Source: Bacteroidales bacterium (GTDB lineage Bacteria > Bacteroidota > Bacteroidia > Bacteroidales > UBA1715). From it: a DNA stretch of 64,000 nucleotides. The notes under the pieces are model-generated. The model saw nothing but the letters and a program-made list of their open reading frames with translations. It did not search any database and had not been told where the DNA came from. A program made the position numbers and the translations under genes. Below, piece after piece: positions 1 through 64,000 of the stretch; within the stretch, counting starts at the first letter, position 1, and the number at the start of each line of letters is the position of its first letter. The DNA is taken from NCBI GenBank assembly GCA_031286165.1, contig JAITUU010000019.1, positions 6,730-70,729 of the forward strand. Direction: 5' to 3'.

Positions 1-2
1 AA

Positions 3-260
3 TTGCTCATAGAAGGATTTTTGCTCACTATGTACGATTTGCGCCTGCGCCTTGCCAATCAAGTGGTGGACGATGTAAAATCGCATTTCGAGAATTTGGT
101 GTTCGATACCCTCATTCAGCGCAATGTGAAACTAAGCGAATCGCCCGGATTCGGAAAACCGGCAATTCTATATGATGCCAACTCCACCGGTGCTATCAAT
201 TATTTGAATTTTGCAAAAGAACTTCTGTTGAAAAACAATTTGCCCGAAGTAAAAAAATAG
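3..260 (+). CDS. parA: ParA/Soj chromosome partitioning ATPase, C-terminal part (5' end outside window)
   Basis: C-terminal ParA motifs LLTMYD-R, FDTLIQRNVKLSESPGFGKP; directly upstream of parB. Confidence 0.9.
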   Translation: MLIEGFLLTMYDLRLRLANQVVDDVKSHFENLVFDTLIQRNVKLSESPGFGKPAILYDANSTGAINYLNFAKELLLKNNLPEVKK

Positions 261-317
261 ATTTCAGAAACAAGACTTATAAACTGATAACTAAAAACTG
301 ACAACTAATTTAAAACT

Positions 318-1196
318 ATGTCGAAAAAAACAAATGTATTAGGCGGCGGATTGAGCGCAATTTTGAGCGATGCTCCCAAAATTGTGCAACCGGTACAGCA
401 ACGCCCACCCATAAAAACAGGTATTGATTTAGAAATCAGTAAAATAAAAGCGAACCCCAACCAACCACGCACCCGATTCGACGAAAATGCACTGCAAGAA
501 TTGGCAAATTCTATTCAGCAACTTGGTGTTATTCAGCCTATTACCGTGCGTCAAGTGGCTCCCGATGAATATCAAATTATTTCGGGAGAACGCCGTTTTC
601 GCGCCTCGCAATTAGCCGGTGTCGAAACCATTCCTGCCTACATTCGCGATGCCGATGATAATATAACCCTCACTATGGCTTTGGTAGAAAATGTGCAGCG
701 CGAAGATTTGGACGCCATAGAAATAGCCACAAGTTATCAGCGATTGATAGATGAATGTGAACTTACCCAAGAAGAATTGAGCAAACAGGTGGGAAAAACC
801 CGTTCGAGCATTACCAATTTTTTGCGCCTGCTCAAATTACCGCCCGAAATTCAATTTGGTATTATCAATAAAGATATTTCAATGGGGCACGCACGAGCAC
901 TTGTGAGTGTGGACGACTGCGACAAGCAAATGCAAATGTTCGCAAAAATTATAGAACAAGACCTTTCGGTGCGTCAAGTGGAAGATTTGCTGCGCGATTA
1001 CAATGCTGAGAAAAAACCAAAAACGCCTGCTATGCAGATTTCGGAAGCGAGTAAATCAATTCAGCACAATTTAGAACAAAAACTCGGAGCAAAAGTAACC
1101 CTCTGTGTTACCGCCAAAGGCAGCGGAAAACTCACCATTCCATTTACCGATGAAAGCGATTTTGCTCGCATAGCTGCATTACTCAACACTAATTAA
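318..1196 (+). CDS. parB: ParB/Spo0J partition protein
   Basis: NPNQPR, GVIQPITVR, ISGERRFRA box, ALVENVQREDL, HTH and MGHARAL. Confidence 0.95.
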   Translation: MSKKTNVLGGGLSAILSDAPKIVQPVQQRPPIKTGIDLEISKIKANPNQPRTRFDENALQELANSIQQLGVIQPITVRQVAPDEYQIISGERRFRASQLAGVETIPAYIRDADDNITLTMALVENVQREDLDAIEIATSYQRLIDECELTQEELSKQVGKTRSSITNFLRLLKLPPEIQFGIINKDISMGHARALVSVDDCDKQMQMFAKIIEQDLSVRQVEDLLRDYNAEKKPKTPAMQISEASKSIQHNLEQKLGAKVTLCVTAKGSGKLTIPFTDESDFARIAALLNTN

Positions 1197-1197
1197 C

Positions 1198-1740
1198 ATG
1201 AAACAAAGGCTTGCGTGTATTCTATTCTGTTGCTCGATATTCGGTGCCGGCAGTGCTCATGCTCATTCTGCATTGGGTATAGACAGCGCACGCCACTCTC
1301 CCACTCGCGCCATTGTGTATTCCGCCATTTTGCCCGGTTTGGGGCAGGCATATAATCGCGATTATTGGAAAATTCCCATTATTTACGCAGGATTTGGCGG
1401 TTTGGGCTACGGATTGTATTACTATCAAGGAAAATACACCACTTTCCGCGATGCCTACAATGCCAATCGCGACAATACCACCGGCACTATCAACATTGGC
1501 GGCATAGAATATTCGCTGAGCAATGTGCGGGCAGGGCGCGATTTTTACCGCCGCTACCGCGATATGTGCATTATTGGCACAAGCGCATGGTATTTACTCA
1601 ATATTTTAGAGGCATACGTATATGCCAATTTATTCGATTTCGATGTAAGCGATAATTTGAGCCTGCACATCAGTCCGGCACTTATGTCCACAGCACAGGC
1701 TCGCATACAGCCGGGATTGAATCTTTCATTTTCATTTTAA
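1198..1740 (+). CDS. DUF5683-family membrane protein
   Basis: SAILPGLGQAYNRDYWKIPIIY motif; usual Bacteroidota position after parB. Confidence 0.75.
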   Translation: MKQRLACILFCCSIFGAGSAHAHSALGIDSARHSPTRAIVYSAILPGLGQAYNRDYWKIPIIYAGFGGLGYGLYYYQGKYTTFRDAYNANRDNTTGTINIGGIEYSLSNVRAGRDFYRRYRDMCIIGTSAWYLLNILEAYVYANLFDFDVSDNLSLHISPALMSTAQARIQPGLNLSFSF

Positions 1741-1754
1741 CAGTTATAAACATC

Positions 1755-2378
1755 ATGCGCCGCTATTCACATATACTAATTCTTTGTTTTTCAGTACTTT
1801 TTATGCTGAATTTGCGAGCATATTCGCAAACAGACACCGTGCAACGCCCCAAGCAACACAGCCTTGAAGATATACTCACCGAAGAAATTACTACCGCCAT
1901 TAGCAATAGTAGTAACGTTGAAGAAACAGACGAAGATGCGAACATTACGCCGCTTTCTATAGCCGGATTGACAGTTTCGATTGACAGTTTGATAGCCTTC
2001 GGAAAAACATTTTTGGGTCGCCCCTACCACTCTCGCATAGAAAACGGAAATTTCTCATACATAATGGATTGCAGCGGCTATGTAGGAATGTTGTTTCAAA
2101 CCTTTGGCGTAAAATTGCCGCGTTCGAGTGCCGAAATTGCCACCGTTACCAAAAAAGTTCCCATAAAAAACGCACAACCCGGCGATTTAATATTTTTTAA
2201 AGGACACAATGCCAATCAAAGTCGCGTGGGGCATGTGGCTCTGGTAATAGAAAACAACGATGGCGTTATTCAAATGATACATTCTTCGTGTGGCAAAGGC
2301 ATCACAATAGATACCTACCCCGATACGTATTATTATACGCGGCGATTTGTAAAAGTAGGGCGACTTTCACAACAATAA
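1755..2378 (+). CDS. NlpC/P60 (C40) cell-wall peptidase
   Basis: Signal peptide; MDCSGYV catalytic Cys, PGDLIFF, GHVALV, MIHSS. Confidence 0.9.
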   Translation: MRRYSHILILCFSVLFMLNLRAYSQTDTVQRPKQHSLEDILTEEITTAISNSSNVEETDEDANITPLSIAGLTVSIDSLIAFGKTFLGRPYHSRIENGNFSYIMDCSGYVGMLFQTFGVKLPRSSAEIATVTKKVPIKNAQPGDLIFFKGHNANQSRVGHVALVIENNDGVIQMIHSSCGKGITIDTYPDTYYYTRRFVKVGRLSQQ

Positions 2379-2388
2379 AACTACAAGC

Positions 2389-2754
2389 ATGTTCAAAAAA
2401 ATTCTCTTTGGTATATTTGCCGCGGCACTCTGCATTTCGTGTTCGCAATCGAACAAACGCACCGTAGTATTTGAACTCATTCCCAAACAAACTATGGCAA
2501 AAATGCTTTTCGATGTGCATTTTTCCGATGCAGTAATCAATACCCACAATAATCAAGACCGCCCGAATCTTTCGCTTTCCACAGCACACTACGATTCTCT
2601 CTTTGCAAAATACGGATTTTCCGATACCGTGTTTCGCCTCAATGTGGAACACTACACCCTCACCGGTGATATTCAGGCAATTTACGAAATCGTGCTCGAT
2701 TCGCTCAACAATATGCAGGCGCGAATAGTAGAAGAACGAATACGCAACAAATAA
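2389..2754 (+). CDS. DUF4296-family lipoprotein
   Basis: Lipobox-like ISC; LIPKQTMAKMLFDVHFSDA pattern. Confidence 0.65.
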   Translation: MFKKILFGIFAAALCISCSQSNKRTVVFELIPKQTMAKMLFDVHFSDAVINTHNNQDRPNLSLSTAHYDSLFAKYGFSDTVFRLNVEHYTLTGDIQAIYEIVLDSLNNMQARIVEERIRNK

Positions 2755-2770
2755 AAAACGCCCTATTGCC

Positions 2771-3943
2771 ATGCGAAAACTCAAAGCACAATACATTTTC
2801 GATGGCGAAAATTTGCATAAATTGGCAACCTTAGTTGTAACCGAGCATGGCAGGGTAGAAACGATTTTGCACAACGAAACTACCGAAACCGCAGGCGAAG
2901 AATTTTATAACGGCATACTCTGTCCCGGATTTGTGAATGCACACTGCCATTTGGAACTTTCGCACTATCGGCATCAGATTCCGCCTCACGAAGGACTGCC
3001 AAAATTTATAGACAATGTGGTAGCATTACGTTCCACACTTTCGGGCGAATCGGAGGCTATGCTCGCCGCCGACCACGAAATGCAACGCAATGGTATAGTT
3101 GCCGTAGGCGATATTTCCAATACCGATGCGAGTTTTACGGTCAAAAAACAATCACCCATTCACTATCATACCTTTATAGAATTACTCGACCTTTTCAATG
3201 TACAATCGCAGGAATTTGAACGCGGAAAAAAACTGTTTTCGCAGTATGTTCATACTATGCCGCTTTCGCTCACGCCGCATTCGCCTTACACATGTTCGCG
3301 GCAGTTGATAGAACGCATAGCGGTACACGCCGCAGAATACGGCTATCCGCTGAGTATTCATAATCAAGAATGTGAAGCCGAAAACGAACTCTATCGCGAA
3401 AAATCGGGAAGTTTGTATAAACACATTTTTGCGCATCAAAGCGAAAAACGCCCCTTTCCTACCTACGGAAAATCGAGTTTACAAACCTACGCCGGCTGGT
3501 TGCCCACCAGCCTACCCATACTATTGGTGCACAACACCCACACCACGCAAGCCGATATTGATTTTTTGAAACACAACTGCCCTGATTTGCACTACTCATT
3601 TGTTCTCTGTCCGCAAAGCAACGCCTACATAGCGCAGGAAATTCCGCCGCTTGATTTATTTTTGAAAAACAACGTGAACATTGCGCTTGGCACCGATAGC
3701 GCGGCATCGAACACGCAACTCAATATGGTGAGAGAAATGCGTGCTCTGCAACAATCCTTTCCACATGCTTCACTTGCACAACTACTGCGCTGTGCAACTC
3801 TCGGCGGTGCACAAGCACTGCATATTCACAAGCAATTCGGCAGTTTTGAAACAGGAAAAACGCCCGGCGTAAATGTTTTGGAACACATAGATTTTATCAA
3901 CCTGAAATTACTCGAAAGCACCACCGTGCGGCGAATTGTGTGA
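2771..3943 (+). CDS. Metal-dependent amidohydrolase (deaminase-like, possibly aminodeoxyfutalosine deaminase)
   Basis: PGFVNAHCHLELS, PHSPYT, IHNQE, ALGTDS, GSFETGK motifs. Confidence 0.8.
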   Translation: MRKLKAQYIFDGENLHKLATLVVTEHGRVETILHNETTETAGEEFYNGILCPGFVNAHCHLELSHYRHQIPPHEGLPKFIDNVVALRSTLSGESEAMLAADHEMQRNGIVAVGDISNTDASFTVKKQSPIHYHTFIELLDLFNVQSQEFERGKKLFSQYVHTMPLSLTPHSPYTCSRQLIERIAVHAAEYGYPLSIHNQECEAENELYREKSGSLYKHIFAHQSEKRPFPTYGKSSLQTYAGWLPTSLPILLVHNTHTTQADIDFLKHNCPDLHYSFVLCPQSNAYIAQEIPPLDLFLKNNVNIALGTDSAASNTQLNMVREMRALQQSFPHASLAQLLRCATLGGAQALHIHKQFGSFETGKTPGVNVLEHIDFINLKLLESTTVRRIV

Positions 3944-3948
3944 GAATA

Positions 3949-4899
3949 TTATTCTTTCAATACTGCAATATACTGCCCCAGCAAGCGGCTGAACGAAAAT
4001 GGTAATTTTTCACTTTCTCTACGCCCTTCGAGCAGACATTTGTGCACTTCCTCTATTTCGTAATTATAGCCATTTCCGCAATATTCCGGCGTGATAGTTT
4101 CACGAGCACCGCTATTCTCATACGCATATATTTCGCAAGGGCAGTGCCACATTCGCCGCATTTCTATTCGTCCCTCACTGCCTTGTATGATGGCTGTGCA
4201 AGGTAATTTGCGCATAAACGAAACCGCCATGGTTGCCGCCGCACCCGAATTGTAATAAAACTGTATTTCATTATCTATATCAACTCCCTGCGAAGTTTTT
4301 TGAATCTGTTTTTCAATTTTTTGCGGTTCGCCCAGCAGGTGTAACACCAAAAACAACGGATAAATACCAATATCGAATAAGGCACCGCCGCCCAATTCCG
4401 GCAAAAATAAGCGCAGTGTTTCGGGCGATGCCTCAAATCCAAAATCTACCATAATGTTCTGAATTTTTCCAATTTTTCCCTGTTGTATGCAGTCGTCAAT
4501 TACTTGTATTGACGGCAGAAATCTCGTCCACAAAGCCTCCATCAAAAACACATTATATTTTTGTGAAAGAGCGTGCAATTCATCGTACTGCGCAAGCGTA
4601 AGACAAAGCGGTTTTTCGCACAAACAGGCTTTGCCGTGTTCCATACACAAGCGAGCAAGTTCAAAATGACTATTATTGGTAGTTGCCACATACACCACGT
4701 CAATAGCCGGGTCGCGCACTAATTCTTCGTATGAATCATACAGCGTTTCGGCATGATACGCAGCCGCAAATTCACGCGCTCGCTCGCGCGAAGTCGATGC
4801 CACGCCACACAAATGCGCACTCGGCACGGCTCGCAATCCCTCCGCAAACTTGTGTGCTATTTTTCCCGGACCTATTATTCCCCAATTATATTGTTTCAT
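3949..4899 (-). CDS. Gfo/Idh/MocA-family oxidoreductase
   Basis: WGIIGPGKIA Rossmann motif, LCEKP, GGGALFDIGIY. Confidence 0.9.
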   Translation of the reverse strand: MKQYNWGIIGPGKIAHKFAEGLRAVPSAHLCGVASTSRERAREFAAAYHAETLYDSYEELVRDPAIDVVYVATTNNSHFELARLCMEHGKACLCEKPLCLTLAQYDELHALSQKYNVFLMEALWTRFLPSIQVIDDCIQQGKIGKIQNIMVDFGFEASPETLRLFLPELGGGALFDIGIYPLFLVLHLLGEPQKIEKQIQKTSQGVDIDNEIQFYYNSGAAATMAVSFMRKLPCTAIIQGSEGRIEMRRMWHCPCEIYAYENSGARETITPEYCGNGYNYEIEEVHKCLLEGRRESEKLPFSFSRLLGQYIAVLKE

Positions 4900-4906
4900 T
4901 GTGTTG

Positions 4907-7861
4907 TCATTTTTTCTTCTTCCTCACTTTGTTCTCTTTTTCTTCGGTAAACAAATCCGCCGTGTATTTTTCGTAGAGCGCGAACAAAAATTCCATGCGG
5001 TTGCCACTGCCTACGAACGAGTATGCGGCATCTACGGCTTTGTCCAACTCGCGGTGTGCTTTGGTGAGTTCGGGCGGCATGGTGAGCGGATTGTAGAGGT
5101 GCGCAAGCGAACTTTCGGGAAACTGCGCACGCACATCGAGTACCTTTTGCGCCGCTTTTTCTACTGCCTTCACCTGCTTTTCCGTAGGATTTTCTGCCCA
5201 AGGAAAATTATTATACACTATATCTTTGGAATATCTGTACCGACTTTCCAACCTTCCGCACACCACACCTACCCACGCCATGTGCATTTTCGACATCAAC
5301 ACCCCAAAATGATAGAGCGTGGCATTGGGAATTGCCATACAAGTATCGCTCACTATTGAATTTTTGTCGAAAAATCCCATAGGAATATAGTCGCGCGTTT
5401 CGGAAGACACTCGCGGAATAACAATACATGTGTCCGGGCGATTTCGGTCGCGAAAGAGCGCGGGTGTGGCGGCGAATTTTTGCGTGGAAGGAGCCACACT
5501 GTCTAAGCGGAATTTTTTTACGGCGGCAATTCGTTTCAGCACGCGCGGCAGGCGGTTGAGTTCGGCAGGCGTGGCATCTTTGAGCCACAGACACCAGCGT
5601 TTTTCGCCGTTCAAAAATTCGTGCGCCGAAATCAGCGGCAGCATAAATTGTGCTGCATTGGGTTCCAATTCCAAAAAATCCTGTTTTTCGGCATCGGTAA
5701 AAAGCAAATTTCCTCCGTCAAGCGGCATATTGCCAAAATTCATTTCCGGCACCTTACAGAGCGGTTTTTGCCGTTTTTCTATAAAAATATCTTTGGCATC
5801 AACCAAATACGGATTGATGTTTTTTGCGGAAATTTCGTGCGCCTCGCCGCGTATGTCTTCGTAGTCGAAAAGGCGTTTTTCCGGCGTGTCGAAATTGGCA
5901 AAACCCACAATCACGCAATACACCGCCGCATTGCCTTTCGCTTCGTTGCTCCACTTAAAAGTGCGGTGCGCAAAGTGAATTTTGATGTGATAGCGATTTT
6001 TCAGCACGCCCCACAAAATGGCGGTTTGCTCGCCCTGCACTATGGAGTTGGTGCTCACAAAAGCAACTTTGGTTGTCAAGGGGGCATGCCCCCGTGTTAT
6101 ATACTGCGCCGCTTTCACATACCACGCCGTAACGTAATCGAGCACGCCGCAGCCGCTCGCGTTGCCAAACTGCTTCGCCACTTGGTCGCGCTGAAATTGC
6201 GTCATCACTTTGGAGCCAATAAAGGGCGGATTGCCCATAATATAGTCGAAAGGCTGCGAAACATAACCCACAGACGGCGTACTTTCAGTCTTGTGAATGG
6301 TGTAGGTGTCGGTTTCTATGCGCACGTTGCCGTACTGCATTTGCGGTTCGCGCACATAAATATCGGTATGCTCGGCGCGAATGTCGTAAGCGCGAATCGA
6401 AGTGGTAGCCAGCGAGTTCCAATCAATTTCGAGCGCATCGCCATGCACAATTTTCGCTGCTTTTTTGAGCGGCAGGCGCACAAAATATTGCCCAAATTCG
6501 GCACTCACCTTCATATTCATTTGGTGGTCGGTGAGCCATAGCGCAACTTCGGCTATCCGCGCCGGAAATTCTTCGTACTCTATGCCGTAAAATTGGTCCA
6601 CATCTATCCAAAGCATTTGGCTCACGTCCAAAAATCGCTCGCCGGTGCGGTAGAGCGCACGCAAAACCTCGATTTCGAGCAAGCGCAATTCGCGATAGGC
6701 AATCACCAAAAAATTACCGCAACCGCAGGCAGGGTCTAAAAATCGCAGCGAACCGAGTTTTTTGTGGAATGTTTGCAACAAGGAGGCATGCCCCCGTGCT
6801 TGTTTTATTTGTTCAAACTCGCGATAAAGTTCGTCTAAAAAGAGCGGTTTGATGAGTTTGAGTATATTTTTTTCGCTGGTGTAGTGCGCTCCCAGTGCGT
6901 GTCGTTCTTTGGGATTCATCACGCTTTGGAACATGGACCCGAAAATTGCCGGCGAAATTTCGCTCCAATCAAAATAGCAACAATTCAGCAACGCCTGCCG
7001 CATTTTGCTGTCGAAACTCGCCGTTGGCAACAGTTCTTCAAACAATTTTCCGTTCACGTAGGGGAAGGCGTTCATCTCTTCGTCCAAATTTCGGAGGCGT
7101 TTTTCGGACGGCGTGTTCAGTACCTGAAAAAGCGTGTGCAGTTTATCGGCAAGGTCGGAACCGTCTTCTGCCGTGCGGCGTTCTATAAAATCTTGAAATT
7201 GTTGTTTTTCAAAAATCGTGGTATCTTCGGCAAAAAGAATGAACAACACGCGCACCAAATACACCTCCAACGGATGTCCATCGTAGCCGATTTCCTTCAA
7301 GCGGTCGTGCAATTTTCCCATCAATTCTGCCGCTTTCGCATTTGCCGGATTTTCTTCTTTATACACTTTTTTCTCGTAGCCTATCATATAGCCGAAGTGC
7401 TGCACGTGGTGCACAAGGTCGGCTAAGCGAAATTCCGTGCACTCTAACAAGGGGGCATGCCCCCTTGCTGTTTCTTCCGACAAGGGATTGAAATCCCTTG
7501 CTTCCAAATCATACAATCGGAAAATCTCGAAGTCGCATACTAAGATAAATCGCGGAAGTTCGTGTGGTTTCAGTCCGTGCGTATATTCTATAGCCTGTTC
7601 AAAAGCACGGTCGAGGTTGCGTCCGCGACTTTTCATTTCCACCAAAATAGTACCCTTCCACAGCAAATCAATGTAGCCATCGGCATCGGAGAGTTTTTTC
7701 ACGCGGTGCTCAAAGGTGCCCACTTTGCGGCGCGAAATACCGAACACATCGAAAAATGCGTCCAAAAACGGCTTGGCATCGGCTTCTTCCTGCGCCGTAC
7801 CCGCCCATTCGCGCGAAAATTGTATCGCTCGCTCTTTTATTTCGTTCCAACTGAGAGGCAT
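4907..7861 (-). CDS. MmeI-family (Type IIL/IIG) fused restriction endonuclease-N6A methyltransferase
   Basis: N-terminal PD-ExK nuclease (IDLLWKGTILVEMK), GAHYTS, motif I DPACGCGNFL, motif IV GNPPF, AFVSTNSIVQGEQ, C-terminal target-recognition region. Confidence 0.9.
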   Translation of the reverse strand: MPLSWNEIKERAIQFSREWAGTAQEEADAKPFLDAFFDVFGISRRKVGTFEHRVKKLSDADGYIDLLWKGTILVEMKSRGRNLDRAFEQAIEYTHGLKPHELPRFILVCDFEIFRLYDLEARDFNPLSEETARGHAPLLECTEFRLADLVHHVQHFGYMIGYEKKVYKEENPANAKAAELMGKLHDRLKEIGYDGHPLEVYLVRVLFILFAEDTTIFEKQQFQDFIERRTAEDGSDLADKLHTLFQVLNTPSEKRLRNLDEEMNAFPYVNGKLFEELLPTASFDSKMRQALLNCCYFDWSEISPAIFGSMFQSVMNPKERHALGAHYTSEKNILKLIKPLFLDELYREFEQIKQARGHASLLQTFHKKLGSLRFLDPACGCGNFLVIAYRELRLLEIEVLRALYRTGERFLDVSQMLWIDVDQFYGIEYEEFPARIAEVALWLTDHQMNMKVSAEFGQYFVRLPLKKAAKIVHGDALEIDWNSLATTSIRAYDIRAEHTDIYVREPQMQYGNVRIETDTYTIHKTESTPSVGYVSQPFDYIMGNPPFIGSKVMTQFQRDQVAKQFGNASGCGVLDYVTAWYVKAAQYITRGHAPLTTKVAFVSTNSIVQGEQTAILWGVLKNRYHIKIHFAHRTFKWSNEAKGNAAVYCVIVGFANFDTPEKRLFDYEDIRGEAHEISAKNINPYLVDAKDIFIEKRQKPLCKVPEMNFGNMPLDGGNLLFTDAEKQDFLELEPNAAQFMLPLISAHEFLNGEKRWCLWLKDATPAELNRLPRVLKRIAAVKKFRLDSVAPSTQKFAATPALFRDRNRPDTCIVIPRVSSETRDYIPMGFFDKNSIVSDTCMAIPNATLYHFGVLMSKMHMAWVGVVCGRLESRYRYSKDIVYNNFPWAENPTEKQVKAVEKAAQKVLDVRAQFPESSLAHLYNPLTMPPELTKAHRELDKAVDAAYSFVGSGNRMEFLFALYEKYTADLFTEEKENKVRKKKK
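6077..7467. repeat. Three 20-bp REP-like palindromes inside the MmeI-type gene (6077-6096, 6779-6798, 7448-7467)
   Basis: CAAGGGGGCATGCCCCCGTG, CAAGGAGGCATGCCCCCGTG, CAAGGGGGCATGCCCCCTTG; each reads RGHA(P/S)L in frame. Confidence 0.8.
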
Positions 7862-7982
7862 GGTTCAATCTTGATTTTGCTATTGCAAAAATACGATTTT
7901 TTCCCTAAATCTATTGCTCATATTACTGAATATACTATCTTTGTGGTAATTAGTTAGTTGAAAATATCATAAAAACCGCACT

Positions 7983-8660
7983 ATGGCGAAGCAATCGAAA
8001 CATACAGACGATATTACATTTGAAATTACAAATGAAAGCAACGGACTTGAAATCAGCGAATTACGCACTGACGAACGTGAAGAACAATCTACAAAAACAC
8101 ATAAACCCATGAAAAAAATTATACTCATTGTAAGCATACTTGTTCTGCTCATTGGCGGTGCAATCGCGTATGTATTGCTATTTCAACCACAATTTGCAAG
8201 TCAAAATTTTGCATTTTTACAACACAAACAAAAAGCAATTATTCCTGCAACTTCGGTGCTTATCAATAATTACCAAGTAATTACCACTCAGCCGCTTATG
8301 ACCGAATCGCAATTGCTTGCTCAAATTAGTGCCGATTTGAATCCGCGCCCACAACCCGTTGTAATTCAACCTGTTCCACGCATAGTAACGCGCGGATTTA
8401 TACAAACGCCTACGTGGGTGATTGTAACCAACACCTTTACCAACGAAGCGCAGGCAATTCGCACGGTTGCGCTCAATTCCGAAAAAGGTGTGCGCCGCGG
8501 CGGATATTTTTGGGCACCCGACTATATTCCGGGTGCAGCGGGTAATTTTCGCACCTATATCGGATTTTTCGATTCATACGAAGATGCTCAGCAACGCATA
8601 GCCGGCGAACCTGCTATTGCCGACCTTTTCCCGAACTACACCATTCAAAAACTACAATAA
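7983..8660 (+). CDS. Single-pass membrane protein with C-terminal SPOR-like domain
   Basis: Acidic N-terminus, one TM, C-terminal beta-alpha domain with FWAPDY and FRTYIGFF; paralog of the next gene. Confidence 0.55.
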   Translation: MAKQSKHTDDITFEITNESNGLEISELRTDEREEQSTKTHKPMKKIILIVSILVLLIGGAIAYVLLFQPQFASQNFAFLQHKQKAIIPATSVLINNYQVITTQPLMTESQLLAQISADLNPRPQPVVIQPVPRIVTRGFIQTPTWVIVTNTFTNEAQAIRTVALNSEKGVRRGGYFWAPDYIPGAAGNFRTYIGFFDSYEDAQQRIAGEPAIADLFPNYTIQKLQ

Positions 8661-8675
8661 TTCGGCACGCACACT

Positions 8676-9473
8676 ATGGATACTCTCAATTCTTTCGATG
8701 ATTTGGTAATTGAACCAAATGACAATAATCACTTTGAAAGTGAAAATTTTGCACCAGCAGCTGCCGAAACTCCGGTAGAAACCCTCAAAATTCCCGAACA
8801 TACCGAAAATTCGGAAGCGGCAATATCTGAAAATCAAAACGAAGAAAACACAAAAGAAACACCGAAAACTACCGAGGAAAAACCGCAAAAAAGCAAAATC
8901 ATCAGTATTTTGATTTCTATCGCTATTCTGCTCATCATTGCCGGCGGCGCATTCTATATCTATGTTTTCTACCGCGATTTTGCAGCGCAGTATATTCCAT
9001 GTTTGCAAACGCAGGAATACGACACTCTCATAGTGCAACAAGAACAGCACAATGCTACGCACGAAAACGCAGAAAACGAATCGGAAAATACTGATAATCA
9101 AGAAGAAACAACAACAGCAAGCGATGAAGCGGTAGTAAATGCCATTACCCAAAGTATGCAAGCAGAAGCAAAACCTGCGGAAGAAAAAACACCGCAAACG
9201 CCCAATAACACCGACTTCAAAAAAACGCTTTCGCGCCCCACATGGGTAATTAGCGTGAGTAGCGTAGCAAAAGAATCGGAAGCACTAAAACGCACCAAAG
9301 AACTTCGCACCGCAGGAAAAACCGCCGACTACTATTGGATTCCCGACTATGTGCCGGGAGGAAACGCATATTTCAAAGTATTTGTGGGACCATTTGCCAC
9401 AAAAGCCGATGCGCAAAACTATTTACAAAACAACGATTTGGCAGCCGATGCCTACGTGGTGGAAGTAAAATAA
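8676..9473 (+). CDS. Single-pass membrane protein with C-terminal SPOR-like domain
   Basis: Acidic N-terminus, TM, linker, WVISVSS...YWIPDY...FKVFVGPFATKADA. Confidence 0.65.
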   Translation: MDTLNSFDDLVIEPNDNNHFESENFAPAAAETPVETLKIPEHTENSEAAISENQNEENTKETPKTTEEKPQKSKIISILISIAILLIIAGGAFYIYVFYRDFAAQYIPCLQTQEYDTLIVQQEQHNATHENAENESENTDNQEETTTASDEAVVNAITQSMQAEAKPAEEKTPQTPNNTDFKKTLSRPTWVISVSSVAKESEALKRTKELRTAGKTADYYWIPDYVPGGNAYFKVFVGPFATKADAQNYLQNNDLAADAYVVEVK

Positions 9474-9544
9474 CCGCAACGTTCAATTAACTTCGTTGAA
9501 CAAAATGTTTCTCAGTTTTCAACTCTCAACTTTCAACTAATTCT

Positions 9545-11410
9545 GTGGCTATTGTATATATAGAAAATTTGGTAAAATATTTTGGCGAAGTGCGCCTCTT
9601 CGATAATATGAGTTTTACCATCAACACCGGCGAAAAAGTAGGTTTGCTCGCCAAAAACGGCACAGGGAAAACCACCCTCATTTCCATTCTTTTGGGGAAA
9701 GAACCGTATGAATCGGGTGAACTATACATAGACCCAAATTGTACGGTGGGGTATGTACCGCAAAATCCCGATTTTACATCGAAAAATAGCATTTATCACG
9801 AAGTATATACTTCGTTTGAAGAAATTATTACAGCAAAAAACAACTACCAACGCGCACTCGAATCGCACAACGAAACATTGATAGCGCAAACAACTTCGGC
9901 AATGGACGCATTGCAAGCGTGGGATTATGAATCGCGGGTGGAATACATACTCTCGAAATTAGAATTTTTCGATACCACACAGGCAATTTCTACGCTTTCG
10001 GGTGGACAAAAAAAGCGCGTGGCTATGGCAAAACTCCTTTTGCGCGAACCCGATTTTTTGATTTTAGACGAACCAACCAATCACTTGGATTTGCAAATTA
10101 TTGAGTGGTTGGAAAATTTTTTAACGGCATCGAAAAGCACTCTGCTCATGGTTACGCACGACCGCTATTTTCTGGAGCGCGTGTGCACCACCATAATAGA
10201 AATTGACGAGGGAAAAGCCTTTAAATACGAAGGAAATTACGAAACATTTTTGCTCAAAAAAGAAGAACGCACGCAAATCTTGCATCAGGAAATTGCAAAA
10301 GCACGGAATTTAATGCGCACCGAATTGGACTGGATGCGCCGCCAACCGCAGGCTCGCGGCACCAAAGCAAAATACCGCATCAATGCCTTTTACGATTTAC
10401 AGGATAAAGCACAGCAACACATAAAAACCGACAATCTCAACATTACCGTGCAGGGCGCACGGCTGGGCAATAAAGTAATAGAACTCCGGCACGTGAGTTT
10501 TGCCTACGGCGAAAAAGTGCTGCTCCGCGATTTTTCCTATATTTTTCACCGCAACGAAAAAATAGGCATTATAGGAAACAACGGCTGCGGGAAAACTACA
10601 TTTTTAAACATTCTCACCGAGCAACTCGCCGCACAATCGGGTACCATAGATTATGGCGAAACCGTAGTGCTTGGCTACTATAAGCAAGACGGCTTGCTTT
10701 TCAACGAAAATCAAAAAGTGATAGAGGTAATTCAGGAAATTGCCGAGCACATAGAATTGGAAAAAGGAAAAGTAATTTCGGCAGCGCAATTTTTGGAGCA
10801 GTGGCTATTTCCGCGTTCTATGCACTATTTACACGTGTCGCGCCTGAGCGGTGGCGAAAAAAAACGCCTCTATTTGATGACAATTTTAATGCGCCAACCC
10901 AATTTTTTGATTCTCGATGAACCTACCAACGATTTGGATTTATACACACTGCGCATATTGGAAGATTATTTGCAACATTTCAACGGCTGCGTGGTAATAG
11001 TGTCGCACGATAGATTTTTTACCGACAAAGTGGTGGAACATTTATTGGTGTTCAAAGGTGAGGGCGTAATTCAGAATTTCGCAGGAAATTACTCGCGCTA
11101 TCGCGCCATAGAAGAGCAAAAAGCCGAAGAAGAAAAACTACGCACCACAGCGCAAACACCCAAAGAAGAAAAACAAGAAAAAGCAAAACCGGATAAAAAA
11201 CGCCTAAGTTTTAAAGAACAAAAAGAATTAGAAGGCGTGGAAAAAGAACTTGCGCAACTCGAACAAGAAAAACTCTCACTTACCGAAGAACTCAATTCCG
11301 GCACACTCTCCAACGATGACTTACGCCAAAAATCGGAACGTTTCGGTGCCGTAACAGCCAGAATGGACGAATGCGAAATGCGCTGGTTAGAACTTTCTAT
11401 GGCGGATTAA
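9545..11410 (+). CDS. ABC-F family ATPase (Uup-like)
   Basis: Two Walker A motifs (KNGTGKT, NNGCGKT), two LSGG signatures, LDEPTN twice, C-terminal coiled coil ([10 protein letters not shown]); no TM. Confidence 0.9.
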
Positions 11411-12396
11411 TGCAACAATTTCCAAATTGCATCTTTCAATTCCACTATATTTTTTCCGGTGATTGACGATATAAAAATCGACTGAATGCCTATGGGCAAA
11501 TCTGCCTGCAACATAGTTTCCAACTCTTCGTCTATGCAGTCGCTTTTGGTAATGGCGAGCAAGCGCGGTTTGTCGAGCAATTCGGGGTTGTACTGTCCCA
11601 CTTCGTTGAGCAAAATATCGTATTCCTGCGCTATATTTTTACTTTCGGCAGAAATCATAAAAAGTAACATGGAATTTCGTTCAATATGACGTAGAAACCT
11701 CAATCCCAAACCCTTTCCTTCACTTGCTCCTTCTATAATACCCGGAATATCTGCCATTACAAAGGAAGCATTGTTGCGATACGCCACAATTCCCAAATTG
11801 GGAACAAGCGTAGTAAACGGATAATCGGCAATTTTGGGTTTTGCAGCCGACACCACACTCAAAAGCGTTGATTTTCCGGCATTGGGAAATCCCACCAAAC
11901 CCACATCGGCAAGCACTTTGAGTTCCAGCGTAAACCACCCTTCTACACCAGCCTCGCCGGGTTGCGAGTAACGCGGAGTTTGATTGGTAGCCGATTTAAA
12001 ATGCCAATTTCCCAAACCGCCGCGTCCGCCGGAAATCACAATTTTTTCCTGTCCGTGTTCGGTAATTTCACACACAAATTCATCGGTTTCGGCATTTTTC
12101 ACTATCGTTCCCAGCGGCACGTCTATATACACATCATCGCCAAAAGCACCGGTACAACAAGCACCACTGCCATCGCCGCCATTGCCGGCAAATATATGTT
12201 TTTGGTAACGGAGCGCAAGCAGGGTCCACACATTTTCGTTGCCGCGCACTATAATATGTCCGCCACGTCCGCCATCGCCGCCATCGGGACCGCCTTTGGC
12301 AGTCAATTTATCACGGTGCAAATGCGTAGAACCATTGCCGCCCTTACCCGAACGGAAATATATTTTGATATAATCAACGAAACTTGATGATGCCAT
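11407..12396 (-). CDS. obgE: GTPase ObgE; start re-called at MASSSF
   Basis: Gly-rich Obg domain ([12 protein letters not shown]), [25 protein letters not shown]. Confidence 0.95.
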
Positions 12397-12504
12397 AGAA
12401 ATTGAAAGTTGAGAGTTAAAAATTGAAAGTGAAACATTGAAAATGCACTTCGTGCGACACAAGCGTATCGCCGAAGGCATATATCATTGTTTCAAAGTGC
12501 GTAT

Positions 12505-13080
12505 TTATAAACTTTTATCGCACTCTGTTGAAATTGCTTGGAAAATTTCTTGAATTGAACCAACTCCTTTGATTTCCTGCTGTTTACCTTGCGCTTTGTA
12601 GTATTCTTTTACCGGCAATGTTGAGGCATTATACACCGAAATTCGGTTCATAATCACGTCTTCGTTTTGGTCATCGGCACGTCCCGACACTTTTCCGCGT
12701 TCGAGCAAACGTTTCAAAAGTTCCGGTGTTTCCACTTCGAGTGAAAGCATAACCGACACGCTCATATTCAATTCTTTCAAAAGCACATCTAAGGCTTCGG
12801 CTTGCGCGGTAGTGCGCGGAAAACCATCGAAAATAAACCCTTTTGCGCCGGTATTGGCAGCAAGTTTATTTTTTATCATGCCTATCACTATGTCGTCCGA
12901 CACCAATTCGCCTTTCTCGATTTTCGCAGCGGCAACTTTGCCCAAATCGGTTTGTGCCTTCATTTCGGCACGCAGCAAATCGCCGGTAGAAATGTGAATT
13001 AAGCCGTATTTTTCTACTATCAAATCTGATTGAGTGCCTTTACCTGCTCCCGGAGGTCCGAATAATACTAAATTTATCAT
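12505..13080 (-). CDS. adk: Adenylate kinase (short LID)
   Basis: GPPGAGKGTQ, HISTGDLLR, DGFPRT, GRADD. Confidence 0.95.
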   Translation of the reverse strand: MINLVLFGPPGAGKGTQSDLIVEKYGLIHISTGDLLRAEMKAQTDLGKVAAAKIEKGELVSDDIVIGMIKNKLAANTGAKGFIFDGFPRTTAQAEALDVLLKELNMSVSVMLSLEVETPELLKRLLERGKVSGRADDQNEDVIMNRISVYNASTLPVKEYYKAQGKQQEIKGVGSIQEIFQAISTECDKSL

Positions 13081-13155
13081 TGTTTAAAGTTTATATGTTT
13101 GTAAGTTTGTATGTCTATAAGTCTAAATGTCTTGTGTCTAAAAATCTCGTAATTT

Positions 13156-13701
13156 TTAATTCGTAATTTTTAATTGATAAATGTCCGGCAGCGTTCGCCC
13201 TGCGTTATTGTAATCGAGTCCGTAGCCCACCACAAATTCGTTGGAAATTTCAAAGCCCACAAAATCTATGGGAATTTGTAGTGTATATGCCGCAGGTTTC
13301 AAAAGCAATGCCGCTATGCGAATACTTGCCGCTCCACGAAACAAGCAATACTCGTAAATTCTACGAATGGTTTCTCCCGAATCTACAATATCTTCAAACA
13401 CAATCACATCTTTGCCGCGAATGTCGATTTTCAACGCCACATCGAGCGTGGGTGCGGCTGTGGCGCACATACCGCTGTACGAAGAAATTTTCACAAAATG
13501 CAGTTCGGGTGCGTTGTGCAAATGCCTACACACATCGGCAGTAAACATAAACGCTCCGCTCAACACCGAAATAAGCACTGCATTTTCAAGATGCAATTCA
13601 TTGATTTCGTGAGCAATAGCAACACAACGCGCAGCGATTTCCTGCACCGAAATACATCGTTCAAAATCGCGGTCGTGTATATGTATTGTGTGTGAATTCA
13701 T
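13156..13701 (-). CDS. hpt: Hypoxanthine phosphoribosyltransferase
   Basis: VLSGAFMFTAD, VIVFEDIVDSGET PRPP loop, FVVGYGLDY. Confidence 0.9.
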   Translation of the reverse strand: MNSHTIHIHDRDFERCISVQEIAARCVAIAHEINELHLENAVLISVLSGAFMFTADVCRHLHNAPELHFVKISSYSGMCATAAPTLDVALKIDIRGKDVIVFEDIVDSGETIRRIYEYCLFRGAASIRIAALLLKPAAYTLQIPIDFVGFEISNEFVVGYGLDYNNAGRTLPDIYQLKITN

Positions 13702-13775
13702 GCTATGCAAAAATACGATTTAATTGTAAATGGTAAATGGCAAATGGTAAATTATTTTGGAAAAACAGGAGAAAG

Positions 13776-13806
13776 AAAAAGGCGGAACCTTACGTTTCGC
13801 CTTTTT
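13776..13806. terminator. Bidirectional intrinsic terminator-like hairpin
   Basis: AAAAAGGCGGAAC-CTTAC-GTTTCGCCTTTTT stem-loop flanked by A/T tracts, 3' of the 13825-14463 gene. Confidence 0.6.
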
Positions 13807-13824
13807 CTAATTGTCTATTTTGAA

Positions 13825-14463
13825 CTATTCCAATATTGCTTGTATTGATTTTTCAATCTCATGACCATCGGAAAATACAAATGTAAAGGTAAAATTGTAT
13901 GTTCCTGCTGTGAGGTTCGTTGCAGTGAGCAAACAATCAATCCAATAATTCGGAGTAGTACCGATATAAATAGGTGCAGAACGGCTGAAATAATCCTCAA
14001 ATGACGTTAAATATGGAAATTTTGTATTTCCATTCCATTCTCGTATTTGAAAAAAATCCGCTACATTGCTACCTGCCATGTGTGTGTCGTCAAAATCTTT
14101 ATCGGCAACTACTCGTATGGCAGTAACACTATCTTGCGGAAAGAATGAACCTATATTACAACTACACGCATGGGCAGATTGCACAAAAAATGATGATGAT
14201 TGTGCACATTCCGGAATAAGTATGGTAGTATTAAATTGTATTGTTACACCAAAATCTTTGCGAAACGTGAGCGGATTTGCATCTGCATTGTCCGTTCCAT
14301 TTCCCATCATTGCATTGATTGAAGTGTTATCCATAGCAAAGAGCGTAACGTTTTCTATTGAATATATATTATCTTTTGGCTTCGAACAATTACAACACGA
14401 CTCTATGATAATACCTATGAATGGCATTACCATTAATAAGATTATTATCTTATGTATTTTCAT
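13825..14463 (-). CDS. Exported Cys-rich-leader protein (DUF5034-like)
   Basis: Signal peptide followed by SCCNC; AHACSC; AT-rich codon usage. Confidence 0.5.
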   Translation of the reverse strand: MKIHKIIILLMVMPFIGIIIESCCNCSKPKDNIYSIENVTLFAMDNTSINAMMGNGTDNADANPLTFRKDFGVTIQFNTTILIPECAQSSSFFVQSAHACSCNIGSFFPQDSVTAIRVVADKDFDDTHMAGSNVADFFQIREWNGNTKFPYLTSFEDYFSRSAPIYIGTTPNYWIDCLLTATNLTAGTYNFTFTFVFSDGHEIEKSIQAILE

Positions 14464-14482
14464 AGTTATTAGTATTTTGAGA

Positions 14483-16042
14483 TTAATATAATCGCACTAA
14501 CTCATCAATATCGGCATCGGTTACTCCTGCTATTTTAGATGTTTTTAATTTTGCTTTCACATCAGATATTGATTTTGAACCAACAATAATATTGTTTTGG
14601 ATATATGAAAGAGAATATCCTTTTATTCTATCGTTTGGATATTTTGTGCTGTTGTATAATTCTCGCTGATTAGAATCATCCATCAAATCGACAAATAAAA
14701 GACTATATTCTTTTGGTAATATTGATTCATCAGGCCACAGTTGTGTTTTATCAGAATCATATTGTTTAGGGGTTCCTTTATATTTAATGCCAAGTTTTTT
14801 ATATTCATCTCCTGTAAGTGCAACTTGAATTGCTGTTGCCCAACTTTCATAAATAATTCTATCTGAAAATATAAAATTCCCTGCACCAACCAATTGCCAA
14901 TGCGATTGATGACCAAGTTCATGAATTGTTAATGCAAAAAGTTCATGAGTAGTTTTAAAATAACCATTTTTATCACGCCCACAAATATGAACATCAGGAA
15001 ATACTCCTGAAACTCCTACTGTTGGAAATGAAAACCCTTCATACAAGTTTTTATGTTTATCAAGATAGCAAATTTTAGTATTGTTCGCTTGTTGAGGACG
15101 TTTTATTCCGAGATTATCACCATAAAAACTTCTATTGGCAGCACGAAGTATGGTTGCGTACATAAGTGTTAATCCGCTTCGTATTGGTAAATTCCAATCT
15201 CCTTTTTGTTTTGGACCATCAAACCACGCTTGAAAAAGATTTCCATCTCGTATATCAAAATCAGAACGCTGCCATTTTATGCAATAATTAACTTCGTAGC
15301 GAAATTCAGGAAGTGTATAATAACCGTCTGCATTAGTAAGTGTTTTTTCTGTATGTACACTCCAGCGTCCGTGTACTTCGGCACCTTCCAAAGGTATCTC
15401 CATATTTAAAAGGTCGTCCCATACTGTAATCCGTCCTTGGGGTATCCATTTCGATGCTTTTAATTGCGCTCCTTCCGGCAAATTACCCGTCAAACGAAAC
15501 GCTTCCTCTTCCAATTTGTCGTAAAAATCCGTTTCCGAAGATTTCAATACACTTTGGTCTTCGTATTCGGGAATAAATACCTCGTACAAAATTTCGTGTT
15601 GAATATTTGGAATTTTATAATCCACCGGCACTACCACATATTGCCACGTAATGGCATCTTTGGGCAAACTTGGGTCGTGATAATAATTGCCGTGCACTGC
15701 AATTTCGTAATCGAGCGGAAAATCGTACAATAACAATGTTTTGTCGGATTTCAGCAAATCCCATTCTTCTTCATTTTTTGGCAAAAATCGCATATATATT
15801 CTATTCGGCGCAAGTTCCGATTTTAAACCGGCACCGGCAATATTTGCGTAGGCAGCACGCATATTGCTGATAGAGTATGGGTCATTAATTTTTTTGCCCA
15901 AAACTATTGCGCCATCGCTATGAGTTTGCGGCGGCGCACTTTGTGGCGCTTGGTTTTTTTCGCACGAAACGAATACAGTAAAAACTGCGAGGGTGCTAAG
16001 CATTCTTACCACGTTTCTCAAATTAACAGGAGGTTTTTTCAT
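14483..16042 (-). CDS. Lipoprotein with zincin-like metallopeptidase domain
   Basis: Lipobox FVSC; LGKKINDPYS leader; IHELGHQSH (HEXXH) followed by downstream YESW. Confidence 0.7.
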   Translation of the reverse strand: MKKPPVNLRNVVRMLSTLAVFTVFVSCEKNQAPQSAPPQTHSDGAIVLGKKINDPYSISNMRAAYANIAGAGLKSELAPNRIYMRFLPKNEEEWDLLKSDKTLLLYDFPLDYEIAVHGNYYHDPSLPKDAITWQYVVVPVDYKIPNIQHEILYEVFIPEYEDQSVLKSSETDFYDKLEEEAFRLTGNLPEGAQLKASKWIPQGRITVWDDLLNMEIPLEGAEVHGRWSVHTEKTLTNADGYYTLPEFRYEVNYCIKWQRSDFDIRDGNLFQAWFDGPKQKGDWNLPIRSGLTLMYATILRAANRSFYGDNLGIKRPQQANNTKICYLDKHKNLYEGFSFPTVGVSGVFPDVHICGRDKNGYFKTTHELFALTIHELGHQSHWQLVGAGNFIFSDRIIYESWATAIQVALTGDEYKKLGIKYKGTPKQYDSDKTQLWPDESILPKEYSLLFVDLMDDSNQRELYNSTKYPNDRIKGYSLSYIQNNIIVGSKSISDVKAKLKTSKIAGVTDADIDELVRLY

Positions 16043-16362
16043 GAAAATGTTTAATTAATAATATGTTTTACGTTGCAATAAAACATGGTAAAAATAACCA
16101 ATAAAACGGAAGATTTTAATGTTGTTTTTATGATTTTTCTCATGAAAATCATTGAATATAATCACAAGAACTCCCTATAATTACAGTGATATATACCAGA
16201 TATTCATAATCATCAAAAAAACGTATACTGTCCTTTATTTCCTTACTACGCAAAAACACCTATTTTGAAATTTTTTACAATAAAACTCTCATTCCACACG
16301 CGGTTTTTTCACAAAATTTATACCTTTGTGAACTCTAACAATAATAGTTGCTTACGTAATTC

Positions 16363-17178
16363 ATGTCCACTCAAAAATATATAGATTTAGACGAAGTTCT
16401 GCGCTCCAAAAATCCGCGATTGTACAAAATCCTGCCGCGATTTGTTATTTCGTTTCTCAAATGGATTATTTGCCAAAATCAAGTAAATGAATTACTTACA
16501 AAACTCGAAGGCGTAGATGGCATTGTAAAAATGCAGCGTTTTATGGAAATTCAGAATATTACCCTCGTGCTTCATGGCAAAGAAAATGTTCCCATCGAAG
16601 GACGATTTATTTTTACATCGAATCACCCCTTGGGTGGTGCCGATGGCATTACGTTTTCGGTAGCAGTGGCGCACTTTTTCGCAAATCTCAAATTTTTGGT
16701 AAACGATATTCTGCTGTTTTTGCCCGGCGTGCACAATATTTTTGTGCCGCTCAACAAACACGGTAAACAAAGTAAGTTGGCAGCCTCCACCATTATTGAA
16801 ACCTATAAATCCGATAATCAAGTACTCATTTTCCCCGCAGGATTGGTTTCACGCAAAATAAAAGGGCAAATTCGTGATTTACAGTGGAGTAAATCGTTTA
16901 TAAATGCCGCAAAAAAATACAAACGCGATATTATTCCTGTATATATTGACGGCAAAAATTCCAATTTCTTTTACAATGTGGCAAATGTGCGCAAATTTTT
17001 AGGCATCAAAACAAATATTGAGATGCTTTTTCTCGTTAAAGAAATGTTTCGTCAGAAAAATAGTACGGTGAATATTTATTTCGGAAAACCTATTGCTCAC
17101 CAAAGTTTAACAAACGAAAAAAGCCCCACCGCGTGGGCACAAATAATTAAAGAACAAGTATATTCATTGAAACAATAA
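16363..17178 (+). CDS. Glycerolipid/amino-lipid O-acyltransferase (PlsC-like)
   Basis: SNHPLGGADG (HX4D), LIFPAG, IIPVY. Confidence 0.85.
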   Translation: MSTQKYIDLDEVLRSKNPRLYKILPRFVISFLKWIICQNQVNELLTKLEGVDGIVKMQRFMEIQNITLVLHGKENVPIEGRFIFTSNHPLGGADGITFSVAVAHFFANLKFLVNDILLFLPGVHNIFVPLNKHGKQSKLAASTIIETYKSDNQVLIFPAGLVSRKIKGQIRDLQWSKSFINAAKKYKRDIIPVYIDGKNSNFFYNVANVRKFLGIKTNIEMLFLVKEMFRQKNSTVNIYFGKPIAHQSLTNEKSPTAWAQIIKEQVYSLKQ

Positions 17179-17180
17179 CT

Positions 17181-18131
17181 ATGGAAACAAATACTAATAT
17201 GGAAGAAATCATAGCACCTATTTCACGCGAAATTATAAAATCAGAACTCACTCACGAGCGATTTTTGCGCAACACAAGTTTTGGTTCGTGTGAAGTATAT
17301 TCGGTAAACAATTTCACTGCGCCCAATATTATACAAGAAATCGGTCGCTTACGCGAAATAGCCTTTCGGCAGGCAGGCGGCGGCACAGGAAAATCTGTGG
17401 ATTTAGATGAATTTGACACCGACCCTCGCTATCAATACGAGCAACTCATAGTATGGAATCCTGCCACCGAAACTATTTTGGGCGGGTATCGCTATGTATT
17501 GTGCCGCAATATGCGCGACAACAATGGCGAATATCACTTGGCAACGGACGAACTCTTCGATTTTTCGGAAAAATTCAAACAGGAGTATTTACCTCACGTT
17601 ATAGAATTGGGTCGTTCCTTTGTGCATCATGAATATCAAACCGGCAGCAATCAGCGCAAAGGAATTTTTGTGCTCGATAATTTATGGGAAGGTTTGGGGG
17701 CTGTGGTGGCGCAAAATCCCGATATTAAATATTTATTCGGAAAAGTTACCATGTATTTGCAATTCCCCAAATTGGGGCGCGATTACATTCTGTATTTTCT
17801 AAAAAAACACTTTGGCGACAAAGAAAACCTGCTCACACCCAAAGAACCCCTCCCCTTTCATAACCCCGAAGCGCAGTTGGCATCAGTATTCACCGGTGCC
17901 TCTATGGACGAAGATTACAAAATTCTTTTCCGCAAAGTGCGTGAGGAAAAACACAACATTCCACCGCTCATTTCTTCATACTTAGGGTTAAGTTCCACCA
18001 TAAAAAGTTTTGGCACTTCGCTCAATTCGCACTTTGGCGATGTGGAAGAAACCGGAATTTTAGTTACCATTGCCGAAATTGAACCCTCAAAACTCGAACG
18101 CTACGTATATTCATTTGTGAAAATAATGTAA
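17181..18131 (+). CDS. GNAT-family N-acyltransferase (OlsB/GlsB-like)
   Basis: EIGRLREIAFRQAGGG, LGGYRY, IELGRSFV, IPPLISSYL. Confidence 0.8.
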   Translation: METNTNMEEIIAPISREIIKSELTHERFLRNTSFGSCEVYSVNNFTAPNIIQEIGRLREIAFRQAGGGTGKSVDLDEFDTDPRYQYEQLIVWNPATETILGGYRYVLCRNMRDNNGEYHLATDELFDFSEKFKQEYLPHVIELGRSFVHHEYQTGSNQRKGIFVLDNLWEGLGAVVAQNPDIKYLFGKVTMYLQFPKLGRDYILYFLKKHFGDKENLLTPKEPLPFHNPEAQLASVFTGASMDEDYKILFRKVREEKHNIPPLISSYLGLSSTIKSFGTSLNSHFGDVEETGILVTIAEIEPSKLERYVYSFVKIM

Positions 18132-18245
18132 GATTTCGCACCACATACGGAATGACGAAAGAAATATGTGTAATTACAAATACTAAAAATGCCGAGAAAT
18201 GTAATAATTCTCGGCATTTTCCATGATTGGGAGTGTGTGTATTTA

Positions 18246-18740
18246 TTAATCGTCTTCGCGCCCTTTGAGTTCTTTATCGAGTATAAGTAGTGCCGCAGGA
18301 TTGCTTCCTATCATATTCAGCGTGTGCAATATTTGGCGCGGTGTTTCTTCTTCTTCTATTTGCTCGTTTATAAACCATTGGAGCATATTTTTTGTTTCGT
18401 AGTCTTTCAATTCGCAGGCTTTTTCCATTAAATTATGAATTAAACCGGTAACAATTTTTTCGTGCATAAGCGTATCTTCAAACGCATCTTTGGGCGAGTT
18501 CCACTCCTGACGAACTTCGGAAATTGGTTTTAAAAGCACTTTGGCATCGCGCGAAGTAATGTATTTTGCAATACGACTTGCGTGCTCAAATTCCTCGCGG
18601 GCTTGCACTGCAAACCAATGCGCAATTCCGGAAAAACCTTTGTTGTCCATATCGTAGGACATAGATAAATACAAATACCCAGACCATAATTCGGCATTCA
18701 CTTGTTCATTCAGTGCTGATACCATTAAAGAATTAATCAT
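18246..18740 (-). CDS. ftnA: Non-heme ferritin
   Basis: ELWSGYLY, EEFEHA, HEKIVT, LQWFINEQIEEE ferroxidase residues. Confidence 0.9.
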   Translation of the reverse strand: MINSLMVSALNEQVNAELWSGYLYLSMSYDMDNKGFSGIAHWFAVQAREEFEHASRIAKYITSRDAKVLLKPISEVRQEWNSPKDAFEDTLMHEKIVTGLIHNLMEKACELKDYETKNMLQWFINEQIEEEETPRQILHTLNMIGSNPAALLILDKELKGREDD

Positions 18741-18926
18741 AATAGTGTGTTTTAAGTGTTATTGTTGTTGTTGCTTTACAAGAACAAATATAGAAAACAC
18801 ATTCTTTTCTTCACTCAAAAACACTATGATACTCCGCAGTATTTCGTATGCGTTTCGTAGCACGCATTCCTCGCGTTCGGGCATAAAAAAAGAGTTTGCG
18901 TAGCATAGCAAACTCTTTTTTTTGTG

Positions 18927-18999
18927 TGGAAACGGGCGGGATCGAACCGCCGACACCAGGATTTTCAGTCCTGTGCTCTACCGACTGAGCTACATTTCC
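18927..18999 (-). tRNA. tRNA-Phe(GAA); CCA not encoded
   Basis: Minus strand GGAAATG-TAGCTCAGTCGGTAGAGC-A-CAGGA-CTGAAAA-TCCTG...GGTTCGATCC...CGTTTCC-A forms a cloverleaf. Confidence 0.95.
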
Positions 19000-19083
19000 T
19001 TTTGTAAAATGCAGTGCAAAAGTAGGTGTTTTTTTCTATTCTCAAAATTTTTCACGCACATTTTTCACTCTTTTTTGCATTTT

Positions 19084-19725
19084 TTATTGCACCAAATTCT
19101 GTATCAACACATTGCGAAGTTCATTATATAAATTTTCCAATGCCAGAGGAATATTCCATTTATCTTTATTGCGTTCGCCCACCATATTAGAAATTGCCCG
19201 CAGGTGCAAGCAGGGAAGATTTTGCCGCAAAGCCACATAGTGCACCGCCGCTCCTTCCATAGTTTCCACTGCGGGATTATAGGTTTTTCGCCATAGGTCG
19301 CGCATGGGTTCGCTTGCGGTAATAGTATTCACCGTAATACCCGAAACCTGCGGCAGCGAATGGCGCAGCGGCGCACACGTAATAGGCAAACGCCCATGCA
19401 CAAAAGGTGTTTGCTCCGCATGAGCCAACTTCATGTCGAAAATCGACTGAAACGTAGTTCCGGAAATCACACCCACATCGGCAAAGCAATCGCTTGTTAG
19501 CGCAACAATCTGCCCAATCTGATATTCTTGCGAAAACGCACCGGCAATACCGGCGCACACAATAATTTCGGGCGAGTGGTGCATGCAATAGTCGTGCAGC
19601 GCATACTGCATGGCGTAAGCCCCCACGCCACTTACGAGAAATTCCACCCGGTGCTCACACGCAGGTGGAATTTCAAATCCTTGTGCTTCTAAGTGCGAAG
19701 CGAATACTATAACGATACGAGCCAT
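19084..19725 (-). CDS. mqnB: Futalosine hydrolase
   Basis: PNP/MTAN fold: SGVG, GIAGAF, GITVNT, ETMEGAA, RAISNMVGERNKDKWNIPLAL. Confidence 0.8.
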   Translation of the reverse strand: MARIVIVFASHLEAQGFEIPPACEHRVEFLVSGVGAYAMQYALHDYCMHHSPEIIVCAGIAGAFSQEYQIGQIVALTSDCFADVGVISGTTFQSIFDMKLAHAEQTPFVHGRLPITCAPLRHSLPQVSGITVNTITASEPMRDLWRKTYNPAVETMEGAAVHYVALRQNLPCLHLRAISNMVGERNKDKWNIPLALENLYNELRNVLIQNLVQ

Positions 19726-19728
19726 AAA

Positions 19729-20589
19729 CTATGCACCGTAACCGTGTCCCAAAAATCCGCCTAATTTTGCTTCTTTGGGGAAAACGGTGATTACCGAAAT
19801 GAGTGCTTTATTGGCAATAATTTTTTGCTCTTCGGCACCAAACATATAGTCGGCAATGTCGAGCAATCGAGGCACGGTAATCAAAATAGCGTTTGCATTG
19901 AGTTTTTCAGAATAATCTATCACTTGGTCGGAAAAATCTTTGTTATCGGGTGCGGTAACTTCTTCGTATTCCACTTCGTTTTGGTCGAGAATTGATTTGG
20001 TATATACCAAATTGGAATATACTTGTTGTTTTAATTTCGGGTCGGTAGAATTTTGCACATACAAAAAGAATTTTGATTTGTACAATCGGTTCAAATACAA
20101 TGCCCACGAAACTTTTTGTTTTCCTTCTTTTTTGTAATCCACAGGGAACACTATGTTTTCGTACTGTTCTTCGCGCGGCGGACGTTGCACCACCACAAAG
20201 GGCATTTTTGCACCTTCTATTACTTTGAGTGCCCAACTTCCGGTAATTTTTTGCAATCCTTTCATGCCGTGAGTACCCATAAACACTAAGTGCGCGTCCA
20301 TTTCATTGGCAGTTTCGGCAATAGTGGTAAAAATACTTCCCACTTTCACCAAATACGTTGGTCGGTAGCCGTATTTATGTTCTACGTCTTCCACCACTAT
20401 ATTGAACTGTCGTTCTATATTGTCAATATCGCTTTCGGCATCTACAATATTTAAAAGCAATACATCGGTATTTGTTTTTTTTGCAAATCGAATGGCATGT
20501 TGCAATGCGTATTCTGCTACATTTGAGAAATCCCATGCAACCACAACTGTTCTTTTTTCTTCCATAAGTTCTTCCATAATCAACGGCAT
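19729..20589 (-). CDS. Universal stress protein (tandem USP domains); start may be 20565
   Basis: VVVAWDFS, LVFMGTHG, second domain IVFPVDY. Confidence 0.85.
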   Translation of the reverse strand: MPLIMEELMEEKRTVVVAWDFSNVAEYALQHAIRFAKKTNTDVLLLNIVDAESDIDNIERQFNIVVEDVEHKYGYRPTYLVKVGSIFTTIAETANEMDAHLVFMGTHGMKGLQKITGSWALKVIEGAKMPFVVVQRPPREEQYENIVFPVDYKKEGKQKVSWALYLNRLYKSKFFLYVQNSTDPKLKQQVYSNLVYTKSILDQNEVEYEEVTAPDNKDFSDQVIDYSEKLNANAILITVPRLLDIADYMFGAEEQKIIANKALISVITVFPKEAKLGGFLGHGYGA

Positions 20590-20662
20590 TTATTGTTTGT
20601 TATATTTTTTTTTATATCTTTGAAGTGTAGTTAATTTTTTGCTAAATTAAAATTTTTTTAGA

Positions 20663-23600
20663 TTGTTTTCAATTAAACGCACAGTTTTTTTCATTTTTCT
20701 TTTTGCAGAGGCAATTTACAGTGCGCAATCGCAGAGTATAGGCGTGCCTTTCAGCGAAATTTTTCCGGTGCAACGAAGTGGTTTCGAGGGTGCTATGCAC
20801 TGCATTAGTCAAAGTAACGAAGGATTTATGCTTTTTGGCAATGCGCACGGTATTCTTTCATTCAATGCCCTGCATTGGAATTCTCACGAATGGACGGGGC
20901 GTGCGTGTTTTGTGCGCACACACGATGGTCGAGTGTTTGCCGGAGGTTTCAATCGCCTTGCAGAAGTGGAGTTTGTGAATAATCAACTCACGCTGCGCAG
21001 TGTGATAGATAGTGCAAAATTCGGACAAATTACTCGTATCGTAGAGCATCAGCAACGCTTGTATTTTACCACTTCGCAGAACGCACTCTATTATGTGGCA
21101 GAAAACGAAGTGCACAAATTATTGCAAGACAGTGCAAAAATCGCGATTTTTTCAGTGCAGAATATGCTTTTTGTGAAAACGCCCACAAAACTCATGGAAA
21201 TTGAAGATATTCAAAATAGCGGTGCTTTTGTAGAAAAATTTTTCGCCGGCAAGCCTATACTCGATATGATTCCGTTTGGCAATCAATTTATAGTACGCAC
21301 AGGCACTGCATTTTACAAAGTAACTACCGCGCCGCTAAAAATAGAACTGTTCCGCACCGACATAGACCATCAGTTGGAACTTTTTGAATACAGTTGTGCG
21401 CTGGCACTTTCCAATGGCACGCTGTGTGTGGGCACGCGCAAAAACGGACTGTACATAATAGACAAACACGGAATGTTGCTGCACAATTTGACTATGCGTA
21501 CCGGTTCGCTCAATAATAATATGGTACTCGCGCTATTTACCGACCGCGCGAATAATTTGTGGGTGGGACAGCACAATGGTGTGAGCCGCGTGGAATATCC
21601 ATCGGCATTTTCATATTTTTACAAAAATAGCGGTGTGCGCGGCGGAGTCAATTCGGTGTTACGATTTGCCGGTGCACTCTATGTGGCTACGGAATTTGGC
21701 GTATTGCAAATAACCGATACGCACATTCGGTCTATTTTTCCTACCTTTAAATTGTGTAATGTGCTCTACACTGCTCGCAATCAACTTCTTGCAGGCACAG
21801 AAAACGGACTGTTTCTTTTGAACGATTATCGCAATCCAAAAAAACTGATAGACGATAACATAGTAGCAATAACCTACGACCCACGCACGGAACTGTTTTT
21901 TGCGGCATCGCCCAATACCATATATATGTATAGCCATGCGCAGGTTGCAGGATTCCGAAATATTGGGAATTTCGATGTGGAATTTAACACGGTGGCAATA
22001 GACAGCGTGAGCAATGTGTGGGTGGGAAGCAACACGGGCGGTGTGTTTCGCTTGCGCCCAAACGATAATTTTCAAAATTTGGAAACCTACATAAAAGCAC
22101 CGGGTTTGGAAAAAGAATATCCGTGGATACAGGTGTATAATACGCACTTAGGGGTGCTTTTTAGTTGTCCGGGAGGTTTGTATCGCTACAATGCAAAAAC
22201 CGACACATTTTATAAAGATACGCTCATTCCCATTCCTGCGGAATTACAGAATTACCTGATTTCGCCCATAGTGGAAGATGCCCAAAAAAACCTGTGGCTT
22301 TCATTCAAATCCTCGAAATCGCTTCGCAATCACTTGGCGTTGGCACGTTGGACAAACAATTCCTACACGGTGAATAGCACCTATTTCAATAAAATAGACG
22401 CATTTTGGAGCAATACCATGTATCCCGACCTCAATTCGGTACTGTGGTTTGGCGGCAGCGAAGGTTTGTTGCGCATGGATTTTAACCAACTCGCCATGCA
22501 CCCCAACGTTAAACGTCCGCTCTTTTTTCAAATCACACTCAATAGCGACAGTGTGGTGCCGCCCACCTATTTCAGTGGTGCAGAAAAATTGCGCATAGAC
22601 TATGTATATAACACGGTACAGTTCGATTTTGCGGCACCGATTTTTGAAAACCGCGATAAAGTGCGCTACGTGTATTTTTTAGATGGGTATTCCAAATCGT
22701 GGTCGGAACCGGCAGCGCAAACGAGCAAAACATTTTATAATTTACCGGCAGGGAATTACACCTTCCGTGTGAAATCCATAGATGTGTATGGCAGCGAATC
22801 GCCCGAAAGTGCGTTTTTATTTACCATACATAGCCCGCACTTGCTGCAATGGTGGACTTTCGTAATTTACGCCATACTACTTTTACCCGTGTATTTTGTG
22901 CTTTCACGCCTTGTGCGCTGGCTCAAAAAAATTATTACCCGCCGCCTAAAAGAACAAAACGAACGATTGCAACAAAATTACTCGCGCATTACCAAAATTA
23001 TAGAAAACATGCTGCCCAAGCAGGCAATAGAAGAATTGAGTACAAAGGGAAATGTATCGCCACGCACCTATACTATGGTATCTATTCTGTTTTGCGACAT
23101 TGCCAATTTCACACAAATAAGCGAACACATAGACAGCGAGGGTGCGCTGATAGATAAACTCAATTCTTTTTTCACCACCTTCGATGCGATTATAGAAAAA
23201 TACCGTGTGGAAAAAATAAAAACCATAGGCGATGCGTATATGTGTGCCGGAGGTGTGCCGCAAGAAAATAGTACAAACGCCATAGAAACGGTACTTGCTG
23301 CACTCGAAATGCAAGCCGCCATACCTGCCATACAATCGAGCGGAGGGAGCACGTGGCAAGTGCGCATAGGCATTCACACCGGACAGGTAATAGCCGGCGT
23401 AATTGGCAGTAAGAAATATTTTTACGATATTTGGGGCGATAGTGTGAATACCGCAAGCCGAATGGAATCTTCGGGGAAAATCGGCGAAATCAATATTTCC
23501 TACGACAGTTACCTTCTCATTCGCGATTATTTTGACTGCCACTATCGCGGAAGAATTATGGCAAAAAATAAAGGACTGCTGAAAATGTATTTTGTGAAAG

Positions 23601-24319
23601 GAATAAAAGCGCACCTGAGCGATGACCCACTGCGCATACAACCGAACGAAACATTCAAAGCAATGCTGGAAACCATGCGCTACGAAGACCTTAAAGAACG
23701 AATTTTTTCCATTTACAGCACCTACAATCCCGAAAAGGAAAATCAACGCCTTTTTGCCGATATTCAAGTGAGTAACAAACAGTTTGCCTACTACACCTAT
23801 CACAATTTGGTGCACGTGCGCGATGTAGTGGAGCAAGCAGAAACAATAGGGCGCAACGAAGGTGTGAGCGAAGACGACCTGTTGATATTGAAACTTGCGG
23901 CACTTTTTCACGATATTGGGCTGGTGCATACCTACAAAAATCACGAAGCACACAGTGTATCCATTGCTCGCTCGGTGCTTGCCGATGCTCGCTACACGCA
24001 GCAACAAATAGAAAAAATTTGCACCCTCATAGATGCTACCCGTATGCCGCAAAATCCACACGGATTGTTGCAAAAAATTATGTGCGATGCCGATTTGGAT
24101 TATCTCGGAAGAGAGGACTATTTCTCGCGCTCTCGCGATTTGTACGATGAATTTGTAGCATACGCCAACGTGGAACGCAACGAAGAAGATTGGCTGAAAT
24201 TGCAAATTAAATTCTTGCAAAATCACACATTTTTCACCAAAAGCGAACAAGAAAACCGCGAACCGGTGAAACAACAACACATTGTGATTTTACAACGACT
24301 GCTGGAAGAATTGGGGTAA
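20663..24319 (+). CDS. Membrane-anchored class III adenylate cyclase with periplasmic beta-propeller/Y_Y_Y sensor and C-terminal HD domain
   Basis: Propeller repeats (DRANNLWVG, DAQKNLW), LPAGNYTFRVK Y_Y_Y, TM, ILFCDIANFT, EKIKTIGDAYM, YDIWGDSVNTASRMES, then YHN...HDIG...DADL. Confidence 0.85.
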   Translation: MFSIKRTVFFIFLFAEAIYSAQSQSIGVPFSEIFPVQRSGFEGAMHCISQSNEGFMLFGNAHGILSFNALHWNSHEWTGRACFVRTHDGRVFAGGFNRLAEVEFVNNQLTLRSVIDSAKFGQITRIVEHQQRLYFTTSQNALYYVAENEVHKLLQDSAKIAIFSVQNMLFVKTPTKLMEIEDIQNSGAFVEKFFAGKPILDMIPFGNQFIVRTGTAFYKVTTAPLKIELFRTDIDHQLELFEYSCALALSNGTLCVGTRKNGLYIIDKHGMLLHNLTMRTGSLNNNMVLALFTDRANNLWVGQHNGVSRVEYPSAFSYFYKNSGVRGGVNSVLRFAGALYVATEFGVLQITDTHIRSIFPTFKLCNVLYTARNQLLAGTENGLFLLNDYRNPKKLIDDNIVAITYDPRTELFFAASPNTIYMYSHAQVAGFRNIGNFDVEFNTVAIDSVSNVWVGSNTGGVFRLRPNDNFQNLETYIKAPGLEKEYPWIQVYNTHLGVLFSCPGGLYRYNAKTDTFYKDTLIPIPAELQNYLISPIVEDAQKNLWLSFKSSKSLRNHLALARWTNNSYTVNSTYFNKIDAFWSNTMYPDLNSVLWFGGSEGLLRMDFNQLAMHPNVKRPLFFQITLNSDSVVPPTYFSGAEKLRIDYVYNTVQFDFAAPIFENRDKVRYVYFLDGYSKSWSEPAAQTSKTFYNLPAGNYTFRVKSIDVYGSESPESAFLFTIHSPHLLQWWTFVIYAILLLPVYFVLSRLVRWLKKIITRRLKEQNERLQQNYSRITKIIENMLPKQAIEELSTKGNVSPRTYTMVSILFCDIANFTQISEHIDSEGALIDKLNSFFTTFDAIIEKYRVEKIKTIGDAYMCAGGVPQENSTNAIETVLAALEMQAAIPAIQSSGGSTWQVRIGIHTGQVIAGVIGSKKYFYDIWGDSVNTASRMESSGKIGEINISYDSYLLIRDYFDCHYRGRIMAKNKGLLKMYFVKGIKAHLSDDPLRIQPNETFKAMLETMRYEDLKERIFSIYSTYNPEKENQRLFADIQVSNKQFAYYTYHNLVHVRDVVEQAETIGRNEGVSEDDLLILKLAALFHDIGLVHTYKNHEAHSVSIARSVLADARYTQQQIEKICTLIDATRMPQNPHGLLQKIMCDADLDYLGREDYFSRSRDLYDEFVAYANVERNEEDWLKLQIKFLQNHTFFTKSEQENREPVKQQHIVILQRLLEELG

Positions 24320-24397
24320 TACAATTACAAGTTACGAGGGTTGGAATAGCGAAGATGAGAGAACAACATTTACTCCTGATAATGCTTGCTTGCCCTA

Positions 24398-25444
24398 TCA
24401 ATCATTTTTCGCCAACAATCGCTTGCAAATAGCGGCAATAAGCGGCGGACCTTCGTAAATAAATCCGCTGTATAGTTGCACAAGCGCGGCTCCCGCTTCC
24501 AATTTTTCTACGGCATCTTCAGGGGTCATAATGCCGCCCACACCTATTATGGGAAATGAGCCGTTTGATTTTGTGTGTAAATAGCGAATTACTTCGGTAC
24601 TCATGGCAGTTTCTGGTGCACCGCTCAATCCGCCCGCACCTATATTTTCTATATATTCAGGTGCATAAGTCAAATTATTGCGCGTAATGGTAGTATTGGT
24701 AGCCACCACACCGGCAATGGCGGTAGTGCGCACTATTTCTATAATATCGTCTAACTGTTCGTGGGTCAAATCGGGTGCAATTTTCAGTAAAATCGGTTTT
24801 TGCGCCGGGCGTTTTGCGTTTTCCTGCATCAACGTTTGCAGCAAGTGCGTAAGTGGTTCCTTATCTTGCAAAGCACGCAAATTGGGTGTATTGGGCGAAC
24901 TCACATTTACCACAAAATAATCCACATGGTTGAAAAGTTCGTTAAAACACTGCACGTAATCGTTCACCGCATCTTCGTTTGGAGTAATTTTATTTTTACC
25001 GATATTTCCACCAATAATAACCTTAGAATTTCGCTTGCGCAACTGTTTTGCCATATATGCCACGCCATGATTATTGAACCCCATGCGATTGATGAGTGCT
25101 TTATCATTCGGCAGACGAAACAATCGGGGTAAATCATTACCCGGTTGTGCTTTGGGCGTTACCGTACCCACTTCTACAAAGGAAAAACCCATTGCGCCAA
25201 ACATGTTGTAGGCGCGGGCATTTTTGTCAAGTCCTGCCGCCAAGCCTACCGGATGCGGAAATTGTATGCCAAACACTTCTTTTTGCAGCGGCGTGCAGTT
25301 GGGCAAGGGATAGGCACAGCGCACAATGCTGCGAGCAAAGGGGAATTTGCCCAACAGTGCTAAATAATTAATGGTAAAATTGTGTATTCGCTCCGGGTCG
25401 AAGGAAAATAAGAGCGGACGAATAATAGATGTATATACCGACAT
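24398..25444 (-). CDS. pyrD: Quinone-dependent dihydroorotate dehydrogenase (class 2)
   Basis: [42 protein letters not shown]. Confidence 0.95.
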
Positions 25445-25473
25445 AGTGGAATGCTGCCCGATTTTCGGTCAAA

Positions 25474-25806
25474 TTACTCTTGCGATTGTTGTTGTAATCC
25501 TTCGGCAGTTGGTACGTTTTGCGGCATTTCCACTTGTGGTGCATTGCTTTCAAAATATGATTGCTCTTGCTCCACTACTCTGTTGCGTGGCAATACGGTA
25601 GTACCCACTATACAAAATACTACAAGCGCAATAGCAAGCCCCCATGTGGCTTTTTCCAAAAAATCGGTAGTTTTGCGCACGCCCATCATTTGATTGGTTG
25701 CAGCAAAATCGGAAACCAAACCACCGCCTTTTGAGTTTTGTACCAATACTATAAGTACCAAAAGTATGCTTGTAATAATTATCAATGTTAGAATTAAACC
25801 TGTCAT
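25474..25806 (-). CDS. secG: Preprotein translocase subunit SecG
   Basis: Two TMs, VLVQNSKGGGL, DFLEKATWGL. Confidence 0.9.
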   Translation of the reverse strand: MTGLILTLIIITSILLVLIVLVQNSKGGGLVSDFAATNQMMGVRKTTDFLEKATWGLAIALVVFCIVGTTVLPRNRVVEQEQSYFESNAPQVEMPQNVPTAEGLQQQSQE

Positions 25807-25827
25807 GTCTTTCTGTTTTTTATGTTG

Positions 25828-26772
25828 TTATTGTAATTCCGAAATTTTTTGCGCAAAGTAAACACTTTTTTGTGGAAATTGCAAGGCTAATTGCTCATAG
25901 ATTTTAATTGCTTTGCGAAAATTTTTCTGTTGCACATAAATTTTTGCCATCGTTTCGCTCACATATTCCCCTTCGCGCACACTCCGCTCCGATTTATCAT
26001 ACTGAGTATCAGCCATATTTTCCACTGTAACCTGCGGCGTAACTTCGTGCGACAAAAATTTATCTATAATACTTAGTTGTTCGTCTTTGGGTAGAATTTT
26101 TGCGTTTGTTTCGACTTGCGTCTCTGTTTCAAGCATTTCGGCAGCGGTTTTTGCTTTTGTGTCGGCAAACGATTGTGCTTCGTTTTCTTTCATTTGCTGC
26201 ACGCGCAGCAAAATAGTTTCGGCGAGTGAAAGTGGTTTTGCCGATTCTGTCGGCATTGGTTCTTGCGCCGATTGCGATTGTACTTGCGCTGGAATTTCTT
26301 CGTGTTTGGTTTCTTCGTCTTCTATTTCAAACGAAATTACTTCGTCAAAATTCTGTGTTTCATATTGCATATCGAGAGCCGCCACTTCCTCTGCCACCAC
26401 TGCAACTTCTTCGTGCAGTTCAAAGGTCATACTTTCGCGCTCCGGTTCATCGTCCGCATCACTCAGCACCATAGTAATTTCCGGTGCCGGTTGTACTTCT
26501 TCGGGAGTAGAAATTTCTGTTTTTGGTATTTCCGCAACACATTCTTTATTCAAAAAATCTGCAAACACCTGTTTATTTCCCAGAAAAATACTGTGCAGTA
26601 CAACTATTTCATCGAAATTTTCAGAATCTATCTGTTTCAATCCTTTCAAATAGAGCGAGTGCGCCGCCTGAAAATACGGATACTGCGCCGCAATTGCACG
26701 CAATTCGCCACAGGCATCGCCGGTAAGAAGCGAAGGATTGCGCACAAACATAGTAAATTGTTCTCCGTTCAT
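25828..26772 (-). CDS. Conserved Bacteroidota TPR-like protein with acidic linker
   Basis: YPYFQAAH N-terminus; C-terminal SETMAKIYVQQ...KAIKIYEQLALQFPQKSVYFA. Confidence 0.7.
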   Translation of the reverse strand: MNGEQFTMFVRNPSLLTGDACGELRAIAAQYPYFQAAHSLYLKGLKQIDSENFDEIVVLHSIFLGNKQVFADFLNKECVAEIPKTEISTPEEVQPAPEITMVLSDADDEPERESMTFELHEEVAVVAEEVAALDMQYETQNFDEVISFEIEDEETKHEEIPAQVQSQSAQEPMPTESAKPLSLAETILLRVQQMKENEAQSFADTKAKTAAEMLETETQVETNAKILPKDEQLSIIDKFLSHEVTPQVTVENMADTQYDKSERSVREGEYVSETMAKIYVQQKNFRKAIKIYEQLALQFPQKSVYFAQKISELQ

Positions 26773-26892
26773 AGTTGTAGGTATTATATCAAAATTTTCT
26801 GTTTTCAAAAAAAGCCGCTGTCGTTTTCCCAAAAAACAGCGGCGTCCGTAACGTTTAAATTACTTTTTATTACATGACAATTTTAAAAAAAC

Positions 26893-27612
26893 TTATTTTT
26901 TAACGCAGCGCACGCTTAGTCCCACTGAGCGCACTATGTGGCTATGATTCACGTTTGTATTGTTGTCCATAGAGTAATACATACCGTTGTGCGTATCCTC
27001 AAGATTGTTCTTTTTATCCATACGTACCGTAGTACTCCACCACAGCGCATTTTCACCCATTATAAAAAATCTGCCATCGCGTTCGCGGAAACCCGAAGGA
27101 AGTGCCGAAAAGCCGCTTTCATTTGTTGCCGTTCCTTCTTTCCACAGTGCTTTTGATTTCAGCGTAGTTGCGGCAATTTCTTGTCCGCCCGCTTGTATTA
27201 TCAATTTGTCCCAATCTTCATCACTTGGCACCTTCCACCCTTCGGGGCACAAATTTTCGCTTTCTAAGGCTTTGTAATTGTAGAGCAATCCATGAGCCGA
27301 TACCGGTTTTTCGTTGTTATACGCCGCGTATGCTGCTTCTTGGGTACTTGCCCATGCTGCATTGTCGGCAACTTCGGCTATCGGTGTTCCATCGTTCAAT
27401 TTTTCGCTACGCAAATTTTCTGCAAACCACGTTTGCGTGCCTATGGTAATGGTTTTATATTCATTGCTATCCACATCGTAGGCTTTGCCGTAGGTCAGTT
27501 GCGGATTGATTGCATCTTTAATGTCCACCGATTTCACGGCGGTTTCTTTTGAAGTCGATGAGCAGGCTGCCAAAAAAGCCGCTGCACCGAGTATAATAAG
27601 AGTTTTTTTCAT
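26893..27612 (-). CDS. FISUMP-domain lipoprotein (Fibrobacter succinogenes major paralogous domain)
   Basis: Lipobox LAAC; YKTITIGTQTWFAENL, GLLYNY, LCPEGWKVPS, GFSALPSG, SVRCVK. Confidence 0.9.
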   Translation of the reverse strand: MKKTLIILGAAAFLAACSSTSKETAVKSVDIKDAINPQLTYGKAYDVDSNEYKTITIGTQTWFAENLRSEKLNDGTPIAEVADNAAWASTQEAAYAAYNNEKPVSAHGLLYNYKALESENLCPEGWKVPSDEDWDKLIIQAGGQEIAATTLKSKALWKEGTATNESGFSALPSGFRERDGRFFIMGENALWWSTTVRMDKKNNLEDTHNGMYYSMDNNTNVNHSHIVRSVGLSVRCVKK

Positions 27613-27667
27613 TGTCTGTAAGTTTATATGTCTATAAGTCTAAATGTCTTGTATCTTGTGTCTAAAA

Positions 27668-29206
27668 TTACGCTTGCGCAGCACGTTTGTACGCTAATTG
27701 TTGTTGAATTTCATATACTTTTGCTTTGGTAAGCGGATATTTCCAAATAAAGAAAATGGTTCCAAGCATGGCAATGGTAGGAATAATTACAAAGAACACG
27801 CGCACGGTGAACATTTTTTCAACGGTAATTACCGGATTGGAACCGTCCACACCAATTTGTACGAGCATCCACGCGGCGGCTATCATTACAATTGCTTGCG
27901 CAAGTTTTATCAAAAATCCGCATACAGCCGAATACATACCCTCGCGGCGAGTGCCGGTGCGCAATTCATCGTAATCGCAAATATCGGCGGTAAATGCCCC
28001 AATCATAGGCCAGCAAGCGGCTAAACCTATATTTACAATTACCGGCGGAAGTACTGCCAAAAATGGATAGGTTTGTGAGAAGAATATCCAACTCGAAAGA
28101 TAGCCAATAATAGTGATGCACGATGCGGCTATAATTACAGTACGTTTATCGAAATATTTCGCCACGCGATTGAGTATAATTACCGTAATAATTTGTGTGG
28201 TTGGTTGCAAAAATGCAGTATAAACGCCCAAATAACCCGCAAGTTCTTTATGTGTTACAAAGGTTTCTTCCACAGCAAAGTGGAAGGGTTGTCGCCAACT
28301 CCAATTGAGCACCGTGTGCATACCATCGGAACCCACATGATACATGTGAATATAGCCCAAAAGCGGCAACATGAAGAACAACGCCATGAATACAAAGAAG
28401 AAAGATATAATAAAAAGTATAAATGGTTTTGATTTAAAGGTTTCTTTTACCGATGTAAAGAAGGGTACTTTTTCTTGTTTTTCGGTGCGAATAGCCGAAC
28501 GTTCTCTACAAAAAAGAGCAGGAATAATACCGAAAAATACAATGGCAATACCAATAATGACCGCCAAATTCTGTGCTCCGGCAACTTCGCCGCCGGCTTT
28601 TTCTTTACCCAGCACTACCGCAATTAAATAGAGCGAACCAATTAACACCCCAATTAGGTATGAAAATATTTGTTTGTACGTTTGCAGTTTGGTACGCTCG
28701 GTGTAGTCGTCTTCCATTTCCAAACCAAGAGCCGCAAAAGGCATTTGCCACACCGCCACCACTATAAAAAAGAGCGAAACGGCTATAATAAAATACATAT
28801 CTTGCGCTCTCAGAGCAGTGTCGCCCAAGTGCCCTACCACACTTTTGGGGTCAAAGCCCAAAAACGTAACTATTTCTTGCGGAAACCACATTGCCACAAA
28901 GAAAATGGCGAGCAAAAACGCTCCCACAAATATCCACGGACGGCGGCGACCGAAACGTGAGCGAGTATTATCACTCAAACTACCAAAAAAAGTGTCGGAA
29001 AAACCTTCAATAAATTTCGAGGCACTCATGGCAAAACCAATCACCACCGGACTGATACCCATACCTATATTAAAAATATTGTACGATAACGTAGGCAGGG
29101 TATTCATCGAAAGATTTTCGGCAATACCACCGCTCGCCCAAGCCAACTTCTCGCCGCCTGTCGATTTTGATTTTGATTCTGTAACTATTGGTGTAGAATT
29201 TTCCAT
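27668..29206 (-). CDS. MFS/GPH-family glycoside-cation symporter
   Basis: Multiple TMs, SDNTRSRFGRRRPW, DICDYDELRTGTRREGMY. Confidence 0.9.
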   Translation of the reverse strand: MENSTPIVTESKSKSTGGEKLAWASGGIAENLSMNTLPTLSYNIFNIGMGISPVVIGFAMSASKFIEGFSDTFFGSLSDNTRSRFGRRRPWIFVGAFLLAIFFVAMWFPQEIVTFLGFDPKSVVGHLGDTALRAQDMYFIIAVSLFFIVVAVWQMPFAALGLEMEDDYTERTKLQTYKQIFSYLIGVLIGSLYLIAVVLGKEKAGGEVAGAQNLAVIIGIAIVFFGIIPALFCRERSAIRTEKQEKVPFFTSVKETFKSKPFILFIISFFFVFMALFFMLPLLGYIHMYHVGSDGMHTVLNWSWRQPFHFAVEETFVTHKELAGYLGVYTAFLQPTTQIITVIILNRVAKYFDKRTVIIAASCITIIGYLSSWIFFSQTYPFLAVLPPVIVNIGLAACWPMIGAFTADICDYDELRTGTRREGMYSAVCGFLIKLAQAIVMIAAAWMLVQIGVDGSNPVITVEKMFTVRVFFVIIPTIAMLGTIFFIWKYPLTKAKVYEIQQQLAYKRAAQA

Positions 29207-29427
29207 CGTAAAAAATAGATTTAAACATTAATTCGACAAACATAACAAAAAACTTTCACACCAAAACACACTTCGCGTGTTTTTTTATGAACAAAAAATC
29301 AGCGAAAAAGTTATGAGCCGCATAGTGTTGAAAAATATTTTTTACGAATTTTATTCCGTATCTGTTATTTTCTGTATGTTTGTACACCGTTTTGTAATAG
29401 TATATACGCACTTAAAAATTCAAATTT

Positions 29428-30369
29428 ATGTCTGTAAATCAACAAATTAAGATTTTTACCGGCGATGCTACTCGCTATCTTACCGAAGAAATTGTAAAAA
29501 ACTATGGTACGCACATGGGCGAATCGTCAGTGGCGCGTTTCAGCGATGGTGAATTTGAACCTCGTTTCGATGAATCGGTGCGTGGTGTAGATGTGTATAT
29601 TGTACAATCCACCTTCACTCCTTCCGACAATGTAATGGAACTCCTTCTTTTAATTGATGCAGCAAAACGCGCTTCGGCACGGCAAGTTACCGCCGTGATT
29701 CCCTATTTCGGCTTTGCTCGCCAAGACCGCAAAGAAAAATCGCGCGTGTCGATAGGTGCAAAATTAATGGCAAATCTACTCACCACCGCCGGCGTAGATA
29801 GGGTAATTACCATGGATTTGCACGCAAGTCAAATTCAGGGATTTTTCGATGTGCCGGTGGACCACCTCTACGCATCGGGAATTTTCATACCATATTTATT
29901 GCAACAAAATATTCCCGACCTTTTGATAGCCGCACCCGATATGGGTGGCGCAAAACGCGCAAAAGCATACGCAAAAATGCTCAACGCCGAACTTGCAATT
30001 TGCCACAAAACCCGCACCAAAGCCAATGTGGTGGATTCTATGGAAATTATAGGTAACGTGGAAGGCAAAAATGTGATTATAGTAGATGACATGATAGACA
30101 CCGCCGGCACCATTACTATGGCAGCCGATTTGGTGATGGCAAATGGCGCAAAAAGCGTGCGGGCACTTGCCACTCACGCCGTGTGTTCGGGTCCGGCATG
30201 GGAACGCATCGACAAAAGTTCCATTTCGGAACTCCTTGTTACCAATACCATTCCCCACAAGGTGTGTTCTCCCAAAACCACCTTCCTTTCCTGCGCACCG
30301 TTTTTTGCCGATGCTATTGCAAAAATCTTCAACAACGAATCAGTAAGCACCTCATTTATAGCAATATAA
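29428..30369 (+). CDS. prs: Ribose-phosphate pyrophosphokinase
   Basis: FSDGE, PYFGFARQDRK, MDLHASQIQGFF, IVDDMIDTAGT. Confidence 0.95.
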   Translation: MSVNQQIKIFTGDATRYLTEEIVKNYGTHMGESSVARFSDGEFEPRFDESVRGVDVYIVQSTFTPSDNVMELLLLIDAAKRASARQVTAVIPYFGFARQDRKEKSRVSIGAKLMANLLTTAGVDRVITMDLHASQIQGFFDVPVDHLYASGIFIPYLLQQNIPDLLIAAPDMGGAKRAKAYAKMLNAELAICHKTRTKANVVDSMEIIGNVEGKNVIIVDDMIDTAGTITMAADLVMANGAKSVRALATHAVCSGPAWERIDKSSISELLVTNTIPHKVCSPKTTFLSCAPFFADAIAKIFNNESVSTSFIAI

Positions 30370-30504
30370 TAGTAGATACAAGACCTGAGATAATATGACA
30401 ATATGATAATGTGTCAATATGCCAATGATACAATGAATATCTATAAATCTCTCAATATCAATACCTATCATTTTTTCAGTTATTCAATTACTCATTATTA
30501 AGAC

Positions 30505-31062
30505 ATGAACGCACACATATTTTTAGCACCCGGTTTCGAGGAAATCGAGGCAATTACCGTGATAGACGTGCTCCGCAGAGCAGAATTTGAAGTTGTAACG
30601 GTATCAATTCCCAATGATGATGATGATGAGTTTTGGGTAGAAGGAGCGCACGGCGTTTCGGTGTTCAGCGACATTGATTTTGAATATGCCGATTTTTCGG
30701 AAACCGATATTTTGATTTTACCCGGCGGACAGCCCGGTACCACAAATTTGAGCGCACACAAAGGATTGCAGCAATTACTGCTCGATTTTGCAACACAAAA
30801 AAAACATATTGCCGCCATTTGCGCCGCTCCCATGATACTCGGCGATTTGGGATTGCTCAAAGGAAAAAAAGCAACCTGCTATCCGGGTTGCGAGAGCCGT
30901 CTTACGGGAGCCACCGTTACCGGCAACGCCGTAGAAGTAGCCGACACCATTATTACCGGCAACGGACCGGGTGCGGCTATGGCATTTGCCCTCGCCATAG
31001 TGGAAACACTCAAAGGCAGCGAAATTGCGCAAACGGTGAAAAAACAACTGATGATGCAATAA
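30505..31062 (+). CDS. DJ-1/ThiJ/PfpI family protein (YajL-like)
   Basis: GFEEIEA, ILPGG, AAICAAP, ATCYPG, ITGNGPG. Confidence 0.9.
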   Translation: MNAHIFLAPGFEEIEAITVIDVLRRAEFEVVTVSIPNDDDDEFWVEGAHGVSVFSDIDFEYADFSETDILILPGGQPGTTNLSAHKGLQQLLLDFATQKKHIAAICAAPMILGDLGLLKGKKATCYPGCESRLTGATVTGNAVEVADTIITGNGPGAAMAFALAIVETLKGSEIAQTVKKQLMMQ

Positions 31063-31081
31063 AGAAGCACCTTACTTTTTC

Positions 31082-31105
31082 GTCATTGCAAACGCAGCGA
31101 AGCAC
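31082..31105. repeat. Dispersed REP-like repeat; second copy at ~55902-55926
   Basis: GTCATTGCAAACGCAGCGAAGCA vs GTCATTGCGAACGCAGTGAAGCA; the second copy has an inverted partner half at ~55844-55865. Confidence 0.55.
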
Positions 31106-31185
31106 TCTATAATTATTTTCTAAACAATTTTTGCAGCAATTCTCAAAATAATACCTATATTTGCCCCACGAAAATAATACAACTT

Positions 31186-31579
31186 GGGGGTGACTGGAAT
31201 TGACGGGGAGTTGATTATTGATGTAAGCATGTCGGGCAATCAAGATTTTGACCCGTAAAAACATATCTTGAAACAATAACTGGCGAAAATACTTACGCTC
31301 TTGCTGCCTAATCGAATCATAGTAGATTAACGCTTTACGCTGTTCAAGGAACAGTGGCAGGACATTCCGCAAATGGCAAGTCCTTAGTCGTTTGAATCCG
31401 GAGTGCTGTAATTAAGGAATAGCGCACAATGTGTTTGGAGTTGTGCGTAAAATTTACAAACTAAGGAAAAAGTAGAGTGCCTGTTTTCGGCTTTTTCCCT
31501 ACAATCAACAACACGGCTACACATGTAGAAAGCATTGGTAATGCTTGTTCGGACCGGGGTTCGATTCCCCGCACCTCCA
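31186..31579 (+). ncRNA. ssrA: tmRNA; tag peptide GENTYALAA* at 31282-31311
   Basis: 5' GGGGGTG pairs with 3' CACCTCC-A; T-arm GGGGTTCGATTCCCC; tag ORF GGC GAA AAT ACT TAC GCT CTT GCT GCC TAA. Confidence 0.95.
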
Positions 31580-31580
31580 C
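31556..31580 (+). repeat. attL core (3' end of tmRNA)
   Basis: GGGGTTCGATTCCCCGCACCTCCAC, identical to 52651-52675. Confidence 0.92.
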
Positions 31581-31687
31581 AAACCGTACCCACAAAGGGT
31601 TTGCCGACTTTTTGTGGGAAATACGGGAACTGAATCGGAACTATTTTATTTTTTTTTCGCGCTGATGTTCATCAACGTAAAAAAAAA

Positions 31688-32878
31688 ATGCCCACACCTC
31701 AAAAAAATCAAGAGCGCGGCGCAATAGTGAGTGATTTGTACGGCTACACTCCTGCCGTACTCAAAGAATATGCCGACTATTGGTGCATAGAATACTATGT
31801 GAAGCATCCGGTAACGCACAAACTTACGCGCCGGAGAGAAAAAGTAAGCGCTTATAGAACGCGCTACGGCGTGCGCGAGGCACGGAATTTACTGCGAGTG
31901 GCAGTTAGCCGCTTGAATTTAAAATTGTCGCAAGGCTGGAATCCGTATTTTGTGCATGAAGACGGTCGCCTACTTGAACCGCTGCACATGGTTATACATA
32001 AATTTTTGGCGGAAAAAGAACGCGATTTACGCCCGAATACACTGCGTTCATACAAAAGCATGGTAGGCAAAGAACTGCGCGAATGGGCGCAAAAGAATTA
32101 TCCCACAATTACCGCTTCCACATTTACACGAAATATTGCCGTGCGCTATATGGATTTTATTCTGGCAAAAGGAGTGAGTAATACTTCATACAACAATACA
32201 AAAAAAATGATGAGTGCCTTTTTTAGTTGGTGCGTGGAAAAATGCTACGCAAAAGAAAATCCGTTTGCGCACATAAAACCAAAGAGAAAAGAACAAAAAC
32301 GCCGCATATTGGTTCCTGCCGAAGTACGAGAGCAAATTACCACTTATTTACAAGAAAACAAAAATATTGGTATGCAAATAGCCGTAAATTTGGTGTATCA
32401 AAGTCTTTTGCGCCCCAAAGAAATAAATGAAATTCAACTCAAACACATTCATTTGAGCGACAAATATATACTTGTGCCGGCTACGGTGGCAAAAAATCAC
32501 AACGAACGAAAAGCAACACTGAGCGATGCCACAATAGAACTACTGCAAAGATTGAAGATTGAAACATTACCGAAGGAATATTACTTACTCGGCGGCAATT
32601 CCAACCAACAAAGTTTACTGCCCCACGCTATACAATCGAATACGCAACGAATTTCTAAAAATTGGGATAGCATGCGAAAAAAACTAAATTTTCCCAAAGA
32701 AATGCAACTATACAGTTTGCGCGATACCGGCATAACCGATTTGCTCAAAAAAGGAATAGACCCACTTACGGTAATGCAGCACGCCGACCACCATTCGCTG
32801 GAAATGACCACAAAATACGCAAAACATATTGATACGGGATTGGTGCAGAAGATGAATAAAGTACTGCCGGATTTCTAA
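31688..32878 (+). CDS. Tyrosine recombinase/integrase
   Basis: Catalytic R (LLRPKEI), K (AKNH), YSLRDTG, ADHHS, TTKY; lies ~110 bp from attL. Confidence 0.92.
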   Translation: MPTPQKNQERGAIVSDLYGYTPAVLKEYADYWCIEYYVKHPVTHKLTRRREKVSAYRTRYGVREARNLLRVAVSRLNLKLSQGWNPYFVHEDGRLLEPLHMVIHKFLAEKERDLRPNTLRSYKSMVGKELREWAQKNYPTITASTFTRNIAVRYMDFILAKGVSNTSYNNTKKMMSAFFSWCVEKCYAKENPFAHIKPKRKEQKRRILVPAEVREQITTYLQENKNIGMQIAVNLVYQSLLRPKEINEIQLKHIHLSDKYILVPATVAKNHNERKATLSDATIELLQRLKIETLPKEYYLLGGNSNQQSLLPHAIQSNTQRISKNWDSMRKKLNFPKEMQLYSLRDTGITDLLKKGIDPLTVMQHADHHSLEMTTKYAKHIDTGLVQKMNKVLPDF

Positions 32879-32927
32879 AAAAAAACGGAATAGTTCTCGA
32901 AAAACTATTCCGGGTATTCATACTCTT

Positions 32928-33467
32928 TTACCATATTCTTATACTAACTCCGGCTCCTATAATAGATGTTGATGCAATACAAAAAAACATATATCGCTGA
33001 TTTTCAGCACTTGCAAAAACTGCGGGAGCGAACACACTCTGCGAGTATAATCCACCAGCACCAAATCCATATCGCCACCTGTGCAGCGGTTGTATTTCTT
33101 TGGTAATTATGGTAGTGCGCTTATAACTTTCGCCGTGCCACGAGCGCGAAATAATTTGATTGGCAAGCACGCTATCGGTAAGAAACACCACAAAACAACT
33201 ATCACGCAGCGTGTCGGCATACACGCGCAGTTGCTTGTATGTGGCTATTATTCGCTCCGTGTCGGTTGCGGTAGCAAGTGCAATGGTATCTACCATGCGC
33301 AGGGTTCTATACGCAGGTACATAACACGTATCGCGCACCGTAATAGTATCTATACGAGTTACTGTGCGTGTTTCTATGGTGTTTTTTGGTGTACACACAT
33401 GAAACACACATAACATACTCGCCACGCCAATAGCAAAAGCCCCAATGATTTTCAAAAATGTTTCCAT
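32928..33467 (-). CDS. Membrane-anchored beta-rich protein, possibly spanin-like lysis accessory protein
   Basis: N-terminal TM, TRIDTITVRDT-type repeats, C-terminal beta strands with GFGAGG; last gene of the late operon. Confidence 0.4.
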   Translation of the reverse strand: METFLKIIGAFAIGVASMLCVFHVCTPKNTIETRTVTRIDTITVRDTCYVPAYRTLRMVDTIALATATDTERIIATYKQLRVYADTLRDSCFVVFLTDSVLANQIISRSWHGESYKRTTIITKEIQPLHRWRYGFGAGGLYSQSVFAPAVFASAENQRYMFFCIASTSIIGAGVSIRIW

Positions 33468-33487
33468 CGTTTTTCGTTTTAGTGCAT

Positions 33488-33523
33488 AAAAAAACCGGTA
33501 CAGTTCGTATTGAATTATACCGG
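33488..33523 (-). terminator. Intrinsic terminator of cassette A (homolog at 50110-50144; inverted homolog at 52503-52537)
   Basis: Minus strand CCGGTATAATTC-AATAC-GAACTGTACCGG followed by T7. Confidence 0.75.
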
Positions 33524-33551
33524 TTCTGTGGGTGAGTGGAGAGAAAAAAAC

Positions 33552-33950
33552 TTATTCTTTGTAGTGTTTTGCAGCCCAATCAATAATCATTTTTCCTTGT
33601 TCTAAACTTGCTCTCACAATTTTATAATTGGGATTACCATCGTACCCCAACGCTTTGTGCAAACTTTCGTATGCTCCCAACAATGGAAAATTCATTTTAC
33701 GGTCTTTTTTTGCAACCGCATTTTGATAATCTTTAAAATCAGGTCTTTGCCCTTTTTTGAGATTTTTACGTACATCGGTGGCAGCATCAAGAGCCACAAG
33801 AACTCCGTTCCATGCTGTATTTCCTGCCATTTTCACATACTTAGGGTCGGTGTAATAATCACCGTCTTTTTCTGCTTTTTCGGAAAGTATCTGCTTTGCA
33901 TTTTCCAAATAGCGTTCCGCTTCTTTAATCGGGTGCTTTTGTATTGCCAT
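33552..33950 (-). CDS. DUF5618-family small helical protein (cargo gene with own promoter and terminator)
   Basis: AERYLENAKQIL...YYTDPKYVKMAGNTAWNGVLVALD...LHKALGYDG. Confidence 0.7.
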   Translation of the reverse strand: MAIQKHPIKEAERYLENAKQILSEKAEKDGDYYTDPKYVKMAGNTAWNGVLVALDAATDVRKNLKKGQRPDFKDYQNAVAKKDRKMNFPLLGAYESLHKALGYDGNPNYKIVRASLEQGKMIIDWAAKHYKE

Positions 33951-33975
33951 AGTCGTATGATTTTAAATTCCTTTG

Positions 33976-34045
33976 TGCAAATATACAACGAAAAACGTAA
34001 AAACAATATTTCTTTTTCGGTACAATTCAATATGTCAACGAACTC
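33976..34045 (-). promoter_or_regulatory. Cassette A promoter block, homologous to 50759-50829
   Basis: Minus strand TATATTTG (Bacteroidota -7 TAnnTTTG) at 33978-33985; ~70 bp near-identical to the cassette C flank. Confidence 0.7.
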
Positions 34046-34108
34046 TTTTTTTTGTAAACAACCTATTTTACTTCCGGAAACCACAGCGTATAATCGTGGG
34101 CGTGTCCA

Positions 34109-34450
34109 TTATTTTTTGAATTTTTTATACGCCACTACTCCGCCACCAACGATTGCAACTATTACAAGTACAATCCACCATGGAAAACAAAATTTCACAT
34201 TTTCGGCAGGAATTTCAAGTAAACTCGTAACCGGTTCGTTTTTCACACTATCGGTAATTTTTATAGATTGCTTTGTGGGGTCTATAATCAATACTTGTTT
34301 GTCGCCTTTGGTTTTCATATCGCCCACAATTTTTTCCCCTTCGGGAATACTTGCGGTAATTTCCTTACTCACGTATGCGCTTGCTTTGTACGTATCGAAC
34401 GCTACCGATGTGGCTTTGGTTACTTTATACGTTTTAAAAAGATTTTTCAT
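34109..34450 (-). CDS. Tail-anchored membrane protein, putative virion protein
   Basis: C-terminal TM PWWIVLVIVAIVGGGVVAY + KKFKK. Confidence 0.65.
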   Translation of the reverse strand: MKNLFKTYKVTKATSVAFDTYKASAYVSKEITASIPEGEKIVGDMKTKGDKQVLIIDPTKQSIKITDSVKNEPVTSLLEIPAENVKFCFPWWIVLVIVAIVGGGVVAYKKFKK

Positions 34451-34465
34451 AATTGATTGTTGTTT

Positions 34466-35191
34466 TTATTTATTGTAATACATTGATTTTTTGAATGTTT
34501 CATAATACAGTTTCGATATATATTTATCGTACTGTGCTCTTTTATTTGCTCCCTGCCAATGCAAAAAACTCGCAGGCTTCAATTCCGTAACTTCCAAACC
34601 ATAGAACTGTACAATTTGGCTCAAATTAAATTCCTCAACTCCCACCAAATAACCCATAGTTTCAGTGTTTCGCGGTGCTTTTTGGCAGTATGTGCGTGCA
34701 AAATCAAAAACTTCCTTCCATACAAAATAAGCACCTGTGCTGCCAAGTAAGCCGCTGCATATCAATTTTGCCGGAATGGTATCGGTTTTGGGTAATATGG
34801 CGCAGTCTTTAAACGCTTGCACGTAGGTATAATCGCGCTCCTGTTCGGTTATAATATGTCCGCTTTCGGGTATCCGGAACTCGGTGTGAAAATAGGTGTC
34901 GAAATCCACGTGTAAAAACGCTTCGCTTTGCAAACTATATACATAGAGTTTTCCAAAATTCCAATATGCCATATTGTGCGGAAACTGCATAAAATCCACC
35001 ACGTGTACCACATCGAAAGACACGCAGAAATTACTGCCACGAAATACATCGGCACAGTACGTATCGGTGTAGAGTTCTACCCGGTATCCGCAGTTTTTCA
35101 TACTTTGTACACTCAGTTCCGCCATGCGCAGCCACCATGCACAGGGTATGTTTTTTCCACCGTAGGAATTAAAGGAGTATATTACTTTCAT
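34466..35191 (-). CDS. DUF6734-like / GT-A-type glycosyltransferase-like protein
   Basis: WNFGKLYVYSLQSEAFLHVDFD (DxD), EEFNL, FLHWQG. Confidence 0.5.
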   Translation of the reverse strand: MKVIYSFNSYGGKNIPCAWWLRMAELSVQSMKNCGYRVELYTDTYCADVFRGSNFCVSFDVVHVVDFMQFPHNMAYWNFGKLYVYSLQSEAFLHVDFDTYFHTEFRIPESGHIITEQERDYTYVQAFKDCAILPKTDTIPAKLICSGLLGSTGAYFVWKEVFDFARTYCQKAPRNTETMGYLVGVEEFNLSQIVQFYGLEVTELKPASFLHWQGANKRAQYDKYISKLYYETFKKSMYYNK

Positions 35192-35206
35192 GCTTTACTT
35201 ATTTTA

Positions 35207-35503
35207 TTATTTGTATTTTATGCGGTGTTCGCAATTCATATTTTTGCAGGCTTTGCCTTTGAAAAATTGCACTTCTTTTTCAATCTCTTCTATGCGTATT
35301 TCCCACTTTTTGTCGCGTGCTATCATTTCGTTGCGCAGGCTTTCGAGGGCGTATTGATAGGTTTCGGCAATGGTTTTGTAGGTTTCGTTTATGGCACGCT
35401 CGGTTTCGGCTTTTTGCTTGCGCATACCAAAAAAGTAACTTACCACTCCGCTCGCCGCTGCCGTTGCGCCCAAAACTCCTATATGTACTTCTTCAAAAGT
35501 CAT
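35207..35503 (-). CDS. Holin-like protein (N-terminal TM + coiled coil)
   Basis: TM IGVLGATAAASGVVSYFF, coiled coil, C-terminal CxxxxC; late-operon position. Confidence 0.45.
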   Translation of the reverse strand: MTFEEVHIGVLGATAAASGVVSYFFGMRKQKAETERAINETYKTIAETYQYALESLRNEMIARDKKWEIRIEEIEKEVQFFKGKACKNMNCEHRIKYK

Positions 35504-35514
35504 AGTTTGATTTT

Positions 35515-36651
35515 TTAGAAAATTCGTATGTACGGCACGTCAAATTGTTGCACAGTGCCGGGAAATGATTGGGCGATATATGATTGTAAGTTCATTGTAC
35601 CGCCGCCGTATGCCGTTGGTGGTGCAATTTCACTACCGGCAATAACGGTTTGCAGTACATTCGTGGAATTGGGAATTTCGCTTTTTATGCGTTTTGCAGC
35701 CAAGTATCGTGCGCTTGTGTGGTCTATAAACAGTACGGCATAGTATTTTTGCTCGGCATACAATAAAACTTCGTCTTCAAAATCGGCAGTAATAGCGCAC
35801 GGTTCGCTACGAGAAAGATAACCAATAAGCGTTTTGCGAACAAAAGTCATGTTCCAATCGTAAATCGCCACACGAAAGTTACCGCCGGTGTGATTTGTTT
35901 GTACGCAAATTTGCGCTTGTTTCACGGTAGTATCTACGGCAGGAATTACCATAACACCCACAAAACCGGGATTAAAATTTTGTGCACCCTCGCACAGTGC
36001 AAAGGGAAAACTTTCGATAGGTGCGGAACTGCCATTGCTTATGCAAGTTTGCTCACCACCAAGCGAAATAGTTTTTATTTTGTTCCATGTACGCACTTTG
36101 ATTTTTGGCGTTTCACCGTCCATAAAGAGCGACATTGTTTCTTCCATGAGATTATCATCGTCCGTTTCTTTCGCACTGTGAATAAAAGATTGCCCGGTAA
36201 GAAAATAATGATTGTCTGCATTAATTCTCAAATTAATAGCATTGGCGGAACCCTGCTCAGAAAATGTTCCGTTGTAATTTTTATACAAACAATTTCGGTC
36301 GGTAAGGCGGAAAAATTGAAAAGGATACCCGTATGTTCTTTGTTCGTGATTATATACAATCAATTCGTTATTTCTCACTTGCAGTATATCAAAACCGTTT
36401 TCCCGCTTCAAATGCAATCCGTTGCGCGAAATAGAAAGCCATTTTTTATACTCATTTCCCCATTCGTTTGCCTCATATTTCGCAAATTCTTCGGGATTTT
36501 CGCGTTTCAATTCCCCCAATTCTACAATCACATGTCCACTGCCTTCTATGGCAAGCGGTGGTGTGCTATTGTTTTGCGCTGCGGTATCGCCGCCAACAAT
36601 ATCAAGCAAACCGGTTTGCGGATTAATCGTTGTTTCGTAATCAAAACTCAT
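35515..36651 (-). CDS. Putative spike/receptor-binding protein
   Basis: N-terminal INPQTGLLDIVG anchor-like motif, beta-rich body, C-terminal sandwich-like domain (NFRVAIYD, QKYYAVLF). Confidence 0.5.
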   Translation of the reverse strand: MSFDYETTINPQTGLLDIVGGDTAAQNNSTPPLAIEGSGHVIVELGELKRENPEEFAKYEANEWGNEYKKWLSISRNGLHLKRENGFDILQVRNNELIVYNHEQRTYGYPFQFFRLTDRNCLYKNYNGTFSEQGSANAINLRINADNHYFLTGQSFIHSAKETDDDNLMEETMSLFMDGETPKIKVRTWNKIKTISLGGEQTCISNGSSAPIESFPFALCEGAQNFNPGFVGVMVIPAVDTTVKQAQICVQTNHTGGNFRVAIYDWNMTFVRKTLIGYLSRSEPCAITADFEDEVLLYAEQKYYAVLFIDHTSARYLAAKRIKSEIPNSTNVLQTVIAGSEIAPPTAYGGGTMNLQSYIAQSFPGTVQQFDVPYIRIF

Positions 36652-36653
36652 GG

Positions 36654-36923
36654 CTATACGGTTTTTAGTGCATATTCATACTGTTCGCGTTGCGCCCAAT
36701 CGAAATCAAACATACCGAAGCCGACCCATTCAGTACGATATGTTACGCTGCGCGTATTGGAAAACACTATTTTTTTTACGCGCTCAATGCGGCACTTCGT
36801 AGCATCGGTATTTTTTGGAAATCCGAAATACCACGTAGTTCCACCTTCATTCACATTCACCACTTCATGTACCAATGGTGCTTTCATGCAATTTGTTATT
36901 AGTTCCGAAGAATATTCATTCAT
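36654..36923 (-). CDS. Small virion protein, putative spike adaptor
   Basis: WYFG...CRIERV...FDFDWAQREQYEY pattern, immediately upstream of the spike gene. Confidence 0.4.
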   Translation of the reverse strand: MNEYSSELITNCMKAPLVHEVVNVNEGGTTWYFGFPKNTDATKCRIERVKKIVFSNTRSVTYRTEWVGFGMFDFDWAQREQYEYALKTV

Positions 36924-36940
36924 AGTATGCAGGCTTTAAA

Positions 36941-37549
36941 TTATGCAAGTGTGTAGCCTTTTTGTGCTACCCATTTGGTAATATAGTTTTTAAAAGAACC
37001 TACGGTAATAGCACCGGTAGCATCTTGGAATATTGCATTTTGCTGTGCTACTTTACTGCCGGGCGCAGCTATTATGTAACTTTCGGCTTTGCCCATTGCT
37101 GCAGGGTAGAATACTGCCAAATACACATCGGTAAAGCAATTCATTTTACCTTTATAGGTATTCAGGTATTTATACACGTAATCCAACTGTTGCACATTGG
37201 TCATGGCGCATAGTGCATCGCAGGTGGTGCCAAGTGCATTTGCTGTTTTGGGCATAAATTGAATCAATCCGGTGGCTCCACCTGTGGGATTCACAGCGCG
37301 GTGGTTCAATCGGCTTTCCATAGCCATTACCGCCATAAGCCAATCACCTTTAATGCCCAAAGAACCACAAATAGAGTGCACTTTTTGCAAAAAAGCCTCT
37401 TTGTTTTCGGTAACGTAGTTTTCAAAAATCATGACTGTATGTTTTATTGTTTTGCGAAATACACACACGAGCAAAACCAATAACGCTGCGCATAGAGCAA
37501 CGGCGGTTATAAGCAGTTTCTTTTCGCCTATCGGTATTTTTAGGTTCAT
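36941..37549 (-). CDS. Lytic transglycosylase (SLT/lysozyme-like) with N-terminal TM
   Basis: WLMAVMAMES (catalytic Glu), GATGLIQFMPKTA, QLDYVYKY, YLAVFYP. Confidence 0.85.
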   Translation of the reverse strand: MNLKIPIGEKKLLITAVALCAALLVLLVCVFRKTIKHTVMIFENYVTENKEAFLQKVHSICGSLGIKGDWLMAVMAMESRLNHRAVNPTGGATGLIQFMPKTANALGTTCDALCAMTNVQQLDYVYKYLNTYKGKMNCFTDVYLAVFYPAAMGKAESYIIAAPGSKVAQQNAIFQDATGAITVGSFKNYITKWVAQKGYTLA

Positions 37550-37707
37550 TACTGTATCATTTTATTGCCCACAATGAGAATAACACCCACCAAAAGCAAG
37601 GCACCGGCAAGCATACAAATACTTGTTGTTTCTATTGCTACCGGTACTTCGGGCAGCCGACCGTCTTTGATGTCGGCTACTAATTTTGAGTTTAAAAGGT
37701 CATTCAT
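37549..37707 (-). CDS. 52-aa membrane protein missed by the ORF track
   Basis: MNDLLNSKLVADIKDGRLPEVPVAIETTSICMLAGALLLVGVILIVGNKMIQ*; fills the gap exactly, with TAATG coupling to the transglycosylase. Confidence 0.7.
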   Translation of the reverse strand: MNDLLNSKLVADIKDGRLPEVPVAIETTSICMLAGALLLVGVILIVGNKMIQ

Positions 37708-37708
37708 G

Positions 37709-38032
37709 TTATTTTACGTATTGGTCAAATTGTGCTTTGGTAAATTCTTTGGTATTGTAATATTTCACAAGTGCCGCTTCGGTAAGTGGTCCAAAATCAC
37801 CATCAACAACCAAACTCGCTCCTTTACTATTCAAGTGCGTTTGCAATTTTGACACGTTGTCGCTATTCATTACTCCGTTTTTAAGCGGAAAATCGTTGGC
37901 GGTGGAAGAAGAAGTTCCTATACCGGGCACTCTGCTTTGCCCTTGTGATTTTTTACCTTGCACTATAATAATTGCCGCTACTATGGCTGCAATTACTACT
38001 GCTATCAAAATATATTTCGTTGTTTTTGTCAT
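37709..38032 (-). CDS. Membrane-anchored peptidoglycan-binding domain protein
   Basis: N-terminal TM; VSKLQTHLN...LVVDGDFGPLTEAAL (PG_binding_1 motif). Confidence 0.8.
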   Translation of the reverse strand: MTKTTKYILIAVVIAAIVAAIIIVQGKKSQGQSRVPGIGTSSSTANDFPLKNGVMNSDNVSKLQTHLNSKGASLVVDGDFGPLTEAALVKYYNTKEFTKAQFDQYVK

Positions 38033-38044
38033 AATTGAAAGTTT

Positions 38045-38494
38045 TTAAAGTGATACGTTTATTGATTTTAAAATAAAATTGAGTTCTTGCATTTCGCCGC
38101 TACTGAGTTCGGTGGGGAGTAGTTCCGGTAGGTTGCCTTTGTAATTACCCACAAAGAATAAACCTGAATTGACTTCTTTAATGCCAAACACATCTACCAA
38201 GCGCAGCCAATCCGATTTTGTTTTCATTTTTCGGGCTACATTGTAAATTGCCTCTACATTAGTACCTATGCCGTCCATAGCGTTAAATATGGTGGCTGCC
38301 ATATCGCGGTATTCAACATCGGAATAACTGAGGTCATTTTTATTAATTTCGCTTTTGCGCTCGCTCTCACGATTTTTTGAGAGAAACCATTCCTGAATTT
38401 TTGGTTTCAGAAACGTATATCCTACGTATGCCACTATTACTACAATAGTTACGAGAATGATTTTTTGCAATCGAGGGTCTAAATTTTTTAACAT
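38045..38494 (-). CDS. Membrane-anchored protein with a single annexin-like repeat
   Basis: N-terminal TM; MAATIFNAMDGIGTNVEAIYNV...LPELLPTELSSGE resembles annexin AxxLxxAMKGxGTDE...LxSELSG. Confidence 0.55.
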   Translation of the reverse strand: MLKNLDPRLQKIILVTIVVIVAYVGYTFLKPKIQEWFLSKNRESERKSEINKNDLSYSDVEYRDMAATIFNAMDGIGTNVEAIYNVARKMKTKSDWLRLVDVFGIKEVNSGLFFVGNYKGNLPELLPTELSSGEMQELNFILKSINVSL

Positions 38495-38500
38495 AGTTTT

Positions 38501-38803
38501 TTATTTTTTCATTTTCATAAACACAACACCTCCGCCGATTGCGAGCACTACCACCGCAATAATTATTACAATCATGATAGAATTACTTCCTTCGCTCTTG
38601 TTGTCATTATTATTTCCTCCGGCTCCGGCTTTTGCAAGTAATGCCATTTGCTGTATTTGCATTTCGGCTATTCTTTCATTTGACGCTGCTACCGCTGCAT
38701 TTCCAGCTGCGGTTGTTTTTGCAGCCTTATTATTTGCTATGCCAGCCACTACTGTACTTCCTAAGTCGCCTACACATGATATTATTGGTCCTAAATCAAA
38801 CAT
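38501..38803 (-). CDS. Tail-anchored membrane protein, putative virion protein
   Basis: Amphipathic N-terminus, Ala-rich helix, C-terminal TM VVVLAIGGGVVF + MKMKK. Confidence 0.65.
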   Translation of the reverse strand: MFDLGPIISCVGDLGSTVVAGIANNKAAKTTAAGNAAVAASNERIAEMQIQQMALLAKAGAGGNNNDNKSEGSNSIMIVIIIAVVVLAIGGGVVFMKMKK

Positions 38804-38808
38804 AATTC

Positions 38809-39540
38809 TTAATTTTTAAATTTGTTGTACATATACACTCCTCCAATTCCTATTGCAATAACCGCAACTACTATCACTATCGGCAGCATACTGCTTTGTT
38901 GTTGCGTTTTGCTATTGGCTGCAGCATCTCTTAGTGCTGCTTCCTCTTCCAATTTTTTGATATATTGTAGTTCGGCTTTGGTTTGAAGCACACTACTTTC
39001 TACCTCACGTTCGCTTTGTTTCGCCGCTTCTTTTTCTGCGGAGGCAAGTGCTTTGGCTGTTTTGTTTTGCTTTATGCCTTTTACAAGACTGCCGGTAATA
39101 GAAACCGCCGCAGAAACGCCTGCTGTTATCAGTCCTATAAATTCGTGAATATTCGCATTATTCGGAATTTTCGTATCAAACACCTGACGCAGCACCGATG
39201 TATTATCGTTATCGGTAGAAAGTGCCGTTTGTAGCAATTCTTCGCCGCGTGCTATTTGTTGTTTGGTAGTAAATGGCAGACTTTTATAATATGCTTTCAA
39301 AATATCTACCGTATCATCGCCAAGTTCTAAACATCGCCAAAACGCCCATCTATCCGCAAGCATTTCGTTATCTTCGGCAGCGTTCAAATGTCCCAATTCA
39401 TGAGCAATAACAAATTTTTTGCCCATTTCACTGAGTTTATTCCACGCCGCCGGATTTATGTACAGTACGGCAGTATTCAAATCAACCGCTGCCGGTCCGT
39501 TAATCCACGAAACTTCTTGTGTGGAAGAAAATAATTTCAT
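38809..39540 (-). CDS. Zincin-like (HEXXH) metallopeptidase fused to coiled coil and C-terminal TM; start re-called at MKLFSS
   Basis: LYIN...FVIAHELGH...EMLADRWA; C-terminal TM IAIGIGGVYMY + NKFKN. Confidence 0.7.
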   Translation of the reverse strand: MKLFSSTQEVSWINGPAAVDLNTAVLYINPAAWNKLSEMGKKFVIAHELGHLNAAEDNEMLADRWAFWRCLELGDDTVDILKAYYKSLPFTTKQQIARGEELLQTALSTDNDNTSVLRQVFDTKIPNNANIHEFIGLITAGVSAAVSITGSLVKGIKQNKTAKALASAEKEAAKQSEREVESSVLQTKAELQYIKKLEEEAALRDAAANSKTQQQSSMLPIVIVVAVIAIGIGGVYMYNKFKN

Positions 39541-39545
39541 AGTGG

Positions 39546-39716
39546 TTATGATTGTTTCATTACTTGTGATGCTTTTTTCAAGCATATACTCATCTGCACT
39601 TTATGTACTTTTTTTGCCGGAATGGTTTTGTAACCAGCTTTGTTTTGAATGTCCTGAGCAAGTTTCATGAGGCGTTTTGCTCTATTTTGCGCCGCTTTTT
39701 GTTTTAAAGATGCCAT
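39546..39716 (-). CDS. 56-aa basic protein missed by the ORF track, putative DNA-binding core protein
   Basis: MASLKQKAAQNRAKRLMKLAQDIQNKAGYKTIPAKKVHKVQMSICLKKASQVMKQS*; fits the operon spacing. Confidence 0.65.
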   Translation of the reverse strand: MASLKQKAAQNRAKRLMKLAQDIQNKAGYKTIPAKKVHKVQMSICLKKASQVMKQS

Positions 39717-39739
39717 AGTTATACCTTTTTATATTTCAG

Positions 39740-39952
39740 TTAAAACGTTTCGGAAACCCACCAATCGGCACAAACTTGTGTGAGCCATGTGAATTTTCTA
39801 ACTTTTTTGAGTGTTTTTTTCGATTGCAATGCTGCTAATTTTGCAAACAGTTGTTTTTCAGAGTAAGGACCAAATTTGAGATTATTTGCCTCCCCTATTT
39901 CTTTGAGTACAGCCAAAAACTCTTTTTTTCTAATTGATTTCGTTGTTGCCAT
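39740..39952 (-). CDS. 70-aa Lys-rich hypothetical protein
   Basis: ORF in operon orientation; strongly basic. Confidence 0.55.
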   Translation of the reverse strand: MATTKSIRKKEFLAVLKEIGEANNLKFGPYSEKQLFAKLAALQSKKTLKKVRKFTWLTQVCADWWVSETF

Positions 39953-39965
39953 AATTCATGTTATA

Positions 39966-40430
39966 TTATTTTCTCTTTACCGAAGAACTTTTCAGTATCG
40001 TTGGTGCTGCGGTTAGGGCAGCATGATACACACCGTTTTCTTTATTATCCCATAGAAAGTTAGAGTAATTTTTATCTACTGTGAAGGCATATACCGAAGA
40101 ACCGTTTATATAAGAAAGGTGTGTTTGATATATCGCAGTTAATACAGCATCTTCATAACTTGTGTAGCCCCAATTATACCACGGACCGTCCGGATTGAGA
40201 TAGGATATTCGTTTCTTTACTTCTCTCAAACACGATTCGCGCTGTGCCAGCGTCCACAAGCCGTTTGTTAAATCCCACTTACTTGCTACCGAAGCGGTTG
40301 CGGAATTAGAACCCGTACCTGTGGAGTCTTTATTTTCACTTGTTTCGGCAGCATTGCTTTTACCGGCAAATACAAACACCAGCACTATTACCAGCACTAC
40401 TGCAATTCCTATTATTATTTTTTTACTCAT
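39966..40430 (-). CDS. Signal-anchored membrane protein, putative virion protein; start re-called at MSKKIII
   Basis: N-terminal TM IIIGIAVVLVIVLVFVF, Ser/Thr linker, aromatic domain. Confidence 0.65.
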   Translation of the reverse strand: MSKKIIIGIAVVLVIVLVFVFAGKSNAAETSENKDSTGTGSNSATASVASKWDLTNGLWTLAQRESCLREVKKRISYLNPDGPWYNWGYTSYEDAVLTAIYQTHLSYINGSSVYAFTVDKNYSNFLWDNKENGVYHAALTAAPTILKSSSVKRK

Positions 40431-40434
40431 AATT

Positions 40435-40875
40435 TTACTTTTTACAAATTCGTATAATAGCAAACGTTGTGATAGAAACTATGACAATGGCTACAAAACC
40501 CAAAATGATAGTTTTCTTCTGTTTTGCCTCTTTTTCATCAGCCTCGGCGGCTGCTTGGCGTGCTTTTTCCTCCACTTCTTTTTTTGCTTCGGGAGTTATG
40601 CCGTTTTCTATGCCAAACAAATCGAAGGCAGTATCTACGATTGAACGCAAATCTTCTCCACTAAACGCAGCAATCTTTGGTGCCGACTGTATCAACATTC
40701 TGTTCAATTCGTTGCTGAACTGTTTGCCGTGTTTCACGTATGCGCGGCGCAATTCGTTTTCAAGGTTCACATCATTGGGGCGCAACCCATAGCGATTGAA
40801 AAAGAAAAGCCAACTCTTCGGGTCGGCTTTTCTCATTTCGTCAATCAACACATCTATTGATGCCGTTTTTTTCAT
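40435..40875 (-). CDS. Tail-anchored membrane protein, putative virion protein
   Basis: Helical N-domain, AAFSG, C-terminal TM IILGFVAIVIVSITTFAII + RICKK. Confidence 0.65.
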   Translation of the reverse strand: MKKTASIDVLIDEMRKADPKSWLFFFNRYGLRPNDVNLENELRRAYVKHGKQFSNELNRMLIQSAPKIAAFSGEDLRSIVDTAFDLFGIENGITPEAKKEVEEKARQAAAEADEKEAKQKKTIILGFVAIVIVSITTFAIIRICKK

Positions 40876-40881
40876 AGTTAC

Positions 40882-41550
40882 TTAAATTAAGCCGGTTGCT
40901 ATTGCATTTTCCAACTGTGTTACTTGGCTCATGCGGTCATCGAAGTAAAATACCAAACTCACTTTTGCGCCCGCTTGCACTTTGTACAAAAACACACGGT
41001 CTTTGCCCAATACAAGGGTATCGTTTGAAAAATCTACCGATACACGAGTTTGATCGTTTTCCGTTTCCGATTTTGATGCGCTTGGTGTGCGTGTAATAAT
41101 TTGTTTTGGGCGGTGTGGACCAAGTTCGTACACTTGAAGAGCCTCATCGAGTTGGTCGGTTTTTTTACACATCACTCGCACACCTTTAATACGGCATGGA
41201 GTTTCGATAAAGGTTTTGCGAATATCAATCACATTGGCACCTTGTCCGCTTGCTGTTACGGCAGTAGAAGTAGAGGTTGCTGAAATAAATATACCATCGT
41301 CCACAATGCCGGTAACTTTTTCGGAAAAGTCCTTCATTTGCGATGCTTTTTCGTAGTATCCTTCACTGATTGCCACGAATTGGTCCACCGGTGCTTTTCC
41401 ATCGGATGCCGGAGCGGCATTATCTATTACTAAGGTTACGCTTTCTCCCGAAAAAGGATTTACATAACCATTTTGATTGCCGGCATAACCCTTAATTCCA
41501 AGTTGTCGGCGTGCTCGTTGTTGCGGAGTTTCATTTTCTAAAAATTCCAT
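40882..41550 (-). CDS. Candidate major capsid protein (beta-sandwich/jelly-roll type)
   Basis: Only sizeable soluble all-beta-looking protein at the head of the structural operon (SVTLVIDN, RIKGVRV, LQVYEL, VSVDF, VFLYKV, VSLVFYF); no HK97 motifs. Confidence 0.55.
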   Translation of the reverse strand: MEFLENETPQQRARRQLGIKGYAGNQNGYVNPFSGESVTLVIDNAAPASDGKAPVDQFVAISEGYYEKASQMKDFSEKVTGIVDDGIFISATSTSTAVTASGQGANVIDIRKTFIETPCRIKGVRVMCKKTDQLDEALQVYELGPHRPKQIITRTPSASKSETENDQTRVSVDFSNDTLVLGKDRVFLYKVQAGAKVSLVFYFDDRMSQVTQLENAIATGLI

Positions 41551-41582
41551 TACTATATATTTTTTTTTAAGTTATTACTTGA

Positions 41583-41765
41583 TTATTTTCCGGATAGTTT
41601 GTTGGCAAGCGTAAAAGGATTACCGGTAAAATTCGCTACGGTGCCGTTATTTTCGGCTGTTTTTTTCGCTACGGCATTCACCAATGCCATATTCCACACT
41701 GCGGAACCTACAATAAATACCACTAAAATAATAAGTAGTATGTTTGCTGTTTTGATAGAATTCAT
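41583..41765 (-). CDS. 60-aa signal-anchored membrane protein, first gene of the structural operon
   Basis: TM ILLIILVVFIVGSAVW; contains ANFTG. Confidence 0.65.
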   Translation of the reverse strand: MNSIKTANILLIILVVFIVGSAVWNMALVNAVAKKTAENNGTVANFTGNPFTLANKLSGK

Positions 41766-41827
41766 GTTTATTTGTTTTAACTGTTTACATTATTGAGTGC
41801 AAATATTATAACAAGTGATTGTGCCGA

Positions 41828-41888
41828 TACGGACTTTATCGGACTTTATCGGACTTTCAAGCACTTTATCGTGCTTTATCGGACTTTT
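41828..41888. repeat. 10-bp-period direct repeats (GGACTTTATC) upstream of the structural operon
   Basis: ggactttatc ggactttatc ggactttcaa gcactttatc gtgctttatc ggacttttt. Confidence 0.8.
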
Positions 41889-41951
41889 TGTGCATAAAAA
41901 AAGCCACCGTATGGGTGGCTCTTACTGCAAACTAAAAAACGGAACAAAGAT

Positions 41952-42233
41952 TTATTTTTTGAATAAGTCGGAATGAGTTCCGGTATGTGTAAGAACAATG
42001 TTTATTCGATTTTTTCCTGCGTTCCACACAAGCAACCAATCGGGTTGTAAATGTGCTTCCCACAAACCATTGTATTTTCCTTTCAATACGTGTGTTTTAT
42101 ATCTATCTACCGGCAGCGTGCCTGTGGCTTCCAATATTTTAACAGCAACATTTAACAATTCCATATTAAGACCTCGTTTTTGGGCTAATTTGGCTTGTTT
42201 TTTAAATTCGTGGGTGTAAGATATTGTGTACAT
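41952..42233 (-). CDS. yafQ: YafQ-family (RelE fold) mRNA interferase toxin
   Basis: FKKQAKL...HVLKGKYNGLWEAHLQPDWLLVW...TGTHSDLF. Confidence 0.9.
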   Translation of the reverse strand: MYTISYTHEFKKQAKLAQKRGLNMELLNVAVKILEATGTLPVDRYKTHVLKGKYNGLWEAHLQPDWLLVWNAGKNRINIVLTHTGTHSDLFKK

Positions 42234-42237
42234 ATAA

Positions 42238-42453
42238 CTAACTTAAAATTTCCTCTATCGGATTCTTTGTGTTTTTGAGAATATGTATTTTCCCTTCTCG
42301 TAAATCCTGCATTGATTTTTCAAAAGTAGCAGTTGTTTTCGCCGTTCTTTTGGGTAATGTTACACTCCATTTGAATTTTTTTGCCAATTCCGTAAGCAAA
42401 TCAAATTCATTCATGGGAATAGTAATAGTTACTTGTTGTACTGTTGTTGCCAT
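42238..42453 (-). CDS. Cognate antitoxin 1 (71 aa; start MATTVQQ)
   Basis: Directly upstream of the toxin; own TATATTTG -7 box; C-terminal FEKSMQDLREGKI. Confidence 0.8.
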   Translation of the reverse strand: MATTVQQVTITIPMNEFDLLTELAKKFKWSVTLPKRTAKTTATFEKSMQDLREGKIHILKNTKNPIEEILS

Positions 42454-42593
42454 AGCCGTAATAATTAGTTTCTTGTGCAAATATAGAAAATTATTTTTCA
42501 AAATCATTCTCTGTAATGCCATTCGGACTTTTTGTGCATAAAAAAAGCCACCGTATGGGTGGCTCTTACTGCAAACTAAAAAACGGAACACAG

Positions 42594-42872
42594 TTATTTA
42601 TCTAAATAATGTCCTTTCACGCTCAGAATATCAACTGTAATAGCATTATTGTTGATTGAATATACCATACGATTTTTACTATCTATTCTGCGCGACCAAT
42701 ATCCGGAAAGTTCGTGTTTTAATCTTTCCGGGTTCCCCGAACCTGTTTCGGGGTGTTCTTCGAGTTCATCAAGCAATTTTTTGATTTTTTTCAATCGTGG
42801 TTTATCTCCACTTTTCACAAGAAAATCTAATTGTTCTTCAGCCTTTTCCGATAAAAATATGGTGTATTTCAT
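42594..42872 (-). CDS. yoeB: Txe/YoeB-family toxin
   Basis: KIKKLLDELEEHPETGSGNPERLKHELSGYWSRRIDSKNRMVY...VKGHY. Confidence 0.92.
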   Translation of the reverse strand: MKYTIFLSEKAEEQLDFLVKSGDKPRLKKIKKLLDELEEHPETGSGNPERLKHELSGYWSRRIDSKNRMVYSINNNAITVDILSVKGHYLDK

Positions 42873-43093
42873 AATTCTCCGAAGTATTTATTTTTTACAG
42901 ACGAAGTTAATTGACGTTTGGGAGATTTTTCGGCATCTTGAATCATTTTCACAAATGACGCACTGTATTTTGTCGTTTGCGTTGTGCTTTTGGGTAATGT
43001 TACACTCCATTTGAATTTTTTTGCCAATTCCGTAAGCAAATCAAATTCATTCATGGGAATAGTAAGGGTTACTTGTTGTACTGTTGTTGCCAT
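42869..43093 (-). CDS. Cognate antitoxin 2 (74 aa; start MATTVQQ)
   Basis: First 35 aa match antitoxin 1 at 34 positions; different C-terminus (YSASFVKMIQDAEK); overlaps toxin start by 4 nt. Confidence 0.8.
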   Translation of the reverse strand: MATTVQQVTLTIPMNEFDLLTELAKKFKWSVTLPKSTTQTTKYSASFVKMIQDAEKSPKRQLTSSVKNKYFGEL

Positions 43094-43130
43094 AGCCGTA
43101 ATAATTAGTTTCTTGTGCAAATATAGAAAA

Positions 43131-43331
43131 TTATTTTTCAAAATCAGCCTCTGTAATGCCATAATGTGCGCACACGTGTTCGAGTGCTGCACCGTATAAG
43201 CGTTTGTGTGTCATACGATAGCCAAATTCCTGCACGCGGGTAAAGAGCGGCGGCGTGTGCAGTTCCTTTGTAAATACTTCGGTGCTTATGCCTATGGCGT
43301 AGGCAATTTCGTTTTTGTAGCGTGTTTTCAT
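43131..43331 (-). CDS. Small HTH-like protein (DUF4248-like), candidate regulator
   Basis: KNEIAYAIGISTEVF...GYRMTHKRL...VCAHYG pattern. Confidence 0.5.
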   Translation of the reverse strand: MKTRYKNEIAYAIGISTEVFTKELHTPPLFTRVQEFGYRMTHKRLYGAALEHVCAHYGITEADFEK

Positions 43332-43332
43332 G

Positions 43333-43890
43333 TTATTCTGTTGTAATGTGGATTTTTGCGTAGGGATTTTTGAGTGCTTGTGTGCGCACTGTATTCACTG
43401 CGGTTTCTAATTTTTGAAGTATGTGTGGCGGTATCCATGCTTTGCGCAGGCGCGGTTCGTCCATAGTATTGAACAATACATAATCGGTAATGTAAGTAAA
43501 TAATGCCGGTGGAATATCGCGGAAGCCATGAGCAACAAACACAATATCGAGCATCATCTTTCGGCTCACTATAATAATTTTTTTCAATGCCGAATGGTCG
43601 AAATTGCTACCAATGTAAGCGCGTGGGTCGTCGAGAACCAACACGGCATCGTGCAGGTGTTTATAAATTGCCACAAAATCGGTTTCATTTTCATATACCC
43701 GGCAGCGCACGCCGGTATAATCAAAATCTTTTCGCGCCCGGCACTTACATTCGGGAAGTTTATCCGCCCAATCGTCCCACGTGGGCACAACAAAAAGTGC
43801 ACGTTTGCCTATACAAGCAACTGCTTCGGCAAAGGTAGATTTTCCGCAACCACGCACGCCCAGCAATAGCATAATTTTAGTTTTTCGCAT
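43333..43890 (-). CDS. FtsK/HerA-superfamily (A32/P9-like) ATPase, putative genome packaging motor; start re-called at MRKTKI
   Basis: Walker A GVRGCGKST, Walker B VLVLDD, Arg-finger region SRKMMLDIVFVAH; 185 aa with no nuclease domain. Confidence 0.75.
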   Translation of the reverse strand: MRKTKIMLLLGVRGCGKSTFAEAVACIGKRALFVVPTWDDWADKLPECKCRARKDFDYTGVRCRVYENETDFVAIYKHLHDAVLVLDDPRAYIGSNFDHSALKKIIIVSRKMMLDIVFVAHGFRDIPPALFTYITDYVLFNTMDEPRLRKAWIPPHILQKLETAVNTVRTQALKNPYAKIHITTE

Positions 43891-44440
43891 TGGTTTCTTT
43901 CTCTTGTAATTGTTTTCGCAACGCATCTATTTCCATATCTTTTTGCATACCGCGCATTTGTTCTTCTTCCAATTTTCGTTGTGTTGCGCGGTATTTCACG
44001 GCAGTACTGATTTTTAAACCATAAATAAACACCGTAGAAATAGTGGCATTGACCCACGGCGGTACCGGTTTGTTTTCGGGCAACACTTGCGCCCATGCGT
44101 TGGTAAGTTCTTCGAGTTCTTCGGCATCGGCAGCCTCGTAGCCTTCGCGTATAATCATACCCATAATAAAGGTCATGAGCCGGTCGCCGTTTTTTACGAG
44201 TATTTGCGCGGTGGTTTTGTTTACCGCCGCATTAATTTTTTGGCGCACGGCAGTAGGCACATCGCTCAGTTCCTCGCCGCTGTCTTCGGGTTGGTTATAC
44301 ACTTGCTTTTCCTCTTGCAGGTCTTGCAGCAAAGTATCGGCTTCGGTGTAGTCGCTCACTGTGCCGGTTTCAAATGTGTATTCGGATTCCGCCGCCGGTG
44401 TATCTAATACTTCGGCTGGTACAAATTCTTCAAAATTCAT
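43877..44440 (-). CDS. Hypothetical protein with acidic N-terminus, hydrophobic segment and coiled coil (possible packaging accessory)
   Basis: PVPPWVNATISTVFIYGL hydrophobic helix; overlaps the ATPase start. Confidence 0.6.
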   Translation of the reverse strand: MNFEEFVPAEVLDTPAAESEYTFETGTVSDYTEADTLLQDLQEEKQVYNQPEDSGEELSDVPTAVRQKINAAVNKTTAQILVKNGDRLMTFIMGMIIREGYEAADAEELEELTNAWAQVLPENKPVPPWVNATISTVFIYGLKISTAVKYRATQRKLEEEQMRGMQKDMEIDALRKQLQEKETNAKN

Positions 44441-44442
44441 GA

Positions 44443-44736
44443 TTACAAAATAGATAGTAAGAATTGTTTAACAATATCGGCTGCTGGTTGCACATTTTCC
44501 ATGCGCAATATGGTTTTGTTTTCATCTAAAAACACCGTGCCTACATACATGGTATCTTTTACCGGAAACGCCATAAACGATACTGTATTTTTGCTTTCGG
44601 CTTGCATGGTTTTTATGCGTTCCAGCGCAAATGCTTCGAGAGAAGGTAGAAATTGCGGAAGAATTTCGCTTTCCAATAATTTTTTAATTTGCTTTTTTCC
44701 TGCACTTGATTTCAGGAGTGTTTCTAATCCAAACAT
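44443..44736 (-). CDS. Hypothetical protein
   Basis: Tightly spaced ORF in operon orientation. Confidence 0.65.
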   Translation of the reverse strand: MFGLETLLKSSAGKKQIKKLLESEILPQFLPSLEAFALERIKTMQAESKNTVSFMAFPVKDTMYVGTVFLDENKTILRMENVQPAADIVKQFLLSIL

Positions 44737-44737
44737 A

Positions 44738-45433
44738 TTACTCGTATTTTTTCATGATTATTTTGATTTCTTCATTTGTTACCATAGTAGGAAAACTACC
44801 GAAATGGTTACGTGTTTTGGTGTATTTTACAAACAAATCGGTAAGAAGCACGCTTGCGCTAAGGTCGGGTTTATTCAATTTTTCGCGCAGTCGAGCAATG
44901 GTTAAATCCATAATTTCGCGAGCCACATCGCCAAATTCCACCAAATATTTACCGCGTTCGGGCTGTGCACAGGCGAGTGTCATTTTGGTAAGTTTCTGCG
45001 CATTGGCATTTGCCATTTCCTGCACTTTTGCATTTTCTTCCATAAGTGCTGCTATTCGCACTATATCGGCACCGGCTTTTGCTTCGAGTTCTGACACCTG
45101 TGCACGCAAACTTTGTATTTCGGCATCGGCATTGTCGGCACCGCTTGCCGCTGCATCGACAAGGTTGGCATTTTCTACTTGCAGTTCTTGTACTTGATTT
45201 TCAAGCGATTGCAGTTTTTCGCACAATTCGCTCTCGGTACGCTGCGCTTGTTGCAATTCAAAATTCAAATTTATGTTTTCTTTGGCATTGCGCTGGTAGA
45301 AATCGCACAACAGTTCCACAATTTCTTTGGTGGTAAAGTCCGGATTGTCTTCGGCAATTTCATTGAAAGTTGTTTTTATTTCGGGAGTGAATCTACCGGA
45401 GTATTGGGTTTTGTCTTTAAATTTTTCGTCCAT
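44738..45433 (-). CDS. Coiled-coil hypothetical protein (possible RHH-like ends)
   Basis: Central heptad-rich segment; operon head. Confidence 0.65.
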   Translation of the reverse strand: MDEKFKDKTQYSGRFTPEIKTTFNEIAEDNPDFTTKEIVELLCDFYQRNAKENINLNFELQQAQRTESELCEKLQSLENQVQELQVENANLVDAAASGADNADAEIQSLRAQVSELEAKAGADIVRIAALMEENAKVQEMANANAQKLTKMTLACAQPERGKYLVEFGDVAREIMDLTIARLREKLNKPDLSASVLLTDLFVKYTKTRNHFGSFPTMVTNEEIKIIMKKYE

Positions 45434-45455
45434 AGTATTATTTTTTGAGTATTAT

Positions 45456-45486
45456 TTTGATTTACATACGTTTTGATATATATTTG
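45456..45486 (+). promoter_or_regulatory. Consensus Bacteroidota sigma-A promoter facing the 3' end of the BECR-like gene
   Basis: TTTG (45456-59), 19-nt spacer, TATATTTG (45479-86). Confidence 0.55.
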
Positions 45487-45576
45487 CCGTTATAAAATTG
45501 TTGGTCATACGCGCTCTCTTACAAAAGCCTTTTCAATATTATGTAAGCAGGTTAATTGAGGTTAGGGAAAAGGATA

Positions 45577-46020
45577 CTAACTGCCAACCTTGCACAAGTT
45601 GGACGATAACAATTTCTTTCTATACAGTCGCTTCGTTTCTATTGGAGTGGCTGTTTTTATTTGATATTTGTTCTTCTTGTCAAATGCAGTCAGTTGTATA
45701 GCGGCTTGTTTCGATTTTTTATCTTCCATAACAACCAATAAATATGAATTATCGGAACCTTGATATATCGCATTAAAATTATCAACAATGAATTTCACAA
45801 AATCAAAAGCACTTAACCCAAGTTGCGTAAGTTCCGTAGTGTGGTCATTATATATATGCACCAATTCGCGTTCTGAAACTACAATATCGCAGGCTTTGAG
45901 CACAGGTGTTGCCCACGAATTGTATTGTATGCGCCCAACTTTTAAAAATTTGTTATCGTTGTGAGCCTTTGCGCCGGAACCGGCATTGCTCTTTTGTGAT
46001 TGTTTGGTTTGTTGCAGCAT
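45577..46020 (-). CDS. Stand-alone BECR-fold (phage Barnase-EndoU-ColicinE5/D-RelE-like) nuclease candidate
   Basis: IVVSERELVHIYNDH (HIxxxH), IYQG, LLVV, YQIKTA pattern; own TATATTTG box at 46058-46065. Confidence 0.5.
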   Translation of the reverse strand: MLQQTKQSQKSNAGSGAKAHNDNKFLKVGRIQYNSWATPVLKACDIVVSERELVHIYNDHTTELTQLGLSAFDFVKFIVDNFNAIYQGSDNSYLLVVMEDKKSKQAAIQLTAFDKKNKYQIKTATPIETKRLYRKKLLSSNLCKVGS

Positions 46021-46140
46021 GACTAAAAACTATAGTGTATATATTTTTAGCCGTTCACAAATATAGAAATTTTTATTGAAAAACAAACGCTTGTTATAAA
46101 AAATATGCGTTTACAATGCTAACAACTGTAAATCAAATTG

Positions 46141-46518
46141 TTTACAACTTTGAAACCACTTGAAACCACTTTGTATTCAACCGATTTCACTTTGTATTCG
46201 CTTGAAACCGTTTTGTAAGCAGTTGTTTTTACACTGAAATCGGCGTGAAAACAGAAATAGTTTGACGGAATGTACGGACTTCTGTAATATGGTATTATTC
46301 AATATATTACATAAATTCTCGTTTTGACGGAGCAATATGATAATACCACATTCAATACACTGATTATAAAGAAATTACATTCCGTCAAAACAATTTTTTT
46401 GAGTTTTGACGGAAAAACCGTGTCCGTCAAAAACCGTCAAATAAAACTCAAAATTTTGACGGCTTGCAAATGATTGAAAATCATTGTTTTATATACTTAT
46501 TTTTTTCTCTCCGTCAAA
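46141..46518. repeat. Putative replication origin: eight TTTGACGG/CCGTCAAA octamers plus TGAAACC/TTGTATTC repeats
   Basis: Forward copies at 46261, 46323, 46405, 46455; reverse copies at 46382, 46424, 46434, 46511; AT-rich, gene-free. Confidence 0.7.
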
Positions 46519-46590
46519 ACCGTACAAAAGAATATATTATTTAAGAGTATATCATTTGAATTAAGCTGCGCGAGTGGTACAAAAAAGGTA

Positions 46591-46648
46591 AAAAAAAGCC
46601 CCCCGAAGGCAGTGTTTTGTGCAACTGTTTCGGAGGGCTTTTTTTTGA
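46591..46648. terminator. Bidirectional terminator-like hairpin 3' of the replication operon
   Basis: AAAAAAAGCCCCCCGAAGGCAG...CTGTTTCGGAGGGCTTTTTTT. Confidence 0.65.
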
Positions 46649-46664
46649 GTATTATAACAGACCG

Positions 46665-46916
46665 TTAGAGATTATTACAATGCTGCCGATACGTTTTGTA
46701 TTGGGCAAGGTAATCGTTCCACGAAAGCGTGGTGATGCGGCGCAAATTACCATGATGTATTTCAAATTGCCAGCCAAATTCCGCATGATTTTCGCGCAGA
46801 ATTGCAATAACAGTAGATTCAAATTGCACACTATCTTTTGCAATGCTGCCGATGCCGACACTCTGCCCGCTACTCATGTTACGCAAATATGCTTCAACTT
46901 TTCTTTTATACTCCAT
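46665..46916 (-). CDS. Small hypothetical protein coupled to the primase gene
   Basis: TAATG overlap with the primase stop. Confidence 0.6.
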   Translation of the reverse strand: MEYKRKVEAYLRNMSSGQSVGIGSIAKDSVQFESTVIAILRENHAEFGWQFEIHHGNLRRITTLSWNDYLAQYKTYRQHCNNL

Positions 46917-49699
46917 TAAAACGGTTTTTCTTCGATTGCTTCTATGTGAAAATAATAAACATCGCGCCCATTCTCATAGCCGCGAATCACATTGCGTGAT
47001 TTTTCGGTTTCGGTAAGGAGCAAGTGCGGAGGATTGAAAAGCCATCTTTTGAAACGGCAGAATGTAATGAGTTTTTCTTTCATTTTGCTCATTTTGGCGT
47101 GTTTTGCATATTGTTCCGGCATGGAGTTTTTATATGCGTTGAATATTTCAGCACTATCAATATTACAATTAAGTTTATCGGGCTGAAAAAAATCCTCAGC
47201 CCAGAATATAAATTCTTCGGTGAGTTCCCTGCGTAGTATTCGTTGTTCTATCATATCCATTGGTGGATTTACTTTTTCGCGGAATTTCAAATAAGTATGC
47301 AGGCATTGAGCCATGAAATTATAAAACTCATTCATTTCATTTTCGGTGTAATCGATTGGAATATTTTTACCAAATTCGGTGTATGGCGAAAATTCTTTTA
47401 TTCCTTGTACCGGGTCGTCTCCATGATAATAATCGCAAAAGCCGGTAAACCAAAAACGGCGTTTGAGCGGTCCATCAAAATTTTTCGGTGCATGGTTACT
47501 CGACGCACAGAGTTTTGGTGATTGAGAAAACAGCAATGTAACTTCGTTTTTGTAGAGTGCTCGCACGTCCATACTCTGAGTAATGGGGGGCAGCAGAGCG
47601 TGCAAATCAACCACACTATCAAGGTCATCAAAGTAAAATACTTTGGTTTTGTTTAATTCTACTTTCGACCACAATTTTTCGTCTTTCAAATCAATGCCTT
47701 GCCCACCTTTTCGCTCAAAGGGGCGCACATAACTAAGACTTTCAAAAAATATTGATTTACCGGTACCGCCTTTTTTATCGCCTTTGCTGTCAAGTTCAGT
47801 TTCTATGGCATATACAAGCCACGCCTTTGCCATTTCTTTGTACCGAAACATCATGTAGCCAAGCGCAAGAACTTTACTGATAAAAAACAAGTCCTCCTCG
47901 CGTTTTTCATCAATCGTAAGCGTTTTGCCTTCCTTTTCTTTGCGCCAATAGAACTTTCCTGTATTATACAAAAACTTCAAAAATGAAAAATCTTTGTTGT
48001 TAATCGTTAGGTCAAATCGCTCACTATTAGGCATCGTATTGAGTTGCTGTGCCTTTTCCTTATATTCGTAACTCGTAGGGTTGAGTTCCGAGAGTTCCTT
48101 TCGTAAGCGCACATACGCTTTGCTATAATCTACCCGAAAGGGTTCTTGTTCTTTACGAAAAGTATGGTCTATGATTTCGTATTCGTGTATGAATTTATTT
48201 TTTTCGTTGAATTGCTTTACTTCTAAGCCTTCGGCAGTGATTCGCACGGCTGTATTTTTGAAAAAAAGATAATCGTGCTCTTTGCTCCATGTTTGAAAAT
48301 CAAGGTGTATGCGCGGTATTTTCTTTAAACTCGAAAATTTTACTTGATTACTGCGGTGTATAGTGTTAATAAGTGATTTATTGTAGTATTCCAAGTTTGT
48401 TTTCACAAAATTGATTAATTGTGTGTTTGCGTGGCTATCTACATTGTCTTCGGTAATTTCGTAAGTTATATTATTGTCTATTTGTATGAAATCAAATTTT
48501 GATTTGTTTTGCGGATTGTCAAAAGTCCACAAGCCCAATGCAGAAAGAAAACGATATAAATTATCGTTATCCAAATCGTATTTTATATTTACAATCGTTC
48601 CATCTTTATCTTTTTGCTCTACTTCACTCCAAAATTGCAGGGTATTTGCACTACGCACCAACTGTTTGAATAAGTATTCGTTTCTGGGATATTTTTTATT
48701 TCTGTAATGTACAAAAAAATCTTTTACGTCTTTACAAGGATTGCCTTTGCGGTCGCGAAAATTTTTTAAATCTTCGGGAAGATTGATAATGTGAAAATCC
48801 AAAAATTCCAAAGCGTATTTTTGCGCTTGGCGAATACCGGTAGTGTCGGTATCGTAGCACAAATAGAGTGTTTTAGCAATTCTGCGCAGTGTTTTGTGTG
48901 TGAAATTTGAAATTTCGGCACTTTCGGAATTGAAAAACAGTACATTAAATGATGTATTTGCAAAAATATTGAGCGCATCGCTGCCTCCGGAACAAAGTAT
49001 TACCTCTTCCAATGTATTGTCTTCATCGGGAGCCTTTCCCTCTATAGCTTGATTATATAGCCGCATAGTTTTTGCATTGCCCGAAATGCTGTTTTGTGGT
49101 TTTTCGCCGTAATACGAAAAACGATTGTCTTTCGAGTGGGGCTGATACAAACGACCGTAGATACCATAATCGTACAAAAAAATAGGAAATTCGGTCGTGC
49201 TGCTTATTTCCCAACATTCGGCACCGGTCTTTCCGGGTCGTATAAAACTTTCAACAGAATAGAGGTTAAATTCTCGCTCGCATATTTCGGCTGTTATGTT
49301 TTTGCCAAGTAATGAGAGTTCCGCTTCCGTAAATTGTTTGCGTTTATACGAAAACGTATCTTGATACGCAACCTTTTTGAAACCGGGTTTTGCTTCCGGA
49401 GCCGCTTTGCCATCAATTGGTATATGATAGCGTTCCGCAAGGCGGCGAATAGCATCGCCTTTACTCATGTTTTCTATTTTTGCCACAAAATCTATCACGT
49501 CCATTGTGGAATCCATACACGAAAAACACTTACAGTATTGCTTTGCCGGATTCACACTAAATGCCGGTGTTTTTGTATTGTCGTGGAATGGGCAAAATCC
49601 TGACCAACTACCCCCATTGCGTGTTAAATTTACATAGTCGCCTACCACATCTACTATGTCGGTGGCGTTTTTAATGCGGTTTATTATTGAATTATCCAC
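46916..49699 (-). CDS. Primase-helicase: CHC2 zinc finger + Toprim-like + C-terminal P-loop NTPase
   Basis: CPFHDNTKTPAFSV...CKCFSC; ILCSGGSDAL and CYDTDTTG; GGTGKS, FYFDDL, CASSN. Confidence 0.85.
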   Translation of the reverse strand: MDNSIINRIKNATDIVDVVGDYVNLTRNGGSWSGFCPFHDNTKTPAFSVNPAKQYCKCFSCMDSTMDVIDFVAKIENMSKGDAIRRLAERYHIPIDGKAAPEAKPGFKKVAYQDTFSYKRKQFTEAELSLLGKNITAEICEREFNLYSVESFIRPGKTGAECWEISSTTEFPIFLYDYGIYGRLYQPHSKDNRFSYYGEKPQNSISGNAKTMRLYNQAIEGKAPDEDNTLEEVILCSGGSDALNIFANTSFNVLFFNSESAEISNFTHKTLRRIAKTLYLCYDTDTTGIRQAQKYALEFLDFHIINLPEDLKNFRDRKGNPCKDVKDFFVHYRNKKYPRNEYLFKQLVRSANTLQFWSEVEQKDKDGTIVNIKYDLDNDNLYRFLSALGLWTFDNPQNKSKFDFIQIDNNITYEITEDNVDSHANTQLINFVKTNLEYYNKSLINTIHRSNQVKFSSLKKIPRIHLDFQTWSKEHDYLFFKNTAVRITAEGLEVKQFNEKNKFIHEYEIIDHTFRKEQEPFRVDYSKAYVRLRKELSELNPTSYEYKEKAQQLNTMPNSERFDLTINNKDFSFLKFLYNTGKFYWRKEKEGKTLTIDEKREEDLFFISKVLALGYMMFRYKEMAKAWLVYAIETELDSKGDKKGGTGKSIFFESLSYVRPFERKGGQGIDLKDEKLWSKVELNKTKVFYFDDLDSVVDLHALLPPITQSMDVRALYKNEVTLLFSQSPKLCASSNHAPKNFDGPLKRRFWFTGFCDYYHGDDPVQGIKEFSPYTEFGKNIPIDYTENEMNEFYNFMAQCLHTYLKFREKVNPPMDMIEQRILRRELTEEFIFWAEDFFQPDKLNCNIDSAEIFNAYKNSMPEQYAKHAKMSKMKEKLITFCRFKRWLFNPPHLLLTETEKSRNVIRGYENGRDVYYFHIEAIEEKPF

Positions 49700-49701
49700 A
49701 C

Positions 49702-50061
49702 CTATAAACCTTTAAAAAATTTATTTTTCATAGCCGCGCATAGTTCTTCGTAGGTAGCCATGTAGTTTAAGCCTACGGCATCGCAAATTGCCTCGTAACC
49801 CTTTGGAGTATGTTGTTCCACAAGTCCTTCAATAAAGGATTGTGAAAAACCAATTTCATAGAATAAATCGCTTTCGTCAATATTTAGATGGTAGCGCAAG
49901 TGGTACACTATATCTTCCCTATCGAAGTCGAAAAGTGTTTTTTGTTGAAAGTATTCATCTGCATACGCATTAATTATATCCTGCGGAATTTGTCGAATAA
50001 AATCGTATATTTCAAAGGATGAAATACACGTTACTGTGTTGTCGTTTATTGTTAGTTTCAT
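49702..50061 (-). CDS. Acidic hypothetical protein
   Basis: Tightly coupled upstream of the primase. Confidence 0.65.
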   Translation of the reverse strand: MKLTINDNTVTCISSFEIYDFIRQIPQDIINAYADEYFQQKTLFDFDREDIVYHLRYHLNIDESDLFYEIGFSQSFIEGLVEQHTPKGYEAICDAVGLNYMATYEELCAAMKNKFFKGL

Positions 50062-50109
50062 GTTGTTTTAGTTATTAGTGGTTAGTTATTAATTTTCGTT
50101 TTTGTACAT

Positions 50110-50144
50110 AAAAAACCGGTACAGTTCGTATTGAATTGTACCGG
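50110..50144 (-). terminator. Intrinsic terminator of cassette C
   Basis: Minus strand CCGGTACAATTC-AATAC-GAACTGTACCGG-T6. Confidence 0.75.
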
Positions 50145-50176
50145 GTAGAAGGCTGAGGAAATAAAAAAGTAAGTTA

Positions 50177-50551
50177 TTATTTCTTAAATAAGTCGGAGTG
50201 GGTTCCTAATTGAAACAAGATAAGAGTTAGTTCTTCATTATTCACTTGCCACACCAAAAGCCAATCGGGTTTTACGTGGCATTCCCATGTTTCAGCACCA
50301 TAGCCATGTAATTGGTGGGGAACATATTTAGAATCTAATCGAGCACCTTTGGCAATAGTATGAATTACTCTTTCAAGTAATCGTAAATCCAAATTGCGCT
50401 TGTATGATAATGATAATTGTTTCTTAAACTCATTGGTTGCCAATATTTGGAATATTGCATCGGAATAATCGGCAATCGTATCAAAAAACCCTCTTACCGT
50501 CATTCTTTTTTCTGATATAGTGCCGTGCTGCAACTTTCTCATTTTCTCCAA
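50177..50551 (-). CDS. yafQ: YafQ-family toxin with N-terminal extension (start uncertain)
   Basis: FKKQL...HQLHG...WECHVKPDWLLVW...LGTHSDLF. Confidence 0.85.
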   Translation of the reverse strand: MEKMRKLQHGTISEKRMTVRGFFDTIADYSDAIFQILATNEFKKQLSLSYKRNLDLRLLERVIHTIAKGARLDSKYVPHQLHGYGAETWECHVKPDWLLVWQVNNEELTLILFQLGTHSDLFKK

Positions 50552-50733
50552 TTTTTTGGCGTATGAAGCACTGAAACACGACCATATTTTACATCGTCAA
50601 ACGCTTTTTCCATGCCTGTTTTTACAGGGGTGTTTATTGTCCACTTTAATTTTTTTGCTAATTCCGAAATCAGATTAAAATCTTTCATGGGAATATTAAC
50701 GGTAACGTAAGGTTGTTCGATTGTTGTTGCCAT
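50539..50733 (-). CDS. Cognate antitoxin 3 (64 aa; start MATTIEQ)
   Basis: VTVNIPMKDFNLISELAKKLKW is homologous to antitoxins 1 and 2; MEKAFDDVKYGRV tail. Confidence 0.8.
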   Translation of the reverse strand: MATTIEQPYVTVNIPMKDFNLISELAKKLKWTINTPVKTGMEKAFDDVKYGRVSVLHTPKNWRK

Positions 50734-50758
50734 AGCCGTAAATTTTAAAATTTCTTTC

Positions 50759-50829
50759 TGCAAATATACAACGAAAACAGAAAAAACAATATTTCCTTTT
50801 TCGGTACAATTCAATATGTCAATGAACTC
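50759..50829 (-). promoter_or_regulatory. Cassette C promoter block, homologous to 33976-34045
   Basis: TATATTTG -7 box (50761-68) plus CGGTACAATTCAATA (50802-16). Confidence 0.7.
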
Positions 50830-50878
50830 GATTCCGGTGGGGTACGCACTCTTGCGCACTGATTGTAATGTTCAATTC

Positions 50879-51229
50879 TCAACTTTCAATGTTCAACTGT
50901 TCGGAGAATTGATAGATGCTGCGCACGCGCTTTACTTCCGAAGTCCACACTGTGTGGTCGAAGCCTAATTGCCTACCCGGAATATAACATCTCCAACTTA
51001 CATGGCGGGAATTATGCTCGTATTCCGAAAACATGAGTGCTTTGGTGCGTGGATACGTTTCGTTGAGTTCCAGCATTTTGAGTTGAATTTCTGCTTTCAG
51101 AGCATCGAGGCTCAGGCGCGAGGAAATTAATACATTTTCATACTGTCGGGCAATTTCGCCCATTGCAGCACATTTAGCGTTTTTCTCCGCATACACGCTC
51201 AGCGTGTGGGTAACATACAGTTCTGTCAT
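50879..51229 (-). CDS. Early hypothetical protein; start re-called at MTELYV
   Basis: Same TACGGCT-ATG leader as the antitoxins; first gene after the leftward promoter. Confidence 0.6.
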   Translation of the reverse strand: MTELYVTHTLSVYAEKNAKCAAMGEIARQYENVLISSRLSLDALKAEIQLKMLELNETYPRTKALMFSEYEHNSRHVSWRCYIPGRQLGFDHTVWTSEVKRVRSIYQFSEQLNIES

Positions 51230-51373
51230 AGCCGTAGTGGTTTTAAAACAAAAATGCCGTTTAATTTCTGCACGGCTAAGGACAGTCATTAAACAGCACT
51301 CTTGTTGTACTTTCTTTTCTGTTTACGTTTTTTTAGCCGTTACCAAGCAAACTTTTGTTTGCTTCGCAAAATT

Positions 51374-51438
51374 AGAATTAAATTCCGCAAATAACCACAT
51401 TTTTGAGAATTAAATTCATTAAAAATAGAATTAAATTC
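51374..51438. promoter_or_regulatory. Three identical 12-bp operator-like sites between divergent promoters
   Basis: AGAATTAAATTC at 51374, 51406, 51427; leftward TAATTTTG -7 box abutting the first site. Confidence 0.7.
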
Positions 51439-51473
51439 TTAAAATATTAGAAATCAATTAATTAAATTTAGAT

Positions 51474-51770
51474 ATGAAGTCAATCACAGAAATTTTAAAA
51501 GAGTTACGCGAAAAAAAAGGTAAAACTCAACAGGATTTAGCCAATGTGCTTAATTTGGAGGTTAGTAGTTATGGAAAGAAAGAACTTGGAAAAGCCGATA
51601 TAACCCTAACGCAATTAGAACGTATTTCTAATTTTTATAACATTTCAGTATTGGAACTTTTAGCATACCCCAATACTGTTTCTATTAATGAAAAACAGAA
51701 TATTAAAGGAACATTGAGTATTGAAATAAACGGAGAAAAACAAGATTTTGAGATTAATTTAAAGCAATAG
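51474..51770 (+). CDS. XRE-family HTH repressor
   Basis: LKELREKKGKTQQDLANVL...SYGKKELGKADITLTQLERIS; divergent from the lytic genes. Confidence 0.9.
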   Translation: MKSITEILKELREKKGKTQQDLANVLNLEVSSYGKKELGKADITLTQLERISNFYNISVLELLAYPNTVSINEKQNIKGTLSIEINGEKQDFEINLKQ

Positions 51771-51771
51771 T

Positions 51772-52122
51772 ATGAATTTAAAAATAAAGTGGTGGCACAT
51801 TTGCATTGTAACAATAGGACTGATGGGATTTACTTTTGCGCTTGGTTGTTTTATAGATAGCAAAGTAATATTACTCGAACAAAATTTAATATTAGGATTT
51901 GTTGGTGGTTTGGCAGCATTTATCGTTGTGGGAAATTTTGCACAGGTTTTACATATAAAACAAGATTTAGACGAAAGAATATGCAAAATTGAAAAATTAG
52001 AGGGACGAATTGAAATATTAGAACAAGTCTTTGAAAATTTAGCAAAAGAGAATAGCAATATTGGTGAACTAATAACAAAACTTGCAAAACAAATACTTCC
52101 GGAAGAAAAAACTAATGAATAG
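51772..52122 (+). CDS. Two-TM membrane protein with coiled coil (immunity operon)
   Basis: Two hydrophobic segments followed by heptads; coupled to the repressor. Confidence 0.6.
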   Translation: MNLKIKWWHICIVTIGLMGFTFALGCFIDSKVILLEQNLILGFVGGLAAFIVVGNFAQVLHIKQDLDERICKIEKLEGRIEILEQVFENLAKENSNIGELITKLAKQILPEEKTNE

Positions 52123-52357
52123 AATTATGGACTACTCTCGTTTAAAAGATTTAGATGAAAAAGTACGCAATAAAACAGCGAGCGAACAGGAGAAATTGGA
52201 ATATCTTGAAATGTTGCAAAAAAACGAATCGATTACAAAAAAACAATTGGATAATTACAGAAATGGAAAACTTAAAGATGACTTAATTACTGCTGGCTTA
52301 GCAATTGGCGGTATGTTACTTCTTGCTTGGTTGATAAATAAATTAATAAAAGATTAA
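52115..52357 (+). CDS. Tail-anchored small protein (immunity operon)
   Basis: Charged helical domain + TM LITAGLAIGGMLLLAWLI. Confidence 0.65.
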   Translation: MNRIMDYSRLKDLDEKVRNKTASEQEKLEYLEMLQKNESITKKQLDNYRNGKLKDDLITAGLAIGGMLLLAWLINKLIKD

Positions 52358-52502
52358 CATGACGTTATTTATCGCGATTATCGCAATGATTGCAACATGG
52401 GTAGGAGCATATTGGACATACCAAGCAGCCAATACTGTTCACATAATAAGTAAGAATATTGAAGTAAATGAACAAACAAGGCAAATCATACCACCTTCTA
52501 CC

Positions 52503-52537
52503 CGGTACAATTCAATACAAACTGTACCGTTTTTTTT
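52503..52537 (+). terminator. Terminator of the repressor operon, third copy of the cassette terminator
   Basis: CGGTACAATTCAATACAAACTGTACCG-T8. Confidence 0.7.
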
Positions 52538-52650
52538 GTGCTTTGCAGTAACCATATAGGAACGCACCGGCAATAAAATAAAATAGAAAAAATATATAAA
52601 CAACTGAAAATAAGCGTGAGATACAAAATAGAATAGTTTATTTTTCGACT

Positions 52651-52675
52651 GGGGTTCGATTCCCCGCACCTCCAC
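52651..52675 (+). repeat. attR core (duplicated tmRNA 3' end)
   Basis: Identical to 31556-31580. Confidence 0.92.
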
Positions 52676-52768
52676 TTTCGTTTTGCAAACGACACTGATT
52701 TTCAGTGCATTTACAAAACAAACAACAAAAACACGCGCACTTTGAAAGATTTTTCGTAATTTTGCCTC

Positions 52769-53320
52769 ATGAATACAATGAATTTCTTTCAAGAACACAT
52801 TGGTCGTTATTTGTTGAAATTGCGCTCAAAACACACGCAACGGAAACTTCATGTCAATAATTTTGAAACGGCTCACAGCATTGCCATTATGTACCACGAA
52901 ACGAGCAAGACACAGGCGCAGAAGGTAATGCAATTTGCGCAGTACATTGCGCATACCTATGCCGAAACCAGCATTTCCATAATGGCATTTCGTGCACTCA
53001 ACAAAGGCAAACAAGTGTATAAAACCGAAGATTTCAGCAAAACAATTATTACCCAAAATGATTTTTCGTGGTACGGCACAGCCAAAAGCGCAACTCTCGA
53101 AAAATTCATACAAACCCCTTTCGATATTCTTATAGATTTGAGCATGGAAGAAATTTTTCCACTCCAATACATACTGCAACTCTCTCATGCTTCGTTTAAA
53201 ATAGGAAAATTGAACAGCACCTTACACTATGATTTTATGATAGACGTGAAAAACGAAAAAAATATTGATTTCTTAATCCAACAAATTAGTGTATATTTGC
53301 CCTCTCTTAAACAAAAATAA
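52769..53320 (+). CDS. Conserved Bacteroidota protein (DUF6913-like)
   Basis: FIQTPFDILIDL...SHASFKIG...YDFMIDV; usual neighbour of dapA. Confidence 0.65.
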   Translation: MNTMNFFQEHIGRYLLKLRSKHTQRKLHVNNFETAHSIAIMYHETSKTQAQKVMQFAQYIAHTYAETSISIMAFRALNKGKQVYKTEDFSKTIITQNDFSWYGTAKSATLEKFIQTPFDILIDLSMEEIFPLQYILQLSHASFKIGKLNSTLHYDFMIDVKNEKNIDFLIQQISVYLPSLKQK

Positions 53321-53321
53321 T

Positions 53322-54209
53322 ATGTCGTTGAAAAAATTCTCTGGTACAGGGGTAGCACTGATTACACCTTTCACAAACGAAAATACGGTTGATTTTGCAG
53401 CACTTGACAATCTCATAGAATACGTAATAGAAGGCGGAGTGGACTTTCTTGTGATATTTGGCACCACCGGCGAGCCGGTTACGCTCACCGAAAGCGAAAA
53501 ATCCGAAATTTTAGAATTTATTTATCAACACGTAAACGGCAGAAAACCAATAGTGGTAGGCTGCGGAGGCAATAATACCGCCGAAACGGTAAAAGCAATT
53601 TCGGCGATAGACGACACAAAATTCGATGCAGTGCTTTCGGTGTCGCCCTACTACAATAAACCGGGTCAGCGCGGAATTTTAGAACACTACAAACACGTAG
53701 CCGCAGCCTCGAAACTTCCCGTAATTGCCTACAACGTACCTTCGCGCACCGGTTGCAATATTGAAGTAGATACTGCCATAAAAATTGCCAACGAAATTCC
53801 CAACATTGTGGGACTAAAAGAAGCATCGCCTTCGGTGGAGCAATTTACCTACATTAAACGCGCCGTACCCAAAGATTTTTTACTCATCAGCGGCGATGAT
53901 TCCATAGTGGTACCACACATGGTGCTGGGAGCCTGCGGCGCAATTTCGGTTACGGCAAATGCCGCGCCGCACTTGTATTCCTCTATGATACGCCTGTGTT
54001 TGGAGCAAAATTATACCGAAGCACTCGAAATTCACCTCAAACTCATTGAATTTACCGACAGCCTTTTTACCGAAGGTAGCCCTGCCGGAGTAAAAGCAGC
54101 ACTTGCCCACAAAGGATTGGTAAAAAACAATCTCCGCTTGCCGCTTGTGCCGGTAACTGCCGCTCACGAGCAATATATACAATCACTTTTGAAACAACTT
54201 GCACTATAA
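53322..54209 (+). CDS. dapA: 4-hydroxy-tetrahydrodipicolinate synthase
   Basis: ALITPF, GTTGE, VSPYYNKP, YNVPSRTG, GLKEAS, SGDD. Confidence 0.95.
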   Translation: MSLKKFSGTGVALITPFTNENTVDFAALDNLIEYVIEGGVDFLVIFGTTGEPVTLTESEKSEILEFIYQHVNGRKPIVVGCGGNNTAETVKAISAIDDTKFDAVLSVSPYYNKPGQRGILEHYKHVAAASKLPVIAYNVPSRTGCNIEVDTAIKIANEIPNIVGLKEASPSVEQFTYIKRAVPKDFLLISGDDSIVVPHMVLGACGAISVTANAAPHLYSSMIRLCLEQNYTEALEIHLKLIEFTDSLFTEGSPAGVKAALAHKGLVKNNLRLPLVPVTAAHEQYIQSLLKQLAL

Positions 54210-54241
54210 CAGGCTGTTTTTTTTCATTTTTATAATTTACT

Positions 54242-55837
54242 ATGACCGAATTTAAACCACGTGGTGAAAAACCGTATGAAAAACGAAATTCTGCGAACAC
54301 CCGATTTCAACGCAATGAGTCGAGAGATTCTTACAACACAAAGCGTTCCGAAACACCGAACTACGAGCGAAAACCGCGTTTTTCAAACGAAGAACGCCCC
54401 TACTCGCCCCGCAAATCATATAACGACCGCGAAGCGCGTGGCGAAGGCGCGTTTCCGAAGAAATCGTGGAACAACGATTCTTACGACCGTAAACCTTACG
54501 AGAAAAAATCATGGAACGATAATAATTCCGACCGTAAACCCTACGACCGCTCGGAACGCAAACCGTTTGAACGCAAACCGTTTGAAAATAGAGATTTTGA
54601 CCGCAAACCTTACGACCGTAAGCCATTTGAGAAAAAATCCTTTGAGCGCAAACCTTTCGAGAAAAAATCATGGAACAATGATAATTCCGACCGAAAACCC
54701 TACGACCGCTCGGAGCACAAACCCTTTGAACGCAAACCGTTTGAAAACAGAGATTTTGACCGAAAACCTTACGACCGTAAGCCGTTTGAGAAAAAATCAT
54801 GGGGCGGAGATTCTTCGTTTGAACGCAAACCTTACGAAGGAAAATCATTCGACAAAACTTTCAAAAAATTTGAACGTCCCGATAATTTAGCAGGAAAACG
54901 TCCGGCGTGGTACGAAGGTAAAACCGGTATTTCTCGCCGCAATGAAAGCAGTGCCGACCGGGAAAATTCACGCGAAAATTATCGTCCACGCAGAGAATTT
55001 TCGGAGCAAAAACACCATGCGCCCAAATTGCGTATGCTCGATGTATTTGAAAATAAACTTGACGACCAAGAATTTGCACACGCGCCCGAATTGCGCAAAA
55101 AGGAACAAGAATCAGAAAAAGACGAAGTGCGCTTGAATAAATTTATTGCAAATGCAGGAGTTTGTTCACGCCGCGAGGCTGACGACTTAATTCTTTCGGG
55201 AAAAATTACCATAAACGGTGAAGTAAAAAACACACTCGGCACGCGCATTAATCCAAAAACCGACACGGTGCTTTTCGATGGACAACCCTTGCAATCGCAA
55301 AAGAAAGTGTATATTTTACTCAATAAACCCAAAGATACCATTTCCACCAAAAACGACCCCGAAAACCGCAAAACGGTATATGATATTATTGCCGGTGCGT
55401 GCAGCGAAAACGTGGAGACTGTTGGGCGATTAGACAGAAACACCACCGGCGTATTCTTATTTACCAACGATGGCGATTTGGCGCAAAAAATTCTCCACCC
55501 CAAATTCAATAAAATGAAGATTTATCACGTTCATTTAGATAAAAACCTGAAAGCCGATGATTTTGAAGCAATCGCCGGCGGCGTGGAATTGGATGATGGT
55601 TTGGTGGAAGTAGATGACTTACAATTCGTTGGCAGTGAAAAAAATCAAGTAGGAATACAAATTCACAGTGGAAAAAATCACGTAGTAAAACGAATTTTTG
55701 AGCATTTTGGCTACACGGTTGAAAAATTAGACCGCGTGTATTTTGCCGGATTGACCAAGAAAAATCTTCCTCGCGGGAAATGGCGTTTTTTGAGCCGTAA
55801 AGAAGTGGAAGTTCTCAAACAAGGGTCGTATGAATAA
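54242..55837 (+). CDS. 23S rRNA pseudouridine synthase (RluB/RluF type) with long charged repeat N-terminus
   Basis: S4 domain RLNKFIANAGVCSRREAD, LLNKPKD, VGRLDRNTTG, GKNHVVKRIF. Confidence 0.9.
   Translation: MTEFKPRGEKPYEKRNSANTRFQRNESRDSYNTKRSETPNYERKPRFSNEERPYSPRKSYNDREARGEGAFPKKSWNNDSYDRKPYEKKSWNDNNSDRKPYDRSERKPFERKPFENRDFDRKPYDRKPFEKKSFERKPFEKKSWNNDNSDRKPYDRSEHKPFERKPFENRDFDRKPYDRKPFEKKSWGGDSSFERKPYEGKSFDKTFKKFERPDNLAGKRPAWYEGKTGISRRNESSADRENSRENYRPRREFSEQKHHAPKLRMLDVFENKLDDQEFAHAPELRKKEQESEKDEVRLNKFIANAGVCSRREADDLILSGKITINGEVKNTLGTRINPKTDTVLFDGQPLQSQKKVYILLNKPKDTISTKNDPENRKTVYDIIAGACSENVETVGRLDRNTTGVFLFTNDGDLAQKILHPKFNKMKIYHVHLDKNLKADDFEAIAGGVELDDGLVEVDDLQFVGSEKNQVGIQIHSGKNHVVKRIFEHFGYTVEKLDRVYFAGLTKKNLPRGKWRFLSRKEVEVLKQGSYE
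54500..54800 (+). repeat. Intragenic tandem repeat, 159-bp (53-aa) period, built of RKP(F/Y)(E/D) pentapeptides
   Basis: EKKSWN..NSDRKPYDRSE.KPFERKPFENRDFDRKPYDRKPFEKKS twice (54500 and 54659). Confidence 0.85.
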
Positions 55838-55964
55838 TAATAGATTGCTTCGTTTTTCGCAACGGCATAGCCCTCACCGAAACTAATGACGCTTTTTTAC
55901 ACGTCATTGCGAACGCAGTGAAGCAATCTCGAATGAATAAGGAAGTGGCAAAAAAATAAAAAGT

Positions 55965-56375
55965 ATGAATCGTCTATCGAAATTTTTGTGTGTTCTTTTC
56001 GTATGTACAGCACATTCCGTATATGCGCAAAAAAAAGTGAGTACCGGCGTGTTACATTGTCCAAACACTCATTTTTCCTTCGATACGTTGGGATTTGCAG
56101 CACCGGTTGTACACGAATTTATGTGCATTAACACCGGAGCGCAACCGCTCAAAATTGTGAATATTCGCCCAAGTTGCAGTTGTTCAGTTACACAGTGGGA
56201 CAGACAGCCCATTGCTCCGGGCGATACTACCTACATTTGGGTAAAATACGACAGCCGCCGCAGTGGTGAATTTTTCAAAGATATTACGGTGTATCCCAAT
56301 ACCAAGCAAAAAGAACTGCAACTCAGTATTTCGGGTGTGGTGCGCGACAATCTGCACAAGTTTATTATTGAATAA
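55965..56375 (+). CDS. DUF1573 (Ig-like) exported protein
   Basis: NTGAQPLKIVNIRPSCSCS, PIAPGDT. Confidence 0.85.
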   Translation: MNRLSKFLCVLFVCTAHSVYAQKKVSTGVLHCPNTHFSFDTLGFAAPVVHEFMCINTGAQPLKIVNIRPSCSCSVTQWDRQPIAPGDTTYIWVKYDSRRSGEFFKDITVYPNTKQKELQLSISGVVRDNLHKFIIE

Positions 56376-56382
56376 CAGCGAC

Positions 56383-57225
56383 TTATCGACTTACTGTCCA
56401 CACACTGAAATCAACCTGTGATTTGACGTGTTTTGGCAGTGTGGGGAAAAATGTAATACCTGTTTTTTCCTCTAATTCACGCACTGAAATTGCATAGGTT
56501 GAGAGCGGACGCTTTCCACTTACATTATCGAACACAAAGGCTATGCTATGCCATTCGGCATCGGATTTTCGCAATAGTGCTTTAAAAAATCCCTGAGGCA
56601 CCGCCACATTATGTGCGCCGATTGTTTCATAATTTTCGTTCACCAATGGTCCGCACACTACGAAAATACTGCCATTTTGCGCAGCGAGCGCACGCACTTG
56701 TTTTTCTAAATTTTCCCACACACCGGCATTCAAATTGTGATTTTGCGGACAAATATTGGAAAAATAAAACGATTCGTCCATTGCTTGTTTGCTCCACTTC
56801 ATATCGGCAGCCGGAGCCATGTGCCCCCTATCAAAACCCGATTTTTTGTAATCGGCATCAGTGGCAGTATGCTCCGAAGCAAGCAGAGGGTCGGGCACAA
56901 AATGATTGCTCCGCGATATATCGCCGCCCACTTCGGCACTTGTGAGTTCGTATGCCACCCAATTCGGAATTTTCCAATCGGGATTGTAACTCACCGTGTA
57001 ACCCGTGTGTGTTAAGCAAATTTCACTCCGATTGGGAATTTGCGCAGGAATTTCAACACCCGAAATAGGAATTTGTGAGTCTGTTTCAGTCGTGTGCGTA
57101 GTTACAATCGCGTTTTTTTCGGATTTACTGCTCGTAAATTGATTACTCAAAAACACCACCCCCACCGCAATAAGGGATATGATAAGAAAAATCGGACTTT
57201 TTTGTTTTGACTTATGCGCTTTCAC
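56383..57225 (-). CDS. DNA/RNA non-specific endonuclease (NucA/EndG type)
   Basis: YTVSYN...PNWVAY, DRGHMAP, FYFSNICPQ, LNAGVWENLE. Confidence 0.92.
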   Translation of the reverse strand: MKAHKSKQKSPIFLIISLIAVGVVFLSNQFTSSKSEKNAIVTTHTTETDSQIPISGVEIPAQIPNRSEICLTHTGYTVSYNPDWKIPNWVAYELTSAEVGGDISRSNHFVPDPLLASEHTATDADYKKSGFDRGHMAPAADMKWSKQAMDESFYFSNICPQNHNLNAGVWENLEKQVRALAAQNGSIFVVCGPLVNENYETIGAHNVAVPQGFFKALLRKSDAEWHSIAFVFDNVSGKRPLSTYAISVRELEEKTGITFFPTLPKHVKSQVDFSVWTVSR

Positions 57226-57296
57226 AATAACTGAATAACTGAATAACTGAATAATTAGAAACTAAAAACTGAAACTATGTTACTAACTCCTAAAAA

Positions 57297-58046
57297 TTAA
57301 TCCTTAATTTCCGCACCGCCGAAAGCAACGGAACCTATGATTATGAGTTTTTTAGAGTCGGAAACAGTACCCGAAACTGTGCGAGTATCTTCAATGTTGC
57401 CAAAATTTTGTTCCACATTTCGTTCCACCACCCAATCGCTTGGCACACGAATTTCTATTGCACCAAATTCCACTTTTATGGCAAGCGTTACAGGAGTTTC
57501 GGGCAAACGAGTTTTTCGTAAATCGAGCACAATGCTGCCAAATGAACATTGGAGCGAACCGCCGGTAAATTCTCGTGCCGTAATTTTGTATTTATTGCTG
57601 GCAAAACTGCATTTTTTTTGAATAAATCCTTCTTCCACCTGCACTTTTTCGTGCGCAAAAATTGCTCCTCGCTTGCAACTACACACCGGCACCTGTGGAT
57701 TGCGATATTTTTTTATGGCAATAGCCACACCCGCTATTATGAGCAATATTGCCCAATATTTTGAAGTAAAATCGCTGAAATACACAGGATTGACGTTCGG
57801 AAAAATTTTGGGCAACAATGCCGGCGCAAGAAAAAATAATCCCACCGCCATCACTACGCCGCCGCTCAATCGGCAGCCTTTGGCAAATATGAGCACACCA
57901 CCCACAAACACCAACATTCGCCACGAAAATACTATATATTTCCACTGCGAAGAAATTAAATCTAATTGCAAAACCAAAAGAAATGCACCTATAAAAATGA
58001 GAAGTGCCGCAAACCCAAATTTGTGTAGAAAACTGCTGTTTTTCAT
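57297..58046 (-). CDS. LiaF/DUF2154-like membrane protein
   Basis: Four TMs then FGSIVLDLR...FGAIEIRVPSDW...FGGAEI. Confidence 0.8.
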   Translation of the reverse strand: MKNSSFLHKFGFAALLIFIGAFLLVLQLDLISSQWKYIVFSWRMLVFVGGVLIFAKGCRLSGGVVMAVGLFFLAPALLPKIFPNVNPVYFSDFTSKYWAILLIIAGVAIAIKKYRNPQVPVCSCKRGAIFAHEKVQVEEGFIQKKCSFASNKYKITAREFTGGSLQCSFGSIVLDLRKTRLPETPVTLAIKVEFGAIEIRVPSDWVVERNVEQNFGNIEDTRTVSGTVSDSKKLIIIGSVAFGGAEIKD

Positions 58047-58137
58047 AATTGAACGTTTTTTTATTGTTTGAACCACAAAAATATAATTTATTTTTTACTT
58101 TTGCCGAATTATTGACAATAATACATATAATATAGGT

Positions 58138-60624
58138 ATGGCAAAAAATTTAGTAATTGTGGAATCTCCGGCGAAAGCAAAAACAATAGAACGCTTTTTG
58201 GGAAACGATTATGTGGTGAAATCGAGTTTCGGACACATTCGCGATTTGGCGAAAAAAGGACTTGGCATTAATTTAGCAAATAACTCATACACACCCGATT
58301 ACGAAATTTCTGCCGACAAAAAGAAATTGGTGAGCGAACTCAAAAAAGATGTAAAAAATGCTGAAACAGTATGGCTTGCTTCCGATGAGGACCGCGAAGG
58401 AGAGGCTATTGCGTGGCATTTGTTTGAAACGCTGAATTTAAAAAATACCAATACCAAACGCATTGTATTTCACGAAATTACCAAAGATGCCATTGTTCAT
58501 GCCATACAAAATCCGCGTTCCATAGATTACCAACTTGTAGATGCGCAGCAGGCTCGCCGCGTGCTCGACCGTTTGGTGGGTTTTGAACTTTCTCCTGTGT
58601 TATGGAAAAAAGTAAAACCTGCACTTTCCGCAGGGCGTGTGCAATCGGTTACAGTGCGCATAGTGGTAGATAGAGAGCGCGAAATTATTGGCTTTGAGAG
58701 TACTTCGGCATTCAAAGTTACGGCGATTTTCAATGTTACGCAATCCGAAAAAACATACAGTTTTTCGGCAGAATTGAATAAAAAATTCGATACAGCAGAC
58801 GAGGCAACAGCATTTTTGCAATCGTCCATCGGCGTAAATTTTGTAGTATCGGCGTGCGAACAAAAACCTGCCGCAAAATCGCCGGCACCACCATTCACCA
58901 CATCTACATTGCAGCAAGAAGCAAGCCGAAAACTCGGTTTCCCTGTGGCAAAAACCATGCAAGTAGCGCAACGCCTCTACGAATCAGGGCACATAACCTA
59001 TATGCGTACCGATTCTACCAATCTTTCGGGATTGGCTATCAATACCATAAAAAATCATATTATAACCACTTTTGGCGAACAATACAGTAAAGTACGTCAA
59101 TTTGCTACAAAATCAAAAGGTGCGCAAGAGGCTCACGAGGCTATTCGCCCTACATACGTGGACAACGAACACGTGTCGGCATCGGCAGACGAGCAGCGAT
59201 TGTACGATTTGATTCGCAAACGTACCATAGCATCGCAAATGGCAGATGCCCGATTTGAACGCACTACAATTATTATAGATTGTCCGCAAGCAAAAAACAC
59301 CAACTTTGCTGCAAAAGGCGAAGTAATATTGTTCGATGGATTTTTGAAAGTATATATGGAATCTTCGGACGATGAGAAAGAGGACGAAAATGTGATTTTG
59401 CCTCCGCTCAAAGTTGCCGCGCCGCTTAGTTTACACACTATGCAAGCCGTAGAGCGATTTACTCAGCACCCACCGCGCTACACCGAGGCTACGCTCGTGC
59501 GCAAATTGGAAGAATTGGGAATTGGGCGACCATCGACTTACGCGCCCACTATTTCTACCATTCAAAAACGCGGCTACATAGTAAAAGAAGACCGACCCGG
59601 CAAAGAACGAAGATACAAAACCGTAACACTTGCCAATTCTCGCATACAAACTGCCGAAAAAACCGAAATGTTTGGTGCCGAAAAAGCAAAACTCTTCCCT
59701 ACCGATATGGGAATTGTGGTAAACGACTTTTTATTGAAACACTTTCCTGCCATTTTAGATTTTAATTTCACAGCACACGTAGAAAAAGAATTTGACGACA
59801 TAGCCGAAGGAAAATTGCAGTGGCAAACCATGATAGACCAATTTTACAAACCCTTCCACGCAAGCGTAGATACCACTATGGAAACTTCGGAGCGCGGCAA
59901 TGGCGGACGAGAATTGGGCATAGACCCCGAAAGCGGAAAACCGGTATTGGTGCGCATGGGGCGATTTGGCGCAATGGTACAATTGGGCGAAGCAACCGAA
60001 ACCGAAAAACCGACTTTTGTGAGTTTACCCAAAGGACAACTTATAGAAACCATTACTTTACAAGAAGCACTGAATTTGCTCTATCAACACGATGACAAAC
60101 CGCTGGGTACCGACCCGAAAACCGGCAAAAACGTGTATATCAAAATCGGACGCTTCGGACCCTTTGTGCAACTCGGCGAAACTTCCGATGCCGACAAACG
60201 CTATGTGGGTCTTATGAAAGGGCAATCGCCAGAAACCATTACGCTGCCCGAAGCACTCAAATTGGTTACGTTGCCCAGAGAATTGGGCGAATTTGAAGGC
60301 AAAAAGGTGGAGGTGAACACCGGACGCTTTGGTCCTTTTATTTCTCACAACAAAACCTTTACCTCCATTGGAAAAAATCAACCCGATATTTTTACCATCA
60401 CGCTGGAACAGGCTGTGGAACTGATTAAGCAAAAACGAGAAAAAGACGAAAAACGCCATATCAAATCCTTCCCCGAAGATGCAAAAATCAGCGTAATGCT
60501 CGACCGCTGGGGAAAACCAAGCGTGTATTACAATAAAAAATATTTCAGAATTACCTCTAAGCAAAAGCCCGAAGATGTAACTCTGCAAGATTGCTACGCC
60601 ATTGCCGGAGTGAAAAAGAAATAA
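58138..60624 (+). CDS. topA: DNA topoisomerase I
   Basis: LVIVESPAKAKTI, ASDEDREGE, ITYMRTDS (catalytic Tyr), AHEAIRPT, C-terminal repeats. Confidence 0.97.
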   Translation: MAKNLVIVESPAKAKTIERFLGNDYVVKSSFGHIRDLAKKGLGINLANNSYTPDYEISADKKKLVSELKKDVKNAETVWLASDEDREGEAIAWHLFETLNLKNTNTKRIVFHEITKDAIVHAIQNPRSIDYQLVDAQQARRVLDRLVGFELSPVLWKKVKPALSAGRVQSVTVRIVVDREREIIGFESTSAFKVTAIFNVTQSEKTYSFSAELNKKFDTADEATAFLQSSIGVNFVVSACEQKPAAKSPAPPFTTSTLQQEASRKLGFPVAKTMQVAQRLYESGHITYMRTDSTNLSGLAINTIKNHIITTFGEQYSKVRQFATKSKGAQEAHEAIRPTYVDNEHVSASADEQRLYDLIRKRTIASQMADARFERTTIIIDCPQAKNTNFAAKGEVILFDGFLKVYMESSDDEKEDENVILPPLKVAAPLSLHTMQAVERFTQHPPRYTEATLVRKLEELGIGRPSTYAPTISTIQKRGYIVKEDRPGKERRYKTVTLANSRIQTAEKTEMFGAEKAKLFPTDMGIVVNDFLLKHFPAILDFNFTAHVEKEFDDIAEGKLQWQTMIDQFYKPFHASVDTTMETSERGNGGRELGIDPESGKPVLVRMGRFGAMVQLGEATETEKPTFVSLPKGQLIETITLQEALNLLYQHDDKPLGTDPKTGKNVYIKIGRFGPFVQLGETSDADKRYVGLMKGQSPETITLPEALKLVTLPRELGEFEGKKVEVNTGRFGPFISHNKTFTSIGKNQPDIFTITLEQAVELIKQKREKDEKRHIKSFPEDAKISVMLDRWGKPSVYYNKKYFRITSKQKPEDVTLQDCYAIAGVKKK

Positions 60625-60635
60625 TATATAAGTCA

Positions 60636-61766
60636 ATGAATTTTTCCGACCTACTCACACCCACCACCATATCCACGCAGTTCAATAAACTGCCGGTGGA
60701 TATTCTGCTTTCGTATGAAGATTGCAATTTCTCCGATTATGATGTGTTTATAGTGGGATACGCGGAAGATAGAAATTCCGAAAATGCAGGTGCCGGCACA
60801 GCCGCCGATAGTATTCGCACACAACTATATTCCCTCTTTACTCACAGTAAATCACTAAAAATCTGCGATTTGGGAAATTGCAAATTGGGGAAAACCGTAA
60901 AAGATTCCTATATGATTGTAAAAGAACTCTGCTCGCTGCTCCATTCATATAAAAAACCGCTCATACTCATAGGCGGCACGCAAGAAATTACCTGCACACT
61001 TGCACAAGAGCGGTTAAAAGACGAAGAATTTCCCACCCTTACCTGCATAGATGCAAAAATTGACCTGCACGCCAATGGCGAAGATTTTCACCATACCAAT
61101 TATATAGCACAACTTACGAATACCTATGTTACCATAAAAGTAAACCATATAGCAGTTCAGGAATATTTGTCGCACCCCAATTCATTCGAGTTTTTGACTG
61201 CGCATAATTTTCCGTACATTCGCTTGGGCAATGTGCTGCACAATACCAAACACACCGAACCTATGCTGCGCGAAGCGCAACTTGTGAGTTTCGATACCAC
61301 CGCCCTGCGCGTTTCGGAATTTGATGCCAATCGCGACACGCTACCTGCCGGAGTATATGTAGAAGATGCTTGTCAAATGGCATGGTACGCAGGATTTTCG
61401 CAAGAAATGAATACCTTTGTACTTTCAGAATACAATCCTACCCGTGCAGTGAACTCTTCCTCTTCGGCTGCAATCTGCGCACTCATACTATGGTATGTAC
61501 TCGATGGAATTTCGCAACGAAACCCAATTCCGAACAATCGTTACGAAGATGTGTGTACCATACATTATGTAAAAAACAACGTAATGGAGCACGATGTGCG
61601 ATTTTTTGAACACACGGTGAGTAAACAAATGTGGGTGGAATTACCCCTGCCCGATTACAATACCAAACGAATTTTACCTTGTAGTTTCAGTGATTATCAA
61701 TTATTTTCACACGGAGAAATACCCGAAAATTGGATTATGGAACTGCGCCGCGCAAATAAAAGATAA
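60636..61766 (+). CDS. Arginase/formimidoylglutamase-family protein (metal ligands partly degenerate)
   Basis: DLGN, IGGTQE, IDAKID, G...EDACQMAWYAG. Confidence 0.75.
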   Translation: MNFSDLLTPTTISTQFNKLPVDILLSYEDCNFSDYDVFIVGYAEDRNSENAGAGTAADSIRTQLYSLFTHSKSLKICDLGNCKLGKTVKDSYMIVKELCSLLHSYKKPLILIGGTQEITCTLAQERLKDEEFPTLTCIDAKIDLHANGEDFHHTNYIAQLTNTYVTIKVNHIAVQEYLSHPNSFEFLTAHNFPYIRLGNVLHNTKHTEPMLREAQLVSFDTTALRVSEFDANRDTLPAGVYVEDACQMAWYAGFSQEMNTFVLSEYNPTRAVNSSSSAAICALILWYVLDGISQRNPIPNNRYEDVCTIHYVKNNVMEHDVRFFEHTVSKQMWVELPLPDYNTKRILPCSFSDYQLFSHGEIPENWIMELRRANKR

Positions 61767-61854
61767 AAATTTCGCAGAATTTTCATGAAACTCTTGCATT
61801 GTGATTTTTTTTTCATTTCCTTTACCTGCTAAAAATTCAACACTTCATACCGAT

Positions 61855-62817
61855 ATGAATTTCCAAACAATAGTGCTCATTTGTATTAGTTTGCTGTTTT
61901 CCACAAGCATTGCTTTTGGGCAGCAAATTCCGCGTAGCACTTTGTATAAATACCAACAAGTATCTTTCAACCCTGCCATTGCCGGAATTGGCAATTTGGG
62001 AAATGCGCAAATAGTAAATCGCAATCAATTCATGGGCTTACCCGAAGGCAGCGGACCGCGTGCCACATGGCTCAATGTAGATATGCCCATAAAACAAATC
62101 AACAGCGGCGTAGGAGTAAGCGTTAATCAACTTGGTCAAGGATTTGAAAATCGCCTGATTTTAAAAGCAAACTACGCATATTTCCTTGATTTAGGCGGCA
62201 ATCAATTAGGCTTCGGGCTGAGTGCCGGCATCAATTCCATAGGCTGGGACGTAAAAAATCCGGTGTATCCCGGCGGCGGTACCAACGATAATTTTATAGA
62301 CCAAATCACCGCACAGAAAAATTACATCAATCCGATTTTCGGATTTGGAACTTGTTACAGAACACCGCAGTTTTACACATCGTTTGCAATTTCGGAACTC
62401 AATAATCCCAAATTGAAGCTACAAAACAAAAGAATAGACTACTTCAATCGTACCTATTGGCTGGCTGTGGGCTACGATTATAAACCTACAAATCCGGAGT
62501 GGACAATTAAAACTGCCGCCCTTGTAAAAAGCACTTTTGTTGCAACTCAACTCAGTTTTGACCTGATTACAGAATATAAAAGTTTTTTAATGGGTGGAAT
62601 TACGTACACAAGTTCTAATGATTTGTCGCCAATTTTTGGAGTACAATTCAATAATGGGGGTAAATTAGATGGTCTTATGGCATTAATTTCGTATGATATT
62701 ATGATGTCGAAAATGAATACGCAAAGTTCTGGTAATCTTGAATTTATGCTAAGTTACAGTTTCACAATCGGCATTGAAAAAGAAAATAAAACGTATAAAA
62801 GTGTAAGATTTTTATAG
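61855..62817 (+). CDS. porP: Type IX secretion PorP/SprF-family membrane protein
   Basis: FNPAIAG...RNQFMG...GVG; beta-barrel pattern; precedes gldK/porK. Confidence 0.85.
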   Translation: MNFQTIVLICISLLFSTSIAFGQQIPRSTLYKYQQVSFNPAIAGIGNLGNAQIVNRNQFMGLPEGSGPRATWLNVDMPIKQINSGVGVSVNQLGQGFENRLILKANYAYFLDLGGNQLGFGLSAGINSIGWDVKNPVYPGGGTNDNFIDQITAQKNYINPIFGFGTCYRTPQFYTSFAISELNNPKLKLQNKRIDYFNRTYWLAVGYDYKPTNPEWTIKTAALVKSTFVATQLSFDLITEYKSFLMGGITYTSSNDLSPIFGVQFNNGGKLDGLMALISYDIMMSKMNTQSSGNLEFMLSYSFTIGIEKENKTYKSVRFL

Positions 62818-62877
62818 GAAACAATAGGAAAATAAAAAATAGTTATTAAATTGCAAATTATTTTAAAAAGAGTGCAT

Positions 62878-64000
62878 ATGAAAAAAGTATTGTTCTTTAG
62901 TTCGATTATTCTTTTACTGGGTAGTTGTTCACAGTATCAATCAGGCGAAGTTCTTGGAGCCTCAAACCGTCCGGTTTGGTCCAATGAAGTTCCATTTGGA
63001 ATGTTGTATATTCCTATGGGGAGTTTAACCGTTGGTCCAAGCGACCAAGACGTACCATGGGCGCATACAGCACAAAACCGTTCAATTTCATTACAATCGT
63101 ATTGGATGGACGAAACAGAAATTACCAACAATGAGTACCGTCAATTCGTGGAATGGGTGCGCGACTCGTTGGCATACGTAAAATTGCGTGATGACGGTGG
63201 TAGAGAAGAATTTTTTATAACCACAAACAGATTCGGAGAGGATTTGGAGGAAGAAGACCAACCCATTAATTGGTCAATGCCGATAGATTGGAACGAAGCG
63301 GAAACGCGCGAAGTGTTAGCCGATATGTTTTTGCAAGGCGAAGAGCGTTTCTATAAAAGGTCAGAACTTGATGCTCGACAGTTGAACTATGTGTTCTATT
63401 GGATGGATTTGAAACAAGCCGCACAAAAACATAATATGAACGGAAAATCTACCCGTGCGTTCAATTTTAAAACAAAAAAATATGAAGGCGAAGTGCTTCG
63501 TGCCGATGGTACAACAGTTGCCATCAAAGACCGTTCCTCATATATTATACGTGAAGAAGTAAACGTATATCCCGACACACTTTGCTGGGTACACGATTTT
63601 ACCTATTCATACAACGACCCTATGACCTCAATGTATTTCTGGCATCCGGCATACGACAACTATCCCGTGGTAGGTGTTTCTTGGGTGCAATCCACAGCAT
63701 TTAACGTATGGAGAACACAATTGCGCAATGGATATTTGCGCAGTGTAGGAAAAGTTATAGTGAACGATTACCGACTTCCTACCGAAGCAGAGTGGGAATA
63801 TGCGGCGCGTTGCGGATTAGCATCTTCTCCATATCCATGGGGTGGTAACTACACACGTAACTATTTAGGTTGTTTTATAGCCAACTTTAAACCTATGCGT
63901 GGTAACTACACCGATGACGGAGGTATTCACACCGTAATAGTGGCGCACTACGAACCAAACGAATGGGGATTGTATGATATGGCAGGAAACGTTGCGGAAT
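62878..64000 (+). CDS. gldK: T9SS/gliding lipoprotein GldK/PorK (3' end outside window; missed by the ORF track)
   Basis: Lipobox LGSC; FGMLYIPMG...WMDETEITNNEYRQFV...YPVVGVSW...RLPTEAEWEYAAR...GLYDMAGNVAE. Confidence 0.92.
   Translation, partial: MKKVLFFSSIILLLGSCSQYQSGEVLGASNRPVWSNEVPFGMLYIPMGSLTVGPSDQDVPWAHTAQNRSISLQSYWMDETEITNNEYRQFVEWVRDSLAYVKLRDDGGREEFFITTNRFGEDLEEEDQPINWSMPIDWNEAETREVLADMFLQGEERFYKRSELDARQLNYVFYWMDLKQAAQKHNMNGKSTRAFNFKTKKYEGEVLRADGTTVAIKDRSSYIIREEVNVYPDTLCWVHDFTYSYNDPMTSMYFWHPAYDNYPVVGVSWVQSTAFNVWRTQLRNGYLRSVGKVIVNDYRLPTEAEWEYAARCGLASSPYPWGGNYTRNYLGCFIANFKPMRGNYTDDGGIHTVIVAHYEPNEWGLYDMAGNVAE

Follow-up and report, generated by a model that had tools for sequence, protein, structure and literature searches.

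An uncultured Bacteroidales bacterium from a termite gut carries a mobile element in its tmRNA gene: of which kind is it, and what particle, if any, would it make? Within the 64,000-nt stretch of DNA that was analysed (the window), positions 31552-52675 form a 21.1-kb element flanked by a 29-nt direct repeat. Our preferred reading, to which we assign a probability of roughly 0.65, is that it is an apparently intact temperate provirus of a rare, undescribed Bacteroidota virus lineage with a tailless particle.

Integration site, control and cargo genes

ARAGORN placed the tmRNA gene (tag GENTYALAA) on the plus strand at 31186-31580. A repeat search showed that the att repeat coincides exactly with the 3' end of this gene, the final 29 nt of which are attL (31552-31580); attR (52647-52675) differed by one mismatch, at a copy spacing of 21,095 nt. 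A 396-aa tyrosine integrase was encoded on the plus strand at 31688-32878 (PF00589 at 8e-18, plus a SAM-like domain), and G+C content was ~0.33-0.43 in the element versus 0.42-0.45 in its flanks. Near attR, an HTH_3 regulator (51474-51770, plus strand; PF01381 at 2.3e-10) was divergent from a long train of minus-strand genes. Together with the 136-aa product of the first early gene (minus strand) it makes up a divergent control region (50879-51770) that may act as a switch, and three small membrane proteins with TM segments in the same orientation as the regulator (51772-52559, plus strand) are a candidate lysogeny-expressed set. The first-pass annotation had described an apparently intact temperate element in tmRNA, and the features on which it drew (att repeat, integrase, regulator, primase-helicase, ATPase, late operon, lytic transglycosylase and spike) were all recovered at the same positions.

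The early/replication module (45577-50061, minus strand) encoded proteins of 147 aa and 83 aa, a primase-helicase and a 119-aa protein (Zn_ribbon_DnaG 3e-26; primase PHROGs). The primase-helicase (46916-49699, minus strand) had a CHC2 zinc finger (3e-26) and weak Toprim and DUF5906 matches. Cargo comprised two tandem toxin-antitoxin cassettes, YafQ and YoeB (41952-43192, minus strand; PF15738 3e-26, PF06769 3e-19), with a ~640-bp period in the repeat search, a third, YafQ-like cassette (50177-50859, minus strand; PF15738 at 6e-25), and a DUF5618 cassette (33552-33950, minus strand; PF18498 at 4e-34) whose own flanks recur at 50093-50829. The three toxin-antitoxin cassettes and the DUF5618 cassette are inserted morons; a sister provirus (see below) lacked toxin-antitoxin cassettes between the ATPase and capsid genes and DUF5618 in the matching late-operon slot.

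A predicted packaging ATPase

The gene at 43333-43887 (minus strand; ORF to 43926) encoded an FtsK-HerA superfamily ATPase, B204/P9/A32-like, of 184 aa counted from the conserved start and without a TM segment. When its AF2 model (pLDDT 87) was compared with the PDB by Foldseek, the best 15 matches were all B204 of STIV or STIV2 (E 9e-9 to 1.5e-6), with TM 0.59-0.69 and ~180-200 of ~200 residues aligned; Zot, TdpAB and HerA ranked after B204 (E>=1.4e-5). In hhalign comparisons it matched the packaging ATPase of P23-77 (ORF13; 97.0%, E 1e-10, 145 columns), six Vinavirales ATPases (95.6%, E 1.3e-8, 150 columns) and, on the P9/A32 motif, PRD1 P9 (40%), whereas a negative control, the element's own SF3 helicase, reached 1.2%. 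The A32/P9-type assignment made in the first-pass annotation, which had singled out a model of 43333-43890 for such a search, was thus upheld by fold and profile alike. The small ATPase is indeed of the genome-packaging type of tailless internal-membrane viruses. To our knowledge, ATPases of B204/P9/P23-77 type are known from viruses whose icosahedral shell is formed first and DNA then pumped into it.

The next-best fold match after B204 was the Zot N-terminal domain (E 1.4e-5, TM 0.48). Together with the many tiny single-pass membrane proteins of the element, this would suit an inovirus-like filamentous phage that is extruded by a Zot/pI-like ATPase and coated with the small membrane proteins. 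We regard this as very improbable: the B204 E-values were ~1,000-fold better with full-length coverage, and Zot/pI ATPases are longer membrane proteins, whereas this ATPase has just 184 aa and no TM segment. Replication by a primase-helicase with no rolling-circle Rep, the 21-kb size, the transglycosylase, the peptidoglycan-binding protein and the large spike do not fit such a phage either.

Three conserved genes upstream of the ATPase (43877-45433, minus strand) encoded a 231-aa coiled coil and proteins of 97 aa and 187 aa, all of which may be accessory to assembly or packaging. This four-gene block also occurred in relatives L007, L008, G438 and L047; homology of the 187-aa protein to PM2 gp-h was undetectable. 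Directly after the ATPase came a 66-aa small protein (43131-43331, minus strand) whose counterparts in relatives, on inspection of their sequences, resemble HTH regulators.

A candidate coat protein

The candidate major capsid protein was a soluble 222-aa protein (40882-41550, minus strand), which AF2 modelled as an all-beta sandwich (pLDDT 91.2, pTM 0.86). Its family comprised 32 cluster representatives, and in 6 of 11 loci, as in L047, its gene followed that of the ATPase at a distance of 0.5-2.5 kb downstream. The first-pass annotation had named this protein for a structure search and expected a jelly-roll fold in the late operon: the beta-sandwich was modelled with confidence, but the jelly-roll assignment did not follow, as Foldseek matches in the PDB were weak, with nothing at E<=1e-3 (best E 6.5e-3, TM<=0.35). 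The weak neighbours were mostly jelly rolls, including the coat proteins of TAV, STMV, picornavirus and STIV, the last a BFVD neighbour at E 1.4e-2. Against the capsid proteins of PM2, FLiP, Vinavirales and P23-77, hhalign probabilities were <1%. The 222-aa protein is a likely coat protein that matches no known capsid family, its role and fold class both being predictions. No second capsid protein or penton was identified in the element.

Late operon, lysis proteins and spike

The late operon comprised 19 ORFs in the ORF list, running on the minus strand from 41765 down to 32928. Upstream of it, five 10-nt tandem repeats (41823-41887) may form an operator or late promoter. The dominance of membrane proteins noted in the first-pass annotation stood, although its counts were corrected from 12 of 18 to 11 of 19 proteins with a TM segment (a Kyte-Doolittle segment of at least 1.6). 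A 60-aa membrane protein with such a segment (41583-41765, minus strand) lay between the ATPase module and the capsid gene, matching the position of PM2 P7 and PRD1 P20. Beyond the capsid gene, all on the minus strand, were small proteins of 56 aa and 70 aa and membrane proteins of 165 aa (N-terminal TM) and 146 aa (C-terminal TM) at 39546-40875. Next came a family core gene for a zincin-like HEXXH protein of 258 aa, its TM at the C-terminus (38809-39585); weak matches to M78, M56 and M48 surround the motif, and homologues occurred in L022, L023, L024, L030, L032 and L047. Two single-pass membrane proteins of 149 aa and 100 aa came next (38045-38803; TM segments), the former another family core gene with homologues in L023, L030 and L032. 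A 52-aa membrane protein and a 107-aa membrane protein with a peptidoglycan-binding domain occupied 37549-38032; the latter matched PG_binding_1 at 22.3 bits, just under the Pfam cut-off of 23 (E 1.5e-4), and endolysin PHROGs at 6e-6.

So many membrane proteins could also suit a plasmavirus- or pleolipovirus-like virus, a pleomorphic membrane vesicle with no capsid. Nothing but a membrane bearing the spike and the small membrane proteins would then enclose the genome, and the 222-aa protein would bind DNA or serve as a matrix. The unconfirmed capsid fold of that protein, the missing penton and the Flavobacteriaceae relative L030, with almost solely small membrane proteins after the 222-aa homologue, point the same way. 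This reading is nonetheless improbable given an ATPase of B204/P9/P23-77 type, an ordering of ATPase, small TM protein and conserved soluble beta-sandwich as in PM2 and PRD1, and weak fold neighbours that are jelly rolls.

The remaining late genes (minus strand) began with a 202-aa membrane-anchored lytic transglycosylase (SLT; 36941-37549; PF01464 1.2e-8; TM residues 12-30), whose phrog_196 lysozyme domain (6e-32) was closest to baseplate-hub lysozyme domains. An 89-aa soluble protein (36654-36923), 53% identical in the sister provirus, may serve as a vertex or adaptor protein. It lay upstream of a 378-aa candidate spike or receptor-binding protein (35515-36651). Its exchangeable C-terminal domain (residues ~205-378) matched, at 89% identity, the end of a 900-aa ORF on contig C19 of the same genome and, at 57%, that of a 566-aa tail fibre which adjoins a baseplate hub on another contig, C46; both belong to other prophage regions. 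A 98-aa protein (35207-35503) combines a coiled coil with a hydrophobic N-terminus; with faint Rz-like PHROG matches only, it is a tentative lysis or spanin-like candidate. It was followed by a 241-aa DUF6734 protein conserved in the sister provirus (34466-35191; PF20508 at 1.4e-10), a 113-aa tail-anchored membrane protein (34109-34450; TM segment, sister-provirus comparison) and, as the last gene, a 179-aa membrane protein (32928-33467; TM segment, 58% identity in the sister provirus).

The baseplate-hub likeness of the SLT domain and the spike domain common to tail fibres would also be expected of a tailed phage, or its satellite, with structural genes too divergent for recognition. However, Pfam and PHROGs scans of ~38 ORFs found no terminase, portal, HK97 capsid, tape-measure, baseplate or sheath/tube family, in agreement with the first-pass annotation; the SLT protein's lysozyme domain was the sole exception. 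Only the integrase, spike candidate and primase-helicase exceed 300 aa, so that a terminase or portal could not be concealed among the rest, and packaging falls to an enzyme of FtsK-HerA rather than terminase type. A tailed phage is accordingly a very poor candidate.

Relatives in the Bacteroidota

A syntenic provirus occupied the same tmRNA site in a sister species. Twenty genes were 42-80% identical and all open, with the integrases at 77%, the ATPase at 80% and the 222-aa protein, among the less conserved, at 44%. The replication module and spike differed, a 532-aa LRR protein occupying the spike slot in the sister. Linkage of the ATPase and 222-aa genes was rare but spanned the phylum, mostly in ~21-kb elements of Bacteroidales, Chitinophagales (Phnomibacter sp. 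MR) and Flavobacteriales. It also occurred on a 22-kb metagenome contig with all genes on one strand and no integrase within the part read, which looks like a free genome.

These comparisons bear on whether the element is instead a non-viral or domesticated integrative element that puts a virus-derived ATPase and membrane proteins to another use, such as exporting DNA in vesicles or forming a defence or surface island, or a decayed provirus without particles. Contigs of the source metagenome contained only the integrated form, at the depth of its flanks, with no excision or extra copies seen; several toxin-antitoxin and DUF5618 cargo cassettes are aboard, the same-site relative could mean long vertical residence, and relatives are absent from virome collections. 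Yet each of the two sister elements keeps all ~40 ORFs open, they differ by swaps of replication module and spike of the sort found in active phage populations, and a receptor-binding-type domain is common to the spike and tail fibres. The integrase, att sites and regulator are complete, and the 22-kb relative resembles a free genome. We consider domestication or decay unlikely.

Comparison with known tailless viruses

The element's order (ATPase-overlapping upstream protein, ATPase, small TM protein, 222-aa protein, membrane proteins, lysin, spike) matches that of PM2, PRD1, P23-77 and the Vinavirales core (PMC9502842). P23-77 (Matshushitaviridae, Helvetiavirae; Thermus), the best ATPase profile match at 97.0%, has a genome of similar size (17 kb vs 21 kb) and shares the succession of ATPase, small proteins, capsid gene(s), small membrane proteins and lysozyme/transglycosylase. 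The capsid candidate is of single-beta-sandwich size, as in P23-77; that virus, however, has adjacent single-jelly-roll genes, VP16 and VP17, whereas the element has one candidate with detectable similarity to neither. Its host phylum also differs, and the tyrosine integrase and tmRNA site are features of the element. The closest solved structure to the ATPase, full length at TM 0.59-0.69, is B204 of STIV/STIV2 (Turriviridae), but STIV infects archaea and has a double-jelly-roll coat protein of 37 kDa.

PM2-like Vinavirales (Corticoviridae, Autolykiviridae and gut prophages; PMC9502842), with an ATPase profile match of 95.6% over 150 columns, share the ATPase-overlapping upstream protein, small TM protein, capsid, membrane proteins, spike and lysin; they too are mostly temperate and exchange replication modules freely (PMC9502842). 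They differ in that the element's capsid family is unrelated by hhalign to P2-type double jelly rolls, gp-h homology is lacking and the element's genome is twice the size. Reported Vinavirales hosts are Proteobacteria and Verrucomicrobia, not Bacteroidota (PMC9502842).

Among lipid-containing Bacteroidota phages, the first-pass annotation listed FLiP and phiCjT23 but missed a dsDNA example. Salisaeta icosahedral phage 1 (SSIP-1) is a tailless dsDNA phage with an internal membrane, a ~44-kb genome and a lytic lifestyle, and its host was once classified in Bacteroidetes. The element is, by contrast, 21 kb and temperate, and tblastn among 50,697 phage records gave no such match. FLiP and phiCjT23 (Finnlakeviridae and relatives; Flavobacterium) resemble the element in Bacteroidota hosts, temperate members and a lytic transglycosylase; their particles are tailless and membrane-containing, whereas the element's counterpart is predicted from genes. 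They have 7-9-kb ssDNA genomes without a packaging ATPase (PMC9719478, PMC5894146), phiCjT23-like prophages integrate at dif via XerC/D (PMC9719478, PMC5894146) and FLiP relatives carry a rolling-circle Rep (PMC5894146). The 222-aa protein had no hhalign similarity to the FLiP capsid protein, and is shorter even than that of phiCjT23, which at 239 aa is the smallest double jelly roll known (PMC9719478).

Proposed infection cycle and significance

We propose that the HTH_3 regulator would keep the long minus-strand gene train silent, and that on derepression the presumably inducible element would replicate as circular dsDNA by its primase-helicase. The late operon would then supply a ~220-aa beta-sandwich coat and about eleven small single-pass membrane proteins, which may load a virus-specific membrane patch, giving a presumably icosahedral, tailless particle with an internal membrane. 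Into this preformed particle the 184-aa FtsK-HerA ATPase of B204/P9 type would pump the genome, probably with the help of the three conserved upstream products. Attachment to the host would fall to a vertex protein whose C-terminal receptor-binding domain is exchangeable, and the membrane-anchored SLT and peptidoglycan-binding proteins would open the cell wall at entry and/or lysis.

The suggestion that the lineage may be undescribed gained support: no homologues were present in INPHARED, IMG/VR, PHROGs or Pfam, neither the capsid candidate nor the ATPase had a tblastn match among the 50,697 phage records, and no description was found in the literature. With no homologue in IMG/VR or phage records, no member is known as a particle. 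The capsid fold class of the 222-aa candidate will decide realm membership, and the element probably represents an undescribed lineage of Bacteroidota phages.

Integration site and overall layout

ARAGORN placed a tmRNA gene on the plus strand at 31186-31580, and its 3' end, a 29-nt stretch at 31552-31580, recurred with one mismatch at 52647-52675, so that the two copies lay 21,095 nt apart. A gene for a 396-aa tyrosine integrase (PF00589, 8e-18) started 108 nt past the tmRNA gene. A direct repeat equal to the tmRNA 3' end, together with a neighbouring tyrosine integrase, marks the element as a tmRNA-integrating provirus or island. Integrase aside, the genes between the att repeats fell into two parts: a minus-strand gene train running from 51289 to 32928, and a plus-strand arm (51474-52559) whose first gene encoded an HTH_3 regulator. 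G+C content was ~0.33-0.43 within the element and 0.42-0.45 outside it, and dapA was situated in the right flank. The anatomy put forward in the first-pass annotation, with an att repeat in tmRNA, integrase, repressor, primase-helicase, ATPase and late operon, was borne out by ARAGORN, the repeat search and Pfam.

Logan contigs of the source termite-gut metagenome contained integrated junctions only, at a depth of ~16 that matched the flanks; neither attP nor an empty attB was found in them, and as these contigs lose rare variants this neither supports nor excludes excision. An empty attB was also sought in a genome of the same genus (GCA_009786075.1, a termite-gut MAG), and none was recovered because this closest genome is likewise lysogenised: its tmRNA site holds a related, syntenic provirus (WQTX01000039.1), with an attR fragment on a separate contig. 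The integrase of this sister provirus was 77% identical to that of the element, and twenty genes, all open, were 42-80% identical. The early region differed, and a 532-aa LRR protein replaced the 378-aa spike. Occupation of the same tmRNA site in both species means either that the element was inherited by both or that this phage lineage uses the site as a hotspot.

Gene content and absence of tailed-phage genes

The early part of the gene train encoded a 927-aa primase-helicase (CHC2 zinc finger, 3e-26; primase PHROGs; weak Toprim and DUF5906 matches). A conserved four-gene block (45433-43333) encoded proteins of 231 aa (a coiled coil), 97 aa and 187 aa, followed by a small P-loop ATPase. The late operon (41765-32928) contained 19 ORFs, 11 of them with a strong hydrophobic (TM) segment, which hints indirectly at the internal lipid membrane beneath an icosahedral shell that typifies prokaryotic Varidnaviria. 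Among its products were a membrane-anchored SLT transglycosylase (36941-37549; PF01464; phrog_196 lysozyme domain, 6e-32), a membrane-anchored protein with a PG_binding_1 match near threshold, a HEXXH zincin-like protein anchored at its C-terminus, and a DUF6734 protein.

The first-pass annotation had reported no terminase, portal, HK97 capsid or tape measure. Pfam and PHROGs searches agreed, as none of the ~38 ORFs belonged to terminase, portal, HK97 capsid, tape-measure, sheath or tube families. The element therefore lacked the terminase large subunit, portal and HK97-fold capsid protein by which Duplodnaviria are recognised. Only three ORFs exceeded 300 aa, and all three were assigned. That the element is an unrecognised tailed phage or a satellite is thus highly improbable, since the hallmark genes were absent and no room was left for them. 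A conjugative element was ruled out, there being no relaxase, VirB4 or VirD4.

A packaging ATPase of tailless membrane viruses

In plain sequence searches the ATPase (43333-43887, minus strand, 184 aa) returned nothing beyond P-loop noise and a Pox_A32 match below threshold (E 0.0048), which covered Walker B and the downstream region, not the P-loop; its identity was resolved only through profile-profile comparison and fold search. We scanned the ATPase alignment over GTDB species genomes, which yielded 11 loci that were used for a 15-sequence alignment with invariant GxRGxGKT, hhhh(D/E)D and SRKxxxDxxFxxH motifs. By hhalign, this alignment matched the packaging ATPase of P23-77 at 97.0% (E 9.7e-11, 145 columns), those of six Vinavirales (PM2, an NO16-like phage and four Vibrio elements) at 95.6% (E 1.3e-8, 150 columns), and PRD1 P9 at 40% (E 2.9e-4, 50 columns) on the P9/A32-specific motif region. 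As a negative control, the SF3 helicase of the element itself scored 1.2% (E 0.046, 13 columns). The AlphaFold2 model (pLDDT 87.2, pTM 0.85) gave a concordant result in Foldseek against the PDB, where the genome-packaging NTPase B204 of STIV and STIV2 took all of the 15 top places (E 9e-9 to 1.5e-6, TM 0.59-0.69, nearly whole length), followed by the Zot N-terminal domain (E 1.4e-5, TM 0.48), TdpAB and HerA. Model and profiles together identify the protein as a FtsK-HerA packaging ATPase of the A32/P9/B204 type, as found in tailless internal-membrane viruses and expected of Varidnaviria. The A32/P9-type assignment made in the first pass was therefore upheld. The Zot match could be read as the trace of an inovirus-like filament, but that fold match was second-tier only, and the element encoded no Rep and a primase-helicase instead, so we consider a filament barely plausible.

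Gene order and relatives

In PM2, genes are ordered as gp-h, an overlapping P9 ATPase, the small membrane protein P7, the P2 capsid protein, membrane proteins, spike and lysin. The same order held in the NO16-like phage and the four Vibrio elements among the Vinavirales records compared, and is that of the published Vinavirales core (PMC9502842); PRD1 (P10-P9-P20-P3...P7 transglycosylase) and P23-77 were analogous. Discounting toxin-antitoxin insertions, the element followed with a 187-aa gene overlapping the ATPase, a 60-aa membrane protein, a 222-aa protein, membrane proteins, SLT and spike, which reproduces the Vinavirales core order of gp-h, ATPase, P7-like TM protein, capsid, membrane proteins and spike. 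Homology between the 187-aa protein and gp-h was not detected (2%). In the sister provirus the ATPase directly preceded the putative capsid operon, with no toxin-antitoxin cassettes between them. A pleomorphic membrane virus devoid of any capsid would also encode many membrane proteins; the ATPase type and the PM2-like gene order both speak against it, and we regard it as unlikely.

Several other genomes encoded the ATPase at a distance of 0.5-2.5 kb from a member of the 222-aa family. One was Phnomibacter sp. MR (Chitinophagales; complete genome NZ_CP123968, ~2.758-2.779 Mb), which carried a ~21.5-kb element with an integrase, an HTH regulator, ParB/SSB-type early genes, a GH108-like lysin in place of SLT and a homologue of the 222-aa protein that is 239 aa long. 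The linkage was also found in Flavobacteriales, Flavobacteriaceae and Vicingaceae MAGs, and on a metagenome contig of 22.4 kb whose genes all lay on a single strand; the part that was read contained no integrase. The family core comprises the ATPase, a 149-aa membrane protein, and the 222-aa and HEXXH proteins. Relatives have exchanged their replication modules, lysins and spikes, and such exchange is also reported for Vinavirales (PMC9502842).

Further loci were recorded. A Chitinophagales MAG (MAG-100, JAHDBB010000001.1) contained two ATPase-bearing element copies ~28 kb apart on one contig, with an 858-aa CHC2 primase-helicase and, after the ATPase, a 231-aa protein that did not match the 222-aa family profile and may be a more divergent or a different coat protein. 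In a MAG labelled Thermotogaceae (CAZMHO010000093.1), the same block stood upstream of an ATPase homologue (E 3e-11), which reflects a host beyond Bacteroidota or else misbinning of the contig. Finally, in ENA ERZ27257346 and Logan SRR6219231 a Lin1244_N replication-type protein and a DUF5618 gene, and not immediately a capsid gene, came after the four-gene block (58% identity); the element had an S24 (LexA/CI-like) repressor and an integrase, and the contig stopped ahead of any late operon.

A candidate coat protein

The 222-aa protein (40882-41550, minus strand) was soluble and encoded by the second gene of the late operon, after the 60-aa membrane protein. A word-indexed search of 5.8 billion proteins yielded one relative, and an exhaustive HMMER search of 1.8 billion representatives yielded a family of 32 cluster representatives of 200-270 aa. 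The family was rare, occurring in 1 of 401 genomes of the element's order and 2 of 401 in a phylum sample. No match was found in Pfam, PHROGs, the PDB (phmmer and profile search) or IMG/VR (pattern scans), nor by tblastn against 50,697 phage records.

AlphaFold2, given a 34-sequence alignment, returned a confident beta-sandwich (pLDDT 91.2, pTM 0.86) of 11 strands and four short helices. Foldseek found no PDB match at E<=1e-3; the weak neighbours were nucleoplasmin cores, T7/PhiM1 nozzle domains, TNF-like OX40L, and the coat proteins of tomato aspermy virus (TAV), STMV, picornaviruses and IBDV. In BFVD, two unnamed viral proteins fell at E<1e-3; behind them came the TAV capsid (1.1e-3) and then, both at 1.4e-2, the N-terminal domain of a giant-virus capsid and the STIV coat protein, with TM <=0.35 for all BFVD neighbours. 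Structural neighbours were thus jelly-roll proteins for the most part, none of them significant. Comparison of the 34-sequence profile by hhalign gave 0.5% with PM2 P2, 0.3% with six Vinavirales capsid proteins, 0.1-0.2% with P23-77 VP16/VP17 and <1% with the FLiP capsid protein, and the family profile gave no signal of internal duplication. Of the jelly-roll capsid envisaged in the first pass, a confident sandwich with largely jelly-roll neighbours stood, whereas a significant tie to any solved structure or known capsid profile did not emerge. The smallest known double jelly roll is the 239-aa P5 of phiCjT23 (PMC9719478); at 222 residues and 11 strands the modelled protein is shorter and resembles a single sandwich. 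We infer a coat role from where its gene lies, from its solubility and fold class, and from its conservation together with the ATPase. No second capsid protein or penton was identified in the element, an 89-aa protein encoded ahead of the spike being a candidate only.

A probable receptor-binding domain in common with tail fibres

The 378-aa spike (35515-36651, minus strand) had no family match, and its N-terminal half had no homologues. Its C-terminal ~170 residues were found twice more in the same genome. On contig C19 (2060-4762) they shared 89% identity with the final part of a 900-aa ORF, within a prophage-like region of 700-900-aa proteins with PHROG matches of unknown function only. On contig C46 (41209-42909) they shared 57% identity with the C-terminal part of a 566-aa protein that had a tail-fibre N-terminus (phrog_38537). 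A baseplate hub (phrog_4930, 5e-59) was encoded a few kb upstream of this protein, in what is a tailed prophage with both hub and fibre. An exchangeable C-terminal domain common to the spike and to tail fibres of co-resident prophages is what would be expected of a receptor-binding domain, and lends support to the spike role claimed in the first pass. It also speaks for the element making a particle that has to attach to this host. The sharing of this domain, the open reading frames and the module exchange all weigh against a non-viral, domesticated or dead element, which we consider improbable.

Cargo cassettes and repeats

Between the four-gene block and the late operon lay two tandem toxin-antitoxin cassettes (YafQ, YoeB; 41879-43192) with a ~640-bp period and flanks 95-100% identical. 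A third, YafQ-like cassette was found at 50093-50859. All three had common antitoxin N-termini (80-84% identical), with differing C-termini and toxins. A DUF5618 cassette (33552-33950; with flanks, 33471-34045) had blocks of ~70 bp upstream and ~50 bp downstream in common with the third toxin-antitoxin cassette, suggesting, from the sequence, a reusable slot for insertion or expression. The sister provirus lacked cassettes between ATPase and capsid genes and had no DUF5618 gene at the corresponding position of its late operon.

Five head-to-tail 10-nt repeats (ACTTTATCGG-like) at 41823-41887, directly upstream of the first late gene, may be sites for a late regulator, for example the small protein whose gene follows that of the ATPase; its counterparts in relatives resemble HTH proteins. 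An exact 15-nt sequence, CGGTACAATTCAATA, occurred three times in the element (34018-34032, 50802-50816 and 52503-52517), twice upstream of cargo cassettes and once near attR.

Placement among known viruses and significance

Tailless membrane-containing phages are badly undersampled, and to our knowledge those of Bacteroidota comprise only the small ssDNA FLiP and phiCjT23 and the lytic SSIP-1. By its ATPase, the element was nearest to P23-77-type Helvetiavirae and PM2-type Vinavirales, and by solved structure to STIV B204. Vinavirales, however, have a P2-type double jelly-roll capsid protein, with which the 222-aa protein agrees neither in profile nor in size, and Helvetiavirae/Halopanivirales (P23-77, SH1 type) have two adjacent single-jelly-roll capsid genes, whereas all relatives of the element had one conserved soluble beta-protein after the ATPase. 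Finnlakeviridae and phiCjT23-like phages differ throughout: they have small ssDNA genomes with a rolling-circle Rep (FLiP group), no packaging ATPase, and dif/XerCD integration (phiCjT23-like prophages), compared with 21 kb, a primase-helicase, a packaging ATPase and a tyrosine integrase in tmRNA here. As for Varidnaviria, the realm of viruses whose major capsid protein has a vertical single or double jelly roll, the ATPase agrees with membership, whereas the sandwich model with its weak, mostly jelly-roll neighbours makes membership by capsid fold tentative. The published Charybdis elements (bioRxiv 2025.08.03.668216) were unrelated. We found no description in the literature of dsDNA, ATPase-encoding tailless proviruses of Bacteroidota, and the lineage was missed by Pfam, PHROGs, INPHARED and IMG/VR searches.

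We therefore favour, at a probability of roughly 0.65, an intact temperate provirus of an undescribed tailless lineage of Bacteroidota, whose B204/P9-type ATPase would pack dsDNA into a particle with a virus-modified membrane. Of the tailless membrane virus proposed in the first-pass annotation, the ATPase, architecture, novelty and spike role were supported, whereas the jelly-roll capsid, the membrane and the particle itself are putative. More tentatively, the element may represent a phylum-wide lineage, of family level or higher, of membrane-containing Bacteroidota viruses with a shell built from one ~220-aa single-sandwich protein or from a new capsid fold. A one-gene, single-sandwich shell would differ from that of Helvetiavirae, made of two single-jelly-roll proteins, and from that of Bamfordvirae, made of a fused double jelly roll. 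As Phnomibacter sp. MR is a cultured carrier with a complete genome, the question is open to bench testing.

The finding defines a temperate dsDNA lineage in Bacteroidota with a B204/P9-type packaging ATPase, and the receptor-binding domain common to its spike and the tail fibres of a co-resident tailed prophage shows module exchange across virus realms. A coat candidate below any known double jelly roll in size, with no detected sequence kinship to known capsids, bears on the origin of the single and double jelly rolls of Varidnaviria. If a one-protein shell is confirmed, the lineage would show, in an extant virus, the one-gene ancestral state that has been postulated for the realm, between its two known capsid architectures; alternatively, its A32-type packaging motor would be combined with a capsid fold that is entirely new.

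Follow-up and report, generated by a model that had tools for sequence, protein, structure and literature searches.

Probable self-contained expression cassettes with shared flanks and unrelated cargo in integrated elements of termite-gut Bacteroidales

Around 20 loci in one family of termite-gut Bacteroidales share a common anatomy, in which the same pair of flanks, about 100 nt upstream and about 80 nt downstream, encloses diverse cargo genes. They occupy varied positions in the backbones of their host elements and are absent from a collinear relative; moreover, their flanks have evolved in concert, and the hairpin of the downstream flank has been kept by compensatory changes. These loci are probably lineage-restricted, self-contained expression cassettes, similar to phage morons or to the promoter-early stem-loop (PeSL) cassettes, with flanks that act as recombination substrates.

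Two cassettes in one integrated element

The window, a stretch of 64,000 nucleotides from a Bacteroidales bacterium (GenBank assembly GCA_031286165.1, contig JAITUU010000019.1), contains two such loci, c1 and c2, in which the non-coding DNA around a DUF5618 gene matches that around an antitoxin/YafQ pair (50177-50733) and the open reading frames alone differ. Both are carried by an integrated element of about 21.1 kb, which is bounded by a 25-bp direct repeat (attL and attR). The relevant features are as follows.

31556..31580, plus strand: attL, at the 3' end of the tmRNA gene (ssrA); left end of the element
31688..32878, plus strand: tyrosine integrase of the element
33471..33551, minus strand: 3' block of c1, with pyrimidine-rich spacer, hairpin CCGGTATAATTCAATACGAACTGTACCGG (33495-33523), T7 and tail ATGCACTAAAACGAAAA
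33552..33950, minus strand: c1 cargo, DUF5618 protein of 132 aa
33951..34017, minus strand: A-run, putative Bacteroides-type promoter (motif match) and leader of c1, the leader ending in ACGACT before ATG-GCA
33978-33985, minus strand: putative -7 box of c1, TATATTTG, with TTG at about -33
34018..34045, minus strand: X-site of c1, GAGTTCGTTGACATATTGAATTGTACCG, at the sharp 5' boundary of the conserved flank
50093..50176, minus strand: 3' block of c2, with spacer, hairpin CCGGTACAATTCAATACGAACTGTACCGG (50116-50144), T6 and tail ATGTACAAAAACGAAAA
50177..50542, minus strand: c2 cargo, YafQ-family toxin of 121 aa from ATG
50539..50733, minus strand: c2 cargo, antitoxin candidate of 64 aa without a Pfam match
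50734..50801, minus strand: putative promoter (-7 box at 50761-50768) and leader of c2
50802..50829, minus strand: X-site of c2
52502..52537, plus strand: third hairpin copy (52502-52529) and T8, without an X-site or promoter partner
52651..52675, plus strand: attR, second copy of GGGGTTCGATTCCCCGCACCTCCAC

The stretch shared by c1 and c2 comprises about 101 nt upstream of the cargo and about 80 nt downstream of it. The upstream block (33945-34045 versus 50728-50829, about 89% identity) runs from the X-site through promoter and leader to ATG-GCA, whereas the downstream block (33471-33551 versus 50093-50176) extends from the stop codon to the next gene, with a 29-nt hairpin that differs by a single base. 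An initial annotation of the window had described such blocks on either side of the two loci, together with similar leaders; they are present where it placed them, on the minus (coding) strand, although the upstream one is longer than had been claimed and the homology of the leaders reaches as far as ATG-GCA in both cassettes. Its assertion that the DUF5618 gene and the toxin-antitoxin (TA) pair are unrelated likewise stands, BLASTP giving E = 1.6 against the toxin and E = 3.8 against the antitoxin. When the short flank blocks were searched against the rest of the genome by BLASTN, E-values of 1e-13 to 1e-17 were obtained.

Across the cassettes, the 5' block is composed, in this order, of a 28-nt X-site, a Bacteroides-type promoter and the leader. 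Its boundary is sharp: in 12 cassettes it falls no further than about 2 nt from CCGAGTTC, and the DNA beyond is unrelated from one cassette to the next. In the 11 aligned 5' blocks the -7 box TAtaTTTG is invariant, with TTG 18-19 nt upstream; for comparison, the Bacteroides -7 consensus is TAnnTTTG, as cited in PMC4747536. Each cassette is therefore predicted to have its own promoter upstream of the cargo. The last 15 nt of the X-site are the reverse complement of the 5' arm plus loop of the hairpin, and this 15-nt core, CGGTACAATTCAATA, is present in five copies at 0-1 mismatch in the window, a number of matches reached by none of 100 shuffles.

The 3' block consists of the hairpin (CCGGTACA-N13-TGTACCGG), a T-run and a short tail. 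The hairpin has a folding energy of -15 to -17.5 kcal/mol and is followed by a run of T6-T8. Over 19 copies, 96% of the cells are paired, compared with 87% in shuffles, and four pairs have changed on both sides, a level of covariation attained in 0 of 500 shuffles. These features point to a factor-independent terminator downstream of the cargo in each cassette; as with the promoter, its activity is predicted from sequence. The third hairpin copy, not mentioned in the initial annotation, ends the plus-strand XRE operon, approximately 110 nt before attR. The possibility that the X-site is an operator of the XRE regulator of the element was rejected, since what recurs in the XRE promoter region, in three copies, is another palindrome, AGAATTAAATTC.

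Apart from the integrase, the element encodes a primase, an SLT lysozyme-like protein and a weak match to an A32-type ATPase. Hallmarks of capsid, terminase or conjugation were not found within its ~21.1 kb, a PHROGs search of the element returned lysozyme and primase matches only, and no viral-contig relatives of the ATPase were found; the element may be a provirus or another kind of integrative element. The tmRNA was the sole match in an Rfam scan of 31000-53000. A 222-aa capsid candidate of the element gave a single-sequence structure model with a pLDDT of 40.

Cargo, distribution and backbone positions

The cargo falls into at least nine families: DUF5618, YafQ, SoFic-like Fic, HicA (HicAB), GNAT, two PIN_3 types, HigB with an HTH partner (HigBA), and YoeB. 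Nearly all are type II TA modules, to which the single genes for DUF5618 and SoFic-like Fic are added, in line with the earlier suggestion that defence or addiction genes are being carried. The c2 cargo is itself a predicted type II module, with a small antitoxin gene that overlaps a downstream toxin gene of known family by 4 nt. Pfam matches were obtained for both loci in the window (DUF5618 at 4e-34 and YafQ_toxin at 5.7e-25), and PADLOC returned no match for either DUF5618 or the YafQ pair. The DUF5618 protein is all-helical and is a homologue of PDB 3mfn; its model has a pLDDT of 69, and the remote matches after 3mfn are 2q00 and HepT toxins (TM 0.55-0.61, E > 0.04). The modelled fold may bear a weak resemblance to HEPN; no HEPN Rx4-6H motif is visible in the DUF5618 sequence.

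Within this genome, flank copies were found on three contigs or elements; others came from two congeners, a second genus and two metagenome contigs, while none was found in 250 other genomes of the order. All the cassette sources are MAGs or metagenome contigs. Diverged copies could be recovered only with covariance models, exact patterns being overly strict: an exact-pattern scan for hairpin or X-site returned nothing in IMG/VR viral contigs, two MAG contigs in public genomes and two contigs in JGI metagenomes. The initial annotation had regarded its idea of a cassette system with shared flanks as wrong should the flanks be confined to this element and two genes, or should DUF5618 prove homologous to the TA pair. 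Instead, with about 20 cassettes and at least nine unrelated cargo families in several genomes, and with no homology between the two cargoes, the idea is supported. The same distribution, spanning three elements here, other genomes and a second genus, refutes a plain local duplication of promoter and terminator in one element without any cassette system, to which the mere two copies first noticed in the window might have pointed, and which now has a practically negligible probability.

The DUF5618 cassette occurs in three contexts, namely next to the integrase-side late genes here, downstream of the primase in G001, and within a cassette array on the metagenome contig L003. Conversely, like module boundaries hold unlike cargo, as is the case for c2 in the window, c3 and c4 on contig C19, and c5 on contig C46. 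The notion of a reusable slot put forward in the initial annotation thus holds as regards common flanks with differing cargo, but not as regards a fixed place: the flanks travel with the cargo to various backbone positions, and the loci are therefore mobile cassettes rather than fixed slots. As for the empty site that was to be sought in relatives, the collinear relative G002:C39, likewise inserted in ssrA, has no flank copies anywhere and indeed lacks the cassette, but offers no clean empty site, because the position of c1 is occupied by an unrelated 92-aa gene without flanks. A switch by inversion of the whole cassette between the inverted 15-mers was also considered and rejected: the promoter lies beside the X-site and the stop codon beside the hairpin in all ~20 cassettes, and this constant order gives no sign of flipping.

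Proposed flank recombination and other readings of the flanks

If the favoured reading is correct, a cassette would be read in the order X-site, A-run, Bacteroides-type promoter, short leader, ATG(GCA), cargo, pyrimidine-rich spacer, hairpin terminator and T-run. The promoter would drive expression of the cargo independently of the operons of the host element, and the hairpin and T-run would end the cassette transcript. Because every cassette carries the same flanks, these would constitute portable homology: recombination between the flanks of different cassettes could swap cargo and homogenise flanks within each element, and could also delete cassettes, leaving behind a hybrid solo site, or give rise to tandem arrays. 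By analogy, the mode of shuffling would be the one described for the PeSL cassettes of T4-type phages, and we infer that the cargo moves by homologous recombination without a dedicated recombinase.

Flank variants cluster by element and not by cargo. For instance, c1 and c2, which lie in the same element with unrelated cargo, have promoters and leaders of 87% identity, whereas c1 reaches only 70% in this region against cassettes with orthologous DUF5618 genes. Similarly, the -7-proximal variant TTTCGTTGTATATTTG is found in five of the seven promoter blocks of G000 (c1-c4 and c6) and beside the DUF5618 paralog on C26, with c5 and c7 being different. This pattern lends indirect support to cargo exchange through flank recombination. 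A possible product of deletion is the hybrid solo site at C46:10930-10975, where an X-site is fused straight to a T-run and tail at the common segment TGTACCG, although this sole example could be an independent terminator variant; further solo-site candidates in G002:C4 and G016:C13 turned out to be fortuitous resemblances within coding sequence. A perfect 25-nt direct repeat on either side of c7 may likewise reflect recombination in the flanks. On the other hand, homology arms of 28-100 nt are marginal for RecA-type recombination (and the element has no recognised Red- or RecT-type recombinase), and exchange between existing flanks leaves the first arrival of a sharp-ended cassette at a new backbone position unexplained. 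It also counts against cassettes moved by homology that the hairpin loop is conserved to the same degree as the stem, since a plain terminator needs no conserved loop.

A dedicated site-specific cassette system, like integron cassettes or pdif (XerC/D) modules, is an alternative that is on balance unlikely. The hairpin would then be a recombinase core site, with two inverted arms of 11-12 nt around an asymmetric spacer of 5-7 nt (CCGGTACAATT-CAATACG-AACTGTACCGG), and the X-site would be a hybrid site with the same right arm, GAAYTGTACCG. A tyrosine recombinase, either the integrase of the element or the host Xer, would excise circles and insert them at solo sites made up of X-arm, right arm and T-run; the predicted junctions are ...TTGACATATTGAATTGTACCG followed by T-run and ATGYAC for the solo site, and the whole hairpin followed by A-run and promoter for the circle. 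No sequence of the circle type was seen. The palindromic arm-spacer-arm geometry (readable as 11-7-11 or 12-5-12) with its conserved loop or spacer suits such a system, as do the 5' ends, sharp and identical across unrelated contexts, but no recombinase gene accompanies the cassettes beyond the integrase of each element, the att core of which is unrelated. From one lineage to another, the right arm of the X-site and the arm of the hairpin change together, being GTACCG in genus g1 and TTTACCG in genus g5 and some G002 copies, and c6 has an entire inverted hairpin as its 5' site; however, no dif-like chromosomal copy was found outside the cassettes, all strong hairpin-model matches in the genome lying at cassette or element ends. 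The solo site is the exact excision product expected from a crossover in or beside TGTACCG, and c7 is bounded by perfect 25-nt direct repeats that contain the right arm, whereas the arrays are irregular (spacers of 65 to 131 nt, and L3b without a hairpin) and the sorting of promoter variants by element would not be expected from recombination at the outer sites alone. Finally, TA pairs framed by short recombinase sites in inverted orientation are also known from pdif modules (PMC6449649), but no integron integrase above the cut-off exists in the genome, where the best match to TIGR02249 reached 112 bits against a cut-off of 265 and the matches were Xer-like recombinases on other contigs. The fuller proposal, that the flanks are the sites of an undescribed site-specific cassette system of Bacteroidota mobile elements with the hairpin doubling as terminator and, via pairing with the X-site, as conditional antiterminator, is unlikely. 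Were a dedicated recombinase truly to act on the hairpin, this would amount to a new cassette-capture system.

The ends might also be read as the imperfect terminal inverted repeats (AGTTCR...TATTGAATTGTACCG at both ends) of a non-autonomous transposon, that is, a MITE or mobile insertion cassette served by a transposase in trans. Sharp boundaries, small size and the many contexts would suit such an origin, but a target-site duplication was seen at no copy, no candidate transposase lies near any cassette, and the inverted-repeat look of the ends may simply follow from the right "repeat" being itself a palindrome, all of which makes this reading highly improbable. As a separate candidate, an IS200/IS605 Y1 transposase was rejected as the driver, the sole match in the genome being weak and partial and located in a 1254-aa frame on another contig.

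Another proposal concerns the function of the X-site at the RNA level and would fit either mobility model, namely that it is a conditional antiterminator, which seems quite unlikely. Transcripts from the cassette's own promoter would lack the X-site and stop at the hairpin, while read-through RNAs from the upstream operon would contain it, and its 15 nt would pair with the 5' arm and loop of the hairpin and block the terminator; since termination would be prevented in this way, a cassette inside an operon would not be polar on the downstream genes. All 15 nt are complementary in c2, c3 and c4, and all but one in c1, with duplexes of -17.7 to -19.6 kcal/mol, but the complementarity shrinks to 12 nt or less in g5 and L3c. 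Equilibrium folds of the read-through RNAs favour the long-range duplex in c1, c2, c5, L1 and L2 (mean pair probability 0.83-0.96) but the local terminator in c3, c4, L3c, L3d and all four genus-g5 cassettes (long-range duplex at 0.01 or less), and equilibrium folding is in any case a weak predictor for translated RNAs of 600-1000 nt. Although c1, c2, c3, c4 and c7 share the orientation of the genes on both sides, c5 and c6 keep the X-site without a co-oriented upstream operon; and although the changes in X-site and hairpin arm go together from genus to genus, the conservation of the X-site is just as strong in its left half (GAGTTCATTGACA), which has no pairing partner.

Relation to known cassette systems

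With a single promoter/terminator frame serving nine or more unrelated families of toxin or defence genes, the loci resemble a natural plug-and-play expression cassette, and this in a phylum that departs, in its promoters and mobile elements, from the model systems in which morons, PeSLs, integrons and pdif modules were defined. The flank pair is a candidate portable expression and insulation unit for Bacteroidales. It could also help to find new defence or TA genes through their flanks instead of through protein homology, DUF5618 and several unannotated antitoxins being examples, and serve as a substrate for studying accessory-gene shuffling between integrated elements in gut communities.

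PeSLs of T4-type phages (Arbiol et al. 2010, PMC2839356; Comeau et al. [quoted passage not shown] As in PeSLs, a conserved composite motif of promoter and stem-loop is repeated in the genome and flanks variable non-essential ORFs, but there is no sequence relationship, and the two are analogous and not homologous. The promoter is of the Bacteroides -33/-7 type here and a sigma-70-like early promoter in PeSLs; the stem-loop lies at the 3' end, with a degenerate inverted copy at the 5' end, instead of forming one compact intergenic motif; and the hosts are integrated Bacteroidales elements with TA or defence cargo, in contrast to lytic myoviruses with ORFans. Circular cassette DNA (mini-circles) is a further trait of PeSLs. 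The cassettes likewise resemble phage morons in the Juhala/Hendrix definition discussed in PMC2839356, each being a gene or pair with its own predicted promoter and terminator between backbone genes and frequently encoding TA or defence functions, with the difference that one flank pair here serves at least nine cargo families. A moron is moreover absent from a related element, a trait to which the comparison with G002:C39 may correspond.

In common with the pdif modules of Acinetobacter plasmids (PMC6449649, PMC13141974), the cassettes include TA pairs, are small (0.5-3 kb), have short imperfect-palindrome sites in inverse orientation and place the same module in different backbones; both the 15-nt inverted match of X-site and hairpin and the three contexts of the DUF5618 cassette are traits of this type. 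However, pdif sites are 28 bp long (11-6-11), resemble chromosomal dif and are acted upon by XerC/XerD, whereas the site described here has no known chromosomal counterpart, is not known to depend on Xer proteins, precedes a terminator-like T-run and comes with a conserved promoter. Integron cassettes, especially the TA cassettes of chromosomal integrons, share hairpin-forming boundary sites, tandem arrays and TA cargo with its own promoters. Unlike integrons, there is no IntI, a promoter is present in every cassette, and the cassettes are spread over several mobile elements instead of forming one array behind attI/Pc; nor is there an attC layout, as direct reading of the 29-nt hairpin of c2 revealed neither of the R''/L''-L'/R' boxes (RYYYAAC...GTTRRRY). 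Another example, from the same order, is provided by the rAID-1 arrays of gut Bacteroidales (Ross et al., bioRxiv 10.1101/471110), which also combine small accessory genes with repetitive intergenic sequences and have been likened to integrons. In these arrays, orphan T6SS immunity genes lie next to a conserved recombinase of the XerD family, whereas the cassettes described here, without an adjacent dedicated recombinase, hold TA or defence genes, mostly single or paired.

Flanks shared by unrelated cargoes

The cassettes c1 and c2 both lie on the minus strand inside an element of ~21.1 kb that has the tmRNA gene (31186-31580) as its insertion site. Among the proteins of this element are a tyrosine integrase, an SLT lysozyme-like protein, a 927-aa primase and an XRE regulator, together with many small membrane proteins and a small ATPase (weak A32-type match); it may be a tailless provirus or some other integrative element.

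Cassettes, element ends and third hairpin in the window
33552-33950, minus strand: c1, DUF5618 gene
50177-50733, minus strand: c2, antitoxin candidate and YafQ-family toxin
31556-31580 and 52651-52675: 25-bp direct repeat GGGGTTCGATTCCCCGCACCTCCAC bounding the element, equal to the 3' end of the tmRNA gene
52502-52529, plus strand: third hairpin, without X-site partner, ending the XRE operon ~110 nt from the element end attR

The initial annotation had described common flanks around these two loci and had taken the enclosed genes to be unrelated. Sequence reading and a repeat finder confirm the flank blocks, which prove larger than described when aligned base by base. The cargoes are indeed unrelated: c1 carries DUF5618 (Pfam, 4e-34), c2 a YafQ-family toxin (6e-25) preceded by an antitoxin candidate of 64 aa, and BLASTP between the two cargoes gives E = 1.6 and 3.8. 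Upstream, 34045-33945 matches 50829-50728 at ~89% identity, unbroken from GAGTTC(G/A)TTGACATATTGAATTGTACCG through the start codon and second codon (ATG GCA); downstream, homology restarts at the stop codon and extends as far as the beginning of the following gene (33551-33471 vs 50176-50093), the differences being confined to the open reading frames. When the remainder of the genome is searched with BLASTN, the flank blocks, though short, reach E values of 1e-13 to 1e-17, and the 15-nt core is commoner than in shuffled sequences.

The 5' block is made up, in order, of a 28-nt X-site, an A-run, TTG, a spacer of 18-19 nt, an invariant TAtaTTTG and a leader of 25-30 nt. This is the Bacteroides -33/-7 promoter pattern (-7 consensus TAnnTTTG, cited in PMC4747536), and the block would be expected to act as a promoter. 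In the 3' block, the hairpin CCGGTACA-ATTCAATACGAAC-TGTACCGG precedes a run of T6-T8 and then a short tail (ATGYACAAAAC...); with a folding energy of -15 to -17.5 kcal/mol, the hairpin forms a predicted terminator with the T-run. Among 19 copies from several genomes, 96% of pair cells hold standard pairs and both sides have changed at 4 of the 11 pairs; the observed covariation was reached by none of 500 shuffles, and slid controls gave at most 47% pairing. Because of this pairing and covariation, the hairpin can be said to be kept as a structure.

The X-site ends in a 15-nt stretch (TATTGAATTGTACCG) exactly reverse-complementary to the hairpin 5' arm and loop, and each cassette therefore has inverted-repeat-like ends. 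The X-site arm and the hairpin arm change together between lineages, reading GTACCG in the first genus and TTTACCG in the second genus as well as in some copies of another genome, G002. One possible role for this complementarity is conditional antitermination, the X-site in read-through RNA of the upstream operon pairing with the hairpin 5' arm and thereby disabling the terminator. Modelled equilibrium folds favour such pairing for c1, c2, c5 (elsewhere in this genome) and L1 and L2 (on further contigs), but give no support for c3, c4, L3c, L3d or any cassette of the second genus, and we consider this reading, which is compatible with both models of mobility, quite improbable.

Unrelated first ORFs of the cassettes often start ATG-GCA-AC(A/T), that is Met-Ala-Thr (for example at 50725-50733). 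Such starts occur in c2, c6, L2, G002C22, G021 and G019, and also in a flank-less 92-aa gene of G002; they reflect either 5' homology extending into the first codons or a common preference at translation starts.

Distribution and relation to known systems

Looking for the flanks in other genomes, as the initial annotation had suggested, brings the total to ~20 cassettes with at least nine cargo families, present in other genomes and in a second genus, all of one bacterial family. This distribution refutes a simple local duplication.

Further cassettes on other contigs of the same genome
C19 9781-10694: c3, Fic
C19 10750-11306: c4, HicB-like + HicA
C46 46982-47838: c5, small antitoxin + GNAT toxin
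C46 ~50150-51029: c6, antitoxin + PIN, with a full inverted hairpin as its 5' site
C46 49358-50125: c7, HigB + HigA; variant flanks

Pfam confirms Fic, HicA, GNAT, PIN_3 (two types), HigB with HTH_3 and YoeB among the cargo, and the cassette Fic protein matches SoFic/PDC-S04 defence models; cargo toxicity, like promoter and terminator activity, is read here from sequence. Exact-pattern scans of public collections returned only four further contigs (two from termite-gut MAGs and two from metagenomes) and zero matches among IMG/VR viral contigs; the 5-kb metagenome contig L003 is a four-unit array. Covariance models, one for the hairpin and one for the 5' block, were used to seek diverged copies. 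They recovered strong copies in both congeneric genomes and, in four genomes of the second genus, paired diverged 5' and 3' matches enclosing antitoxin-PIN and antitoxin-YoeB pairs, with no match in 250 other genomes of the order (184 genera). The sources are all MAGs or metagenome contigs.

The cassettes work in like manner to morons and to the PeSLs of T4-type phages, whose conserved promoter-plus-stem-loop motifs lie on either side of variable ORFs and mediate the insertion, deletion and replacement of these (PMC2839356). They also resemble pdif modules, integron TA cassettes and the rAID-1 arrays of gut Bacteroidales, with their "repetitive intergenic sequences reminiscent of integrons" (bioRxiv 10.1101/471110). 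On the defining features tested, they were not assigned to any of these systems, and we found no description of the flank family.

Probable exchange of cargo and recombination within the flanks

In 12 cassettes, conservation begins within ~2 nt of CCGAGTTC, the DNA upstream being unrelated. DUF5618 cassettes with 73-74% protein identity have three distinct settings: close to the integrase end of this element, downstream of a primase with 72% nucleotide identity in genome G001, and within the L003 array. A collinear relative of the element, likewise in ssrA, lies on contig C39 of G002 (window 31148-45236 corresponding to C39 12374-26004); at the position of c1 it carries the unrelated, flank-less 92-aa gene, and no flank copy was found anywhere in it. 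Comparable module boundaries are occupied by different cargo: upstream of the replication genes, c2 in the window vs c3 and c4 in C19; adjoining the XRE operon, c2 vs c5, c7 and c6 in C46.

Across promoter and leader, c1 shows 87% identity to c2 but only 70% to L1 and L3c, whose cargo is orthologous to its own, whereas L2 and L3d have cargo in common as well as flanks that are 96% identical. These identities suggest that cassettes travel as units and that, in addition, flanks and cargo reassort, or flanks homogenise within an element; recombination within the flanks would be required either way, and we infer from the alignments that it acts there. Two loci outside the window bear on this point.

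Variant sites on C46
C46:10930-10975: hybrid solo site CCGATTTCATTGACATATTGAAATGTACCG-TTTTTTTT-ATGCAG, an X-site fused straight to T-run and tail
C46:49374-49398 and 50099-50123: perfect 25-nt direct repeat ACTGAATTGTACTGAGAGAAAAAAT, bracketing the HigBA cassette c7

The solo site, which has a primase-like gene on one side and a 67-aa gene on the other, shows the sequence expected from deletion of a cassette by recombination in GAAYTGTACCG, a segment common to the X-site and the hairpin 3' arm, and could be an empty or excised cassette site. In c7, the direct repeat replaces the X-site/hairpin pair and contains this same segment.

The best-supported reading, and a reasonably probable one, is that each cassette forms a self-contained expression unit, a moron in the phage sense, and that the regulatory flanks common to the cassettes would also serve as recombination substrate, as in PeSL logic. 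Site-specific recombination at the hairpin is a rather unlikely alternative. In its favour are the sharp ends, the conserved loop, a hairpin geometry readable as an 11-7-11 arm-spacer-arm site and a solo site consistent with an excision product, with a precedent in the pdif modules of Acinetobacter, where TA pairs lie between short inverted recombinase sites (PMC6449649); the arrays are, however, irregular, no dedicated recombinase lies beside the cassettes and no integron integrase was found. A transposon with inverted-repeat ends is unlikely, as target duplications and a matching transposase are absent.

DUF5618 and other features of the element

The uncharacterised structure 3mfn is a homologue of DUF5618 (1.5e-23), whose single-sequence model (pLDDT 69) bears a weak likeness to HEPN proteins and HepT toxins (TM 0.55-0.61, E > 0.04); no Rx4-6H motif is visible in its sequence. 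The other cassette cargoes, rather than the sequence itself, hint at a toxin-like or defence role. In a paralog outside the window (C26:610-1092, 71% aa identity to c1), the promoter part of the 5' block is still present but both X-site and hairpin are missing; this paralog has GTTGAGAGT-type repeats on its flanks and is followed by five tandem GTCAATTAG units. The DUF5618 gene of the cassette on G001 contig C11 (4722-5122) is broken near codon 100, homology to c1 resuming in another frame, and is probably a pseudogene.

The sole Y1 transposase (PF01797) match in the genome (C41:25891-26073, outside the window) is partial (31 bits) and sits inside a 1254-aa open frame, an unusual context for this domain. 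Upstream of the XRE gene (51474-51770), the divergent region carries three copies of the near-palindrome AGAATTAAATTC (51372-51438), which are probably operators for the element's regulator and are unrelated to the X-site. Two antitoxin/YafQ pairs repeat in tandem at 41879-43192 with a period of 640 bp and have a promoter and hairpin (GCCACCCATACGGTGGC) that differ from those of the cassettes and the same T7-ATGCACAAAAA tail; five tandem copies of the 10-nt unit ACTTTATCGG lie immediately upstream (41823-41887), and the whole 1.2-kb array is missing from the G002 relative (window 41894-43076 corresponding to C39 23505-23520). Finally, three late-operon genes close with a Gly-rich transmembrane tail and basic end (..GGGVVAYKKFKK and variants; 34109-34144, 38501-38536 and 38809-38844), a likeness detectable in the DNA too.

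Follow-up and report, generated by a model that had tools for sequence, protein, structure and literature searches.

Annexins are textbook eukaryotic proteins, which are linked to calcium and membranes. In reviews, the prokaryotic annexins are still treated as an open category (PMC10882027). The 2014 survey of Kodavali et al. counted about 30 bacterial annexins in 17 species, none of them in viruses, and phages are not mentioned there (PMC3894181). It lists short annexins in Bacteroidetes (Cytophaga hutchinsonii, Marinilabilia salmonicolor JCM 21150) and short adjacent annexin pairs in Kordia algicida, Aquimarina agarilytica and Flavobacteriaceae HQM9 (PMC3894181). Thus, short Bacteroidetes annexins have already been known since 2014, without any viral link. 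When we looked for phage or viral annexins in the searchable literature, we found only papers on annexin-V staining.

Internal-membrane phages of the PRD1 type employ a set of membrane proteins for genome delivery (P7, which is a lytic transglycosylase, P14, P11, P18 and P32). These proteins are encoded in the late operon between the capsid and the spike genes and are used to cross the envelope. We know of no annexin-type or PG_binding partner described for PRD1 and, to our knowledge, the step at which two bilayers are joined is poorly understood outside PRD1 and PM2. Phage spanins are represented by Rz/Rz1 and by the unimolecular gp11 of T1.

The gene analyzed here (ANX) is located in a window of 64,000 nucleotides, which is the whole stretch of DNA under study. 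It is an open reading frame on the minus strand, which starts with ATG and reads MLKNLDPRLQKIILVTIVVIVAYVGYTFLK...DMAATIFNAMDGIGTNVEAIYNV...LPELLPTELSSGEMQELNFILKSINVSL. The N-terminal transmembrane segment and the motifs quoted in a preliminary description, which gave no strand, are present in this 149-aa reading frame. The operon is tightly packed around ANX, with the upstream gene 6 nt and the next gene 12 nt away. The following features were assigned to the gene:

38045 to 38494, minus strand: ANX gene, coding for a 149-aa membrane-anchored protein with a single annexin-type repeat (ORF and translation, homology, AF2 model)
38408 to 38461, minus strand: N-terminal transmembrane helix, about aa 12-29 (hydropathy, AF2 model)
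38066 to 38320, minus strand: annexin-type repeat, aa 59-143 (AF2 secondary structure, hhalign, Foldseek)
38261 to 38278, minus strand: endonexin motif of the AB loop, M73-D-G75-I-G77-T78 (conservation, alignment with annexin MKGFGT)
38135 to 38182, minus strand: beta-hairpin insert, aa 105-120, separating helix C from helix D (model strands, hhalign gap)
38108 to 38110, minus strand: GAA codon for E129 within TELSSGE; this residue closes helix D and is the predicted acidic cap (codon, conservation, alignment)

The hydrophobic N-terminal helix (residues 11-29, approximately) has a Kyte-Doolittle value of 2.26 over 19 aa. An N-terminal anchor (hydropathy score of at least 1.6) was common to 128 of the 138 relatives on which the ANX profile and our conservation counts rest. 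In the AF2 model, the anchor runs on as charged juxtamembrane helix to aa 49 and residues 7-49 form a single continuous helix. The C-terminal flank of the anchor was richer in K/R than the N-terminal flank in 110 of 138 members (positive-inside rule). This heuristic was dropped as topology evidence since the PG-binding and SLT controls gave the same pattern, and it is therefore uninformative on the topology of ANX.

Sequence comparisons indicate that ANX is a true but divergent single annexin repeat. With the Pfam Annexin HMM (PF00191; gathering score 25 bits), neither ANX nor three close homologs yielded a match at E ≤ 10, and scans of ANX against NCBIfam and PHROGs gave nothing meaningful. 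When the single ANX sequence was searched against PDB with phmmer, annexin VI and A8 ranked first (E 0.03-0.06). A 4-sequence profile raised this signal to E-values down to 1e-10, and 44 of its 45 PDB matches were annexins. For the 138-sequence profile, we obtained 83 PDB matches, and among the matches listed 60 of 60 were annexins or annexin A2 fusions; here, the best E-value was 1.5e-25 and annexin A2 was aligned over 61 residues. Alignment of ANX with the four repeats of fly annexin B10 by hhalign gave a probability of 96.9% (E 2e-10, 65 columns, aa 63-139). Pfam Annexin itself was matched at E ≤ 0.01 by 28 of the 138 relatives (best 6.4e-6). The family profile also found four giant multi-repeat proteins (P0006, P0007, P0019, P0053), for which the Pfam Annexin E-values ranged from 1e-17 to 1e-51. 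Since ANX is tied to PF00191 only via profile-level searches and via 28 of 138 relatives, the Pfam HMM alone would mislead: the preliminary description had suggested it as a check, and this check would have wrongly dismissed a true annexin homology.

The AF2 model calculated from the 138 sequences (pLDDT 95.0) predicts the five-helix (A-E) fold of an annexin repeat, with helix A at 59-73, B at 80-89, C at 93-103, D at 122-129 and E at 132-143. It replaced an earlier 4-sequence model, in which residues 105-125 were poor and the Foldseek matches were partial. When the final model was compared with PDB by Foldseek, 50 of the 50 matches listed were annexins or annexin A2 fusion chimeras. The probabilities reached 0.99 over 81-95 columns, but the E-values were 0.15 or worse. 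Thus, the preliminary annexin-repeat call is borne out by profile homology, by the predicted helices A-E and by the conserved G-x-G-T and acidic cap, and structure prediction also returned the five-helix fold it had expected. One repeat is present per ANX chain, and the four-repeat (or eight-repeat) core of eukaryotic-type annexins is absent from it.

Among the 138 relatives, the AB-loop motif was well conserved (M in 108, G75 in 126, G77 in 126, T78 in 128 with Ser in 5 more). The family consensus continues after T78 with D/N and then E, and ANX itself reads T78-N-V. Position 74 is Asp/Asn in the ANX family, whereas eukaryotic annexins carry Lys. The X residue of G-X-G-T remains hydrophobic or aromatic in the family, which is a trait of membrane-binding annexins (PMC3894181). 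Residue 129 is acidic in 135 of the 138 relatives (E in 119, D in 16), and hhalign pairs E129 with the Glu that serves as cap within SELGGKFE of annexin B10 repeat 1. Taken together, G-x-G-T and the acidic cap are about 91-98% conserved in the family. A conserved and aligned candidate for the distal acidic cap postulated earlier is therefore present, but E129 lies 51 residues past T78 and not at the canonical spacing of 39. This shift is due to the beta-hairpin inserted between helices C and D. In the AF2 model, its strands comprise residues 106-108 and 118-120; the insert is 11-16 residues long and the annexin template shows an 11-residue gap at this position (hhalign). The hairpin carries conserved aromatic residues (W/F113 in 87 and F/Y118 in 81 of 138 relatives). 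Since G75, G77, T78 and the acidic cap are near-invariant across relatives with about 30% identity, a retained Ca2+ site can be argued, and the loop and E129 are predicted to form a Ca2+ site of type II.

Compared with eukaryotic annexins (A5, A8, A6, B10; PF00191), ANX shares the predicted five-helix repeat, the G-x-G-T(D/E) of the AB loop, a predicted acidic cap that closes helix D and the hydrophobic X in the loop. In contrast, the eukaryotic proteins have a four-repeat core and are soluble and peripheral, whereas ANX combines one repeat with an integral membrane anchor, the 11-16-residue insert, a cap at +51 and Asp/Asn for Lys before the first Gly. Its setting also differs, being extracytoplasmic or viral.

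ANX lies in a 21.1-kb element (31581-52675), which is integrated at the tmRNA gene (31186-31580). The following features of this element were assigned:

31556 to 31580, no strand assigned: attL, first copy of an exact 25-bp repeat, located at the tmRNA 3' end (exact 25-mer)
52651 to 52675, no strand assigned: attR, second copy of the 25-bp repeat (exact 25-mer)
31688 to 32878, plus strand: tyrosine integrase of the element (Pfam Phage_integrase 8e-18; phrog_1 1.7e-37)
36941 to 37549, minus strand: SLT, 202-aa N-terminally anchored lytic transglycosylase (Pfam SLT 1.2e-8; phrog_196 6e-32)
37549 to 37707, minus strand: 52-aa membrane protein with a single TM, encoded between PGB and SLT (ORF and TM)
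37709 to 38032, minus strand: PGB, 107-aa protein with N-terminal anchor and PG_binding_1-type domain (Pfam PG_binding_1 E 1.5e-4; PHROG endolysin families)
38501 to 38803, minus strand: 100-aa membrane protein with tail anchor, next gene upstream of ANX (ORF and C-terminal TM)
38809 to 39585, minus strand: 258-aa HEXXH metalloprotease-like protein with C-terminal anchor (HELGH motif; weak Peptidase_M78/M56 matches)
40882 to 41550, minus strand: CAP, 222-aa capsid-protein candidate (homologs collinear with ANX in 19 loci)
43333 to 43926, minus strand: 197-aa Walker-A/B ATPase, packaging-type candidate (GVRGCGKST motif)

PGB is the immediate downstream neighbour of ANX. The 52-aa membrane protein is conserved in another locus (L004, 73% identity), in which the 100-aa tail-anchored protein also has a homolog. 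In addition, the element carries a primase-helicase and a fibre-like gene, and 11 of its 19 late-operon ORFs contain a TM helix. The CAP candidate has few homologs and matched neither the family libraries nor PDB sequences including solved capsids; for the 197-aa ATPase, the PDB search gave P-loop noise only. PHROG and Pfam scans of the element returned no tailed-phage hallmarks. No terminase, portal or tail families were among the 25 PHROG matches listed for 108 flanking proteins, and TerL families had no match in any of 12 carrier genomes or records. The ORFs beside ANX (37549-38803) are all single-pass TM proteins, and scanning them for a lipobox by eye revealed no lipoprotein candidates. 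We are apparently dealing with a small, integrase-bearing, tail-less virus-like element. Internal-membrane tail-less phages (PRD1/PM2/FLiP-type) are marked by a jelly-roll capsid protein, a small packaging ATPase, numerous small membrane proteins and the lack of terminase, portal and tail genes. The element has a small Walker ATPase and 11 of 19 late ORFs with TM, and its CAP, which has no sequence match to solved structures, is a capsid candidate. The viral-membrane setting assumed in the preliminary description agrees with this integrated element and its many single-pass membrane proteins. A conjugative element was also considered. No VirB4/VirD4-size ATPase, relaxase or Tra gene was found in the 21 kb; a capsid candidate and a fibre-like gene are present and the conjugative reading is therefore less likely.

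The ANX family comprises 1310 clusters at 50% identity. Its carriers make up 9 of 401 genomes of the phylum, and this sporadic spread fits a mobile or viral gene. The gene order ATPase-CAP-HEXXH-ANX-PGB, then often SLT, is collinear in 19 loci, which span Bacteroidales, Paludibacteraceae, Prevotella, Flavobacteriaceae, Edaphocola and Mangrovibacterium. Homologs of the HEXXH protein are collinear with ANX in 20 loci, ATPase homologs are located upstream of CAP in 7, and a PGB homolog adjoins ANX in 28 of 46. SLT homologs adjoin ANX in 10 loci including the second ANX copy of the source genome, which is part of a different element and lies between a fibre-like gene and SLT. The recurrent neighbour annotations are limited to PG_binding, GH108, SLT, lysozyme and M15, which are PHROG endolysin families. 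Fused forms were also observed: TM, annexin and PG_binding occur in a single chain in one IMG/VR protein (L001), and P0077 is a CHAP + annexin fusion. Two-repeat TM-anchored members (L035, L037) adjoin TM-PG_binding genes. As ANX occupies a collinear place between CAP/protease and PGB/SLT in 19 loci, it falls inside the morphogenetic module and, judged from gene order, it is a core gene of this module in virus-like elements of diverse Bacteroidota. The PG_binding and CHAP fusions, together with the PG-binding partner and the usual hydrolase, would place the action of ANX in the cell envelope.

When three family members were searched by tblastn against 50,697 GenBank phage records, no match was obtained. 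In BFVD, the ANX fold recurs in two viral proteins without annotation, and one of these relatives sits within an 801-aa protein labelled as coming from a tailed phage. Because of this relative and of the second copy in another element, the domain is not tied to membrane-containing virions. An annexin repeat had been called unusual in a prokaryotic virus. This holds for the searchable literature with its lack of viral annexins, but it has to be qualified in view of the sequences, where we see a large family and the two BFVD proteins, and some short Bacteroidetes members were listed in 2014 (PMC3894181). The short Bacteroidetes annexins of that survey resemble ANX in their single repeat, GxGTD-type motif, often predicted TM helix and origin from Bacteroidota, and the adjacent pairs have counterparts in adjacent ANX paralogs at three loci (L031, L034, L036). 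Unlike the surveyed set (PMC3894181), the ANX family has 1310 clusters, belongs to the core genes of integrated virus-like elements and is coupled to PG-binding/hydrolase genes, and its branch has the C-D beta-hairpin and escapes the Pfam model.

We propose that ANX is the arm that binds phospholipids in a calcium-dependent manner within a membrane-anchored complex for crossing the envelope. This complex would most likely be virion-associated, and we assign a probability of about 0.45 to this reading. ANX, the translationally coupled TM-anchored PGB and the TM-anchored SLT would form an envelope-acting membrane complex, one arm of which would hold and cut the cell wall. The annexin arm would use Ca2+, plentiful outside the cytoplasm, as a bridge to acidic phospholipid head groups in a second membrane, and would thereby draw two bilayers together. 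The anchor would most likely reside in the internal membrane of the virion and the complex would serve genome delivery, so that after local wall digestion the viral membrane might dock to and fuse with the host membrane. Like this module, the PRD1 delivery proteins are small single-pass membrane proteins including a membrane-bound lytic transglycosylase; no sequence relationship between the two was detected. A more far-reaching version appears doubtful to us: annexin repeats might be a standard virion part in tail-less Bacteroidota viruses with an internal membrane, which would form a large lineage not yet described, and the repeats would act there as Ca2+ fusion switch. The annexin would be silent during assembly in the low-Ca2+ cytoplasm and would become active in the envelope, clamping the viral to the host membrane and driving fusion for genome delivery. 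If this were true, most 'bacterial annexins' of Bacteroidota would have to be counted as viral genes, and annexin repeats could have travelled between bacteria and eukaryotes by way of viruses.

A role in lysis or egress, which we consider unlikely, would place ANX in the host inner membrane with a periplasmic annexin domain, which grips the inner leaflet of the outer membrane via Ca2+ after the wall has been cut. In variants of this reading, ANX would bridge the membranes like a spanin or regulate the adjoining hydrolase in the manner of a holin/antiholin. A peptidoglycan hydrolase is usually located within a few genes of ANX and its family varies (SLT, GH108, GH24 lysozyme, M15), which is a signature of lysis cassettes; further neighbours resemble other hydrolase types by sequence motifs only. 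Moreover, several loci have ordinary lysis genes (soluble endolysin, 2-TM holin-like protein, lipoprotein) directly after ANX, as in L034 with a soluble GH108, a 2-TM holin-like protein and a lipoprotein, and a lysis role is equally compatible with this gene order. In size and N-terminal anchor, i-spanins and class III holins resemble ANX, and spanins in general share with it the small size, the N-terminal inner-membrane anchor, a nearby hydrolase and the proposed membrane-to-membrane bridging. However, ANX is collinear in 19 loci within the morphogenetic module, and where separate holin-like and lipoprotein genes exist, an extra holin or spanin is unnecessary. In the AF2 model, a linker of about 20 residues carries the repeat, which is compact and globular, and a long coiled coil, as needed to bridge the periplasm, is absent. 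Neither a coiled-coil or extended domain nor an outer-membrane lipoprotein partner was found in the ANX model and its neighbours and, unlike the lipid anchor of spanins, the contact of ANX with the second membrane would be a Ca2+/phospholipid site. Alternatively, the repeat might organize or select acidic lipids for the inner membrane of the virion, or link this membrane to the capsid, without any role in entry or lysis. ANX as core gene beside the CAP candidate, the protease and the ATPase would suit such an assembly function, and annexins cluster acidic lipids and shape membranes (PMC10882027). A C-flank richer in K/R, counted in 110 of 138 members, is a weak hint of a domain in the cytoplasm that faces the capsid, but the PG-binding and SLT controls behaved no differently under this heuristic. 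The PG_binding/CHAP fusions and the PG-binding partner put the domain at the peptidoglycan and not in the cytoplasm. Cytoplasmic free Ca2+ is also too low for classical annexin binding, and we judge a pure assembly role to be quite improbable.

It is very unlikely, in our opinion, that the fold was kept while its lipid function was lost. ANX would then be a structural adaptor for PGB, the hydrolase or peptidoglycan, and its loop would bind a stabilising metal or nothing. The single repeat without four-repeat core and the Asp/Asn at position 74 instead of the usual Lys are compatible with this idea, and proteins or glycans could be bound by the surface of the hairpin insert with its conserved aromatics. 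On the other hand, G75, G77, T78 and the acidic cap stay near-invariant at about 30% identity, and the X residue is hydrophobic or aromatic as in membrane-binding annexins (PMC3894181). Finally, ANX might be a helical membrane protein with a G-x-G-T-like motif that resembles annexins by chance, as the silence of Pfam Annexin, NCBIfam and PHROGs and the poor Foldseek E-values (0.15 or worse) could suggest. This reading is effectively refuted by the annexin-restricted profile hits (E 1e-25), the hhalign probability of 96.9% over the whole repeat, the Pfam Annexin matches of 28 relatives and of each of the four multi-repeat proteins, and the five-helix model with its pLDDT of 95.

These data add four points. 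The family of short membrane-anchored annexins is large, and it mostly escapes Pfam; the annexin is a fixed gene of virus-like elements, and it is wired to wall-binding and wall-cutting partners. ANX is thus a candidate for the factor that joins two bilayers in prokaryotic viruses with a membrane, or in their lysis systems. For biophysics, it may serve as a minimal annexin, with one repeat of about 90 residues. Cultured carriers in which the elements could be induced are Edaphocola aurantiacus H2, whose locus (L083) has the full module, Marinilabilia salmonicolor JCM 21150, M. rubra WTE16 and Ancylomarina sp. DW003. Relatives of ANX occur, among other taxa, in Marinilabilia, Flavobacteriaceae and Paludibacter, and M. 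salmonicolor JCM 21150, a species already listed in PMC3894181, carries a full-length one (L073, E 5e-18).

The annexin-type gene belongs to a long minus-strand operon, where it starts 6 nt after the gene of a 100-aa tail-anchored protein and ends 12 nt before that of a 107-aa TM-anchored PG-binding protein.

38045-38494, minus strand: ORF of the membrane-anchored annexin-type protein, 149 codons, ATG start

Hydropathy analysis indicated a strongly hydrophobic stretch at about residues 11-29, and the N-terminal TM segment and all strings quoted in the preliminary description, which lacked the strand, are present in the translation. A topology prediction by K/R counting was discarded; the PG-binding protein and the TM-anchored lytic transglycosylase (SLT), used as controls, gave the same picture, so that such counts are useless here.

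The preliminary description had also claimed an annexin-like repeat. When we scanned the protein and its three close homologs with the Pfam Annexin HMM (hmmscan), no match was obtained at E<=10, and nothing was found for the protein in PHROGs and NCBIfam. The annexin call was supported by reverse profile searches, by hhalign and by a five-helix model. For the single sequence, the top matches among all PDB chains were annexin VI and A8 (phmmer), with AATIFNAMDGIGTNVEAIYNV aligned to AETLYKAMKGIGTNEQAIIDV of the annexin. A profile of four close homologs matched annexins in 44 of 45 PDB hits (E to 1e-10). With a 138-sequence family profile we obtained 83 PDB matches and among those listed, 60/60 were annexins or annexin A2 fusions; the best E-values were 1.5e-25 (annexin VI) and 5e-15 (A8), and annexin A2 was aligned across 61 residues, which is a whole repeat. 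Pfam Annexin was matched individually by 28 of these 138 members (best 6.4e-6). The family profile also found four multi-repeat proteins (P0006, P0007, P0019, P0053) at E 1e-18 to 1e-55; Pfam Annexin in turn recognises these four at 1e-17 to 1e-51. In hhalign, the family was aligned from helix A to helix E with the four repeats of fly annexin B10 (96.9% probability, E 2e-10, 65 columns), the sole gap being 11 residues in the annexin, opposite the family insert. At the level of sequence, we consider the reverse searches decisive for the identification of the protein as an annexin repeat. When 1.84 billion cluster representatives were searched exhaustively with a profile, 1310 family proteins reached E<=1e-3 and 420 reached E<=1e-10; almost all of the 1310 comprise 135-170 aa and have the same anchor-plus-domain layout. 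The 138 sequences of the family profile were drawn from this set.

An AlphaFold model computed from four sequences was of low certainty at residues 105-125. The model obtained from the 138-sequence alignment reached a mean pLDDT of 95.0 and a pTM of 0.77, and it involves the following elements:

aa 7-49: long helix, TM segment plus charged juxtamembrane stalk
aa 59-73, 80-89, 93-103, 122-129 and 132-143: helices A, B, C, D and E
aa 106-108 and 118-120: beta-hairpin between helices C and D

The five annexin helices are all present in the model, and the lack of a five-helix fold, which was to count against the annexin proposal, was not observed. All 50 PDB matches listed by Foldseek were annexins or annexin A2 fusion chimeras (probability up to 0.99, 81-95 columns). 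Their E-values were 0.15 or worse, as expected when about 90 residues with a long TM helix attached are compared with four-repeat proteins.

GxGTD is the annexin hallmark, in which a role has been ascribed to the hydrophobic X residue (PMC3894181), and type II Ca2+ sites have been described (PMC10882027). The corresponding positions are strongly conserved.

Conservation of the predicted Ca2+ site in 138 relatives (about 25-40% identical to the protein of the window)
A72: same residue in 130
M73: same residue in 108
G75: same residue in 126
G77: same residue in 126
X of G-X-G-T: hydrophobic or aromatic in most
T78: T in 128, S in 5
Position 79: D in 90, N in 24
Position 80: E in 81
E129: E in 119, D in 16 (acidic in 135)

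In the hhalign alignment with annexin B10, E129 stands opposite the Glu that is the canonical cap in SELGGKFE. This predicted cap, the E of TELSSGE, is located 51 residues past the Thr rather than the usual 39 because the hairpin intervenes. Whereas eukaryotic annexins carry a Lys before the first Gly, the family has Asp or Asn there, and it further differs from them by an invariant Asp95, by Arg or Lys at position 106 (132/138) and by the hairpin with its conserved aromatics (W/F113, F/Y118). The repeat carries an intact-looking predicted Ca2+ site.

The operon is part of a 21.1-kb insert, which is bracketed by 25-bp repeats at a tmRNA gene (3' end at 31580).

31556-31580 and 52651-52675: exact 25-bp direct repeat, the last 25 bases of the tmRNA gene and their copy
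31688-32878: tyrosine integrase, first gene of the insert

The insert also encodes a 927-aa primase-helicase-like protein and a 197-aa Walker ATPase, and 11 of the 19 ORFs of its late operon have a TM helix. PHROG and Pfam scans of the insert gave no ORF matching terminase, portal, HK97 capsid or tail families. The 222-aa capsid-protein candidate (40882-41550) has few homologs and no PDB sequence match.

In close metagenome relatives (56% identity) the entire gene order is kept. More distant relatives retain the core. At the locus of P0154 the order is annexin-type gene, 75-aa gene, PG_binding, 58-aa gene and SLT, and in P0155 the annexin-type gene immediately precedes Peptidase_M15_3. Among the ten nearest genes at each of 17 loci, the recurrent Pfam families were PG_binding_3 (6), PG_binding_1 (4), GH108 (3), SLT (3), Phage_lysozyme2 (3), Phage_lysozyme and M15_3, and no other family recurred; PHROG matches of the neighbours were mostly endolysin families. 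A scan of genome collections added 80 further loci, and partners were counted by searching iteratively with the proteins encoded in the window.

Homologs of partner proteins at 46 loci having a short family member
TM-anchored PG-binding protein: 28
HEXXH metalloprotease-like protein: 20
Capsid candidate: 19
SLT: 10
ATPase: 7

All 19 capsid-candidate loci (L004, L061, L063, L083, L086 and 14 others, from Bacteroidota genomes and MAGs) share the collinear order (ATPase), capsid candidate of 196-258 aa, HEXXH protein, annexin-type protein, PG-binding protein, (SLT), and the PG-binding gene mostly starts within a few bases of the annexin-type stop codon. This recurring module defines a family of small virus-like elements that are apparently tail-less. 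Named hosts include Bacteroidales, Paludibacteraceae, Prevotella, Bacteroides, Flavobacteriaceae, Edaphocola and Mangrovibacterium, and Edaphocola aurantiacus H2 (L083) is the cultured carrier of the full module. Of 401 genomes sampled from the whole phylum, only 9 contain the family. Terminase_6N and TerL_ATPase were absent from nine carrier genomes and from three IMG/VR records, in which controls were detected. The annexin-type gene thus belongs to the core genes of a separate group of small integrated elements that apparently have no tail. Contigs with the module were also present in MAGs named Desulfobulbus, Firmicutes CAG:95, Azospirillum CAG:239, Saccharibacteria and Clostridium (L062, L067, L069, L072, L079). 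Since L067, L069 and L079 are near-copies of Prevotella and Paludibacteraceae loci, this suggests mis-binned viral contigs.

The domain is also fused to wall-directed modules. L001 (IMG/VR, 392 aa) combines a TM segment, an annexin-type repeat (i-E 1e-14) and a C-terminal PG_binding-like domain (i-E 3e-12), and P0077 joins CHAP to the repeat and is free of a TM helix. In L035 and L037 a TM segment is followed by two canonical-looking repeats lacking the hairpin, and a TM-PG_binding protein is encoded next. Because of this repeated fusion or coupling to wall-binding and wall-cutting modules, the domain must, as we read these arrangements, work in the envelope, where the wall is and divalent cations are plentiful.

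The protein is a member of a morphogenetic module and an obligatory partner of TM-anchored PG-binding and PG-cutting proteins. These may form a three-armed, membrane-anchored complex that crosses the envelope, in which SLT would cut the wall, the PG-binding protein would hold it and the annexin arm would attach, by way of a Ca2+ bridge, to phospholipids in another bilayer. With an integral anchor at one end and a predicted peripheral lipid binder at the other, the protein would be built for joining two membranes. We rank first a complex of the virion membrane that serves genome delivery (probability about 45%), because the gene is collinear with those of the capsid candidate, the protease and the ATPase. 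It is rather unlikely that the protein acts in lysis, bridging the inner to the outer membrane once the wall is digested; a role in assembly or lipid sorting seems more doubtful, and a non-lipid adaptor is the least probable of these options. The family makes a membrane-apposition step of prokaryotic virus biology directly testable. Caution is advisable, since the domain is probably not strictly tied to internal-membrane virions: the source genome has a second copy in a different element (L010 5247-5702, contig C19, 23% identical), flanked by a fibre-like and a TM-SLT gene, and an 801-aa relative in BFVD is labelled Caudovirales.

Part of the family has already been filed as bacterial annexins. 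The list of Kodavali et al. (2014; PMC3894181) has about 30 of these, among them short TM-bearing annexins, adjacent pairs from flavobacteria and, separately, Marinilabilia salmonicolor JCM 21150. According to these authors viruses yielded no annexins, and the term phage appears nowhere in their text. We recovered the same kind of adjacent pairs (L031, L034, L036), which in 2014 were without viral context, and a full-length relative in M. salmonicolor JCM 21150. New are the size of the family, the fact that Pfam largely misses it, the variant with a hairpin, the core-gene status in virus-like elements, the invariant partners that bind or cut the wall, and the fusions.

The tandem genes of L031, L034 and L036 (G203, G095) encode 131-167 and 140-141 aa and are followed by a TM-PG_binding or other TM protein and then by the gene of a soluble GH108-like protein or of another hydrolase-like product; L034 continues with a 2-TM holin-like and a lipoprotein-like gene. 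Two viral UniProt proteins of BFVD, both unannotated, share the fold (Foldseek probability 1.00): A0A345N3H1 (154 aa) matches the window's annexin-type protein in size and layout, and A0A6J5RF64 (801 aa, labelled uncultured Caudovirales phage) is 33% identical over 88 columns. The giant proteins P0006 (2562 aa), P0007 (1208 aa), P0019 and P0053, the best multi-repeat profile matches, contain 3-10 annexin repeats, which match the family full-length and share its specific features S/T-Q-x-D/E-W and a C-terminal L..GI; some multi-repeat giants also have eukaryote-type WW, CUE or HALZ domains. In L003 (11342-15898; IMG/VR UViG_3300043539_001475, 101 kb) the annexin-type gene is closely followed by a tandem array of at least seven paralogs, whose products have an N-terminal anchor, STG/TVQ low-complexity repeats and, in most, the conserved C-terminal motif ...QANALGYKILPYGEI. 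When we compared L010 2060-6931 with window 35207-36651, the last 171 residues of a 900-aa protein upstream of the L010 copy were 88% identical to the window's 378-aa fibre-like protein, and the next 92-aa TM protein was 75% identical to that of window 35207-35503. This looks like a receptor-binding cassette swapped between two elements of one genome. In the same L010 region, the copy precedes the TM-SLT gene and a lipoprotein-like 196-aa gene (phrog_14010).
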